A DNA stretch of 64,000 nucleotides from Hydrolagus colliei (Eukaryota): positions 14,632,001 to 14,696,000 of the forward strand of contig CM068756.1 in NCBI GenBank assembly GCA_035084275.1. Reading direction: 5' to 3'. Of this stretch, positions 1-64,000 are shown piece by piece. Made by a program: the position numbers and the translations under genes. Under the pieces are notes generated by a model. The model worked only from the letters and a program-made list of their open reading frames with translations. It had not been told where the DNA came from and ran no database searches. The number at the start of each line of letters is the position of its first letter. The first letter of the stretch is position 1.

Positions 1-564
1 GACCCTCTCCCAGGGCAATTCCCCATTCCCCATTCCAGCAATCGCAAGTATGCTCAAATTAACTTATTAAACTTACAAACTTTGAGGGTTTTTTTACCGA
101 TTTTTTACCATGCGTGCTGAAATCTTTATTGGTAAGTAGCTATACAATATTCTGTTACTATTTAGTATATTATTAATATAGTATGTTTTAAAATAAGTAA
201 TTTTTTTGTGTTGGGTTTTCATTAACTTGACCCCTGATTATCTGGCACAGTTAATTGGTTGACACCCCCATCCCTCTCCCCCACCCCGCCCCACTCCCCA
301 CTGAGAGTGCCGGATAAACGGGCTTCTACTGTGTTTTCAACTTTAAACTTTCATTCCTTAAGTATTGTCATCAAGTTTCCAATTAACACGTGTTGGAGGG
401 CTCCGGCAGGTCTCCATCGATGAATGAAACAGATCAGTTTAAAATGTGCATTTACTGTGGATTTGTATTATTAATTAATTTCCATATGATTATCTGGGAG
501 GCGTCTTATCGCTATTTTAACTTCTGTTATTTGCATTGAAGGAATCCTTTGTTTTTTTCCACAG

Positions 565-873
565 TTTCTCCAACTTCACCGAAGATTTCCCGCAGGGTCG
601 TTGGAGATGAATCTGAAACTCTGGCTCTTGTGTGTGAAACAGCCGGGTTTTACCCCGAGAATCTCAACCTCACTTGGTATAAAAATGGCACTGAAATTAC
701 AACTGGAATAAATACTACTAACAAGCAGAGTTTGGATGGATTGTATGAAGCTTCCAGCTCTATGGTAGAGACACAGGCTGTTCAGAACGGTGTTGTTTAT
801 ACCTGTCAGATATCACATCTCAGTTTACAGACTCCAATCATTGCCAACTACACGGTTGTCCTTCCTGACACGG
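565..873 (+). CDS. R1 C1-set Ig domain exon
   Basis: LVCETAGFYPENLNLTWYKNG...DGLYEASS...YTCQISH shows the C1-set pattern; acag| acceptor, G|gtaggt donor, phase 1-1. Confidence 0.95.
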
Positions 874-3800
874 GTAGGTTATCAATAATATACTCTCAAT
901 TAGATTTAATTACATTCCTACAGGAATATTTCATTGCACCCATTCATACCACAAAGTATCATCAAATAATTTGCGAGAAGTATTTTTGAAATCTATTTAA
1001 TGTAAGAAGTTTTAAATTGTCATTATACGAGCTACGTCAGAATATATTACTATGCAAGTAAAAAAAAGTTTATATACCTGCTATCACCTCTGGTTGATGA
1101 CCATCTCAACAAAACACCCAATATTCAAATTACAGATTACAAGGTGCTAAGATTACATGAGTAATTTGAAGAATAAATATTATGGACTATCCATAGAATC
1201 ATTTTTTCTGTTTGTTTGCGAATAAAGATGAGTATTTTAATAGTATCTTACCACTTGATTTCCTTGTGACAATTTTTTAATGCGGATATTGTTGTCATAC
1301 TTTCCAGGTCTCTGTTAGTTGTGTGCTTTTTCTGATGTTGACAGTTAATTTCACTCTGGTCAGGGCTAGTATCAGGATCTCAGCCTCTGCAAAGAAGTGC
1401 TGAAGGTTTCAGCGTTTTACTGTACTGGGTAGTGAAGGAAAATATGATTCAAAAGAGTTTGCATACACGAGGATGGAAGCTATTACAGTAGCTACAAATA
1501 TCTGCCCCTCTGAAAAATAATTAACTGCAGTACTTCAATAATTACATATTAATCTCCATTCATGTTCAGCTATATTGTTATTGCTATGAAAGGGAGGACT
1601 AATTTAATTTATTATTTGAGGCCGGAAAGCCGCATTCCATAGATAAGGTCACAGGAAAAGAATGATGATTTCCAATAGAATAAATTGTCACGCTTACATA
1701 AAAACATTCATTCTGCATTGTTCAGCTCCTGAAACGAAAGATGATTACAGTGCTTGGAAAATAAGTGAATTACATGCTCAATATGGTGCAACTTCATTGC
1801 TTGGTTTTATCATTCGTTTAGATCTCATTGCTCTGTTCCATTATTTAAAAATCGCTGGATATGCAGGAGGTGCGTTTGCATTTCTGCTGCTTCTCATTCT
1901 CATTGCAAAGCGAAGCCACCTAAGGAAAAAGACTGGTAAGTAATATTCTCTTTGTATTCAGATAAATTAAAACTTTGATTAAGGTCAATATCTCCTTGAG
2001 TGAGAGGATTCTCCCAATTTGAACTGCGCCAACTATTATTCATTTATGATAATTTAATTCGATGCATGTTTGCATCAATTTTCATTGCCCAACATATGTC
2101 CGAAACCTATTTTGATGTATCCAGTGTTTGCAGAAAATGTTCATATGTAACCATCTAAATTCATGTCAAGCAGGTGCGGTAGAATCTGTCTTTCATCGGT
2201 TGTGGCATGAATATTTCAAAACATAAGCCGAAGCCACAAAGAGAGGATGTTCCCAGCTTGACAAACAGCAAGGTTTGCTAGGCAGTACTGTCAATGACAA
2301 GCATTGGCGATTTAGCTGGTTAGACTGCAGTCATACTCCATTACAATAACTGACAATTGGCTGTGTATTTTGTGAGCAAAACGCTATCAATATAAATTTT
2401 CTTTTGTTTATACCGTGGCAATTAAGAACATATTTAATTTCTCCAATTTTAGATTCACAGAGCGTTGTGGATGGATCAGACCATCAAGGAGAGCAGGTAT
2501 TTAACATAGTTATATGTCAGGAAATATAGGTTGTGAAGTGCGATCATTGCGATGAAAACAGTTTGTTATTTCGGGGTAAGTGGGAACATTTTAGGTATAT
2601 TGCCCTTGAGCAATTATCCCATTTTTCTGCATCGTATCACTTGCACAATTATGAAGTGGCCGAGTGCAATGGAGCGCAGTTGGTAAAATTATAAATAGTG
2701 AAATGATATGTCTCCTTGTAAAATGTTTGCCATTGATATGCTCAAGAATTTAAAAAGGGAAGCTAAAGTTTATGTTTCCTCAGAAGGTTATGTTCAGTGT
2801 ATGAGCTATAGGCAGTAAAGGCAATAAAACAAACATGACAATACGTGTGTTTTATATATGGTTTAGGAAGCAGAAACTGAGATGGTGCCTTATGCTACAT
2901 TGGATTTGACCAGTTCCCAGAAAACTAGAAAACCCAAACTTCAAGAGGAGAGGACAGTGTACGCCCAGGTACAACTATAAAGAACACAAAATCTAAATAT
3001 AGAATTATTATTTCCAATGTAATATTTTCTGGAGTAAATATAGTAGGAATTTATTTGGTACATTTGATAATCTTTATATTATATAAGTCTGTTGGTGTTC
3101 TACTTGTTTATTTTCCATGTAAACTTGTAGATACAGTACTCCCTGTGCTAAACTGGGGTTCTTGGTTGGTGACCTAGACGCTCACAAATTGGTACAAATC
3201 ATCTGTATGTGAATGCTTAAATGGGTGTAATACACTTTACTCAGAGGGTAATAAACAACTGTAACAGATTGTCAGTAATGACTATTGGAACCAGGACACT
3301 GTACTAATGTTAATAATAATCCTTGCCTTTGATATAAATAATCGCCTTGCCAGCAAGAAACCTGGGTTCAATTCCAGGCATGGTGAACCCTTCGGAAAGT
3401 TTCCCTACTCCATATGCCGAATAATAATCCCTCGAAAAAAAACGAATAAATGGGTCTTTTCAAACTACGACTGTTTGTGGGATACTACTCTGTGCAATTG
3501 GATGCCACATTTCACACACAAAATATAGTTAATTCACTTTACAGTGTAACAAAAACAGAAATTGCTGGGAACGCTCAGCAGGTCAGGCAGCATCTATAGA
3601 GAAAGGAAAACAACTTCTGATGAAGACTCATGGACCCGAAATGTAGGCTCACTTTTCCTTTCTCCATAGATGCTGCCTGACCTGCTGAGTGTTCCAAGCG
3701 ATTTCTGTTTTTCTTTCAGATTTTCAGCATCTGCAGTATTTTCCATTTTCACTTTACAGTGTATTTTGTGAAGTGCTTTGAGATGTTCCGAAAGGGTGAG

Positions 3801-5483
3801 AAGGTGCTGTACAAATGCAAGCATTATTATTTATTATGCTACTCAAGGATACAGAGTTTATTTGCAGTTAGCTCAAATTGTGGATGTTGCTTGACTTTTA
3901 TTAATAATTTGTATAATAATCCTTGCATTTAATATAGCCTCCTTCATATCACCTTCTTATAATTTTATGGCAAAGTGTAAAGACTTTATTTCGTAGTCAA
4001 CTTTATTTTATTTTCTATGCAGTTGAGTTCTGTTACCTCTGAGCAATTAATTTACCAACTGAGTTGAAGGGAAAGATGCAGATGTAATAAATACTTTCTA
4101 ACGAAAATTGTATAGTTTGACAAAAAGTCTACCAGCTAAATTGAAAATATCCTCTTCACAGACCAAGCAAGGGGCAGCCGATAACAAGATGTCATATAGT
4201 ACGCTGGACTTGTCTGGCTCACAGAGAAACGTGAAACCTAAACGCAGCAATCCCAATATGCAGGTTGCACAGCTACAAGTGAGTAACAACGGTGGAGTAG
4301 TAGAGGTCAATAGAAAATAATCAAGAACTTTGTAATATTGCAAAAAAAAGGTGCCGCCACAAATTATTGGCATGCATATTGATTGTATCCCATGAAATAA
4401 TAATAATCCTTGCATTTGATGTAGCGCTTTTCACGTCTTTGTGATGTCTCAAAGCACTTCACAGAATATAGTGTAAAGTGAATTGACTGTAAATATATGG
4501 GTGAAACGCAGCAGCCAATTGCACACAGTGTCCCACAAACAGTTGTGGATTGAAATTACCCCACAAAATTTGAGGGATTATTAGTAGTCGAGTGGAATAA
4601 GGAAACTTGCCCAAAGTTTCACCCTGTCTGGAATTGAACCCTGGTATCTCATTTGTAAGGCAAGTAATCTAACCATTGAGCTATAGGATTCTAAATATAT
4701 GAGTTGCCGCATTTGGTGCCATGATATGTGGCCATTTTATTATCACCATCACCCACAGAAAAAGTTCTTTGGTGTCTCTTCTTTTTAAGAGTTTTCAAAC
4801 AACATAAAAGCAAATCACAGCAAAAACATATTTCAAAATGGATTGTTTAATCTGCACAGTTTTGATTATTCAGCTTGGTGCACTTAAGTGCTGTGAGACT
4901 AATATTATTATTATATTTATTATTATTATATATGAGATGCCATCCAGCGTGGAGGGCACTATATAAATCATGTTGTTGTTGTTGGTAGACCTCAGTTAGA
5001 AGATTAAATCCTACGTGGGGACTTTCAACTCACATTCTGGATGACACATTAAACTTAAATTCTGTCTGCCTGTTCAAGTTGACTCACGTTTTTTCGTGGT
5101 GTTTCTGCAGTGTTCTGGTCCGCAACTCCCAATTTTGATTTTAAAACTCTTGTTTACTTCAAAGCTGTTTGTGGGACATTGCTTTGGAAAATAGGCTGCC
5201 ATGTTTATTGTGAGTAATTTCACAATAATATCCTATGACGCCTTTCCAAGAGAAAGAAAATAAAGTTAATCAATGTTTTGTAACAGTTTTGTACGGCCGC
5301 GAAAAAAACACATATTGGTAATCCAAATAATTGGCTTCACAGACTATGCAAGCCTCAGATGGAAATAAATTGACCTACGTTACTCCAGATCTCGCTTGTT
5401 TGAAGAAGACGAAAAAGGCAAAATGTAGCAAAGCTGCAGAATATGCTGAGGTACAAGTGGGAGCCAACGGAACAGCAGCGTAG
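565..5483 (+). CDS. R1: inhibitory SIRP-like Ig-superfamily receptor, 5'-partial (leader and V exons lie upstream of the window)
   Basis: Spliced model: C1 565-873, TM 1822-1935, linker 2453-2496, Tyr-module exons 2867-2968 (or read-through to TAA 2980), 4162-4278, 5343-5483. All junctions are GT/AG with compatible phases; AATAAA at 5545. Confidence 0.85.
1822..1935 (+). CDS. R1 transmembrane exon (uncharged)
   Basis: DLIALFHYLKIAGYAGGAFAFLLLLILIAKRSHLRKKT; tttag| acceptor, G|gtaagt donor; paralogous to the R2 and R5 TM exons. Confidence 0.9.
2453..2496 (+). CDS. R1 44-nt cytoplasmic linker exon
   Basis: DSQSVVDGSDHQGEQ; same length (44 nt) and phase (1-0) as the linker exons of R2 and R5. 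Confidence 0.8.
2867..2980 (+). CDS. R1 Tyr module 1 (ITIM VPYATL + ITSM TVYAQV)
   Basis: EAETEMVPYATLDLTSSQKTRKPKLQEERTVYAQVQL*; possible internal donor CAG|gtacaa after 2968. Confidence 0.9.
   Translation, partial: EAETEMVPYATLDLTSSQKTRKPKLQEERTVYAQVQL
3342..3836 (+). mobile_element. tRNA-derived Deu-type SINE interrupted by a hairpin insertion
   Basis: Family-consensus head (GGTTCAATTCC B-box), tgtgggatactactctgtgcaattgg core and L2-like tail; 16-bp duplication at 3533-3548 and 3748-3763. Confidence 0.8.
3549..3747. mobile_element. Penelope-like terminal palindrome / hairpin element with degenerate hammerhead core
   Basis: ~60-bp inverted arms at 3551-3610 and 3652-3712; CTGATGA at 3617-3623 and CGAAA at 3637-3641 in the loop. 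Confidence 0.6.
4162..4278 (+). CDS. R1 Tyr module 2 (MSYSTL; second Tyr replaced by Val)
   Basis: TKQGAADNKMSYSTLDLSGSQRNVKPKRSNPNMQVAQLQ; ttcacag| acceptor, CAA|gtgagt donor, phase 0-0. Confidence 0.75.
4396..4691 (-). mobile_element. tRNA-derived Deu-type SINE
   Basis: Full head-core-tail match to the other copies; (ATT)n tail. Confidence 0.85.
5343..5483 (+). CDS. R1 Tyr module 3 / terminal exon (LTYVTP degenerate, AEYAEV)
   Basis: TMQASDGNKLTYVTPDLACLKKTKKAKCSKAAEYAEVQVGANGTAA*; ttcacag| acceptor; AATAAA at 5545-5550. Confidence 0.75.
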   Translation, partial: TMQASDGNKLTYVTPDLACLKKTKKAKCSKAAEYAEVQVGANGTAA

Positions 5484-5744
5484 GCCACCTTCAGCTGAAG
5501 TCAAGTAATGCTATTTGTTATTAGTGTCTGTCGGTTATTTAGAGAATAAATATTCCCTAACCTGTAGCTACTTTATATTACAAATCAAAGTTATTTTTCT
5601 AAAAAAAACTTCAATTATTGGTATTCTTATTTTAGATTTTGTTTTTTAGAAAATATTGCCAGGCACAATCTATATTATTACATTTGATTGCAAATAAATA
5701 TACTGTCTCGTGCAAGTTAGGCAATGATTCTAAAGATAACCCCT

Positions 5745-6300
5745 GGTCACCTCACAGCTGGACTATGCAAATGCCCTCCTCGCCGGTCTCCCCTCCACCA
5801 CAATCCATAAAATCCAACTCATCCAAAACTCTGCCACCCGCATACTCACCCGCACCAAACTTCACTCCACCATTACCCCAGTCCTTACCAGACTTCATTG
5901 GCTCCCTATCCCAGAGAGGATTGACTTCAAGATCCTCACCCTCGTCTTCAAATCCCTCCACCCCCCTACCTCTCTGACTTCTCTCCTCAAACCAGCTCCC
6001 TTTGCCTTTGCTCCATTTGTCTGACCTCCTCCATGTCCCCCGAATCCTCCGCTTCCACCCTCGGCGGCTGTACCTTCAGCCACTATTGCCCCGAGGCTCT
6101 GGAATTCCCTTCCTCACTACCTTCGCCTCGCCCCCTCTTTTCTCAGCTTCAGGTCACAGGTGAAGACCTTTCTTTTTGACCGCCCCTTTGGTCACCTTTC
6201 TACCCCTGCCCCTGGCTCGGTCCCGGGATCTGCTATTGTGAAGCGCTCTGAGACGCTATCCGGCATGGAGGGCGCTATAAATATCAAAGTTGTTGTTATT
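5745..6300 (+). mobile_element. L2-clade LINE 3' fragment
   Basis: Degenerate IQNSA / HWLP..RIDFKIL / KTFLFD coding remnants; stem-loop and (GTT)n tail. Confidence 0.8.
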
Positions 6301-6318
6301 GAATTGTGCAACAATTGT

Positions 6319-6622
6319 GGAGTCCTGCAGCTCAGTGATTAGAGCACTCGCCTTCCAAGTAAGAAACCTGGGTTCGATTCCAGACAGAGCTAAACCTTGG
6401 GCAAGTTTCTTTTCTCCACACATCTGATAATAATGCCCTAAAAAAAATTGGCCATTTTCAATCCATGACTTTTTGTGGGATACATACTGTTGTGTGCAAT
6501 TGGCTGTCGTGTTTCACCCACAATATATACAGTCAATTCACTTTACAGTGTATCTTACGAAGCACTTTGAGACATCTAGAAGAAATGAAAAGCACTGTAT
6601 CAAATGCACGCATTATTATTAC
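6319..6622 (+). mobile_element. tRNA-derived Deu-type SINE
   Basis: ggagtcctgcagctcagtgattagagcactcgcc head, GGTTCGATTCC B-box, shared tail. Confidence 0.85.
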
Positions 6623-9274
6623 TATCAATAATAATCATTGCGTTAGATGTAGTACCTTATCACATTGTCAGAAGCTTTTATGAAGCTTCATGTGATTTAT
6701 TTAAAGTGTAGTGACTGTGTATTTGCCAGAGAATGAATGTACTATATTTAGAAATTGAACATTGTCACAACCAAAATTGTAGGTTCACACACCACATTGG
6801 GACTTTCAAACCACAGCCTAGGCCTTTGGCTGGCACTGTGCTCAAGGTGCAGCTCTTCGGAAGAGAAGTTGTGTGTTAATATTAAAGATACCATGACACT
6901 GTTCCAAATGAGAAGCAAATTTCTCCTGATGTCCTCAATATTCCCCAAATAAAATTAGTCACTCACTTCATGGCTGCTTTGAATGTTACTGTGCTGGTTG
7001 CTCCTTTGACCAGAAATTCACAGTCATTGCAGTTTACAAATGTTTGGAATCATACTTTATCTTGCTTAACAACAATTTAATAAAGATGAGTTTGCAGCAA
7101 ATCGTGTTGCCTTCTCTTTGCCTGTTACTTTCTCTTTTCAACACAAAAGTTCAGCTCAAAAACAGTGTAACAACTGTGAAACAATGCATTTACCACAATG
7201 AAAAGGTTAAGGTGTGGGCGTTTTAATGATCAGTAACCTGCTGATATATATTTAACCAACAAAACTAACCGAGCTCCAATTATGTTACCATATTTCATCA
7301 CAAAAGTCACAACCTCACCCGCGCTTCGCTCGCTCAGACTAAGTATAGAAAACCTATATTAAATTCAGCTTGTGGTGAATGACTATTAGGCAATTTTTCC
7401 ATTGTTGGTGCAGCAACACTTATCCGCTCACATTGTAAGAGTGAGCTCATTGTTTGCAACTTCGAGTGTGTTGTTTCACTCTCAGTGAAGTCTGAATTGT
7501 ACAGTTTGTTAACAGAATTTATAACTCTTATTTTAAGTTTCTGCAGATGGAGGAAAATAGATTTCCTGATTCTTTTAGAATTGCTGCAGTGAAATTAGTT
7601 GAATATTACACTGAACTTTAATTCCTCGGGGCTTAAACAGACACTGTATCAGTGGTGATACAGTATGATTCCAAAAGGTACAATGTGGACAATTACTTTA
7701 ACTCAGTTTGCCGGAAGAAAACGGATAAAGTGAAGTGGAATCAAATTAAAGTGTTCCATGTTCCTAAATATTCTTTGGAAAAAGGCTTGACCTTTGACGA
7801 ATGCAAATTCTGTGCTACAAACAATTCAATTCTATTCTAACATGTAACGTTAGAGGCAGAATGGAAATTTTTACAATATAATAACACCATTTGTGTCAGC
7901 CAGAGGTTACAGCTCAATAAACTGCAGGGAAATACATACTTTCATTGAGGGCAACAGTAAAGGGGTGAAAGAAAGACTTAGTTGTGGAATGGAAGCCTGA
8001 AGGAGACAGATAAGAATTCAAGAAATACAATGCTTAGATGCCATTACTGGTGTTTCTAAGTAAGGAACATTTATATAGTTCTTCAGTACAGCAGTCAAGC
8101 CTCTGGAGGACTCCTTGTAATCTAAAAACGGAATCAAATGAAGTTGAAGTACCATAACTACAAGTTAGGCGCTGACTGTTTGATGATGGGAACAGTTGTA
8201 ATCCTCAGCCGGTCTAATAAAAACCTACAAGGAATACCATCTTCGACTTAGGAAACCATTCTATACTCATCCCACAAGATCTTACTTCTGCAAGTAACTA
8301 TTGTCATGGCTATTACATTCAGTTCACTTTGGCTCTTTGATCTCTGAAAATCCATCAACCACACTCTTTCACAGGCCAGGACAATTCTTTACCCCAGACC
8401 TATTAATACAATGGGCGAATCATATGGCAATCTGATTCAACGCTCTGTGATGATACCCTGGGTGGAGAGCACTATGTAAGTTCAAGTTGTTGTTGTTAAA
8501 AACAAACCACCATTGAAATGTGTATTATTCTACTAAGGATCTGTTGTGAGACAGCTAAAAACCTAAGCAGCCCGATACCTAAAGAAGTAACTGAGACAAC
8601 AAAACTGAGAAATGCTGTCTCCACAGAAAAACTAGTAAATAACTGTAATAATCCAAGCTATTGAATGTTGATTATCCCCTCACTAACTTCAACGCCATGG
8701 TCAAAAGTAGCATGCTTACTATCACCTCATCTAAACAGAGCCCACTGTAATTTGAATCTAAAACATTCCAGTAAGTCTCTGTTTTAGAATTGCACATTTA
8801 CTATAAAAGTCATTCAATGATCTATCACTGAATAGTTTACCCAGCAATCTATACAAAGATAATGAATTATGCAAGCCAAACAATGATTTTACTATAGAAG
8901 CTTATTTACCATGTTCTCGACTCATTTTGAAAATTATTACAATAGATTTGTATGTCCAACCAAATTGAAGATGAAATCTAAAATAATATAAAAATCCATC
9001 ATTAAAAATGTAAACTAATAAAATTCTTAAAATATCACCACACTAAATACAGATTAAATATGTCACAACAAATTCATTATTTTAATTTTTGTGATTGTAG
9101 TTATCTTTTGCGCAACTTATTTATGTCTAAAATGTGCAATGCAAATAAATGATTCATCTTTTTGTTACTTCATGTACACTGTTTTTATTATGCGAATGTA
9201 AAGGGTTACATGTCACTTATTATATATTTGTTTTGTCCTTAACTTTGTGAAGGTCACCAACATGTGTACTATGT

Positions 9275-9586
9275 GCAGTCCTTTAGCTAGAGGTTTGAGC
9301 ACTCACCTTACAAGAGAGAGATCTGGGTTCATTTCCATACAGGGTGAAACCATGGGCAAGTTTCATTACTCCACATGCCTGGTAATAATCCCTCAAGATA
9401 ATTTTTTAAAAAAACTTTGGTCACTTCAATCCATGACTGTTTGTGGGACAGTTGTTCTCAATTGGCTGCTGCAATTACCAACATATTGTATACATAACCA
9501 TTTCACTTAACAATATATTCTGTGAAGCACTTTGAGACATCTAGAAGACGTGAAAAGCGCTATATCAAATAGAAGGATTATTATTA
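9275..9586 (+). mobile_element. tRNA-derived Deu-type SINE
   Basis: Head-core-tail match to the family. Confidence 0.8.
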
Positions 9587-9959
9587 ATTACACAAATTGT
9601 TCCATTCAGTCATTGATCTTCTACTCTCAGTGACAATTTATTACAATGTAAGCATCAGTTCCTGGAAAGATCTAACTTCTGGAGAGATGGCTTTAAAAGG
9701 ATTGCAAATATTTGAACCAAAATTCATCTCTCCATATTGTTTTTCTATAGATATATTTTTTAAAGCTAATTGTTTATTGTTTGCAAATTCTTTACAGTTG
9801 GTGATCTCAGACTAACACTACTAATTCTTTGTTCGAGTCACTGAGACATGCTTTCATTACGTCCAGGCTTCTCTATGCTAACTCTGCTTACCAGACTTTC
9901 CAGCTCCTCTCCAGACGAGCAACAGATTATTCAGAACTCTACAATGTGTGTCTTCCTCC

Positions 9960-10454
9960 ACATTAAGTGCATGAGGCTACAATCCGCATCCTCACCTGGT
10001 GCCACTGGACCCCATTTCCCACAGGATTGTGTTCAAGATACCCATTCTCACTTTTAAAGCCCTTCATTTTCTTGTTCCTCCCTGTTAATGGAACTACTAA
10101 ACCATTACAAATCTCCCCTGATGGGTTGGCAGTGGTTTGCTCTATGTCACGAACCCTACCTGCTCCAACATTGGGGTTTGGGTTTTCAACCTTTGTCCCA
10201 CCAACCTCTGGAACTCCACCCAACAGCACCCTCTGCTTCACCCTCTCCATTGCCTCCTTCAAGGTACATTTCAAGACCTTCTTTAGATGATGCCTTTGGT
10301 AATCCTTTCACCTCCAACCCCCCCCCCCTTAGCCTTTCATCCTTCTTGATTCCAACTACCAATTTGCATGCAAACGTTTCACTGTCCCACCTTGGGACAT
10401 ATTCCCAACGTGAAAGGCGATATATAAATAAAATGTCATGTATTTGTTGTTGTT
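9960..10454 (+). mobile_element. Old L2 3' fragment
   Basis: SFKVHFKTFF remnant and cttgggac...gtgaaaggcg...ttgttgtt tail. Confidence 0.7.
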
Positions 10455-10464
10455 CACATTGAAC

Positions 10465-12170
10465 ACTATCTCCCTCCACTCCCTCTCTACTGACCTTGAG
10501 TCATCCGACCTCCTTCTCCTCTGGCCCTCTCTAAATGACTTGTCCTCCTCTCTATCCTTCCTCCACAGTTCCCTCTCCTCCATCATTGACTCCCTCACCT
10601 CCCGAATTGCCTCCTATTCTCTTAAATCCCCCTGTTACACCAATCACCTTCGAACCCTTAAGGCACAAGTCTGAGCCACCAAATAAGCCTGGACCAAATC
10701 AATCTTAATGGTCCACCGGCAAATCTGGCTAGACCTTACCAAGGTCTACCACTCCGCTCTAGCCTCTACAATGTCCTCCTACTATTCAGAACTAATCTTG
10801 GAGGCCAAGGACAACCCAAGGCTACTTTTCTCCACCACCAACCACCTCCTCCACCCACTCTCCCATGCCTCACCCATCCTATCCTACAACTCTAACTGTG
10901 AGGAGATGCTGTATTTCCTTGAATACAAAATCGAAGGCATCTGTTCAGCCACCTCTACCCAATCCTCCACTACCTCCCCACTATATCTCCCCCAGGATCC
11001 ATCCATCTCTCACCCCCCCATTACATACCTTCCATCCTATCTCTCCCCCCGCTTTCTCTGCTCTCCTCCATAAAATGAAACCCATCACCTGCTCCCTTGA
11101 CCCCATCCCCACCTCTCTAAAAACTGCTGTCATCACCCCCATCTTAAAAAAAACTTCTGTTGACCCATCCCTAGTCTCTAACTATCGCCCCATCTCCAAC
11201 CTCCGATCCCTCTCCAATGCCCTGGAAATAGTCGTTGCTTTCCAGCTTCACTCCTACCTCTCCCATCACTCTCTTCTCGAATATCTTCAATCTGGCTTCC
11301 GCACTGCCCACAGCACTGAGACAACCCTGGTCAAAGTCTCTAATGACATTCTCAACAATTGTGAACAGGGCTCTCTCTGCATCCTTGTCCTTCCCGACTT
11401 CTCCACCACCTTCGTGTCGACCATCCCATCCTCCCACACCACCTCTCCTTCTTCCTCAATCCCCGTGGATGCCCTTGCCTGGTTTGACTCCTACCTCTCT
11501 CATCGTCTACACTTTGTCACCACCAACGCTTTCTCTCCTGGCCCCCGCACTGTCACCTGTGGTGTCCCCAGGGCTCTGTCTTTGGCCCCCTTCTTTTCAA
11601 CATCTATATGCTCCCACTTGGTGACATCATCCACAGACATGAGGTTAACATCCATGTATGTATGCAGATGAACATTCAACTCTATCTCTTTGCCTTTGCC
11701 CTTGACTCCAGGACTACACTGTCCTGACATTGTAGCTTTTGTAAACTTTGATGGCAAATTTAATGTTATTGCAAAATTCTGCCACCCATATTCTCACCTG
11801 AACCAAACTTTGCTCCCGGATTACCCCAGTTCTTGCCAGACTTCACTGACTCCCTGTCTCAGAGCAGATTGATTTCAAGATCCTCACTCTTGTGTTCAAA
11901 TCCCTCCATTCCTCTGCACCCCTCACTACCTCTCTAACCTCCTCTCTTCTCACAACAGTACCCGATGCCTTTGTTCTACTGGATCTGACCTCCTCCTTGT
12001 CACCCGAATCCTCCGTTCCACCGACAGTGGCCGTGCCTTCAGCCATTGCGCCCCAAAGCTCTGGAACTACCTTCCTCATTCACTTTGCCTCGCCCCCTCC
12101 ATTACCATTTTTGCCTGAACGGTCGCACCTGAAGACTTCTCTATTCGACCACGCATTTGGTCACCAATGA
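10465..12170 (+). mobile_element. Degenerate L2 LINE ORF2 (RT) fragment
   Basis: KTAVITPILKK..SNYRPISNL..QSGFRTAHSTETTLVKVSNDIL..GVP motifs with frameshifts and deletions. Confidence 0.85.
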
Positions 12171-12489
12171 GGTATAGGAATCCACTTTAAGATGTCCTCC
12201 TATAATGAAAGGTTCTGGTTATGGTTATGGATTGCAATTATTATTATTCACGTAAGACAAGATAGGTAGGTCAGTGTTAGCATCAGTCAATGTGGATGGA
12301 TGTGTCACTGCTAATACCAGACTGTATGGACATGTCACTGGCGATATCAACCTCTACAAATGGTGTAACTGCTAATCAAGATGTATAGTTGAGGTGTCGT
12401 TGTTGGTATCAGACTACATATAGGTCACTGCTATATCAAACTATATTAGAAATATTAGAAATATCAGGCTTTGTGAATGTATCACTTCT

Positions 12490-12610
12490 AGAATTATACA
12501 GCACAAAAGGAGACCATTTGGCCTATCATGCCTGGGCCAGCTCTTTGAAAATAGCTGTCCAAATCAATCCCAATCACCCACTCTCTCACCGTAGCCCTGC
12601 AAACTTGTAG
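12490..12610 (-). mobile_element. CR1-like LINE 3' end
   Basis: Reverse complement resembles the CR1 tail gccagc...atgatgggccgaatggcctcctt. Confidence 0.55.
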
Positions 12611-14537
12611 ATACTACAAAGTACTCCAACTTGTGCACCACAAATAATTATTTAATTATCTATTAAATAGAGTTATTAACTGATAATATCAGCTTCTGAC
12701 CAATTAATCAGGTAAAACTTTATTGGCCCGAAGGTCTGAGGAACCCTCTAAGATCTCACCTCAATGATTGATATTTTTACCTCCCAGCTGCTCCTCTGTG
12801 AGGCAGTGCAGTGAATGATGAGAAGAGAGGCAAGGTTGGAGATATGAGTCATACCTCCAGCTCCGTCCCTCTTGCTATCACTCACTGTGCCGCATCTTGC
12901 ACCAGGTTGTTTGACACTAGAAACTGCATAGTGTCAAAGAGAGAGAGCCAGCTGGATGTATGACGCACCCCCTTACTCCACCCCTCCTTCCGTAACTCAG
13001 CACGCTGCCTCGTGCCTCCTATAACCTGGTGAAAGGTGAATGACATCTCATCAAAAACTTGGTCAGATCTACAATGATCCAGGATACATTAAAGGCACTC
13101 AAAATAGTATCTAGAGAGCATGATTTGACAACTACCCTCAGCTTTTATGACGTCATTGAATATTTGCAACTTTGAACTCACTCAAGAAAGTATTTCAAAA
13201 TGCTCCCTTTTCTATCCAAATTGGATCTGAAGCCATGTGCAACCTGGGTACCTCGGCATTCCCAGTTCTTCTCTGCACAAGTTTAAGATGATCCAGAACA
13301 CAGCAGTTAATATTGTCTTCAGCACCAGGTTCAAAAAGCCTAACTTATTCTTGCTCACTGTGCTGACTGACAATCTTCCAGGTCAGGTTCCTCCTTTGTC
13401 ACCTTTAAATTCCTTCATAATCTTGCCCATACCTATGTGTGATCTCCTTCAACTCTACTTCATTCTTTCTTTGCTCAAGAAGCTTCATGCGCTTGCTCCT
13501 ATTCACCCAACTTTCAGCTCTTCTGTCCTCATCGTTCTCTGGAATTTAATCCTGGAACCATCTGATTCCCTTCCTCACTCCCTCTTTCAAAACATAACTC
13601 TTTGTTCGTGCTTTTGGTCAACTTTCCTTTCCCCAACCCCTCCTCTCTCAACCCCAGCTGGGGTGCCTATCTAGTACTGTAAGGTTTTACAATACAAAAA
13701 CCTCCAAATAAATGATCATTACACTGTAGGATATTGCTGTCATCAAACTGGCCGCATGTATACCTACAAATAGACCGTTCTTCCATTTGACAGGAAATCT
13801 TGTGATGTGCCTTGTAATGCTTTTGCACTATATCAATTGTAAGAACTACTTATATGATGAAAGAGTATATGGAACATAAAGGATTCCCTGCCCTTTCACT
13901 TTATTCGCTTTATAAATTGATGTTGTTGTTGTTGTTGTTGTAATGTGCATCTTAACAGACAGGTTGGACCTCCACAAACATTCACGAATAATAAATACAT
14001 TTGTTTACCTCCATTCATTGACCCACAGGATGTTATGGCATATAAGAAGGCCATTCAGCCCAACTGCCACACATTGGACACAATTTCAATATTACTAAGA
14101 GTTTTTCTTACGAATTCCAACCAATCTGGATCTTGAAATTAGCATTCTTAAGAATGGTTAACGTCATTGTGAAATAAATTATTGCAACCCTTTGTTGCGG
14201 CCAATAATGCAAGATAGTGTTTCACATATTTCACCATCGTTATCATATTATAATAATGCTTGCAGCCGATATGCCCCGCCCATTCACAACCACCCAATTA
14301 TATTTCCTCCAATTTATTGTCATCTGCAAATCAACACTTTCATCTTTGCTACAAGACAAGAGATTGTCAATTGTTCAGTGGGCAAATGCCTTTGCAAACT
14401 ACATCCAATTAAATTGTGTCTGTTGAGTTCACAGATTTAAAGTCAAATATCACTGCCACATCTCTCATTTCCAGCATCTGCAACCCAGTGCTACTATCCA
14501 GCCACAGGATTATAGTTTGTCTCAGCCAGTGATTAAT

Positions 14538-14586
14538 ATGGGTGTTATTTTTCATTCTCTGTTTCTCATGGCAATACATTCTACAG
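14538..14586 (+). CDS. R2 leader (signal peptide) exon
   Basis: MGVIFHSLFLMAIHST, donor ACAG|gtgtgt, phase 1; paralogous to the other leader exons. Confidence 0.8.
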
Positions 14587-17500
14587 GTGTGTTTAGATTA
14601 TATCTGCAATCTTCTGAATAATAATGTAAATATGAAATGATAAATTGTCAAACTGTAATTTTCTCCGTAATCACTTCCATTAATGTTTGATGAGTGAACA
14701 ATGTCTTGTTATATGTTTTGCTCTACGTTTCTTCTTTGTATTCATTTTACCATCTGTATAATCCTAGTTTGAAATTATTTCTGACAGTAACTGATGATAC
14801 GTTGATCGAGGTAGCACAACAGCCCAAACATGGAATTTCAGTGGCAGGTGCAAACATCACCTTCAAATGCATTTTTGCTGTCCATCTCAATAACACACGC
14901 ATAAAAGTGTATTGGTCAAAGCAGGGAGAGCACGGATGTCTGCAAGCAAAGGCAGATAACAGGAAAATATTTGGAGTTGAAGATGAAGGAATTTACTTCT
15001 TCCAGCTATTGGATGTGAACTTACAAGACTCTGGAGTATATTACTGTGAAGTGATCCGTGAGGGGAGAATCGCGGGAAATGGATCTGGGTCACGGTTAAC
15101 TGTATGTGGTATGTATGATTATATGGCAACTATTCCCATATTTAAATATGACACTGATATTTCAGTGGAACAGAATTGTGATTTTATTTATTATGATTTA
15201 ATGCAACATAATTATGGCGTAACTAATTGTTGTAATTCCCTACCATGAGTCTTTAAAATAGTTATCCCACACACATCATATCTTATTTCCCAGTTTAATG
15301 GGAATTACCAAATAGAATCGTCGTTGACTTCATTACTGTTTGCAGGAAATTTCTGTGTGTCAATTTGCTGCTTCATTTGCCATCAAAATACAAACAGAGC
15401 ATGTGTCACTAAAATCCCGTGAAGTGCTTTGAAACAATCCCCTAAAGTGAATGAACTTCTATGAAATGCAGGTATTGTTATTATTATTATTATAGATTCC
15501 CACATATGTCAACCATCTATCGGACCAAAATAATCATTGCATTTGGTGGATTGTATTGCAATGCTGTTACAAAAGTTAAGGACAGTTTGAAACAGATCTT
15601 ATTGACATTTAAACAACCTAAACCTTAATTTGCCCCCATTAGCTAGATTAACAGCCACAAACTCCACTTAGCAAGGCTTGAAATTTCTGTATGTCACCCA
15701 GCCAGTCTGGACTTCAGTCTCACTATCCTCACTCTTTAGAACATCCATCCTATATCCATCCTTCTCTTCGCACCCTCTCTTGCCTCCTTTAAAGCATGTC
15801 TCAAGATGCTCCTTTTCAACCGTGCTTTTGGTCAGCCTCCTATCCTCCCTGCCCTCCACCCCTCCTCAACACAACTCACTGCACCGGTCCAAATCCCTGA
15901 CTGTTCAGTTCCTTGGGGCTTTCTCCCAACATGAAAGGTGCTATACAAATGTAATTTATTGTTGTTTGTTTTCTTTTATGGTATTAGAAACCATTATTAT
16001 CATTCGGTGTTGGATGCACAATAAGTGCTAGCTTTTTAATCGGTATTTGTTTTTTTTACTTCTTTGTGAATTATAATAGAAATACTATAATTAGTATAAT
16101 AATTAATATGCAACAATAATTATAATATATTATAATAAATTTAATGAACTTGTTTAGTAACTAGTCAACTCTCTATGAGTCCAAATTTTCATTTTTAAAG
16201 TGATTTGTAATTCAAAGCTATATTGCTAACATAAATACAAAATCAAAGTATTGCAAGAGATATTAATTAGCTACCATCAGAATAGTTCGTTCCCCAATCA
16301 AGTCTTATATGATTCTGTTGCATTATATGTTCTACAGTTCTTCCAACTCCGCTACGGATACTCCATATAAATTCCGAAAAATATTCATCTGCTTCGATGC
16401 TTGTGTGTAAAACAGCCGTATTTTACCCCAGGGGTCTCATCTTTAATTGGTATAAGAATGGGACCACAATTTCAACTGGGATAAATACTACTGAACAACA
16501 GAATCCAGATGGCCTGTACGAAGCATCAAGTTCTGTCGAGGTGGCACAGAGTATCCAGAGTGGGACTGTTTATACTTGCATGGTATCTCATCTCTATGGT
16601 ATCAGCCTCCGGACTGAAGGAATTGCGAACTACACTATTTCTCTTCCTGACAGAGGTAACAATCCAACAATCTTAACTTCAATTAATTTGAACTAAGTTC
16701 TTACTGGGATATATAATGATTTTTAATCATTGCATTGGATTGAACGACTTAGCATATCATTGAGAGGTCTCAAGTGCTTCATGGTGTACATTGCAAAGCA
16801 GATTAACTGAATTTTGTGGGCAAAACAAGGCAGCCAATTGTGCACAGCAGTGTCCCATAAACAGTCATGGATTGAGCGACCAATCTTCTTCTTGGAGGAA
16901 TTCTTACCTCCGGAAAATGATCCACCAATCAACTAACAACTAGGTTCCTTGGAAAACAAAGGAGCAGGGAGTAAGAAAACTTTCCTAAGGGAATTAAAGC
17001 CAACTGGGAATCAAAGCCAGGTCCTCTTGCTTGCCACTGAGCTACAGGATTCACAAATTGGAAAATTAGAGGATCATGCACAAGGGTTTTAGTTTGTTGG
17101 TTTTCATTAAGAAACATACAAATTATGGTCATACTCCTGCTAAACTCAGCTGATGGACAGTGTAGCAATACTCCAGTTCACTGCTGAGCGAGGACTGCAT
17201 TGTCCATGGGTGCAATGTTTGGGATGAGACATTAAACCAAGGTTTGTCCATTTAGATCTCATTGGACTATTAGAGAAAAATAAGTTTCTCCCAACGTCCT
17301 TCCCCCAGGTAAAAATTGGCATGTACCAATTACCTACCATGTACCTACGAGGCTTTGTGGAGTCCTGTAGCTTTGTGGTTGGAACACTTGCCTTACAAGT
17401 AAGAAGACCTGGTTTCAACTCCGAGGTAGGGTGAAATGTTGGGCAAGGTTGCTTATTCCAGAAACTTCTATTTACCAAGCAGTAAGTAGCAAACTGTTTG

Positions 17501-20500
17501 ATAGTTGATTAGCGGATCACTTTTCTGATTGGAAACAATTCTTAAAAAATAATAATACATTAACTAAATTTATTTATTCTGGGACACTGCTGTGTGCAGA
17601 TGGCTGCCATTTTTTACCCACAAAATATGCAGTCAATTTGTCTTTACATTATATTCTGTGAAGCGTGATTGAGGCATCTAGAAGATGTGATGAGTTGCTA
17701 CATCAAATGCAAGAATTAATATTATTTTCTAGCAAATCATGTGGAGAGCTTTGATATCCCCCATTGCCTCACCCAAATCCAAGTATTATTACTGTAACAT
17801 AAAGATGATAAAGACATGTAACTCTATATGCAGAATATAAAACTATTATATATGAATCCCTCATGAAATAAGTAAAATAAACTTTACAATTCTAGTTTGA
17901 CAACCAATGCAGTTAGTGAAAGCAAAGCATAGCTGGATTATTAACACATTATATTTCGGAAACAAATGAAATTATTCACACTTAACAATGTTCAGATATA
18001 ATTCTTAGTTTATTATTTTCTTCTAGAAAATCTATTTCAGCAATATTTATGGTTCGCTGGATGTGCAGTGGGTGGATTGCTAATGCTGTTGCTTTTAATC
18101 ATTGGGATTCGATTAATAAAAAGTAAAGGTAAGACATATTCTGTTTGAATTCAGGTTAATTGTGGATCTTTTATATCAATACCATCTGTGTTACTGTGCC
18201 TTTTTGTTATTGGGCAAACAAAAAGGTAAGGGTTAGGGAAGATGGGATAGAATAAATGTTGGAAGAGTACATTTCTGAAAAGTTGCCCATATGATTATTG
18301 AACAGAATAGGATCAGAATTCAAATGTCTTCATAGAATCATCACGTTGGTGAATTTATTTAGCAGAATGCTTACTAATTTCATTTTTCAAAAAAAACCTG
18401 TAAGGTGTCCAATGGCTCAGTTCATGTCACTAACGCCTCTGAGTCAGAAAATTGCTGGAAAATTTTCTGAGTCGGAAAATTGCTGGTTGAATTCCCACTG
18501 GAGAATTTCACAGTTAATCTTTCACTAAAAGGCTGGAGCATACCACTACATTGCTCAAGATGTATAGCTTCGGATGAGATATTGCAATCAAAGTCCTGTT
18601 TGTCTATTCAAGAGTATGTTTTTACAAGCCCACCTGGACCCTCCGTTCAACAGGACTTGGCCTGCTCCAAGCCCCCCGCCCGAACTGCCCCACCATCGGA
18701 CGCCGGGCCTTCAGTTTCTCCGCTCCCACCCTATGGAATGCCATCCCACAATCCCTCTGTCTCTTCCCTTTCCTCTTTCAAGGTCGGTTTGAAGAATTTC
18801 CTCTTCGATCGTGCCTTTTGTTCCACCCTGAATGTTTCGACTTCCCCTTTGTGTTTCACCCCTTCCCAAACACTCCCCTCCCAGCTCGGGTCACACGCCT
18901 CCTGTGCAGCGCCTTGGGACGTCCTCCCAACGTGAAAGGCGCTCTATAAATGTAATTTGTTGTTGTTGTTTTAGATCCCATAAGACTATTTGTGAAGAGA
19001 AAGGAGTTTCTCCAGGTATCCTGGCCCCTAGGTAGCCCAGATAAAAAACAGTTAATGTGTTTCATAACTCTTTTAAAGACAGCCCTGTGCACAAATTGAT
19101 TGCCAAGTTTTCTAGCAAAATGCAGCTACAACGTTTTGCAGTCAATGCTTTGAATTAATGTGAGACATCATTCTGATTTAAAAGTGGATTATCTAAAAAA
19201 AAACATATACTATATCTATTATTGTTGTTGTTTGTTTGTTTTAGGAAAATCCAGCAAATTAAATGCATCCAACGATCATGGAGAGAGGGTAAGGTACAAA
19301 ATTCTTCCCAGGGGATTTTTCATACACGAATAAAACGAAAAGTGATCTTGCATTTTTGTACTGAATCGCTAAGAATGTTTTGAATCTATGCAATGAGTGA
19401 AAAATTTGGTATTTGATATTGTCACCAATAACTATACCAAATGGACATTCCCACCGCCTGTGACTTACATGTGCTTGCCACTTGAATGTTGTTTTCAAAT
19501 CGTGTTCAACTGATCAGAGAGGCAGTGACAAAAGGCTACGAATTTAAAATAGTAAACAAAGGAGCAAATGGGTAGGTGAGAAAAAGATATAATAATAATA
19601 ATATTCCTTACATTTGGTCTAGCGCTTTTCACATCTTCTGTGTGGAGTAAGGAAACTTGCCCAAGGTTTTGCCCTGCTGGGAATCGAACCCAGGTCTTTT
19701 GCTTCCGAGTCAAGTGCACTAAGCACTTGACTCCGAGAAAAGCACCATGGTTAACAAAGGAGCGTTGCTGCTTTGCCAAGAATCAATGATGGATTTCAAA
19801 AGGGAACCAGATAAATGTCTAAACAGAAGTAAACTTCAGATTATTGTGAGACAGTGGGTGAATGTGAGTGAAATGATTGTTCTTGAAAGAGCCAGCATAG
19901 ACATGGTGGGCTTATTGGCCTTCCTCTGCCCTTTAAGTATGAGTAATATGGCGCAATATAAGACAATTAGTTGCAGAATATACAAAATTACATTATCTTG
20001 AAAAAAAATTGAAATAATATTTCAAATATTTTAAATTCTCCTCAATACTTGACAGTATTCTACAGTTCTTCAATTAATAAATGTAAACAAACAAATAAAT
20101 CAATAAATAAATCAATGAATAAATATATAAATTAATGACTGATTCCAACAGTTGGTATGCCAGTATATGAATAACAAATATCCTGCTGGGAGTAGTAATT
20201 GAACAGAATCCTTGTTGGCCTCCAAGAGGGAGACACATTCCTTAAATGTGTCTCGAAGCACTCTGAGACGCCGTCTGGCGTGGAGGGCGCTATATAAATC
20301 GAAGTTGTTGTTGTTGTTGTAAATAGATTCAGCTGCAGCGATGTCAGCTGCAGGAAAATGGGACTGAAAAAACTGCTCTTGAAAAGCCAGCATAGTTATG
20401 ATCGAGCGATTGGCCTTCTTTTGTACCTTAAATTTCCATGGTTCTATTGTCAAGAAATGTGACTAAAGTTTAGCAATAATTAGGAAAAAAAAGTGAAACA

Positions 20501-22485
20501 GCAGAAACAAAAAGCGACGATTATTTAAATAAAAATAATAAAATACATTAGCACGGATTCAAAAGATTCTTGTATGTCTAACCCCACAGATATTTGAGGA
20601 GGTACATTCCAAATTGACTGTGAGCGATCATCTGATTTAAGATATTATGCTTCCAAAAGGTGCTTGACAATGCATTACTTGAATGACGGCTTCACAAACT
20701 GATATCAAGGTGTATCAAAGGAATAGATTCAAAATTGTGCTTGAGGAGGATAAGATGTGGAAAGCGCTTTATAAATGTAAGGATTATTATTATTATAAAT
20801 AAAGGTCATTGTTCAGGGATTTAGGTAAAAATACAAAATACGAGGAAGTATTAAGTGATTTGGGACCCCGGGACCCAATGTGTTCATTTTATATTTTCAT
20901 GACTTAGACTCACAGAGCCAACATTCACAGATAAGAATTATAATAATAATAAATAATAATTATGGAATAATAAGAGGTGTCAATCTGAAGTACCAATAAA
21001 CAGGCAAACAACTTATACTCAAAGATTATAGACTGTTCAGGGTGTGCCTAGAGTACGGCAGATAGATCATCTTAGTGACATATGTGGGTGGTCAGGAGGT
21101 GCAATGAAGACTGAGGATGATGAAGTGCTCACACAGTGCTCTTCAGTCTTGAAAGGAAATGTCTCAGAGTGAACTTTATAGAGTTGTGCAAGATTTTTTA
21201 TGGCAATGAGAGAGTAAACCCAGAATAGTACTTCCAGAAGCACCCAGACAGCAACACAAGAAGACACAGATTCAGAGTTGCAGAGGACAATTTCAGGACC
21301 AACACCAGGAAATACTTATTTAATCAAAGGGTAGTTAACAACTGGAACAGATTACCAGAAAGAGTTGATGAGTCCAGGATGCTGGATTTGTTTAAAAATG
21401 GGCTGGGGATGTGATCAGAATACATTGTTGTGGTTATTCTGTAAGGGTGAAGTCAAATGGACTGCAGGGCCTTCTTTATCCGAATCTCTCTTGTGATCTT
21501 GTGACAAGTAAAAAAATCTGTATAATTGCATGTTTGTTTTACAGAAGACACAGGAAGAAAATGATGAGATGGTGGCTTATGTTTCACTGGATTTGACTAG
21601 TTCTAAAAAATCTCTAAGACCTAAACGCCCAGAGGAGAGGACGGTGTATGCTCAGGTAAAACTGAATCACTCCAAATCAATATATGGATTCTTCGTATCA
21701 AACATAAGCAGAGAAACTCTAACCAGGTTAGACTTATTCTATTTATGGCATGTTGAAATGCCTAAAAATTAATATGCATTTCATTTGATATAGCGCCTCG
21801 TTACTTCATCTCAATGCTTATTACGGCTTAATATAAGGTGCACTGATTGTATTTGTAGGCAAATTTGACAAATCCTTAAATGCTGTTGCAATTTTTAAGC
21901 TAGTTTTCTGTAAGGTCTTTGAAGTAAACTGACTTCAAAGTTATGACTCAGTCCAAGAAATGTAACTACACATCATCTACACTTAAGCATTCCAAGACAC
22001 TATACATGTGAAAGATGCTATATAAAGTATTTGTTGTAAATTTGAATTAAATTTGGGCATTTACACAAATATATTGATTTTGGCTTTCCTCTAACATCTG
22101 ACCCTCTTTCGGGTTACAGCCAGTCGTCATCTATATCACTTTCCGAGGAAAAATATCAACCTTCACTGCTGACTTACTGCACAATCTTATCCCTAGTCTG
22201 GGGCCTGCTGAGACCCACTGCACATCCCTTTGCCAAAGATTGGGACTTTGACATTTGTACTGTTGAGTTCTATAATGAGTGGTGCCTTTGTCAATAGAGC
22301 TATGGGGCGGGAGTGTGGTGGGTGGGGGGGAGGGGGGGTGGAGTGGGGCGTGGTAATGGTGATTATAATAGGTCCTTCTCTTAAGAGATGTATGAAGACT
22401 GAAATATCTAAAGGTTGAAACCTTGATGTTACAGACCAAACAAATGGGAACTGATGACAAGATCATTTATACCACTCTGGATTGA
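14538..22485 (+). CDS. R2: inhibitory SIRP-like V-C1-TM-ITIM receptor, complete
   Basis: Leader 14538-14586, V 14788-15108, C1 16338-16655, TM 18027-18128, linker 19245-19288, module 1 21545-21655, module 2 22435-22485 (TGA). The spliced ORF is open: 331 aa, or 353 aa if module 1 reads through to TAA 21772. Confidence 0.85.
14788..15108 (+). CDS. R2 V-set (VJ-type) Ig domain exon
   Basis: C...KVYW...DSGVYYC...GNGSGSRLTVC; 321 nt, phase 1-1. Confidence 0.95.
15690..15970 (+). mobile_element. L2 3' fragment
   Basis: SFK..LK..LF remnant and stem-loop tail. Confidence 0.7.
16338..16655 (+). CDS. R2 C1-set Ig domain exon
   Basis: LVCKTAVFYPRGLIFNWYKNG...DGLYEASS...YTCMVSH; tctacag| acceptor, G|gtaaca donor. 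Confidence 0.95.
17359..17726 (+). mobile_element. tRNA-derived Deu-type SINE
   Basis: Head-core-tail match. Confidence 0.8.
18027..18128 (+). CDS. R2 transmembrane exon (uncharged)
   Basis: ENLFQQYLWFAGCAVGGLLMLLLLIIGIRLIKSK; 102 nt, AAAG|gtaaga. Confidence 0.9.
18410..19160 (+). mobile_element. Old long-form DeuSINE (SacSINE-like) split by a young L2 insertion
   Basis: cgcctctgagtcagaa head and cggatgagat...gtcctgtttgtctattca, resuming as agatcccataagactatt after the L2 at 18623-18970. Confidence 0.55.
18623..18970 (+). mobile_element. Young L2 3' fragment
   Basis: High identity to 25815-26313, 48.7-49.1 kb and 61.8-62.2 kb. Confidence 0.9.
19245..19288 (+). CDS. R2 44-nt cytoplasmic linker exon
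   Basis: GKSSKLNASNDHGER; ttttag| acceptor, AGG|gtaagg donor. Confidence 0.8.
19760..19950 (+). mobile_element. CR1-like LINE 3' end
   Basis: DFKREPDK remnant followed by gccagcatagacatggtgggcttattggcc. Confidence 0.6.
21330..21505 (+). mobile_element. CR1-like LINE 3' end
   Basis: VVNNWNRLPERV...FKNGL remnant and ttgtgatcttgtga tail. Confidence 0.6.
21545..21655 (+). CDS. R2 Tyr module 1 (ITIM VAYVSL + TVYAQ/V)
   Basis: KTQEENDEMVAYVSLDLTSSKKSLRPKRPEERTVYAQ|gtaaaa. Confidence 0.9.
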
Positions 22486-23319
22486 ACAGACTCAAAGTAA
22501 ACAGCATATGAGTATAGAATATGCTCAAATACAGGTGAAAACCACAGCCGATCAGCCGATTACTGATGCATTTTGTTTTTAGTTCTCCATCCCTGCAGAG
22601 AAATGTCTTTCATGCTTTTCAATTAGTGTCACTTACTTATTTGTGGAGATTTATTGCAGGAAAATATTGATGCTTAATTCTATTAATGTACTTATGTGAT
22701 AGTTAGAATATAGTTTCATGTCAATTTATTGACGTCTCTGATCACAAAAAGGAGCCTCAATTAAATACATTTAAATCACCAATAAACACCCAATTCCAAA
22801 TTGTATTAAATAACGAACACAACGTATTACAAAATGTTATATAAAGCATATAAAGCATTTGGCCTCATGAAGGGATGAAGTGGTGTAACGTATTTTCTGA
22901 ACATTTGAATAAAAAACGATTGTGAAACAAAAATCACGCTGTTTTCTTGATTAATTACTTTGCGTCTTTACTATTGGTAAAACAACACGTGGTTTCGGTT
23001 AGCTTGAAAGCTGTTCAACAACTTATGGTACAATTCATTTACCACAAAGGAAACGTTAATGCGTAGGCGTGTTAATGGTCACATTTCTGTTAATATATGC
23101 CTAACAGGAAGCAACCAAACTTTCAAATGTGCTATTTCTGATGTATTTCAGTTACACCAAAGTTCCATTACAAGTGACCAGCTTCTTATATTAAACACGG
23201 GCATGGTTTATTGACATCGATATTCACAGATTAGTATTTATTTCAGATCAGTGGTGGAAACCGTAATAAGCATTGAGATGAAGTAACGAGGCGCTATATC
23301 AAATGAAATGCATATTAAT
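21768..23319. repeat. Perfect 59-bp inverted repeat pair (21768-21826 and 23261-23319)
   Basis: ccgtaataagcattgagatgaagtaacgaggcgctatatcaaatgaaatgcatattaat is the exact reverse complement of 21768-21826. Confidence 0.95.
22435..22534 (+). CDS. R2 Tyr module 2, truncated (ITIM IIYTTL then TGA at 22483-22485)
   Basis: TKQMGTDDKIIYTTLD*; an out-of-frame remnant IEYAQIQ and a donor follow. Confidence 0.65.
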
Positions 23320-24655
23320 GCACAATAGTTTTATCAGTGGAACAACAAACACCTGATTGTATCTTAAGAACAAGGCAACAGTGGGCATCATGGAAAATGT
23401 TCCTGGATCAATATCAGTAAAGCATGGATTATACAGAACATAGACATACAATTCATAGATCTGCTTCCACATTGTCATAAATTCTGCTTAGTTTTTGTCA
23501 ACAGAGTTTCTGGTACATAATGCGGAACCCCATTGCTTAATAAAATCTAAACCAGGCTGAAAGTTCCACCCAGCCTAAGTCTTTCTCACAATATTTGTAT
23601 GAACTAAAAATCTTCTCATTCATCATTATTATTATTAATAATAATGTGCAAAGTTAATGAAAGCCTTGTTATCTAGTGACAACATTTTCAATGGTTTTAA
23701 ACTTTTTGAGGTCATTGTGTGCTTTTCGTTTTTCCACCCAACCCCGCTCAGGAATATTCACATACGAGGAAAGCACTAAATTGTTCTGCCATCCGTACCA
23801 CATACATATGGAAAATTCCCAATTATCTAGAATGAATTGCACACTCTCTCTTTCACGAGGGTCGCACTCTGCTTATCTAATTTTGAAAATTATTAGAGGA
23901 CAGGTTAGCATACGCCAATGTCTCCATCAATATAAAGAAACAATCTAATTAGTTATTACAGTTCATTGTCACAAATATATTCTATATGTACACATAAATA
24001 TAAATATAACAAGTTGGCTGACATAAATTAAGAAAATAATAAAATGTGATCTTTCCAGTAACTTTCTGAAAAACTTTATGAGACTTTCCAATTTAAAAAT
24101 CACCTTTAGAAACGCTCCTTGTTTAAGTATCTGCTGTAGTAATGACATAGCCACTAAAAATGATTACTGTTTCTACCGGCTGTTTCATCTCTATCAAACT
24201 ACTTTGACAATCCGCCTTCTTCACAGTTCAGGAAATGCTTCAATACAGCGTTTTTTAGGCAGATGAATGCATGAGCCAATAAACCACACCGTGCTTTTGC
24301 ACTCCATATATGGTAAAGTTCATGCCGTGCTGAATCCGCTGAATGCATGGTGGTAATATAATAGGAAAACATCAGCAGAAAATTAATGTACAAATATATT
24401 GATATAACCAAATGGTAAAACAGTGAATTGTGGTGCTCTGCACAGAAGCCAGAATTAAGCAATTGTTAAGAGGTGTGTCTGCCTGGTTCAATTGGTAACA
24501 TTCTTGCCTCTGAGACCATCACTGGCTTTGGAAATCGCATGGTCCAGGGTGGTTGCAAGCGATAATACTGAGTGTGTTAGAGGTCCCATCCATCAAATGA
24601 GATGTTTCCTGCCTGTCTATTCAGATGGAAGATAAAGATCATATGATACAAATAC

Positions 24656-24955
24656 TAATAATAATCCTTGCATTTGATATAGTGCTTTTCACGCCTTCTA
24701 GACAGACGTCCCAAAGCGCTTCACAGAATATACTATAAAATGAATTGACTGTATATTTGTGGGTGAAACACAGCAGTCAATTGTGCACAGCCGTGTCCCA
24801 CAAACATTCATGGATTTAAATGACCAATTTTTTTTTTTGAGCGATCATTATGAGGCATGTGGAGTAAGGAAACTTGCCCGAGGCTTCACCCTGCCTGGAT
24901 TTGAACACAGGTCTCACTGTAAGACAAGTGCTCTAACCACTGAGCTATAGGACTC
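24656..24955 (-). mobile_element. tRNA-derived Deu-type SINE
   Basis: Full-length family match. Confidence 0.85.
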
Positions 24956-25099
24956 ATGTATTTGATTCTATGTTGTTTTTAATGTTTAATATATGTAGAT
25001 GTACCAATGCGCTGTATTTTCTAAAATGATGAATAATCCAAATTTTGGTTGCAAGGACTTCCCATGGCACTTGTTAGTTCTAGTGCCAATCATTGCCAC

Positions 25100-25660
25100 C
25101 TAATGATTCAACTAAGGGAGTGGGGAGATAACTGAAGGCATGGCCAAACAGGAGGATCAGGATACTGCCCTTGATAAAGGTAAGAAGGCAAGTCAGAGAC
25201 AAGTGAAATGGAGCTTCAGACAGCTGAGGTAGATAGATTGAAATCTTGACTGCCGATGATGGATTGAGTTAGAGTGGGGGACATGGAGCAGTCTGGTGTC
25301 CATTGATCAAGCGGTTGGGATAGTACTGTTGAATTGGTCACAGAGGTATGGTAGGGCAAAAACATGCAGGGATTTGAAGGTAAGGGTGAAGAAATTCAAT
25401 CTTATACATTGAGGGATTGTGCAACCAATGGAGTAGGATGTGAATCAGGACCATTGGTTGCCAGAGCTTTTTGCAGAACTGCCAAAAGTTGCAAAGTTCT
25501 GGATAGCCTATAGCTTCTTTTGGGAAGAGTCGGGCAGTCTGGTGAGCAGAGCTGGTTAACAAATCAAAAGACAATATTGTTAGAAGTGAATGGATACGAG
25601 GATACGATACACAGATGTTTTGGAAGTGAGCTTGCACAGTAATTGCAGCGCCACCCTATG
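25100..25660 (-). mobile_element. Old L2 ORF2 C-terminal fragment
   Basis: HFQNI..., IQNFA and LHWL...LTFKSL remnants on the minus strand. Confidence 0.55.
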
Positions 25661-25814
25661 ACATTATAAGGGAAGTGAAGGTTTCCTCCATGACCAACTG
25701 ATCAATAGTTGGAGGCATATTTTACTTGGAAAAGTGGCACCATTCAAACCATTATTCAATGTTTGTGAAATTATTCTTTTCCAAAATTATATACAACTTT
25801 ACGAAATAAAAATC

Positions 25815-26313
25815 CCGCACCCACCTCCGCTACCACATAACCCCCACCCTCGCCCGTCTCCACTGGCTCACCATCCTCCAGAGGATCGAGTTCAAGATCC
25901 TTGTCCTCACCTTCAAGACCTTACACGGCCTTGCCCCGCCCTATTTAACCGATTTACTCTCCTCCTATAAGCCCACCCGGACCCTCTGCTCAACAGGACT
26001 TGGCCTGCTCCAAGCCCCCCGCCCGAACCGCCCCACCATCGGAGGCCGGACCTTCAGTTTCTCCGCTCCCACCTTATGGAATGCCATCCCTCAATCCCTC
26101 CGTCTCGTTTCTTCCCTTTCCTCTGTCAAGGCCGGTTTGAAGACTTTCCTCTTCGATCGTGCCTTTTGTTCCCCCCCGAACTTTTCGACCTCCCCTTCGT
26201 GTCTCACCCCTTCCCAAACACCCTCCTCCCAGCTCGGGTCACACGCCTCCTGTGCAGCGCCTTGGGACGTCCTCCCGACGTGAAAGGCGCTTTATAAGTG
26301 TAATTTGTTGTTG
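25815..26313 (+). mobile_element. Young L2 3' fragment
   Basis: High identity to the other young L2 copies. Confidence 0.9.
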
Positions 26314-28135
26314 AATGCAACAAAAATGAAAGAATATTAAATTGTTCATTTCAATCCACTGCTGTTTGTAGGATAATGCTGTGAGCAATTGGCTGCCGTG
26401 TTTTACCACAGAATTAAATTAATTCCTTTGCCAGTATTTCATCTTGAAGGAAGTTTAGCTCAAAGAACACCTTGTTGTAACTATTACTAAGATTCGGGCA
26501 AGAATGTCAGTAACGTCACGGCAAACTTTGCCTTCTTAATTTCATCTAAAAAAAACTTTAACGTTGTTGCCAATCGTATTTGTGATTCTGATGAGCCGTT
26601 AAAAAGAGATGCTTAGTTAGAAATAGTACTAGACTAGACTACTACGTATTAATCCCCCAATGCAACAGAATCATGATGTTTCTTGGTCTCATATTTCACC
26701 ACGGCGAATTGTAACTCCCTTTTGAAGACAACCGGCAGATTCAGAGTTAGTCTTAATTGTGATCAGGATGTCAGAATTAGATCAGAATTAGATAATCAGG
26801 ATATGTCATTGCTTTCCAGTTACTGGAAAATGTCCCAATGTAGATGCCATATTAGCTCTTATTCTAGCTCTGATTCCCTGCAGAATATAGTCTCTTAGTT
26901 TGATATGTGGAGCACCTGTAACTTGGTGGTTAGAGCCTTGTCTTCGCAATTTACACCCATCCACATGTAAAACTTGCTCAGAATATTTTTTACTCTCTTA
27001 TGAAAATGCATTCCATATGTTGTTACTCCTCTTGATCTTCATCTTGAAAGGGTCAGATAAAATACCCAAGCTATTGGCACAATCATCTATTTTCATAATC
27101 ATAAAAATATGTTCAGGTAAAGGGTTAAAGTTGATTATATATGGCTAGTATATTGCAGCTTTATTGACATTGAAGCTAGTACCACTTCAACCGAATGTAC
27201 CTGAAAAATAGTCAGTGTCACCACGGCAAGGAGACATCCGAACTGCTTTACTTCCATGTATTTATATTATATAAAGTCGCCAAAGCTAACAACAAATGCT
27301 GGAAACGTTGAAGCTGGTTTTAAAATAGTGCAATTGTTGAGTTTATCGCCTCCCAACACACTGAGCACTGCAACGTCAAGTCAACATAGAATTTGTAAGT
27401 TCCATGTCCAAGCATACAGCCTGAACTCTGACGAAAAACCGCACGCCTGAAAAACAAGTTTAAGTTTATAATAACGAAGCTCTACTTCTATCATCTAAAA
27501 CACTACCAGTTTATACCGGACCCGAATCGAACACAACGTGAATTGAGTTGTAGGATCCTGCCTCACTGTTGTCTTAATTTTGCAGTTATTGATGTTGTGC
27601 TATTGGATTCCCTGTTTCCATTGAGCTAATTTTGACGGCAATCGTTCAGGACTATTTTAGATTTGATCCCCTTGAAATATAAGACATCCATTACCTTCAT
27701 TAGAAATACAGTTCCAATTTTAAACCCCTCTACTCGGCGTAAATAATAATAATAATGCATGCATTTGATATAGTGCTTTTCATGTTTGCTAGACTCCTCA
27801 AACCGCTTCACGTATGTCTTGTAACCACCACCATTAGTGGCTTTTTTTTAACCACTTTTAACCACTTTTTCCTTACAGTCTGGAAACTCTCTCCAACATA
27901 ACGCCATCTCGTCCCTTGCTGATTCCAAACTTTTCGAAAGATATCTCGCTTTTTAGAAACTTCTATCATCCCTCTCTCCTCTCTCTCTCTCCCGCCCACC
28001 TCCGCTCTCCGATCTTCTTCTGATTTATGATGCTTTGCCCACCAACCATGCAGAAGTTTGGTGAAACTTCAGTCCATTTCACTGATAGCACAGAAGAGTG
28101 TTTGTGAAAATTGTGAAAATATATATATGGCTTTC

Positions 28136-29623
28136 CAAGGCCGTACGCAGGGGGGGTGCGACGGGTGCGTACGCACCCCCCCAAATTATAAAAGGTCCAC
28201 ATTTTCCGGGGTAGAGAATTGTATTTTTTATCAAATTTAAATACCAAGTAAATTTATTGAACATTTGTGCAACAATCAGTTCTTCAAAACTATGTATAAA
28301 TTATAAACTCACATCTTTGAATGATTTAGTATTAATATAAAATTATCGAGTCGCACACCAGAATCGGCGTCTCCCCAAAACATACCGCGTCGATAGACCA
28401 GTCCATGACGCGGCGAGTCTGTGACTCGTGATTGGATAAACATAGGCGCCAAGACTCAAATCTATCCTCGTTTGGAAATCATCCCGTAAACAGCCACAAG
28501 GGGCAGCACCACTACTGGAGTTAAAATCATCTTTTCATCTGATCACCGTAAGTAAACATTACTCAAATTTTGAGAGGTGTGACTGTAATGCTAGCAAACA
28601 ATGACAACATATTTACAAGATTCTGAGAAATTAAAGCTTTTGAGAACCCAACAAAAAAGTTATATGTGTCTGGACGGGAATGCCTATCTTTAAAAAAAAT
28701 ACTCATGGACGTAGACCTATGCATTAGCGCCTATTCTACGTGGTGTGTCAATCGGAAATCATCCCGTATACAGTCACTACATAAAAAGGTAGCACCACTT
28801 TGTGGAAGCTGAAATCGTATTTTAATCTGATAAATGTAAGTAAAAATGACTTAAGTTTTGATAGGCGTGTTTCTGAAATATCATGTTTCTTGTTTTGTCT
28901 TGATTATCACATTTGATTTATATTATTAAAGATGTATTCCTGTCATTAAAAATTGCTTTTAGAGACGTCCACTGGCGTGCAAAAAACATATGACCGCAAA
29001 GATAAACAGTGCGACTTTATTTCACGTTCAGTTTTGTACCCAGAGTGAAAAAACATCAATGTCGCACGAATTTGGCATAAAAATAGTTTCACCGTCATCT
29101 GATCGAGCGAACTCGGACATTGACAACCACACTTCTCCACTGATCCCTTCTCTCCATGCAGTCTGAAAACTCCCGCCCGCCAATACCCGAATCGCGCTCC
29201 AGAGTATCGATGTAGGTTAGGGCCGGTCTACCTCGTGTTCTGTGACCGTGCAATGGTTCCCATAGGATAGTAGCACTATGGACAGTTTCCTCCCGGCTTC
29301 TCCAGCTATGTCCGCTAAACCTAAGACGCCTCTGCAGTAATGTCTGTGATACCAGTGTGGTGGTGTACCATATAGCTCACTATTTGTCAGATGCTGTCGC
29401 CAGTAAACGTTCAGGGCGTCTCTTAGAAGCCTCGTATAAACCTCATGAGTCATCTAATCTCCTGATCTTCTGAACCGATTAAATAAGACCTCCAACTGTG
29501 TAAAACGTCGGAGCCTGGAGGGGGCTTCGGGGGCTTCGGGGGCAGCCCCCAAGCCCCCGGACATTGTTGGTCCCATCACTAGCAATTCGCACCCCCCCAA
29601 AAAAAATCCTGCGTACGGCCCTG
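28136..29623. mobile_element. Non-autonomous TIR DNA transposon (hAT-like) with 5-bp TSD
   Basis: TIRs CAAGGCCGTACGCAGG / CCTGCGTACGGCCCTG; CTTTC duplicated at 28131-28135 and 29624-29628; G/C-rich subterminal palindromes; CpG-rich. Confidence 0.75.
29095..29462 (-). mobile_element. RTE-clade LINE 3' fragment nested in the TIR element
   Basis: YTRLLRDALNVYWRQHLTNSELYG then (frameshift) RRLRFSGHSWR...LWEPLHGHRTRGRPALTYIDTLERD...W...*, typical of an RTE ORF C-terminus. Confidence 0.75.
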
Positions 29624-30116
29624 CTTTCAGAAATTGCACCGAGAACACAAATCTAAAATGGTCGTTTAATACAGTCACAGCAAACTTTGTGAATTTAAGT
29701 TATTTTACTTTATCTTTTAGATTCTTGTAATCCTTTAGATTAGACAGAGTACAGAGGACTCGCCTGCCTCTTCGGGTGGACATTAAAGATCCCATTGCAC
29801 CATTGAAAAAGAGAACGAAGTGTTTCCCAGTGTCCTGATGAACAACCCCTCAAATAAGATTGCTCATTCCCTTCACGGTTGTTTGTGGGCCATTAGATTC
29901 TTTGCCAATTACTCCCACAGAAACACATTGTCCACTTTACAATGTATCCTGTTAAGCGCTTTGAGCCCTCTCCTGACTGAAAGACGCCAAATCCAATGAA
30001 AGCGTTATTATTATATGGCATGTGATAAGATGAATAATTGTAAGCATCTTTAAAGTTGGTAACATTTTTTTTCTGGAATGGCAAAATTGAATAGTGTAGT
30101 TTATTGAACAACCCAC

Positions 30117-30154
30117 AGACAGGAAATAAAACGTCACAGCCTCCAATTCATTTT
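30117..30154 (+). promoter_or_regulatory. R3 proximal promoter block (ETS-like ACAGGAAAT + ACGTCA half-CRE)
   Basis: Aligns with 54575-54612 upstream of the R5 ATG although the surrounding sequence is diverged. Confidence 0.4.
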
Positions 30155-30207
30155 ATAAACTCCCTGTGACCCATCGCAGCAGACCAGCGTCGATTTTAAA
30201 GCCAACG

Positions 30208-30259
30208 ATGGCGAGTGTTGTGTTTCAGTATTTCTCTCTGATGGGGATGCTTTGCACAG
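30208..30259 (+). CDS. R3 leader exon
   Basis: MASVVFQYFSLMGMLCT, ACAG|gtaggt. Confidence 0.85.
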
Positions 30260-33200
30260 GTAGGTAAGGAGTCTGAGGAAAAAGAAGACAGACTAAGCCA
30301 TTATTATTTGTATCAACTCAGCATCAATGTTGCTTTATCCTCATCTATTTATCTCCTGCTTTATATTTCTCTATATTGATTTTCATCGGCATATATTTTA
30401 CTCAATCGGTGTTTGAATTACTTCTGATAGTTGCTGGCGATACTTCGATGAAAGTGACTCAAGTTCCCAGGCGCACAACTACAACCAAAGGTGAAAACGT
30501 CAGCTTCTACTGTGCCACTCCCTTCTTGGAAGACAAATCAGGTATAAAAGTGTACTGGTGGAAGCTTGGGAAGAGGGGGTACCTGCAATCAAGGCCAGAT
30601 CCCAGGAAAATATTTGGTTTCCAACAAGGAGGAAGCGGCTTCTTTCAGCTCCTGGATGTGAATTTCCAGGACTCTGGAGTTTATCACTGCGCTCTGGTGT
30701 TACAGGGGAAAGTAGCAGCAAATGGAACTGGATCCACTTTAACTGTTTTCCGTAAGTGTTAAACCAGCGTAGATCTGGACTGTTACTATCTACACGTGTT
30801 ACCCAAACATAACTAACTAATACACTATACTATAGCGTACACTACACTATACTCTGAAGAGAATCAAAGCTAGACTAAGGGCCACATGTGTGTATATTAT
30901 CTTTAATAGGAAATTTTCCAGTGCCTGGAAAGGAATGACGTTTCCTGATTACCTAATTCTGGAGAGTATTGGTTGGGAAGTGCCAAGACTTGGGTCGCGC
31001 TGGAGGTTCATCTACTAAAGCCGCACCTATATCCAGCATTTGAAACTTTAAGGCACAGTCTAGCAAGCTTCCTCGTGTTTAGGTAGGGCCGACCAACGCA
31101 CCGTTACTTATTTGTCTTGCCCGATTAAACAGGAGCTGAATGGGAAGAATCTCTGCCTCCATGACTGTCTGCCTCTAATCCCTGCCGATGAGCCGGGCTG
31201 TTTGGTCAGCAATGTCCAGGATTTCTCAGGACCCGTCAATGTTAGGAATAGAAATACTGACACAGAGGATTGACGGAGTTCCCACATTCGTTTACTAAGC
31301 GTTTCGCATGGAGTCAGTTCAGCTGCAAGAAGACCCCATGGACCACAATTGGGTCATCATTTAGGCGATACAAACATGGTAAACAAGCAAGTAACCAAAT
31401 CAATGCAAATCAAAGATGATTAATAATAATCCCCCCCAAAAAAGCGCAATAATAAAATTGGTCATTTCAATCCACGACTGTTTGTGGGACACTGCTGTGC
31501 ATAATTGGCTGCCACGATTCGCACAAAAATATACAGTCAATTCACTTTACGGTATATTCTGTGAAGCGCTTTGGGACGTCGATAAGATGTGAAAAGCGCT
31601 ATATCAAAATGCAAGGATTATTATTATTAGTTAATATCGATGGGTGTATTCCGAAATTAATTCGGATATAACTTTACAAATAACACAACTTAGAGTTGCT
31701 CGAAATGTTTGAGATATCTATGCATAGGTGGGATCAATTGAATTCTCAGTTTATTGTGGATACGATTTTAGCAGGTTGTGACGGATTTTCGCATCGATAC
31801 CAGCCACTCGGCTGACTAAAAACAATTGTGGTACGGAATACTTTGGTGAAGACTGAAATAGCAAATAGAAGCTGAGTGTGTTTTAATGCCGCCCGTTTTG
31901 AAAATATTCACTTAAACGTGAACTACATTCTTAAATAATAATGTGCTTCGTGGACTTTTGACAACTGTGATCGCTGGTGAGTGAATAAAATACTATAATA
32001 ATAATAATCCTATCATTTGATATCATGTCTTCTAGTCTCAAACTCTTCATATAATATACTGTAAAGTGAAAGTAAAATGCAAAATACTGCAGATGCAGGA
32101 AATCTGAAGGGAAAACAGAAATCGCTGGGGACACTCAGCCGGCCAGGGAACATCGATACAGAAAGAAAAAGTTTTGCTGCTGAGTGTTCCCGGCGATTTC
32201 TGTTTTTGATACTGTAAAGCGAATTGGCCGTGTGTATATATGGTTGGAAACCGGCAGCCAATTGAGCACAGTGGTGTTCCACAAACAGCCCTGGATTGAA
32301 ATGACCATTTTATTTTTGTTCAAGGGATTATTATTTGGCGTGTGGAGTAAGGGAATTAGCCCAAAGTTTCGCCCTGCTTGGAATCAACCCAGGTCTCTCG
32401 CTTGTAAGGCGACCACTGAGCTACAGGACTCCACATGTGCTATTATCGAGTAACACATTGAAAGAAATATATATATATTATGATCAAGTTTTCGCAAAGA
32501 AATCGGAATAAAATTTTCCTCAGACATTGTGTAATTCAGTTCCATTATCTAATTTACAGTTCCACCAACGCCGCTGAAGATAATCCCAATGTTTACGAAA
32601 CGTAATCCATCTGTGTCTCTGACTCTTGTGTGTCAAACGGCTGTGTATTACCCGGAGAATCTCACCCTGACTTGGTATAACAATGTTACTGAAATTACAA
32701 CCGGAATAAATACCACTGAACAGCAGCATCCAGATGGATTGTGTAGAACTTCCAGCTCACTGGAGGTGGCACCACCTGTCTTGAATGGGACTGTTTATAC
32801 CTGTACTGTATCACACATCAGCCTCCAGGCTTCAGAAATCGCCAATTACACAGTTCAGCTTTCCGGTGAAGGTAATGTGCAAGACATCTTACTGACAATC
32901 TGAACTGTTTTTTTCACACGATTTTTAAATTTATTGTAAAGCTATTTGAGCCTGAATTGTATCACACAATAGCCTCCAGACTTCAACAAAGCTAAAATAG
33001 GTAGTTCCCTTTTCTTAAGAAGTTATCATTTTTAACATACAAGCAATCTTACTGTCATCTATTGTGACTTTCAACATGCATGTTAGAATTGGTTTTAAAA
33101 ATTCTTTAATAAAAAAAACTACAATATTAGATATTAGCAAGGTATTTGCCTCATACAATAGCAACATTTCACTAAAGATAAAAAAAATTCAAACAAAAAC

Positions 33201-33994
33201 ACAACAGCATCTGAATTCTGATGCAACCTGCAACTACTGAAAGTATAAATAAATTCTCGGGTCATTGCCATATTTATTTTTTTAATATTGAATGACGCAC
33301 TCCATCACTTCACCTCGTCTAACGCTGTTATGTTGGAAACGTAAACATAATTATGTCGACATTTAATTGCTGAATTAAATGTCCAGGGCAAGCCAGCTTG
33401 TTTTCTTCACGTACTGCAGCATACTTACAGTAAATAGATTATGGTAAATATTTTCTGCCTGTTGTATTCTGGTTTGCTGTCTGCTAAGCAACAAGCTGAT
33501 GTAAGCATTTAAATTGAATGAAAGTAACAACCTGTCATTAAAATATACTAATTAATACCGAGCAGATGAGCCTTTGCTTTACAGTCTGTCATCTGTGTTG
33601 CACTCGGGCTGCTCTTGTAGCATAAAAGTCACCCTTTCATTGTTTTAATATTGACGGTATTTTCTACAATTAAACTATTCAGTAGATTCTCTTTGTATGG
33701 AATTACAGGACATTGTGTTTTTAAATGATAGCTGTCCCAAAGACTTTTCATTAAGTTTCACAGTTTTAAGTTTACAATTGAGCATCCTATCATGTCGTTG
33801 CTCAGAGGAGTCTAAAAACTGCATTTCAGTTTAAATACACGTAATAATTCATATACATTCTTGTGAATCTGTCGTTACTTTGTTGGTTTAGAGTTCAGCA
33901 TCTACAACATTTTCCGATTTCCATTGAGCGCATTGGTAATGCTTGTTTTGGCGTTTATCGCTGTGGACCATTTCAGAATCTGCCCTATTTAAAG
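30208..33994 (+). CDS. R3: activating-type V-C1-TM(Arg) receptor with no signalling tail
   Basis: Leader 30208-30259, V 30431-30751, C1 32560-32871, TM 33892-33992 (TAA). The spliced ORF is 261 aa with no cytoplasmic Tyr motif. Confidence 0.85.
30431..30751 (+). CDS. R3 V-set (VJ-type) Ig domain exon
   Basis: KVTQVP...FYC...KVYWW...DSGVYHC...ANGTGSTLTVF; 321 nt, phase 1-1. Confidence 0.95.
31990..32432 (-). mobile_element. Deu-type SINE carrying the same hairpin insertion (32071-32208)
   Basis: atactgtaaag(t/c)gaa duplicated at 32056-32070 and 32209-32223; the insert matches the ends of 3549-3747. Confidence 0.8.
32560..32871 (+). CDS. R3 C1-set Ig domain exon
   Basis: LVCQTAVYYPENLTLTWYNN...DGLCRTSS...YTCTVSH; 312 nt. 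Confidence 0.95.
33892..33994 (+). CDS. R3 transmembrane exon with N-x-x-R motif and stop
   Basis: ggtttag|EFSIYNIFRFPLSALVMLVLAFIAVDHFRICPI* followed by AG|gtaagg. It is in phase with the C1 donor and is the only convincing TM-like exon I found between the R3 C1 and the next leader. Confidence 0.8.
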
Positions 33995-34861
33995 GTAAGG
34001 TTTTCATTCATAAATCATTTTGATATAATCGCTGCCATTTTCATTGTTATTTTTTCAATAACATGAAGAGATTTTATATACGTTGACATATTCCATTTTA
34101 CATTTCCATATTTTATTACATTTGCTATGTTTAATTGTGAACTTATTTACTGATTTAATTTTTTAAATATATATCAAGATACGACCTAACTTTGATTCAT
34201 GATGACATGATCAGTAAAGACAATCATGATTAAAACATTTACAATATTCACAATACATTCCGCGTTTGTAGATGTTAGACGAGAGAAACAATGAAAAGAG
34301 ACAGAGGTCTGCTGGTGCAAATAGACTGACTGGAGAAAAAAAGAAAATCTGAGGGAAATGCAAATACTGTATATATCCTAGTTGTTCGGACAAACGAGGC
34401 GGACAATCAGTACACATGAAACCAAATCTTACATTTTTTTTCTTGTTTATCTGTAAACGTGCACTGTTTTCTACGTGGATACAGAAGCATTTACGTTGAG
34501 ATAAAATGTACCTGTGAGTTACCCAGCTAGCCTTCTTCAATGTCGCTCCGAAGATTTTTTCAATAAAATATACCACTGCTGCTGCTGTGTACGTTAATTG
34601 ACAGGTATAATAAACACAAGTATCCCTATGCGTAAAATGATGGCATTTCCAGAAATAAAACTAAATTGCAACAAATGTTTGTGCTTTGTGTTGTATGACT
34701 TGTGTAAACTAAGATGGGAAAAAAAAATTGCAATTTATAAATTATCTGCTAATAAGCATCTGATTTTATTGAGCTTATATAAGGTTCATTAATATACTAT
34801 TATGCTGCATACAACTGTTAGTAGAACAGATTTCCCACAAAATTAATTTTGGTTAAAACTG

Positions 34862-35350
34862 CACCGGGATACGAGACCCCATCACCCCCACCCTCGCCTG
34901 GCTCCACTGGCTCCCCATCCCTCAGGAAATCAAAAATCAAATTCAAGATCCTTGTCCTCACTTTCAAGGTCCTCCATTGCCTTGGCCCCACTTAACACTC
35001 TGACTTACTGACCCCCCTATCAAACTGTCCACTCCCTCATTTCATCAGCCTGTCTTCCATCCAACCCGCCTTACCATCGGTGGCCTGGCTTTCAGCCTTT
35101 CTGCCTCCCAAGCTTTGGAACTCCATCCCACAACCCTCCACCTTGTTTCCTCCCTTGCCTCCTTTAAGACTGGTATTAAGACCCTCCTCTTTGACCATGC
35201 TTTTAGCCGCCACTCTACCTCTCTGCCTTCCCTCATCCCAACCCTGCCTCCCTCCTCCATGCTCCGGTCCTGATCCTTGATTGTCCAGCGTATTGGGACG
35301 TCCTTCTGACATGAAAAGCACTCTACCAATGTAAATTTGTTGTTGTTGCT
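34862..35350 (+). mobile_element. L2 3' fragment
   Basis: ITPTLAWLHWLP..FKILVLTFK remnant and stem-loop/(TTG)n tail. Confidence 0.8.
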
Positions 35351-35754
35351 ATTGCGGACACAAAGGAAGGCTCCTGGAGGTTACATTGATAGCATCTTTC
35401 ATGATCTGTACAAGAGACACTGCAGTTCAATCTGCTAATAATAGCACAAGTGGAATAACTGTCTTTGCTAATTCCTCCAGCCAGAGTCAGTCTCCTAGTG
35501 CAGGAGACACCAAAGTCAAATGACAGCCATATCATCATATTTCATTTCAAACAACCACAAAAAAATTGTAACAGATCAGAATAGGTTCACGTTTACAATA
35601 ATAATAATAATCCTTCCATTTGATATAGCATACAGCAGTGTCTCACAAACAGATATGGATTGGAGTGACCATTTCTTAAGGTATTATTACTCACGAAAAA
35701 GCAATCATCAGTAAAAGATTTTGTATTAAACTGTGATCAGCATCATGATTTGAG

Positions 35755-36090
35755 CCTGTAGCACTTGTAGCACTCTCACCTCTGGGTCAGAAAGCGGTGA
35801 GTTTAAGCCCCGCTTCAGCACTTGGATCACAAAGTCTAAGATGACAATCCAATGCAGTGCTGGGAATGTGTTGCATTGTAAGAGGTGCCACATGTCAGGG
35901 GAGATGTAAAGCTGAGGTCCTGTCTTCCTGTTCAGGTGGACGTCAAATTTCCGTGGCTCAAATTCAAAGAAAAATGGGATTCTCTCAGTTTTCTGGACAA
36001 CAATCACCCAAACAAAATTAGTCACTCACGCCATGGCTGTTTGCAGGACATTCCTTTGTGCAACGCTCAAAAATACAGTCACTCAACTTT
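35755..36090 (+). mobile_element. Old long-form DeuSINE (SacSINE-like)
   Basis: tagcactctcacctctgggtcagaa head; Deu-like core gcagtgctggg...gaggtgcc...gaggtcctgtc...caggtggacgt. Confidence 0.65.
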
Positions 36091-36092
36091 AC

Positions 36093-36630
36093 AATAATAA
36101 TAATAAACCTTGCATTTGATAATAAAAATCTTTGCATTTGATGGAGCACTTTTCACGTCTTCTAGACGTCTAAAAGTGCTTTACAGAATTTACTGTAAAG
36201 TGAATTGACTGTATATTTGTGGGCTAAATGCAGCAGGTAATTGCACACAACAGTGTGCAAACAGACAAACAGTCTTGGATTGAAATGAACCTTTTTTTTA
36301 GGGATTATTATTAGGTGTGTGGAGTAAGGAAACTTTCCGAATGTTTTGCTCTGCCAGGAATTGAACCCAGGTCTCTCGCTTGTAAAGCAAGTGTTCTAAC
36401 TACTGAGCTTTAGGACCCTATAATATAGTGCTATATATAATGTGGAGTCCTTCAGCTCAGTGGTTAGAGCACTTGCCTTGCAAGTGGAATACCTGGGTGC
36501 AATTCCAGACAGGACCTTCGGCAGGTTTCCTTATACCACATGCCTCATAATAATTCCTCAAAACAAAAAATTGGTAATTTCAATCCAAGACTGTTTGTGG
36601 GACACTGCTTTGTGCACCTGACTGCTATGT
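36093..36630. mobile_element. Two Deu-type SINEs head-to-head (36093-36418 minus, 36444-36630 plus)
   Basis: Family matches in opposite orientation. Confidence 0.8.
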
Positions 36631-37009
36631 ATAATTTTATTTATTTTAAAGGAATTATTACTCTCAGAAAAGCAATCCACCAATCAACTATGACTTGGGT
36701 TACTACTTACTGCTAGGTAAACAAAGATATGTGGAGTAAAGAAACTTGCCCAGTGTTTCACTCTGGCGGGAATGAAACTCAAGTCTCTCACTTGCGAGGC
36801 AAATGCTGAAACCACTGAGCTACAGTAATCTTTTCAAAATCACATTGATCAATCTATTTCTCTGTAAACTCTCACTCGACCTCTCCATTCACTCCAGTTG
36901 CCGACAAATCACCAATTTGGCATTCATCTCCAAGATGCTTGAATGTGTCATTGTCTCCCATTTCACTCCTTCCTGTATGATAATGACAATAATAATCCAA
37001 CAATAAAAT

Positions 37010-37410
37010 GACATTTCTATAGCACCTTTCTCATCAAGAGGAGATCCCAAGGCACTGAACAGTGAGTGGTTCTGGGGGCGGATTTGGGGAGGGTGCAAGG
37101 AAGGGAGGGGAAGCTGGGGTGACCAATGGCACCGTCGAAGAGTAAGGTCTTGATGCGGGATTTGAAGGAGGTCAGGGAGGGGGCAAGACAGAGGGATTGC
37201 AGAGTGGAATTCCAGAGGTTGGGTGCTGAGTGGCTGAAGGTTCACCCGCTGATGATGGTGTGGGTGGATCAGGGAACATGGATTTTTCTGAAGCCTGACC
37301 AGAGGGTGTGGACAGGTTTTTAGGGGAATAGGAGGTCACACAGGTAGGATGGGGCAAGTACATGGAGTGCTTTAAAAGTGAGGACCAGGATCTTGAATTG
37401 AAATAATAAT
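37010..37410 (-). mobile_element. L2 3' fragment
   Basis: Reverse complement of the L2 3' region and tail. Confidence 0.75.
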
Positions 37411-37764
37411 AATTTGTTGCATTATAGATCTCCCACGAAGTTACTCCATTGTTGCAAAGAAACATTCCTGAGGCTTTAATGTGTCATTGCTATTTCGAGT
37501 CAACAATTTTAATTGAGTGAAGCAATGCGGAAATCTATGTGAATTTCAATTCTGGTAAAGCTTTTATCTTTATGGACAATATGATAAGTGATTTAAGAAA
37601 TCGTTAAGTAGGGTATTGTCTCTGCAAATCATACCCAATCAAAATTTATCCATTGGTAACAGGAAGTCAAAACCCAGTACCACCGATCTCATGTCAAAAC
37701 AAAGCAAGCTCTCATTACAGACCTGTGAGACACTTACGATTAGCCTCAGGCAGTGATCAGCATG

Positions 37765-38440
37765 ATGGCGAGTATTGTTTTGCAGTGCCTGTCTTTCGAA
37801 GCGATAATTTCCAAAGGTGTGTGCTTACAATTTTCAGAATACAAATGTAGTCATTATAAAGCATTTACGAGTAATTTTCCATAAAGCCTCTTGATATAAT
37901 CCTTAAGTCATCAAGTTGTTAAGACATCTCAAAGCGCTTCACAGGAATTTTCTGTGAAGTATATTGCCTGTGCATTTGCCTTGCGTAGAATTAGTCTTTT
38001 GATGTAGAGTGAACAAAGTATCTATTAGGTACTGAATGCATTTCTATGGTTCTTCTATTTTACTCTTCCTTTCACCCACCTATGAATCTTAAGCATTGAG
38101 TGTTCAAATTTATTTCTGATAGTTATTGATGGTACATTGATTGAAGGGGCACAACAACTCAAACACGGAATTCCAATCATAGGTGCAAACATCACCTTCT
38201 ATTGCATTTTTACCATCCGTCCAAACAATACACGCATAAAAGTGTACTGGTGGAAGCATGGGGAGAGTGGCTACCTGCAAACAAGAGCAGATAACAGAAA
38301 AATATTTGGTTTGAAGATGCAGGAAACAGCTTCTTCCAGCTTCTGAATGTGAGTCCCCAGGACTCTGGTCTATATTATTGTGCGATGGTCCATGAGGGAA
38401 TCATAATACGAAATGGATCTGGATCATTTAACTGTATGCG
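37765..38440 (+). pseudogene. R4: leader + frameshifted V exon pseudogene (R2-like V)
   Basis: Leader 37765-37816 (MASIVLQCLSFEAIISK); V 38123-38440 carries a 1-nt deletion (premature TGA at 38344-38346) and a 2-nt deletion relative to the R2 V. No C1 or TM exon found downstream. Confidence 0.85.
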
Positions 38441-38949
38441 GTAAGTATGAATACTTGAAACACTCTTGAACATTACAACATCAGCAACAACAAAATTACA
38501 TTTGTAGAGTGACTTTCACATGGGGAGTGACTTTCACAGCCCAAGGCTCTGATTTACACAAATAAATTGAACAAATGGCATGAAATAGTTTAGTATTCAT
38601 TACAAAATATTTATTATATAACAAGTGGAGATTACGGTGGTAGAATAAATTAGAAATGTAATCTAATTTTAAAAATCCTTAAAATATTTAGAAATATTCG
38701 TTAAAATATAATTCCTTAAAATTCCATAAATATTTTAAGGAATTTTAAAATGCCAATATTACTGAGCCATTGAGATTAACTGTTAGTTTCTTTATTCCGC
38801 ACTAGTCACTGCTATTCAGGTATGGCTGAATTTATTGCCATATAAGGACATAAATGACAGCAGTTTTAAAAGAAAATGATTTTTGACATTTAACTAACCG
38901 TAATACTAACTCCATAGATTCCTTAAATAAAATAATAGCCACAAACTCT

Positions 38950-39530
38950 GGAGTCTTGTAGCTCAGTGGTTAAACCACTCGCCAAGCAAGCGACCCGGGT
39001 TCGATTCCAGGCAGGGCGAAAACTTGGGTAAATTCACATGCCCAATAATAATCCCTCAAGAATAATAATAATAGTAAATTTGTCACTCAATCCACGACTG
39101 TTTGAGGACACGATAGAGTGCTATATCAAATACAATTATTATTAGTAACTTAATATAGGAAGGAACTATAAAACAACAGCAAGTGGTGAAATTAACCTGT
39201 AAAGTTGGTTGTCACCAGTACTCAACACTTGAATGGAGAGTATACCCAAGTCAGTTTTTGCATACGTTAGTGAATCCTTTAAACGGATAAGCACTGCTCT
39301 GCAAACAATAATCCTTGAATTTCATACGGCGCTTTTCACGTCTTGTAGATATCTCAAAGCACTCCACAGAATACAATGTAAAGTGAAGTGTCTGCATTTT
39401 TCTGGGTGAAATTGTGACAGCCAATTGCGTGCAACAGTGTCCCACAAATAGACTTGGATTGAGAGACCAAATTATCAATGGGGTTTTTTTATGGATTATT
39501 ATCAGGTGTGTGGACTCCTGTCAAATTGAA
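38950..39530. mobile_element. Two partial Deu-type SINEs (38950-39142 plus, 39305-39530 minus)
   Basis: Family matches. Confidence 0.75.
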
Positions 39531-40042
39531 ACCTGGATGGCCAGTGAATGAAAGCCATTGCAAAATGTAGTTGGATACACATTCCATGCATTTCTCTACC
39601 ATTGAAATGATTGGAAAGTATAGGTGTCCTCTGGCCTTTCGCATCCCTTTGCCTTTAATACCTCCTACACATCTACTTTTTCAACCAAGCTTTCGAACAT
39701 TTTCGATCATCCTCAGGACTGCACCCCCATCCACCCACAGACTGGGGATCACAGTCACAATATGCAACATTTATAGTTTATACATTTATTATTTATAGTT
39801 TATAGTCCAAGTTTAAACAACAAACTTACATTCATATAGTGCCTTTCACGTTGGGAGGACATCCAACACACAATATAAATGTAAATTATAATACATTGCA
39901 CTTGAGCTGATGTTGAGAATTTCATTCGAATTGTTTTTGGGTGGTTTGGACATTAATGGCTACATACTGGTAGACATCAGTAGTCACACCATAGCCTATG
40001 TGCTAGACCCGTGGCATGACTTTGGTCTCTTAAAATACTACA

Positions 40043-40343
40043 AATAATAATCCTTGCATTTAATAAAGCACTTTTCACATCTTCTAGATGTCTCAAAATA
40101 TTTCACAGTCTATACTGTAAAGTAAATTATCTGTATATTTGTGGGAGAAACACAGCAGCCAATCGCACACAGCAGTATCCCACAAAATTTAGATTGAAAT
40201 GACAATTTTTAAAAACAAATTTGAGGGATTATTATCAGGCATGTGGAGTAAGAAAACTTGCCCAAGGTTTCACCCTGCCTGGAATTGAACCCAGGTCTCT
40301 CACTTGCAAGGTGAGTGCTCTAACCATTGAGCTATAGGACTCC
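40043..40343 (-). mobile_element. tRNA-derived Deu-type SINE
   Basis: Full-length family match. Confidence 0.85.
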
Positions 40344-40529
40344 ACTAACAAACCTCACTGATTCCCTAAAAGCTGAGCAAATACTTTCAGGTGCCCAAAA
40401 GGATAAGGTAGCTTACATATCACAACGGCATAATAACTGTCTCTAGGACTTGATTTACAATCTCCTTCACATTTCACAACTACAACAAATGACATTTATA
40501 TTGTGCCTTTTATGTTGTGCTGGACCACC

Positions 40530-40935
40530 AAAGGTATCATGATCCAGGTCCTAACATTCAAAGCCCTCCATGGCCTCACCCCACCCTACATCCATGACCT
40601 CCTAATCTCCTCACCAACCTGACTGCCCCCTCTGTTCAGCATTCTCTAGCCTGCTCCAAGTCCCTTGACACACCCACCCACCATTGGCGGGTGAGCCTTT
40701 GGTCACTCTGCCCCCAACCTCTGGAACTCCATCCTGCAGTCCATCTGCCTCACCCCCTCCCTGGCCTCCTTCAAGTCCACCTCAAGACCCTCCTCTTTGA
40801 CACTCCCATCGGTCACCCCAAATCCCCCCCTTTCCCTCCACCCTCCCTGTCTTCAGTTTGGTTCTGAAGCAATGACTGTCCAGCACCTTGGGACATCCTC
40901 CTGACTTGAAAGGCGCTATACAAGTTGTTGTTGTT
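40530..40935 (+). mobile_element. L2 3' fragment
   Basis: VLTFKALHGLTPPYIHDLL remnant and tail. Confidence 0.8.
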
Positions 40936-40939
40936 GATT

Positions 40940-41400
40940 GCTGAAGGTTAACATGGGATTGTGGCTGAAGCTACAAAGAAGCTGGTCAAAGAAGAAGGCC
41001 TTCAGACTGGTTTTAAATGAAGTTAAGATAGGGGTCATTATGGAGAGGTTCAGAAATGCAGTTCTAGAGAGTGGGGGCAGAAAAGTAATGGTGGCATGGG
41101 CTGGAATGGTGACATTGAGCCAATGCACACCAATCGGAGAGAGCAGGAAGCTTGGTATTGTATTAAGAGGCTGCAGTGTTAGGCAGAGCAAGGCCATCAT
41201 GGAGAGATTTAAAAATAAGGTATAGTACAGCGTTTTAACCAGATCCTTTGAGGGATAGGAGCCAGAGGAACCGAATAAGGATGGGAGTGATCAGTTCACA
41301 GAGCTTGTCACAAGAAAGGAGAAGAGCTGCAGAGTCCTGAAAAGTATGCAGCTTGTGGAGGGAGGAGTTGGGGAGTTTGGTGAACAGGGAGTTTGCGTTT
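40940..41400 (-). mobile_element. L2 internal fragment
   Basis: Purine-rich plus strand; minus-strand remnants such as ILTSFKTSLKAFFFDQ. Confidence 0.55.
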
Positions 41401-42500
41401 CGATATTGGATGTGGGGAATGCATGATTGTGTATCTTGTATACACAGTGCCGAGATTCCACTAATGGTGTCAGCCTCATTCAGTTGAAACTCCTCCCCCC
41501 TCTGAATCCAAAGTTTGTGGATTCAAACAGGACTTTAACTCAAATAGTTTGGGATGATACTCAAATACAGTGCCTGGGGTTCTGTATTGATCAGGGAATC
41601 CTCCTTGGGAAGAGACATTGAAGCGAAAGCCCATTTCCCTGTTCAAGTAAATGTTAAATGCCTTCAAGTCCAACTCCAAAAGAAAAGGGGGTTCGCCCAT
41701 GTGTCTTGACCCCCAGTCCCCCAGATAAAAATAGTCATTCACTTGATAATTGCTCATGGGACATTCCTGTGGAAGAAATTGTTTTGTTGATTTGCCTACA
41801 AAAAAGCAGTCATTACACTTTATAGAAAAATCCTGTTGATATAAGTCCTCTTAATATAAAAGGCACTCTATCAATTGCAAGGTTGATTTAATTTCCTATT
41901 TACCAGTTGGGTTCAATGACTTCCCTTTACGTCTTCAGTAGGTGACTGGAGTTCCCGAATCTTATTTAGATGACACAAGCAACATCCATGCAACCGAGGT
42001 CCCCTCTGCTTGTTCAAGTGGATGTTTATATACCCCATAGCATCATTACCCCACGGTTCAAGCTTAAGTAAAATAAAATGATTCACTTACTAAGTAAAAT
42101 AAAATGATTCACAACAGAGTGCAAATTCTCTGTTGTCTTAGCCCACAAGACACATATTCACATCACTTTACAGTGGTGGACAACAACCTTTGTGGTCGGC
42201 CAACAAAATATATTTTCTTGATTGAATATTTCTTAATGCATAAGAATAAAGATAATCCTTGGATATGATATATTTGTATTTGTATTTAATTTGTCACTTT
42301 TATGCATAAAATCTGTTTTGTAAATGTTGAGTACATTATTACCCACTTATCTCAAACCAGTTTTATATTGACATCCTGAGTATGTTAAGTCCAGAGACCA
42401 TCCCCATAAAGGAACACATTAAGCTTCAGCATGTTTGTGTTAAGAATATTTACAAGTCGTAAACAGCATTAAGTACAGTATACTGTATTTTTACCGTTTA

Positions 42501-42727
42501 TGTTGATATGCAGGTTGTTTTAACCCTTCCCTGTTTAACCCTCCCTGCACAACCCTCCCTGCACACTGCCTGACTCTCTCATATGCACTTGTACATCAGT
42601 GATTAGAACAAAGCATTGCTGTGTATGTATAGTCCTTGTGGAGGTGCTTTCTCAATGTGCATCTTTGCTGCTAGTGACTGTCAGCGATTGGTTTGCTTGT
42701 TTATTTACTTCCAATAAAAGTTAAACA
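42501..42727 (+). mobile_element. Possible solo LTR
   Basis: TGTT...AACA termini, AATAAA at 42713, near-TSD ttta/ttca, internal aaccctccctg repeats. Confidence 0.3.
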
Positions 42728-43124
42728 TTCAGCGATTGTCATGCTGAAAATTGGGATGGCTGCTAAAATTAGAAAATATTTAAGTTATGATGTTAGTGGA
42801 TACGACTGGTATTATTGTTTTATGGCCGTTTATTGTTTTAAAGAGAACTAGGTTTTATTTTAAAAACATTAAGTTGCTTAAATCATTCTAAACCAAGCAA
42901 TGTTTTGATCAAAATAGTAGCATTTTTTGTGGAAGAATTTACTCTTTTAGCAACGATGAATATGGCCAATTGAAAATGAAATTATTTCACTATGTATTAT
43001 GTATCAAATGTATTATCTCTTCTAGTTTCAGGATATGTTAATACTGTAACTGTTTGCATTCCAAAGTTCTAACATCACATGTTTTATTTAATGAAATACA
43101 CTTGGTGTATGACATATTATTTAT

Positions 43125-44065
43125 GGAGTCCTGTAGCTCAGAGCATTTGCTGTACAAGTGAGAGACCTGGGTTCAATTCCAGGCAGGGTGAAACCTTGGG
43201 CAAGTTTCCTTACTGCACACACCTAATAATAATCCCGCAGCAAAAAACAATAATAAATTGGTCTTTTCAATTCCCAACTGTTTCTGGGAAACTGCTATGC
43301 ACAATTGACTGCCGTGTTTTGCCCACATTTATACAGTCCATTCATTTTATTCTGCAAAGTGCTTCGAGACATCTAGAAGATGTGAAAAGCGCTGTATCAA
43401 ACGCAAGGCTTATTATTAGATGGCACTTTTCACATCTTTTACACATCTCAAAGCATTTCACAAAATATACTGTAAAATGAATTGACATTTTTTTGCATCC
43501 CATAAATCAAGAAATATTCAATTAAGAAAAAAGCAGAACCACACTACCAATCGAACACAGATTTACCCAAACTCGTGCAAATGTTCTGGAGACTGTTTCT
43601 TAACATCTCCACTGGCCACATGTTGGCCACCATTGCTTTAAAGTATATTCTGTGAAGCGGTAAGTTCTTTGCTAAATGCATAGATTATTATGTTTAATAT
43701 GTTATAACAGTTTAAGGCATTCTGTAGAAATAGTTTCTTACTGGTTTTCAGTGATGGTCTGCAAAACCAATAACATCTGGGTTCATCTTGGTTACCGAGT
43801 ATTTTGGCAAGTCTTTTTTGAATACTCATTAACAGTCCCAGCTGCACTGATGAGAAGAGGAACTCTATTTGTTGCAGTTTCCTTGCTCCATATGCCTCAT
43901 AACAATTCCTCAAAACATACCAATAATAAATTGGTCACTTCAATCCACGACTGTTTGTGGGACACTGCTATGCGCAATTGGCTGCCGCGATTCACCCACA
44001 AACATACAGTTAATTCACTTCGTAACATGAAAAGCACTATATCAAATGCAAGGATTATTATTAGA
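43125..44065 (+). mobile_element. Deu-type SINEs (43125-43418 and 3' half 43860-44065)
   Basis: Family matches. Confidence 0.8.
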
Positions 44066-44925
44066 TTATTATCTAATAATTGACACAAACATCACAATTC
44101 AATTTGGAAGGTTGATAGATTTCCTGTTTTTCTATAATTACTTATTTTCACATTGTAATCGCTTATGATAGTCAAAAATATATTACATAAGCTTGGGCAC
44201 TATTATTATATTACTACATGTATCATCTAGTTGATTCTTTATTGCGTTTATTAATGTTAATGATTTATTAATATTTATAATAAAATGTCTTTAAAATTAT
44301 GTTTGCTTCAATGAACACACATTGGCAATATTTGACATGAAATATGATTTTATAGATACACAGATTCAGTTTACAGTTAGAAATAGCTGAAATATGTCAC
44401 TGACAGAAACAGACCGTTTGCTCCATAAAGAAATGAACATAGTAAAGCTGCAACAGTCTCTATCCTCAAGGTTGATCACATTCTTGTAATATCAATAATT
44501 GCCTGAAATTGACACGATAATGGAAGAGTATGTATATATTGAGGTGATCGCCGTTTTGAATTCTTGACCCAAAGTGAATTTCCTTACCTGTTGAAAAAAT
44601 GGATAGTATTAAATAACTTCATGAACTTGTCTTAAAATACATGTTCATTTCAAATACTATATAACCTCACATTTTAATTCCAATAATAAACAGTAACAAC
44701 AAAACTACAGTTGTAGGTTTGCTTTTCACTTCGGGAGGATGTCCCAAAGTCCACAATTCTAATCTTAAGAACCAAGGTTGTGCAGCATTATTCCACTGTT
44801 ACTTCATGTGAATTATTCCTCCTTTGTTACTATTTGTGCAGTGCCCCAAAGGGCACATTCCACTTTTTGTAATATTATATCTGGCATAATTGTAGGAGAT
44901 TTGTTTCAGCTTTGAACGCAATAGT

Positions 44926-45506
44926 GGAGTCCTATAGCTCAGTGGTTGGAGCACTCTAAGTGAGATTCCTAGGTTAGTTTCCAGGTGAAATGTTGGGCAA
45001 TTTTGCTTACTCCATTGTCTGCCGCATTTCACCCACAAAATATGCAGTCAATTCACTTGACAGTAAATTCTGCGCAGTGCTTTGAGACATCTCAAAGACA
45101 TGATCAGCTGTTATATCAAATACAAATAATATTATTATGATTATTATTCAATATTATCACATTTGAAAACATACCATTATCTGAAACATGGTATTTCTCT
45201 AACAGTGAGTTTTTGTGGCATCCTGTAGCTCAGTAGTTAGAACACTCGCCTTACAAGTGAGAGAGCTGGTTCAATTCCAGGCAGGACGAAACCTTGATTT
45301 CCTTACTCCTCAGCCTCAGTAATAGTCCCTTAAAAAAAATTGTTCATTTCAATCCATGACTATTTGTGGAACACTGCTGTGCACCATTGTCTGCCGTGTT
45401 TCGCCCACAAATATACAGTCAATTCACTTGACAGTATATTCTGTGAAGCGCTTTGAGATGTCTAGAAGATGTGAAAAGAGCGATATCAAATGCAAGCATT
45501 ATTATT
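44926..45506 (+). mobile_element. Two tandem Deu-type SINEs (44926-45140, 45217-45506)
   Basis: Family matches. Confidence 0.8.
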
Positions 45507-47816
45507 AAATAGTGACTGTATTACCTTTAAAATCATTCAAACAACTATAACTGTACCATGAGTTGAAACGTTTTTGCCTGGATTTGTACAGAATTCCAAC
45601 TCTTTAGCAACCGCTATCAGCAACCAAAAGCCTGATCTATTCATACCACAATTTCTCCCAAAATACGCCACTGCACCTTACATTATATCTCTTGAAGAGG
45701 TTTGGGATACTCCCGTGTGAAGAGTGCTGTACGAAATGATTAAAGGATTAAGAAAGATTGTAAGGATTTTGAGAATTATTATGATTATGTTATCTGTCTA
45801 AACCAGGTAAAAAGTGTAGTACAAATGCTCAATGGATTTTTAAACTGCATTTAAAATAATGTCTCAAGAACAAATAATATGTTTATCATATTGTTTTATT
45901 CCCCTGTCCTTGATTAATTAGTGATGGATTAATTGTGATAGAACTAAACTGTGAAACTTCATCAAGAAATGAGAAACAGGAGGTTCAAAGCAATAAAACT
46001 AAAACAGTTATTCACCCGTATATGTTTATGCACTAACTCAACACCGGTTTCCTTAACCTCATAATTATTTCCCCAACATTAATTTTAAAAACTCGTAAAG
46101 AAGGATCATGTTGGGATTGACAACACCTTCTTAACCTTTTGTTCAGCGGGTTAGAAGCAGTCTGCAGAAAATATTTATATTCACTATGCGTTGTGAGTGA
46201 GAACGCTGGGTGGCTGATAGGATAGTAAATCCACGTTCACAGTCGTCATACAAGTAACAGTTCTAAATACTGTATCCTTTAAGAAATACAGCCATAACCA
46301 GCAACTGGTTTGGGTATTGGGTTCAGATATATTGCTTAAAACGCTTCAACCTTATTGAAAAATTTGAGAGCATATACATCACTTTAGCCAGTTTCTTAGA
46401 ACATTTACACACCGTCTAGATAAGGCAATTATGGAGCCCACAAAACGACTTATTATCAGTGCTTAACCCCTGAGCAAATTACCTACAGTGTAACCTGTTC
46501 AATCATTTTCTTTGCATCAACAAATAAAACTCTAGAAATGTATTTTAAAGTAATGCCTGTGGAAGTCGCGTGGAAGTTAATAATGTAGGACAATTTCATA
46601 GAAGAAATGAAGTTTGAATTCAATATAATTACACAGTCTAAGTTGGTGACCAGGGAACGATAAGATCAACCCAATGAACTCACCGTTGATTGGAAAGCCA
46701 CCCTTCTATCTTGGTTTGCTTGTCCGGGAAGCTGACACATGACCGTTCATAAGTAGGCAAACTAGCCGGAGTTCCACTTTCTTTCTGTGGAATGGAATTA
46801 CTCTCGAGTCTGAAATGAAACACACAACATCTCCCTGGAGGAATGTATCCCGCTTACCTAATTCTGGAGCTCTGGCTTGTTGACAAGAGCCGAGACAGTT
46901 TGTGGTACTGACAGCGTTTAACAGGCTAATGCCGTGCAGATTGCTATGTGAGAGGACTGTTTAGCAAACCTCCCGCTGCTTATCCGGCTGGAACCTCACG
47001 ACCAATGAGAGCTTCACTGTGCCAGGTTAACAGGACCCCTGTACACGAAGGAGACCGCAAACCTGTCCTTGTATTAACGCTGAAACCGTGTGCAAAATAG
47101 CTGCCGCTAATAGTCACAAAACCAGCCGCAGTGAACTTCTGCAAGACCAAGTTAAGCCGACAAACCGTGTTCTGTGTTTATCACGAGACGAGACGCTGAT
47201 GTTGAAAGCTATATTAAGAGTTGCTGTGACGCTCAGCAGAAACCACACGGGAAACCACTCGGCGCAATGCAGTTTCCTGTTGTGACAATGCAGCGGCTCG
47301 GTGTCTGTGAGAACGCCTACAGTTTGACCTTTTAACAGCGGCCGCGGTGGCGCAATCTGATGTCAACCCGTTTCCAGTTAACTATTTGTGATCACACTCA
47401 GATAGAGGCGAATGCGATATCGGTGAAGCCGGGGAGTGACTCTCAATGTCAGTAGTAACTGCACCTTGAGATATGGATAACAGTTTCACAACCATACAGG
47501 TGAAAGTAGTTTTTTAAAATGAACCCCCTCTCCGCTGTCCTAATAAAACTATAGGCTCTGCAAACATTGGCGAGAAGCCTGGGTAGTTTACAAGTATACA
47601 CTATTACAAACCACAGCAGTACTGCACCTGATACCTGTTATTCAGGAGAACACGATTCTTCAATGTCACACTGAACCCCAGTAAACACTTGCAGAAAATA
47701 TGTTTAAGGCAATAAAACCACAATACTCCTATCTATTTTGCTCCCTTTTTGCACTAAAATAAATGAATGTAATCCAATCAATACCATGCTTATTTATTGA
47801 TGTAGTAGTCTTATTG

Positions 47817-49093
47817 GGACCCCTCCAATCAGGTTTCCGCCCTATCCACAGCACAGAAACTGCCCTGGTTAAGGTCACAAATGACACCCTAACCGCCTGT
47901 GACCAGGGCTCCCTCTGCCTCCTCGTCCTCCTTGACCTGTCTGCTGCGTTCGACACAGTCGATCACACCATCCTCCTCCAACGTCTTTCCTCCCACCTCA
48001 ACCTTCAAGGCACAGTCCTTGACTGGTTCCATTCTTATTTGACCCACCGTTTACATTTTGTTTCTTCCAACGGTTTCTCTTCAAACCCCCGCACAGTTTC
48101 TCACGGCGTCCCTCAGGGCTCTGTTTTAGGCCCCCATCTTTTCACCCTTTACACCCTCCCCCTGGGCGACGTCATCCGCAAACATGGGGTAAATTTCCAC
48201 ATGTATGCGGACGACACCCAATTGTACCTTTCTGCCTCATCCCTCAACCCCCAGACGATCGATGTTCTGACAGCATGTCTGTCCGACATCGAGTCCTGGA
48301 CGAGGGACAACTTTTTGCAATTGAACGTGAGTAAGACCGAGGCCCTCCTGATTGGCTCAAGCCAGCGCCTCCGCACATCGGGCGCTGCCAGCCTCAACAT
48401 CCAAGGCTGCACTCTCCACCTCACAAAGCCAATCAGGAACCTCGGCATCATGTTCGATCAAAAACTTTCCTTCCTCCCCCACATCCGCGCCTTGATCGGC
48501 ACCGCTTATTTCCACTGCGCAATATTGCCTGGCTCTGCATTCACAGGCTGCAGGTCATCCAAAACTCTGCAGCCCGTGTATTACCCCCCCCCGCCTCCGC
48601 GACCATATAACCCCCACCCTCGCCCGTCTCCATTGGCTCCCCATTCTCCAGAGGATCGAGTTCAAGATCCTCGTCCTCACCTACAAGGCCTTACACAGCC
48701 TTGCCCCGCCCTATTTAACCAATCTACTTTCCCCCTACAAGCCCACCCGGACCCTCCGTTCAACAAGACTTGGCCTGCTCCAAGCCCCCCGCCCGAACCG
48801 CCCCACCATCGGAGGCCGGGGCTTCAGTTTCACTGCTCCCACCCTATGGAATGCCATCCCTCAATCCCTCCGTCTCGTTTCTTCCCTTTCCTCTTTCAAG
48901 GCCGGTTTGAAGACTTTCCTCTTCGATCGTGCCTTTTGTTCCATCCCGAATTTTTCTACCTCCCCTTCGTGTTTTACCCCGTCCCAAACACTCCCCTCTC
49001 AGCTCGGGTCACATGCCTCCTGTGCAGCGCCTTGGGACGTCCTCCCGACGTGAAAGGCGCTCTATAAATGTAATTTGTTGTTGTTGTTGTTGT
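47817..49093 (+). mobile_element. Young L2 LINE, 5'-truncated, with RT domain
   Basis: [45 protein letters not shown]; ~100-bp internal deletion relative to the 60.6-kb copy; (TTG)n tail. Confidence 0.95.
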
Positions 49094-51624
49094 AGTCATT
49101 TTAAAGTTACTTAGGTAAACATCTACGTTTCATCTTCACTGTGTGGGAACCAAAGCTTATCGGGCTGGGCTGCCTCTTATTCCAACATGATGGAATAATA
49201 TCTGGGATCTAAAGACTCTGGAAATCTGTGCCTCCCTCAAACTGCCCTCTCCATCAAACTGGTCCAAGCTACTTTAATGCACTGAGACTGACAGGCCAGC
49301 AGCCTGACTGTCGATAAGGCTGGAGGGTCAGACTGGGCAGCCGAGAGGGTCAGTGATCCTTCCCATTAGCCCAGCAAGGCGAAGCCCTCGTTTGTAGTTA
49401 TAAACAAAGAGTCACTTCCGAGATTACTGCCGATCAGGATGTTTAAAATCCGACAGGAGCCGCAATCCAGTTTCCCTGTCCCCAAAGCTCAGCTCAGCCC
49501 GACATGTGCCTCATAATTTACCGAATCCAGGAAGCGGCTTAGATCCCTCTAGAGACGACACAAGGCTTACAATTTCAGGCGGTAGCATTTCCATCAGTGG
49601 CTGGAAAGCGCATGGGATTTTCATGGTCTGATTTTAATCTTCTCAAACCGAGTGAAAGTTACTCGCGCAAGTCAATACCCGGGCTGGCCAAAAATAGCGT
49701 TATCATGATAAAGCATGAGATTGAAACCCGGGAGGAAAATTCAGTGATGACCTCCATTTACAGCCAGAACAGAAAACATGAGAAACTCTCGGAAACATCA
49801 TTCTACCCACACATTTGATTCTGTGGAAAGGGTTTGTTGCGGATATTGCACCAATGAGCGGGTGTGAAAGATGGTAATGTTAAGGTTGGTTAAGCGTTAA
49901 TAATATTTGTTATATGCGTTATAACGTTAAGGCCGTTATATCAAATCTTAATTGATCATGTCTGAACCTTCAGTGCGGGATGATCTGCTGAATGTCAGTA
50001 AGTGACCATCAGCAAATAAAACAGCAAGACACGATTAAACACGCACTAGTGAATGATGCAATTTCAATGCAATGTAATGTAATATCCACGGGTAGTACAG
50101 ACAATTGTGCAATTGAAGATCAATGAAACATATTTAACCGTTGTGATAAATAATGCTGATGAGATAAGATAAATTAAAATAGGTTGCCGGGTCTGCATAT
50201 CAATTGGTGTAAGTACGCAGACAGAAAGTTGAATGTCTATTTACGTCGAGGAGCGTTGAAAGCCTTAAAGTAGCAGTTTTTTGTTCTCAAAGAAACTATA
50301 GAGAATATTCAGCGCTATTAAATCGATTTGTTTCAGTTTTGGAATCCACACAGTTGTTTTTTTATATACGCCACTGTTTGCAGAATATCCACCCACTTCC
50401 TACTTTGACCAGCCTCGCTATTAAAACTCGATTTAGGTTGAGAGACAGTAAACAAAAATCCATTGGGAGGTATTGATTGTATCTGGGAGATCCTCTATGT
50501 GTTAGGGGAGTTTGGTCATTCTGATAAATGTACCGTCAACAACTTTCAGGAATGCATTCAAATATGATCAAAACGAAAGGCAGAGACACGGAAACAAAGC
50601 AAAATGGAGGCAAATTTCACTCGATGTAATCAGTAACAGATCATGAAACATTAATAACATTACTGCATGTTATTTAATAGCAAACTGGCGTAATATAATC
50701 ACGCACCAGAATGGAAATCCTCCCACCAAAGACAGACACTGTAACATAACTTACACCAATATTGTGGTCATTGCCAGACTAACTGTGGGTGATAAAAACT
50801 GTGGGTGTTTGAAATGTGGTAAGTCATGATGACTTCTTGTTTTTGAACATTCAGGAGATAGAGGTGTGTGTTTTGGTTGGGAGTGATGGCACAGGAGGTC
50901 ATCCAGTGAAATTGTGATTTGAATTGATTACACTAATCTACATCAAAACTGTCCGGCTTTTGATGAATCCCTGGTAGCTCTCAGTGGCAAAGGCAACAAG
51001 TGGTTTAATTATGAGGGAGACCTAACATTGTGCTAAAATCAATCGTATCAGTTCAATACAAGTAGGTAGGTTTTTGCAGTTGTCACTGATTAAGTAAACT
51101 GTTCATCAACAACTTTCCTATGAAGAAACATGCGAATTGATAACAAACACAGGTTTACATAGTGTGAAATATGCAGTTTCTGGTACAATTGATATTGTCC
51201 TTTCCTCAAACTCTAGGTTCTTGTTTTTGGAACATGTGACACAAGTCAGACCTCAAGGTCTGTGGCTATCTTGAGCTGAACCACACAAAGGCATTTTGCC
51301 CTTGCCTCAGCCAAATCACGTTTCCACTCTAATCTCATCCATGAGGCCAAATCCAATCCTATGCTCAGTTTCTCTGCCACCAATCACCTCTTTCACATAC
51401 ATTGCCTTGTCTCTTTCACCATCATCCCCACTTCCAAACACCAGGAGAGATGGACTTTTGTTTTTCTTTAATTATCAGAGTAACACATGTGGAAAAACCT
51501 CACAGTGCTTAAGAGCGTTCAAACTGGGCTGAAAATTCCTTTCTTGCTACCCACACATGGAAATGACTACACCTGTAGTAACATATTAATTCTCTCCCCC
51601 GATGACTTCAGCTTGTAGGGATAA

Positions 51625-52330
51625 TAACAACAACAACAAAATTACATTTATAGAGTGCCTTTCACATCGGGAGGACGTCCCAAGGCATTGAACAGTTAGG
51701 TCAGGACCTGAGCATGGGGTGGGGCGAGGGGTCGGGGTAGGGGGAAGGAGAGTAGGAGATGGGGTATATTTAGGAGGGGAGCAGAAGGCACAGTCAAAGA
51801 GATCGGCCTTGAAGGAGGAAAGGGAGGAAGCAAGGCGAAGGGATTGTGAGATGGCGTTCCAGAGAGTGGGGTCAGAGAGGCTGAAAGCCCGGCCACCAAT
51901 GGTTGAGCAGTTAGGGCGGAGGACGTGGAGCAGGCCAGAGCCTACTGACTGGAGGGTGCGGGCAGGCTGATAGGGAGACAGCAGGTCAGATAGGTGTGGG
52001 CAAGACAGCGAATGGCCTTGAAGGTGAGGATGAGGATCTTGTATTCGATCCACTGGGGGATGGGGAGCCAATGGATATGGACAAGGGTGGGAGTGATGTG
52101 GTCACTGAGTCTAATGTGGGGAGTCTAGGGTCGTGGAGCCTAGTGGCCTGCTCCATGTCCCCAGGCAGGGGACGTGGAGCAGGCCAGAGCCCGCTGAACA
52201 GAGGAGACAGGCAGCCTGATAGGGAGACAGCAGGTCAGAGAGACAGGTGGGGACAAGGCTGTAAATGGCCTTGAAAGTAAGGACGAGAATCTTGAATTCG
52301 TCCCTCTGGCGGATGGGGAGCCAGGAGATG
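51625..52330 (-). mobile_element. L2 3' fragments (two partially overlapping segments in tandem)
   Basis: Reverse-strand L2 3' region; the segment at ~51920-52070 is repeated in diverged form at ~52170-52320. Confidence 0.75.
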
Positions 52331-54574
52331 AATGAGGAGAATCCCTGCTCGAAGTGACTGGTTTACCCTTCCAAGTGCTCCTGGTGAGACAATCTGACTG
52401 CTTTGGCATCAGCATTTCCCTATGATATCTCATGTCCATTTGTCTGAGGAAAGGGACTTCTGAGAGCATCACTGATAATCAACTCATTGCCAACATGCCA
52501 TTGGCAAACATGCCACCATAGAACCTATTCAACTATAATCAGATCTCTCTCTTACCTTCCCCCAAGGATTACAGATACTACTTCTACATTGGATATTTCA
52601 CATCTCTGGCAGCTAACGCTTTAAACTTGTCGCCTTCTTTTCAGCTCAAGTGCTGACTGCATCAATCTATTTCATGCCACGGAGTCAATACAGACACCTG
52701 GAGTCTTGTTTGATGCTTTAGTATGTTTCAAGCCCTACCTCGGTCCTCACTCACTCTAGGCTCCCATTCAGTCAACACTCCCTCACCTTCGTAACTGGAG
52801 TTTCTTCGGCACTTCTCAGACCATCATTCATGGTTTCATCACATACAACCTTGATTAACCCAACGCCCGCTTGTGGAGTTCTCACCTTAACCAGATACAA
52901 TCTTGTGTCTATTCACATCTTTGCAGCCCCTGCCCTCTCCCGTAACAATAGCCAACCTATGAATGAAATCCACAATGGTTTCCCACCCCACAGCAGATCC
53001 CCACCATGTAAGCAACTTCCTGATTGACTGAAATGCCCCTTTACCCCAGGGATCAGGAGTCTAATTCACATCTCCTGCCTTATTGTCCTTCCTCACCATA
53101 ATAGAGTGAGCTGTCAGTCATTCTGCTGCCGCTGTTTGGAACTCCATTCTATGGTCTCTCGGGTTTTCTAATTTGCTCCCAATGTTCAAAGCGCCTTCAA
53201 AACCTACTGCTGACTTATCTTTCACTTCATTTCCTTTTGCCCGTTCCTAATTTCTCCTTGAAATCGCCCACAGACAGATATCTATATGATTTGAGGTGTT
53301 CCCCCCCCCCCCCCCCAATAGGAATGGCGCCTTCCAAATGCAAATTGTTTTCAAATCGTAGGTCTTACATCCCCGGAAATGCTGCTGATATTCAGATAAT
53401 TTCATTCACAAACTATCAATCTGGCCAAGCACGGCAGATAAAAGAACTTTGCATAAAAGTTTCATCCTAATCTCATTCTTTCTGGTTGGAACAAATCAAT
53501 TTTTCAACCCAAAAGTTGCACAGTGCTTATCAAATTATAGGGAGCTCAAATAGTGATTATTACAATATAATTATTCACATATACACGTTAAATTCTCCTT
53601 CTGATTTATTATCTCCTGCAGTCAGGAAGTTTCCACCAAAGTATCCCAATTACTGATAAACACTGTGTACAAAAAATGAATGAATGTCTGGGTATACCAA
53701 AAATCATTATATAGTTCTACTTGGAGGTGAACTTTTTTTTGTATGTGCTTAAAGGATGTACATTGTTACTCTATGTATAATTTGGCCCCCAAATTGTATT
53801 GTCGATCTGAATGAGAATTGTTAATACATATTAAGTTTACTCCGAATGTGTTGTTCTAATGCAGCAAACCGTTTCATTTTGAACAAGAAAAAGCTGAAGA
53901 AATAATGTTTAATTTCAAACGAATATATTTTGTTCATTTGTGAGACAAACATGAGAAACTTAAAAGAACAGAAATCGGGATTAAAACTACTACATTTTAG
54001 CAAAATACAAAAGACAAGCCACTGAACACATGAAGCAAAAAGATCATCATTGGTCCATAAATTCCTAAATCTCTTTTTAATCTCGTTTTAATCTGTAAAG
54101 AATATGTTGGTACTTCGGTCGTCCAAAAATTGAAAATGTATTCGTTTATTATAATGTGCCAAATTAAATGGTTTCAAATATATATTTTCTAGAGAATTGA
54201 TTACTTGGATGTACAATACTAAGAATGATCTAATAGCACAACAAAATATATTAATTCACTCGATTTTTGACAAGGTCCCTTCAAGTGGTTCCATTCGGCA
54301 TGTTACAGTTGGAGGAAACTGTTGGGAATGATGTCTTTCGAAATTAAATTGGGTTGTGTACCGTCGGGAAAATAATATTCAGACGTTACACTGAGGAGCT
54401 ATCAAGCTGTAGAACGAGATAATAGTTCGAAGAGTGATAGCAGATGTATTGTAAATTTCAGAGGCAGTTCACCTTTCATTGTGATTGGCAGATCATCATT
54501 TTTGGACGCTCTTCAGGTAGACCGTAGCTTTTTGCAAATGGCAACCAATTAAACGTGGATTGCTTGATCTACGG

Positions 54575-54612
54575 AGACAGGATGTTAAACGTCATTGCCT
54601 CACATTCATTTT
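54575..54612 (+). promoter_or_regulatory. R5 proximal promoter block (ETS-like ACAGGATGT + ACGTCA half-CRE)
   Basis: Paralog of 30117-30154. Confidence 0.4.
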
Positions 54613-54678
54613 GCCATCTGCCACCCCTTAATACAGACCAGCAGTGAGTTCAGATAGTCTCAGACAGTGAGCCGAGCC

Positions 54679-54730
54679 ATGGCAAGTGTTGTGTTTCACT
54701 GTTTCTCTCTGGTGGCGTTCCTTCCCACAG
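54679..54730 (+). CDS. R5 leader exon
   Basis: MASVVFHCFSLVAFLPT, ACAG|gtaggt. Confidence 0.85.
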
Positions 54731-57700
54731 GTAGGTGCTGCGTTTACTTACAAGGATAGTTGTTTTCATCCATATACTAACCTATGCGCTCTGGGACGCT
54801 AGCTCGAGAGAGAGGCGGTAGATGAATGCAAAATGTTGTAAACAAAGTTTCGTGGCTTCATGTTCAACTCCTTACCCCCATGCTTTGTATTTCTCTGTAT
54901 TCGTTTTCAAAGGCTAGATATTTTACTCAATCGGTGTTTGAATTACTTCTGATAGTTGCTGGCGATACTTCGATGAAAGTGACTCAAGTTCCCAGGAGCA
55001 CAACTGCAACCAAAGGTGAAAACGTCAGCTTCTACTGTGCCACTCCCTTCTTTGAAGACAAATCAGGTATAAAAGTGTACTGGTGGAAGCTTGGGAAGAG
55101 GCAGTACCTGCAAACAAGGCCAGATCCCAGGAAAATATTTGGTTTCCAACAAGGAGGAAGCGGCTTCTTTCAGCTCCTGGATGTGAATTTCCAGGACTCT
55201 GGAGTTTATCACTGCGCTCTGGTGTTACAGGGGAAAATAGCAGCAAATGGAACTGGATCCACTTTAACTGTTTGCCGTAAGTGTTAAACCAGCGTAGATC
55301 TGGACCGTTGCTATCTACACATGTTACCCAAATACATCTAACTAATACACTATACGCCTAAGCAAATCAAAGCTTGACTGGGAGCTAAATGTATGTATTC
55401 TACCGACATTCGGAAATGTTCCAGTATCGAACCCTAACCCAATGCTGTGGAGGATAGGGTATAAATGTGGAGGATAGGTCAGAAAATGCCAAAGGTTGAC
55501 AAATGCCTATCCAGCACTTGAAAGCATTGTCTGGCAAACTGCCTGCTGTTGGTAAAGGAAGGACAAGCCCACATTTTACTTACTTGTCATGCAGTGTTAA
55601 ACAGGAGCCAATTGGGAATAATCTCTGCCCCTCTGATCTCTAATCCCTGCCAATGAACCCGGCTGCCTAGTCTGCCATCAGCAAAGCTATGAGGACCTGT
55701 CAATGTTAGGAATGGGAATACTGACACAGAGGATTAACTGAGTTCATACACTCAGCTGACTGAAGAAAAAACAGTGGAACTGAATCCTTAACTTGGTGAC
55801 AACCGAAAGAGCAAAATAGCAGCTGAACGTGTTTCAATGCCGCCTGCACCAGCCTTTAGGCTGAAGTGATTTACTTAACTGTGAACTGCATTCATAATAA
55901 ATAAGATTGTTTCATCACTTTTGGCAACTGTGATTGCCGGAGAGTAAAGAAAACGCTATTTCTGAGTAATTATTTACATACAAAATGTATAAATCAGATC
56001 AAATTGTCGTGGAGAAATTGATCGGATATAAATCGAAATTCAATTTTCCCAATTAAATAGAGGTTATGCAATGTTGTTCCATCATGGAGTCTTGTAGCTC
56101 AATGGTTAGAGCATTCATTACAAGCGAGAGACTTGGCTTCGAGTCCCGGCAGGGCAAAACCTTGGGCAGGTTTCTTTACTCCAGACAACTAATAATAATC
56201 CCTAGAGAGAGAGATAAAATAATAAATTGGTCACTTGAATCCATGACTACTTGTGGGACACGGATGTGCGTAATTGGCCGCTGTAATTTGCTCACAAATG
56301 TATGGTCAGTAAACTCTGCAGTAAATTCTGCAATACACGTTGAGGCGTATCTACGTGAAAAGTACTATATGCAATGCAAGGATTACTGTTTTTATTATTA
56401 TTACCTAATTTACAGTTCCACCAACGCCGCTGAAGATAATCCCAACGTTTACTAAACGTAATCCATCTGTGTCTCTGACTCTTGTGTGCCAAACGGCTGT
56501 GTATTACCCGAAGAATCTCACCCTGACTTGGTATAACAATGTCACTGAAATTACAACCGGAATAAATACCACTGAACAGCAGCATCCAGATGGATTGTAT
56601 AGGACTTCCAGCTCACTGGAGGTGGCATCACCTGTCTTGAATGGGACTGTTTATACCTGTACTGTATCACACATCAGCCTCCAGGCTTCAGAAATCGCCA
56701 ATTACACAGTTCAGCTTTCCGGTGAAGGTAAATGTGCCAGAAATCTTACTGACAATCTGAAGAGAATTTTCACCTGATTATTGCAATTGATCGTAAACCC
56801 GATTTCTAAATATTTTAAAAGAAAATCCGCTTTTTGGTTAAATATATTAGAAATGTAGGTATATGTGAGTTATTTTCCACACAAAAAAACGCACTAAAAA
56901 CCTAAAATTGGAAATTTGATACTCTACCAGAATCTCTATTCCGGCGCAAGCAAACCGAAGTTAATGGAACTATAAGTTAGTTAGCGGGCCAGAAACATAT
57001 TGTGTTGAGAAAATGAATGAATGATTCACACCAGAATGTGTTTTTATCTTACCATTTAGAATTGAAAAAATATTGGATCGCTGGATGTGCAGGGGGTGCG
57101 TTGATATTTCTAATAGCTTTAATCATCATTGGGAAGCGATGCCAATTCACAAAACTGAGAGGTAAGAAATAAGTTTCTATTGAAATTAAATTGTAGTATT
57201 TTTAATTATAATTGAACGTTTCATTGGGTAAATGAGTCAACGCCGGGTGCTGCGGTGGGAAAAGAGGTTTGAAGACAAATGTCTGTGTAGCTCCGCGAAT
57301 GATTATGAAATATGAAGAAAGGTCAGAATTTCTATTCGTTCTAGTCCACAGGTTATTTTAAATTCCTGCCGTGGAAATTTGACACATATTTCATTAATTT
57401 ACTTTCGTTAATTTTAGGCTCCCATAGAAAAAATAATGGCTCACATCGTTCTGCAGAACAGGTAATTATAATTTGTACTTTTCTCAGCACTTTGTCACCT
57501 TTCAAGCAGAGATTAATGTTCTTTATAATGTTATAGCATTTTCCCACGAAACATTTTTATAACTTGCACGCAAATATTGAGCAGCAAATGTAATATAGTA
57601 CGGTTTGTTAGTAGTACATATGATAAGTATTCCAAAATATTTTCAATTGATTTAAAGAGAATATTAATATATTAGACTGGGCAGTTGAAGGTGGGTCACT

Positions 57701-59375
57701 GCGGAGTTGCACTCGGTGTTCAGGCAGCAGTGTGGATTCCTGTAGCTCTGTGGTAACCACACTCGCCTTGCAACCAAGATACCATAGTTCAGTTCCCGAC
57801 AGGGCGAACTGCTGGGCAAGTTTCCTTACCTCTTACCTCTATTGCCTCTGTTTACCCGGCAGTAAGTAGGAGCAGTTGATCACTTTTCAAGGGATAACAA
57901 TCCTTAAAAATAACTATCATAATTTGGTCACTGGATCTACGACAGTTTGTGGGACACCGCTGAGTGGCCGTCGTGTTTTGTCCACAAATGTACAGTCACT
58001 TCACAGTATATTCCGTGAAGCGCTTTGATTGGCTAGAAGACATGACAAGCGCTGTATTAAATGGAACGATTACTATGATTGTGTTCAGAACTAAAGACAA
58101 TGAACCAATCATGGAACTAGGAGTTATGTGTTACCGACTGGGCGGGGGGCTCACTGTGAGATGGCTTACATCGCATTGGATTTGATAAATTCCCAGAAAA
58201 CTCAAAGACCTAAATATCAGGAAAGGACAGCGCACACCCAGGTGAGGAACACTGAGTTTAAATATTAGTCATTTATATCCGAAAACATTTTTGGATTAGA
58301 AAATAAAATGGAAAACAGTTGTTTACCTCAATATTACTGTTGTATTTCACCCTCCTCGAATTGTTTAATTCCAGTTGCCTGGCTGACTGGCAGGTCATGT
58401 AATTGGTAGAGTTATACAAACCCTTCACTACTTATCAAAATAATCATTCTTAATATGAATCTTAGAGACGAGTGATATATGTCCTCAGAAGCACAGCTTT
58501 GGAATTTTAGCGATTGTCGACTAACTGAGTTCCCATTTCTCTGCCAGCCTTATGGAAATGTATAGAAGCTTCTATCAATCCCATCTCAACATGAAAAATA
58601 ATTCTTAACTCGTAGTTTTTAAAAAGTAAACATTGTATAGGGAATGCTGGGGATTCTGAAAGCATTTATTTGGGAGATTACTGCAGTCTGACAGCATTAA
58701 TAAATTAGTTACATTTACAAATACTTGCTTTTCTACGCAAAGGGAGCAAACAGGAACAAGCCAACATATGCATCTCTGGATTTCTCTGGCTCTAAGAAAA
58801 CAGGAAAGGCTAAACCTACCTACAAGAATACGGAATATGCCGAGGTAAGCTTGATAAACCATCTGGAGCTAAGAGTCAAATATGTTAAAATACTAGGTGT
58901 CAAAGCTGATTATTGGTTTGTGTTAGGCATGCTCCCTATGCATTGCAATCAACATCTCCATTACTGCAGCATGTCCAGGATGGTAGAAGACAATTTAGAT
59001 GGACCTTGGTCTTTTACAAATATCTTCTATCTATCTAATAATATTTATTAACTGAATTATATATTTATCACACATTTCATCAATCAATATAGCTGACATG
59101 TAACAACAACAAAATTACAGTTGTATAGAATTATAACTAGAAGAAAGACAATCAATGCAATCTTATAAGTAGTATAAATATTTAGCAGAGGCGTAAAGTA
59201 ACTAAAACAAAGACCTCACAGTATACTGAACCTTTGTCTTTACTAGGTCAAACAAGGGGCAAACAAGCTGACTTATGCTGCTCTGGATTTGGGTAGCGCA
59301 ACGAAAATGGGAAAGCCTAAATCCAACAAGAATACACAATATGCAGAGCTACAGATGAAAACTACAAACGTATAA
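54679..59375 (+). CDS. R5: inhibitory SIRP-like V-C1-TM-ITIM/ITSM receptor, complete
   Basis: Leader 54679-54730, V 54956-55276, C1 56416-56727, TM 57060-57161, linker 57418-57461, degenerate module ~58161-58241, modules 58743-58844 and 59247-59375. ORF is 353 aa when the degenerate module is skipped. Confidence 0.88.
54956..55276 (+). CDS. R5 V-set (VJ-type) Ig domain exon
   Basis: 8 nt different from the R3 V exon; ends ANGTGSTLTVC. Confidence 0.95.
56086..56402 (+). mobile_element. Deu-type SINE immediately upstream of the R5 C1 acceptor
   Basis: Family match; absent at the paralogous position in R3. Confidence 0.8.
56416..56727 (+). CDS. R5 C1-set Ig domain exon
   Basis: 8 nt different from the R3 C1 exon; FYP-like YYP, W, YTCTVSH. 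Confidence 0.95.
57060..57161 (+). CDS. R5 transmembrane exon (uncharged)
   Basis: ELKKYWIAGCAGGALIFLIALIIIGKRCQFTKLR; 102 nt, GAG|gtaaga. Confidence 0.9.
57418..57461 (+). CDS. R5 44-nt cytoplasmic linker exon
   Basis: GSHRKNNGSHRSAEQ; ttttag| acceptor, CAG|gtaatt donor. Confidence 0.85.
57734..58078 (+). mobile_element. Deu-type SINE upstream of the degenerate R5 module
   Basis: Family match. Confidence 0.8.
58161..58241 (+). pseudogene. R5 degenerate Tyr module (pseudo-exon or cassette)
   Basis: MAYIALDLINSQKTQRPKYQERTAHTQ|gtgagg is homologous to module 1 of R1/R2. The second Tyr is now His and there is no good in-frame acceptor. Confidence 0.6.
58743..58844 (+). CDS. R5 Tyr module (PTYASL + TEYAE/V)
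   Basis: GANRNKPTYASLDFSGSKKTGKAKPTYKNTEYAE|gtaagc, a strong donor. Confidence 0.8.
59247..59375 (+). CDS. R5 terminal Tyr module (ITIM LTYAAL + TQYAEL)
   Basis: tactag|VKQGANKLTYAALDLGSATKMGKPKSNKNTQYAELQMKTTNV*. Confidence 0.85.
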   Translation, partial: VKQGANKLTYAALDLGSATKMGKPKSNKNTQYAELQMKTTNV

Positions 59376-60619
59376 CAAACGTTGTCAATAGGGAATCAGG
59401 ATGATGTAACATAGAGGAATCTGTGTCCTTTCTTGCTGCCCCATTGGTATCTCTCAAGCACAACTGTGGCTATCAATGATTTTACTTAGTTAAAAAAGGT
59501 AGTTACTTATTGGATAAATTATTTTAATGCTTGGCATTGGATTTTCCCTCCTCTACACATTCCACCTCATATGATCATACCACCAGTGCCACTGCCTCCT
59601 CTCAGCAAATAGTAGCCTCGATCAGGTAGATCAACACCACCAAAAATTCAGAGAGCTTTGAGTCATTCCTTCCCACCCTTGACCTTCAAAAACCTACATT
59701 AAGACTTATTAGTTCAGCACTCTATAGGAACGTTTACCTCCTTCCTCATCTATCAATTCAAAACTCTACCCAAATTACAGAAATTTTCAATAGTGGTGTA
59801 AACAGATTTTATAACATTGTAATAATTTATTAAACATAAATTGTATTGATATCTTCATTACTCATTCTGTCTCTTCAGTATTAATGAAGTAACATTTGAT
59901 GTGGTTATTATATGTCTGATTAAGAATACATGGCACCCCTCATCTACCATTGTTACAAGATTAACACGAGAGTGTTCAAGTGATCAAATACTGTATCTAC
60001 AAAAAGTTACCTAATAGGAACCATCTAAATTTTTGACTTCATTGATTTTTGGGGATGTTTTAAAGTGATTTTTATGTCATTATATCAGAAGTTTTCAACT
60101 CCTAAAATGAACAGGGTATGCAGTTTTTCAATTATTATGATCTATTATTTAACAGTAAAATGGTTGTGTTTCACTGTATGTGTGATTATAGATAGCTATT
60201 ATGGATATATTAATGCAACAATCGATATGAGCTACAAAACGGGATCTCTTCCATCAAATTTTTTAATGTTTCCTGGTCCACTATTACTAAATTTTCATGT
60301 CATGAAAATTTAAAACAATATAACAACAAATTACATTTATAGAGCACCTTTCACGTCGGGAGGATGTCGAAGGCGCTGAAATATAATAAATATTTACCAT
60401 GGCACAGCACATTTCATGTCGGGAAGACATCCTAAAGTCCTCAATGGACTTGTCTGTTACCCAAGCTGTGGGTGGGAGTGAAGGGAAGGGCAAAGGTGAA
60501 TGAAAGGACAGTCAACTAGACTTCAAAGGGACCATGAAACAGGTGAGGGTGGGAGTGAATCAGAGCAACTTCAGGATTGAGTGCCAGAGTGGACACAGAT
60601 AGGCTGAAAACCAGATTGC

Positions 60620-62190
60620 TTCCCTCTCCTCAGGAACCGTCCGTACCTCCCTTGAAACAGCCACCATCACCCCTATCCTGAAGAAACCCTCCCTTGATGC
60701 GTCGCAACCATCAAGTTATCGACCCATCTCCAACCTCCCATTTCTATCCAAGGTCCTTGAAAGAGTGGTTGCCTCCCAGCTCCGCTCTTTCCTTTCAAAT
60801 CACTCACTTCTTGAACCCCTCCAATCAGGTTTCCGCCCTATCCACAGCACAGAAACTGCCCTGGTTAAGGTCACAAATGACATCCTAACCGCCTGTGACC
60901 AGCGCTCCCTCTGCCTCCTCGTCCTCCTTGACCTGTCTGCTGCGTTCGACACAGTCGATCACACCATCCTCCTTCAACGTCTTTCCTCCCACCTCAACCT
61001 TCAAGGCACAGTCCTTGAATGGTTCCATTCTTATTTGACCCACCGTTTACATTTTGTTTCTTCCAATGGCTTTTCTTCAAACCCCCGCACAGTTTCCCAC
61101 GGCGTCCCTCAGGGCTCTGTCCTCGGTCCCCTTCTTTTCACCCTTTACACCCTCCCCCTGGGCGACGTCATCCGCAAACATGGGGTAAATTTCCACATGT
61201 ATGCGGATGACACCCAGTTGTACCTTTCTGCCTCATCCCTCAACCCCCAGACGATCGATGTTCCGACAGCATGTCTGTCCGACATCGAATCGTGGACGAG
61301 GGACAACTTTTTGCAATTGAACGTGAATAAGACCGAGGCCCTCCTGATTGGCTCAAGCCAGCGCCTCCACACATCGGGCGCTGCCAGCCTCAACATCCAA
61401 GGCTGCACTCTCCACCTCACAAAGCCAGTCAGGAACCTCGGCATCATGTTCGATCAAAAACTTTCCTTCCTCCCCCACATCCGCACCTTGACCGGCACTG
61501 CCTATTTCCATCTGCGCAACATTGCCAGGCTCCGCAACTATCTTAACCCCCGCGCTGCAGAAACACTTGTGCATGCTTACATCACCTCATGGCTGGATTA
61601 CGGAAATTCTCTCCTAGTCGGCCTCCCCAGTTCCTCCATTCATAGGCTGCAGGCCATTCAAAACTCTGCAGCCCGTGTACTATCCCGCACCCGCCTCCGT
61701 GACCACATAACCCCACCCTCGTCCGTCTCCACTGGCTCCCCATCCTCCAGAGGATCGAGTTTAAGATCCTCGTCCTCACCTACAAGGCCTTACACGGCCT
61801 TGCCCCATCCTACCTAACCGATCTACTCACCCCCTACACGCCCACCCGGACCCTCCGTTCAACAGGACTTGGCCTGCTCCAAGCCCCCCGCCCGAACCGC
61901 CCCACCATCGGAGGCCGGGCCTTCAGTTTCTCCACTCCCACCTTATGGAATGCCATCCCTCAATCCCTCCGTTTCGCCTCTTCCCTTTCCTCTTTCAAGG
62001 CCGGTTTGAAGACTTTCCTCTTCGATCGTGCCTTTTGTTCTACCCCGAATTCTTTTACCTCCCCTTCGTGTTTCACCCCTTCCCTAACACTCCCCTCCCA
62101 GCTCGGGTCACACGCCTCTTGTTCAGCGCCTTGGGACGCCTCCCGACGTGAAAGGCGCTCTATAAATGTAAATTGTTGTTGTTGTTGTTG
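60620..62190 (+). mobile_element. Young L2 LINE, 5'-truncated (~1.57 kb), RT domain nearly intact
   Basis: [45 protein letters not shown]; one frameshift near 61710; (TTG)n tail. Confidence 0.95.
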
Positions 62191-62425
62191 CTTCAGTGCT
62201 CTGGGTCTGCTACTCACCTTGTTTAATTATTGCTGATGGAAATTCAGAGATTGGGTGCAGCTAATCAATATATTGTGTAAGAGAGTGAACTTTGAATCAC
62301 TTTATTTATTGGGGGCAAGTTCGCATTTTGTTCCTGAACTCAAATATTTTACATTGTGGCAATCAACTCTCAGTGAACCATAAAGAGGCAGGTACTATAC
62401 ACAGGACACTCAGTAATGATGATCA

Positions 62426-63082
62426 TAATAAAAATAATCCTTGCAATTGACACGGCGCTTTGCACGTCTTCTAGACGTCTCAAAGCGTTTCACAGAATAT
62501 ACTGTAAAGTGAATTGATTGTACTTTTGTGGATGAAATGCAGCAGCCAATTGTGCACAGCAGTATCCCACAAACAGTCGTGGATTGAAATGACCAATTTT
62601 ATTATTGTTTTTTTTGGGATTATTGTTAGGGGTGTGGAGTAAGGAAACTTGCCCAAGGTTTCACCCTGACCTGCCTGGATTCAAACACAGGTCTCACGCT
62701 TGTGAGGCAAGTGCTCTAACCACTGAGCAGCAGGATTCCACTATATAATAAAAATAATAACAAAAATAATAATAATAATCCTTGCATTTGATATAGCACT
62801 TTTCAAATCTTATTGATGTCTCAAAGCGCTTCACAGAATATACTGTAAAATGAATTGAATGTTTATATTTGTGGGTGAAACGCGGCAGTGGATTGTGCAC
62901 AGTGGTGTCCCACAAACAGTCATGGATTAAATTGACAAATGTTTAGTACAGTGTTGTGTTTTTTTGGACGGATTAGTATTGGGTAAGGAAACTTACCCAA
63001 GGTTTCACCCTGATCTGCCTGGATTCGAACACAGGTCTCACTCTTGTAAAGCGAGTGCTCTAACCACTGAGCTACAGGAGCT
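62426..63082 (-). mobile_element. Two tandem Deu-type SINEs (62426-62739, 62765-63082)
   Basis: Full-length family matches. Confidence 0.85.
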
Positions 63083-63089
63083 CGAAATA

Positions 63090-63530
63090 TTTGTACAGTG
63101 TCGGCAAAATGTCCTGAAGTGCTGGACAGTTAAGGATTGGCACCCAAACTGGTGAATGGGATCAAGAGGGGTAAAGGGCAGGGCGGGGAGGGTAGGAGTA
63201 GGAGGGTGACCAAAGGCAGAGTCAAAGAGGAGGGTCTTGAGACGGGTCTTGAAGGAGGTAATGGTGGAAGGACTGCAGGATGGAGTTCTAACAGGTAGGG
63301 CCAGAGTGACTGAAGGCCCACCCGACAATGGTGGGGGAGATGAGGTGGGGGGAACATGAAGCAGGCTGGGGCCCAATGAGTGCACGGAGTAGACCGGTTG
63401 GTAGGGGGGTTAATAGGTCACAGAGGAAGTGGGGAGGGTCAGGGGTGGGGAGATGGGGGAAGAGAGAGAGTACATGGAGGGCTTTGATGGTGAGGATCTG
63501 GATCTTGGATGATCCAGATCCTCACCATGT
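63090..63530 (-). mobile_element. L2 3' fragment
   Basis: SFKTRLKTLLFDSAF remnant on the minus strand. Confidence 0.75.
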
Positions 63531-63685
63531 AACTCCTCCATTACAACAATATGCCCTCCAGGTAGGGTAGGTCCTCAGAGCGCTTGCAACAGGAGTCAGA
63601 GGAATTGCTCCTCCATTATAAACAAGCTTCCCCACCGCCCCCACACACACACCAGATAAAAAGGCAAGAAGGATTATTAGTACAG

Positions 63686-63935
63686 TAATAATAATAATAA
63701 TCCTTGCATTTGATGTAGCTCTTTTCAGGTCTTCTAGATGTCTCAAAGCACTTCACAGAATATATTGTAAAGTGAATTGACTGTATATATAATATGCATA
63801 ATGCTTGCATCTGATAAAGCACTATATTATGTAATTGCTCCATCTCAAAGTACTTCACAGGTTATACTGTAAAGTGTAGTGACTGTGTATTTGGGGGGCG
63901 AAATGCAGCAGCAATTTGTATACAACAGTGCCCTA
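63686..63935 (-). mobile_element. Partial Deu-type SINE sequence
   Basis: Tail and core match. Confidence 0.7.
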
Positions 63936-64000
63936 CGGTCGCAGTCACAGTTTGAGTGCACAATTTTATTTGAAGAATATTTGGCCAGGGCACCATGAGA

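Follow-up and report, generated by a model that had tools for sequence, protein, structure and literature searches.

Paired receptors whose ectodomains are matched by gene conversion are recurrent in mammalian innate immunity. In the primate pairs Siglec-5/-14, Siglec-11/-16, KIR2DS/3DL and CD300A/C, an ITIM receptor is accompanied by a partner with a charged transmembrane (TM) segment; gene conversion has homogenised their ectodomain exons, whereas their signalling ends are different (PMC4042635, PMC5701461, PMC2768862, PMC12447643). The pattern is also seen in frogs, where conversion between Xenopus CEACAM paired receptors was found to be limited to the exon encoding the ligand-binding domain and its splice signals; synonymous differences are virtually absent, the flanking introns are very diverged, and fast nonsynonymous change followed on the CC'C''FG face (PMC5112662). 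The mammalian SIRPs are type I TM receptors with an N-terminal V domain, which carries a J-like G-x-G-T-x-L-x-V strand, followed by two C1 domains. SIRP-alpha is inhibitory and its tail has several YxxL/V motifs in a TYAxL ... TEYAxV/L rhythm, SIRP-beta is an activating partner with a basic TM residue (a mid-membrane Lys) and a very short tail, SIRP-gamma is short-tailed, and the genes form one cluster. Finally, UrIg and UrIg2 of elasmobranchs are non-rearranging VJ-C1 proteins of cartilaginous fish. They are multi-C-domain proteins that are not presented as ITIM receptors; UrIg protein was reported in the extracellular matrix, and the word ITIM does not occur in the paper (PMC12227049).

We analyzed a 64,000-nucleotide stretch of the genome of the holocephalan Hydrolagus colliei (the window), for which an earlier note had proposed that two genes, R3 and R5, are an activating/inhibitory pair matched by exon-limited gene conversion. 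R1-R5 form a tandem cluster of V-C1 immunoglobulin-superfamily receptor genes, all on the + strand, and the window holds members of this family and repeats only. R4, which adjoins R3, is a lone V exon with a frameshift. Our exon models reproduced the coordinates given previously for R3 and R5, with AG/GT splice sites throughout:

30208-30259, + strand: R3 leader exon (MASVVFQYFSLMGMLCT), phase 1
30431-30751, + strand: R3 V-set exon, with a J-like GTGSTLTV motif
32560-32871, + strand: R3 C1-set exon (Pfam C1-set, 45 bits)
33892-33994, + strand: R3 class II TM exon (EFSIYNIFRFPLSALVMLVLAFIAVDHFRICPI), with the stop codon at 33990-33992 and a consensus donor, GTAAGG, two bases on
54679-54730, + strand: R5 leader exon
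54956-55276, + strand: R5 V-set exon
56416-56727, + strand: R5 C1-set exon (Pfam C1-set, 52.5 bits)
57060-57161, + strand: R5 class I (uncharged) TM exon (ELKKYWIAGCAGGALIFLIALIIIGKRCQFTKLR)
57418-59375, + strand: R5 cytoplasmic exons (57418-57461, 58161-58241, 58743-58844 and 59247-59375), encoding a tail with Tyr motifs

The Pfam cut-off for C1-set is 21 bits; the V-set score of 24.1 falls slightly short of the 26 required, whereas Ig_3 passes. The least certain boundary is the 5' edge of the exon at 58161, where the acceptor has a weak pyrimidine tract.

R3 and R5 differ at 9/52 nt in the leader exon, 8/321 nt in the V exon and 8/312 nt in the C1 exon, exactly as counted before. Alignment and a sliding-identity profile revealed two discrete high-identity islands, centred on the V and C1 exons, in which identity falls off gradually at the edges. 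Around the V exon, 37/37 nt are identical upstream and 58/64 downstream, and the island reaches about 55-64 nt into the following intron; the earlier note had given 38 nt before the exon and about 80 after it. Around the C1 exon, 15/16 nt are identical upstream and 31/34 downstream. The limits of the V tract were placed by a maximum-likelihood segment search, with 11/415 differences inside and 156/496 in the flanking homologous sequence, a score that was reached in 0/200 permutations. The C1 tract has 12/362 differences, and similarity is gone past ~32940. The tracts and the SINEs around them are as follows:

30393-30807, + strand: V conversion tract in R3, holding the V exon; counterpart in R5 at 54918-55332
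32544-32905, + strand: C1 conversion tract in R3, holding the C1 exon; counterpart in R5 at 56400-56762
31422-31633, unstranded: SINE copy in R3 intron 2, with multi-copy self-matches and none at the matching R5 position
32209-32436, unstranded: second SINE copy in R3 intron 2
56085-56403, unstranded: SINE in R5 intron 2, its end falling at the 5' boundary of the C1 tract

Pooled, the two tracts differ at 26/784 positions, compared with 200/681 (~29%) in the homologous intron blocks (Fisher p = 2e-46). These blocks are 68.6% and 75.5% identical, close to the 70% that the earlier note had estimated by eye; uniformly high intron identity was not seen, and the SINE insertions do lie at different positions in the two genes. 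The dS of the R3/R5 exons is 0.027 (4/149 sites), compared with intron Jukes-Cantor (JC) distances of 0.30-0.41 and with dS values of 0.74-1.08 for other paralogue pairs. An exon dS more than 10-fold below the intron divergence of ~0.37 indicates interlocus gene conversion from genomic DNA, and rules out purifying selection, recent duplication and a cDNA template. Because synonymous and flanking non-coding sites were homogenised as well, the matching is not due to selection on the protein, and because identity enters the introns on all four sides, a spliced-cDNA template and coding-only selection are excluded. Thus, the V and C1 exons lie in two separate interlocus gene-conversion tracts, for which one round per exon is all that is demonstrable. 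R3 was probably the recipient. Confinement to exons may simply reflect a loss of sufficient homology everywhere else.

Mis-assembly of repeated gene clusters classically yields paralogous exons that are almost identical. We weighed the reading that there was no conversion at all and that the resemblance stems from a whole-gene duplication of recent date, from strong purifying selection, or from a collapsed or chimeric assembly. This is highly improbable, since the introns between and around the matched exons are 25-31% different and their SINEs differ, and homogenisation extends to synonymous sites and to the intron flanks, which are identical, so that the duplication and selection variants are already contradicted. 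For the assembly variant, neither 26 differences between the copies nor gradual decay at the edges is expected of a collapse.

We compared the window with Callorhinchus milii, in which a locus (P0029) is collinear with it at a non-coding divergence of p = 0.188 (~19%). Amino acid identity between R5 and its closest C. milii relative (P0001) is 65% in V and 83% in C1, compared with 94% and 96% between R5 and R3. The JC distance of 0.37 between the R3 and R5 introns exceeds that of the species split (0.22), which in turn exceeds that of the conversion tracts (0.03); the duplication therefore looks older than this genus-level split, and the exon matching far more recent.

The eight V differences between R3 and R5 are all nonsynonymous, with several in the BC, C'/C'' and FG regions, and the eight in C1 comprise four synonymous and four nonsynonymous. 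Overall dN/dS since the conversion is ~0.94, a value that, together with the 8:0 ratio in V, relaxed constraint fits as well as diversifying selection. The comparison with P0001 first suggested that R3 alone had evolved after the conversion; this reading did not stand once outgroups were taken from among the paralogues in the window, by which four changes were assigned to R3 and six to R5. The conversion pattern, with V differences that are nonsynonymous throughout, is like that of the Xenopus CEACAM receptors (PMC5112662). However, the latter belong to a different IgSF family, and here two exons, V and C1, were converted separately. Moreover, R3 and R5 lie 24 kb apart in the same orientation in one cluster, while opposite orientation is stressed for the frog genes, and the frog activating partner has an ITAM or ITAM-like tail where R3 has a charged TM segment (PMC5112662).

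The signalling ends of the two genes differ as the earlier note had described. The R5 TM segment, YWIAGCAGGALIFLIALIIIG, is uncharged, and its exon is homologous to those of R1 (1822-1935) and R2 (18027-18128), the three being mutually homologous with z = 10-20. Four to five Tyr motifs had been claimed for R5, and five were found (MAYIAL, PTYASL, TEYAEV, LTYAAL and TQYAEL), among which LTYAAL is a canonical ITIM and TEYAEV and TQYAEL are ITSM-like. In R3, the TM exon contains an Arg and the protein ends in IFRFPLSALVMLVLAFIAV-DHFRICPI-stop, eight residues beyond the hydrophobic stretch, in accordance with the claim of a TM Arg and an early stop. The TM exons are likewise unrelated as proposed: alignments of the R3 exon with those of R5, R1 or R2 scored no better than shuffles. 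The R3 exon was also rejected, at the nucleotide and the protein level, as a diverged R5-type TM exon, and an origin from a repeat was rejected, the sole hint being a 28-nt match with E = 0.09. A filter for exons encoding TM segments was passed by four + strand sites in the window, namely the R3 TM exon and three other TM exons of the family. A search 3' of R3 for relic ITIM-tail exons found repeats only; R3 thus has no inhibitory tail to splice to.

We next searched C. milii for the R3-type TM exon, here called class II, and found two copies, in loci L002 (328-441) and L003 (746-862), with tblastn E values of 1e-5 and 6e-5; the reciprocal search matched R3 alone in the window. An Arg, amid residues that vary, and the sequence VDH(F/I)RI are shared by the three class II exons, and in two of them (R3 and one C. 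milii copy) the stop codon lies two bases before the splice donor. The strings GTGGACCATTTCAGAAT and TTTAAAG|GTAAGG are identical between R3 and L002, where a called C. milii CDS terminates at the same stop as the class II exon. Conservation in C. milii shows that this TM exon of R3 is no fortuitous ORF. The conserved class II exon is a new result beyond the earlier note. It was not found in one Heptranchias and one Heterodontus locus, a sample of elasmobranchs too small to infer absence from. In word-indexed protein searches, neither the R3 TM region nor a query with the C. milii TM exon spliced in retrieved an annotated protein with a class II TM segment. The V and C1 exons of a 302-aa class II gene of C. 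milii fall in the 5.4-kb gap between L001 and L002.

These data bear on whether R3 is a working gene. An alternative that we regard as unlikely, although of some weight, accepts the conversion but takes R3 to be a dying or silent truncated copy that was overwritten by its neighbour, with neither functional pairing nor selection for matched ectodomains. Consistent with this, the C1 domain of R3 has a Tyr to Cys change at DGLY, a position at which all the other aligned members with a C1 domain are conserved; its polarisable specific changes are all nonsynonymous; dN/dS is near one, as given above; and the adjoining R4 shows that gene decay does occur in the cluster. However, the R3 frame is open over all four exons with canonical splice sites, R5 has changed as much as R3 since the conversion, and the TM exon with its Arg, VDHFRI and stop before the donor was kept between species whose non-coding DNA has diverged by 19%.

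A second alternative, to which we give a small chance, is that R3 is functional but not activating, i.e. a short-tailed non-signalling, adhesion or decoy receptor that stands to R5 as SIRP-gamma does to SIRP-alpha, with its Arg at the membrane interface. The Arg, which is in the outer third of the membrane span, lies only two residues inside FPLSALVMLVLAFIAV, a strongly hydrophobic stretch, and the span is closed at its inner end by Asp-His; an inner Asp is atypical of adaptor-coupled receptors. On the other hand, the Arg is invariant in the three class II exons while its surroundings vary. Similar TM Arg positions occur in NKp30, NKp46, Fc-alpha-RI and GPVI, which couple to FcR-gamma or CD3-zeta.

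The reading that we favour, and consider probable, is that R3 and R5 are a pair within the cluster, R5 of inhibitory type and R3 with a class II charged TM segment, derived from an old duplication and matched later by conversion in two tracts. R5, like R1 and R2, would be of inhibitory type, with an uncharged TM segment and a long ITIM/ITSM-like tail resembling that of SIRP-alpha, and R3, with its Arg-bearing TM segment, VDHFRI end and stop, would be built like receptors that rely on a charged-TM adaptor for signalling. The leader-to-C1 halves of both genes would stem from the old duplication (intron JC ~0.37); much later, the V and C1 exons with a few dozen flanking intron bases would have been homogenised from genomic DNA (divergence ~0.03), the tracts probably ending where SINE insertions and intron decay end homology. 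At the level of sequence, the interpretation in the earlier note is borne out in all its parts, i.e. the tracts and alike ectodomains, the diverged leaders and introns, the unrelated TM exons, and the contrasting ends, with an uncharged TM segment and ITIM/ITSM motifs in R5 and a basic TM residue and short motif-free tail in R3. The tracts with their statistics, the gene models and the conservation of both TM classes are demonstrated. We infer the labels 'activating' for R3 and 'inhibitory' for R5 only from these motifs, and we likewise infer a shared ligand and a selective reason for the matching, e.g. a counter to ligand mimicry. In the primate pairs, which belong to other domain families, there is functional evidence for ligands, adaptors and pathogens.

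The earlier note assigned the genes to a chondrichthyan V-C1 family that it did not recognise. The family is chondrichthyan, the species here being a holocephalan, but it is not wholly unrecognised, since several members from sharks and rays have received the name 'tyrosine-protein phosphatase non-receptor type substrate 1-like' (i.e. SIRP-alpha-like) from the NCBI pipeline. Our literature searches found no paper describing a chondrichthyan SIRP-alpha-like V-C1 family. When the family profile was compared with solved structures, UrIg2 was the top match (E = 1.6e-28); SIRP-alpha was the best non-shark match (5.5e-24), with both domains aligned, and the IgA heavy chain gave 2.1e-23. Since the scores of immunoglobulin heavy and light chains come close to that of SIRP-alpha, orthology with the SIRPs is only a possibility. 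R3 and R5 share with the SIRPs a V domain with a J-like strand followed by C1, the type I TM layout, the rhythm of the tail motifs, the short-tailed basic partner and the single cluster; they differ in having one C1 domain rather than two, and an Arg near the outer face rather than a mid-membrane Lys. With UrIg they share a non-rearranging VJ-C1 organisation in cartilaginous fish, but they are V-C1-TM proteins with signalling ends (PMC12227049). Queried with the R5 tail, an exhaustive phmmer search of 1.84 billion representatives returned 14 matches, none of them a tetrapod SIRP; the ten that were looked up are all chondrichthyan, and the remaining four look like the same family. As judged from the sequence, the likeness of the R5 tail to that of SIRP-alpha is at the level of motifs only, and homology of the two tails was not found.

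It is conceivable, although we hold it rather doubtful, that this SIRP-like V-C1 family of cartilaginous fish is an undescribed ancient paired-receptor system with a dedicated class II activating module, and that its ligand-binding exons are repeatedly re-matched by conversion to fast-evolving inhibitory partners. If true, the strategy of an inhibitory receptor with a converted activating counterpart would date back to the base of jawed vertebrates, as perhaps would the root of the SIRP family. A clean holocephalan example would show that this genomic mechanism, and probably also this host-pathogen logic, was already at work in the deepest branch of living jawed vertebrates. The present analysis gives a name and structure to a chondrichthyan family so far labelled by automatic annotation only, and the conserved charged-TM exon could serve as a probe in searches of other cartilaginous fish for activating members and their adaptor.

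Finally, a fragment of C1 sequence lies in R3 intron 3 only:

32951-32985, + strand: 35-nt relic copy of the 3' part of a C1 exon, matching 32800-32834 at 30/35 positions

Its local alignment score was 45, compared with a maximum of 28 in 500 shuffles, and blastn gave E = 2e-5.

The window contains a tandem array of five related immunoglobulin-superfamily units (R1 to R5), on the + strand throughout and with SINE and LINE copies between units, and its 64 kb include no sequence gaps. The units comprise the following V, C1, transmembrane (TM) and tail exons:

R1, + strand: V exon outside the window; C1 579-875; TM 1822-1935, uncharged; three tyrosine-motif tail exons
R2, + strand: V 14796-15104; C1 16337-16657; TM 18027-18128, uncharged; tail exons near 21.6 and 22.5 kb
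R3, + strand: V 30431-30751; C1 32560-32871; TM 33892-33994, class II (Arg-containing); no tail exons
R4, + strand: V only, frameshifted, 38107-38446; no C1, TM or tail exon
R5, + strand: V 54956-55276; C1 56416-56727; TM 57060-57161, uncharged; four tail exons

As modelled, R3 encodes 261 aa and R5 380 aa, with canonical AG/GT splice sites throughout; the exon models reproduce the outer limits of the pair at 30208 and 59375, and Pfam assigns each protein a V/Ig and a C1-set domain. The R4 V exon is nearest to that of R2 (76.6% nt), has a frameshift near 38310-38316 and is followed on its 3' side by no C1, TM or tail exon, so that this unit, which lies between R3 and R5, appears to be a pseudogene or a fragment of a gene. 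One LINE family is present at 47763-49092, 60815-62190, 25814-26313, 18623-18970 and 10600-12200, and its copies account for the GC-rich, C-skewed stretches of the window's composition profile. The ORF at 47763-49067 encodes 434 aa with reverse-transcriptase motifs, and two copies that are 92-96% identical lie one downstream of R4 and one downstream of R5.

The earlier note proposed that R3 and R5 are a receptor pair whose ectodomain exons were matched by exon-limited gene conversion. A recount gave the same exon differences that it reported, i.e., 9/52 nt in the leader, 8/321 in V and 8/312 in C1. Identity reaches only a short way into the introns around V (37 nt upstream perfect, 58/64 downstream), as described there, and around C1 (15/16 upstream, 31/34 downstream). 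Sliding-window analysis of a repeat-stripped global alignment showed two islands at 96-100% identity over a background of 60-85% in alignable introns and of ~40-50%, which amounts to no homology, past C1. The introns are diverged, with homologous blocks differing at 127/404, 47/192 and 26/85 positions, and they do carry different SINE copies. Pooling gave 26/784 differences for the two tracts, compared to 200/681 for the introns (Fisher p = 2e-46). In a likelihood scan the V tract fell at 30393-30807, with a score reached in 0 of 200 permutations. Among the TM exons, those of R1, R2 and R5 showed clear mutual homology, whereas the R3 TM matched these no better than shuffled sequence, in agreement with the view that the R3 and R5 TM exons are unrelated.

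At synonymous sites, R3 and R5 exons diverged by 0.027 (4 changes in 149 sites), compared to JC distances of 0.30-0.41 for the introns and dS of 0.74-1.08 for other paralogue pairs of the window. Purifying selection could not have produced this likeness, as synonymous and intronic differences are beyond its reach, and a recent whole-gene duplication is rejected by the 30%-diverged intron with different SINEs that lies between two 97%-identical exons. It is unlikely that the match is an artefact of assembly. We therefore attribute the likeness, as judged from the DNA sequence, to gene conversion. A spliced cDNA template would have carried no intron sequence, and R3/R5 identity extends tens of bases into intron on all four sides, indicating that the template was genomic DNA. 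The two tracts differ by 2.65% and 3.3%, which is the same age within error, and are separated by diverged intron; thus, either two near-simultaneous events or one discontinuous event took place. On either side of the V tract, identity is intermediate at 30332-30393 (78-90%) and at 30752-30850 (82-94%), which would fit nested events of differing age. The C1 tract has its 5' boundary at the position where a SINE ends in R5 (56403), as expected if heterology halts a tract. Exon-limited tracts can also result merely because exons alone retain enough homology, and the conversion pattern by itself is no proof of selection for matched ectodomains.

In R3 intron 3, a 35-nt stretch at 32951-32985 is a relic of a C1 exon's 3' part (30/35 identical to 32800-32834; score reached by 0 of 500 shuffles). 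It lies shortly after the point at which R5-like sequence stops (~32940), and R5 contains no such relic. The simplest reading of this one short feature is that R3 was the recipient, such that R5-type sequence would have been written into R3 upstream of, and displacing, the older C1 exon end. Using R1, R2 and R4 as outgroups, we polarised four post-conversion changes as R3-derived, all nonsynonymous and one of them the Tyr-to-Cys change in the conserved DGLY, and six as R5-derived. All eight V differences between R3 and R5 are nonsynonymous, which has a probability of ~0.01, from site counts, at the family's long-term dN/dS of ~0.4. They include changes in or beside the BC (L/F), C'-C'' (G/Q, S/T) and FG (V/I) regions, which, when aligned to SIRP-alpha, we take to be its ligand-contact loops. 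Together with an overall R3/R5 dN/dS of 0.94, the V differences allow either diversified binding or relaxed constraint. Each partner also has one extra, apparently unpaired Cys, in different places (window 30749/55274 at the V-C1 junction; 32743 in R3 C1): LTVC at the junction is present in R5 and in its closest Callorhinchus milii relative, P0001, and was lost in R3, which gained DGLC in C1. This could alter covalent dimerisation between R3 and R5.

The R3 TM exon is the sole one of its kind in the window, and word-indexed protein searches found no annotated protein relatives of this region, which made R3 as a distinct receptor type the least secure element of the case until two further results were in. 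To pass a filter applied to both strands, a site needed an acceptor rich in pyrimidines, an open frame in phase 1, a Kyte-Doolittle mean of 2.3 or more over 19 residues and, 75-150 nt further on, a GTRAG donor. On the + strand of the window exactly four sequences passed, the TM exons of R1, R2, R3 and R5, and on the - strand there were two false positives; chance alone would give ~0.08 passes within the 5 kb past the R3 C1 exon. Loci around annotated C. milii relatives contain two homologues of the R3 exon (tblastn E = 6e-5 and 1e-5), and the reciprocal search of the window gave 33885-33995 as its sole match:

L002 328-441: C. milii class II TM exon, GVDGKLYEFAICRFALCICVILLLVIVTVDHFRITSL followed by a stop
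L003 746-862: C. milii class II TM exon, DSSPMFNNMMIFRFILCFLVVIVLTVFIVDHIRIKPLER, then donor

Class II exons have an invariant Arg in an (F/C)RF context and a VDH(F/I)RI end, and the nucleotide strings GTGGACCATTTCAGAAT and TTTAAAG|GTAAGG are the same in L002 and R3. The coding sequence of a called C. milii 302-aa C1-set gene ends exactly at the L002 stop. Its first exon (L001 3537-3608, - strand, MVQNFAVEFQYEVEADAVNLMEMK) is unlikely and not a signal peptide, and the 5' end of the public model is probably in error. The filter result and the C. milii exons thus show that TM exons of the family fall into two classes: those of class I are uncharged and run on into a tyrosine-motif tail, whereas those of class II have Arg and Asp-His, with a conserved stop that R3 shares with one of the two C. 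milii copies. This stop lies two bases 5' of a consensus donor in both species (window 33990-33994; L002 439-443), and the L003 copy has no stop and is open through the donor, which points to either an intron in the 3' UTR or a tail that was longer in the ancestor. The earlier note had named use of an ITIM tail by R3 as a refuting case; no tail-exon relics were found between R3 and R4, so that R3 could not splice to any inhibitory tail of its own. Two family proteins from rays and skates, P0010 (Hemitrygon akajei) and P0012 (Leucoraja erinacea), combine a class I-like TM that contains Arg with short tails lacking tyrosine motifs, which hints at charged-TM forms of independent origin, or these may be truncated gene models.

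No database protein was identical to the window products, and the nearest were from C. milii. Window 334-13056 is collinear with the C. milii XP_007902824.2 locus (L002 10944-27750; MU249845.1, ~15.64-15.657 Mb) across exons and introns alike and over 8 kb of intergenic DNA downstream of R1, which makes R1 the orthologue of that gene. A C. milii class II TM exon lies ~9.5 kb upstream of the latter, and so an activating-type gene is probably present just upstream of the window too. Non-coding divergence between the species (p = 0.188, JC 0.216, 4580 aligned bases, ~81% identity) is less than that of the R3/R5 introns (~0.37), and the conversion tracts (~0.03) would be far younger than the species divergence. 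With this much non-coding divergence, the window belongs to a holocephalan other than C. milii. R5 shares its TM and first tail exon with P0001, to which it is 65% identical in V and 83% in C1, compared to 94% and 96% for R3. This closeness to R3 is what we would ascribe to concerted evolution acting on a fast-evolving V domain.

Among solved structures, the best matches to a family profile were shark UrIg2, at 1.6e-28, and human SIRP-alpha, at 5.5e-24 with alignment across V and C1; Ig chains came close behind the latter. In an exhaustive phmmer search, the R5 tail retrieved only 14 proteins from 1.84 billion representatives. All ten looked up were chondrichthyan, and several of them bear the automatic name SIRP-alpha-like; the remaining four seem to belong to this family as well, and no tetrapod SIRP was among the matches. 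The V-C1 family thus resembles SIRPs in architecture and tail motifs and may work like them, a likeness that falls short of demonstrating orthology. We found no publications on it, and the UrIg papers do not treat it; MDIR, known from skate, is a separate activating/inhibitory family (PMC3031540). In Xenopus CEACAM pairs, conversion is confined to the ligand-binding exon and its splice signals, synonymous differences are virtually absent, introns are diverged, and rapid nonsynonymous change came later (PMC5112662). R3/R5 matches this pattern and that of primate Siglec, KIR and CD300 pairs almost exactly (PMC4042635, PMC5701461, PMC2768862, PMC12447643). Accordingly, this kind of system is already known, and what is notable is its phylogenetic position and the clean two-exon conversion pattern. 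As far as sequence reaches, the V/C1 tracts, diverged introns and distinct TM classes support a receptor pair matched by conversion, and conservation of the charged-TM exon across species and dating against C. milii strengthen it; the signalling polarity, expression and ligand of R3 and R5, and any role of pathogen mimicry, are still a matter of inference.

The last two R5 tail exons (58743-58844 and 59247-59375) are tandem duplicates of one another (57% aa, 17/30). The first R5 tyrosine exon (58161-58241) has a weak pyrimidine tract at its acceptor and has lost its second Tyr (ERTAHTQ vs ERTVYAQ), which is kept in R1, R2 and shark relatives.
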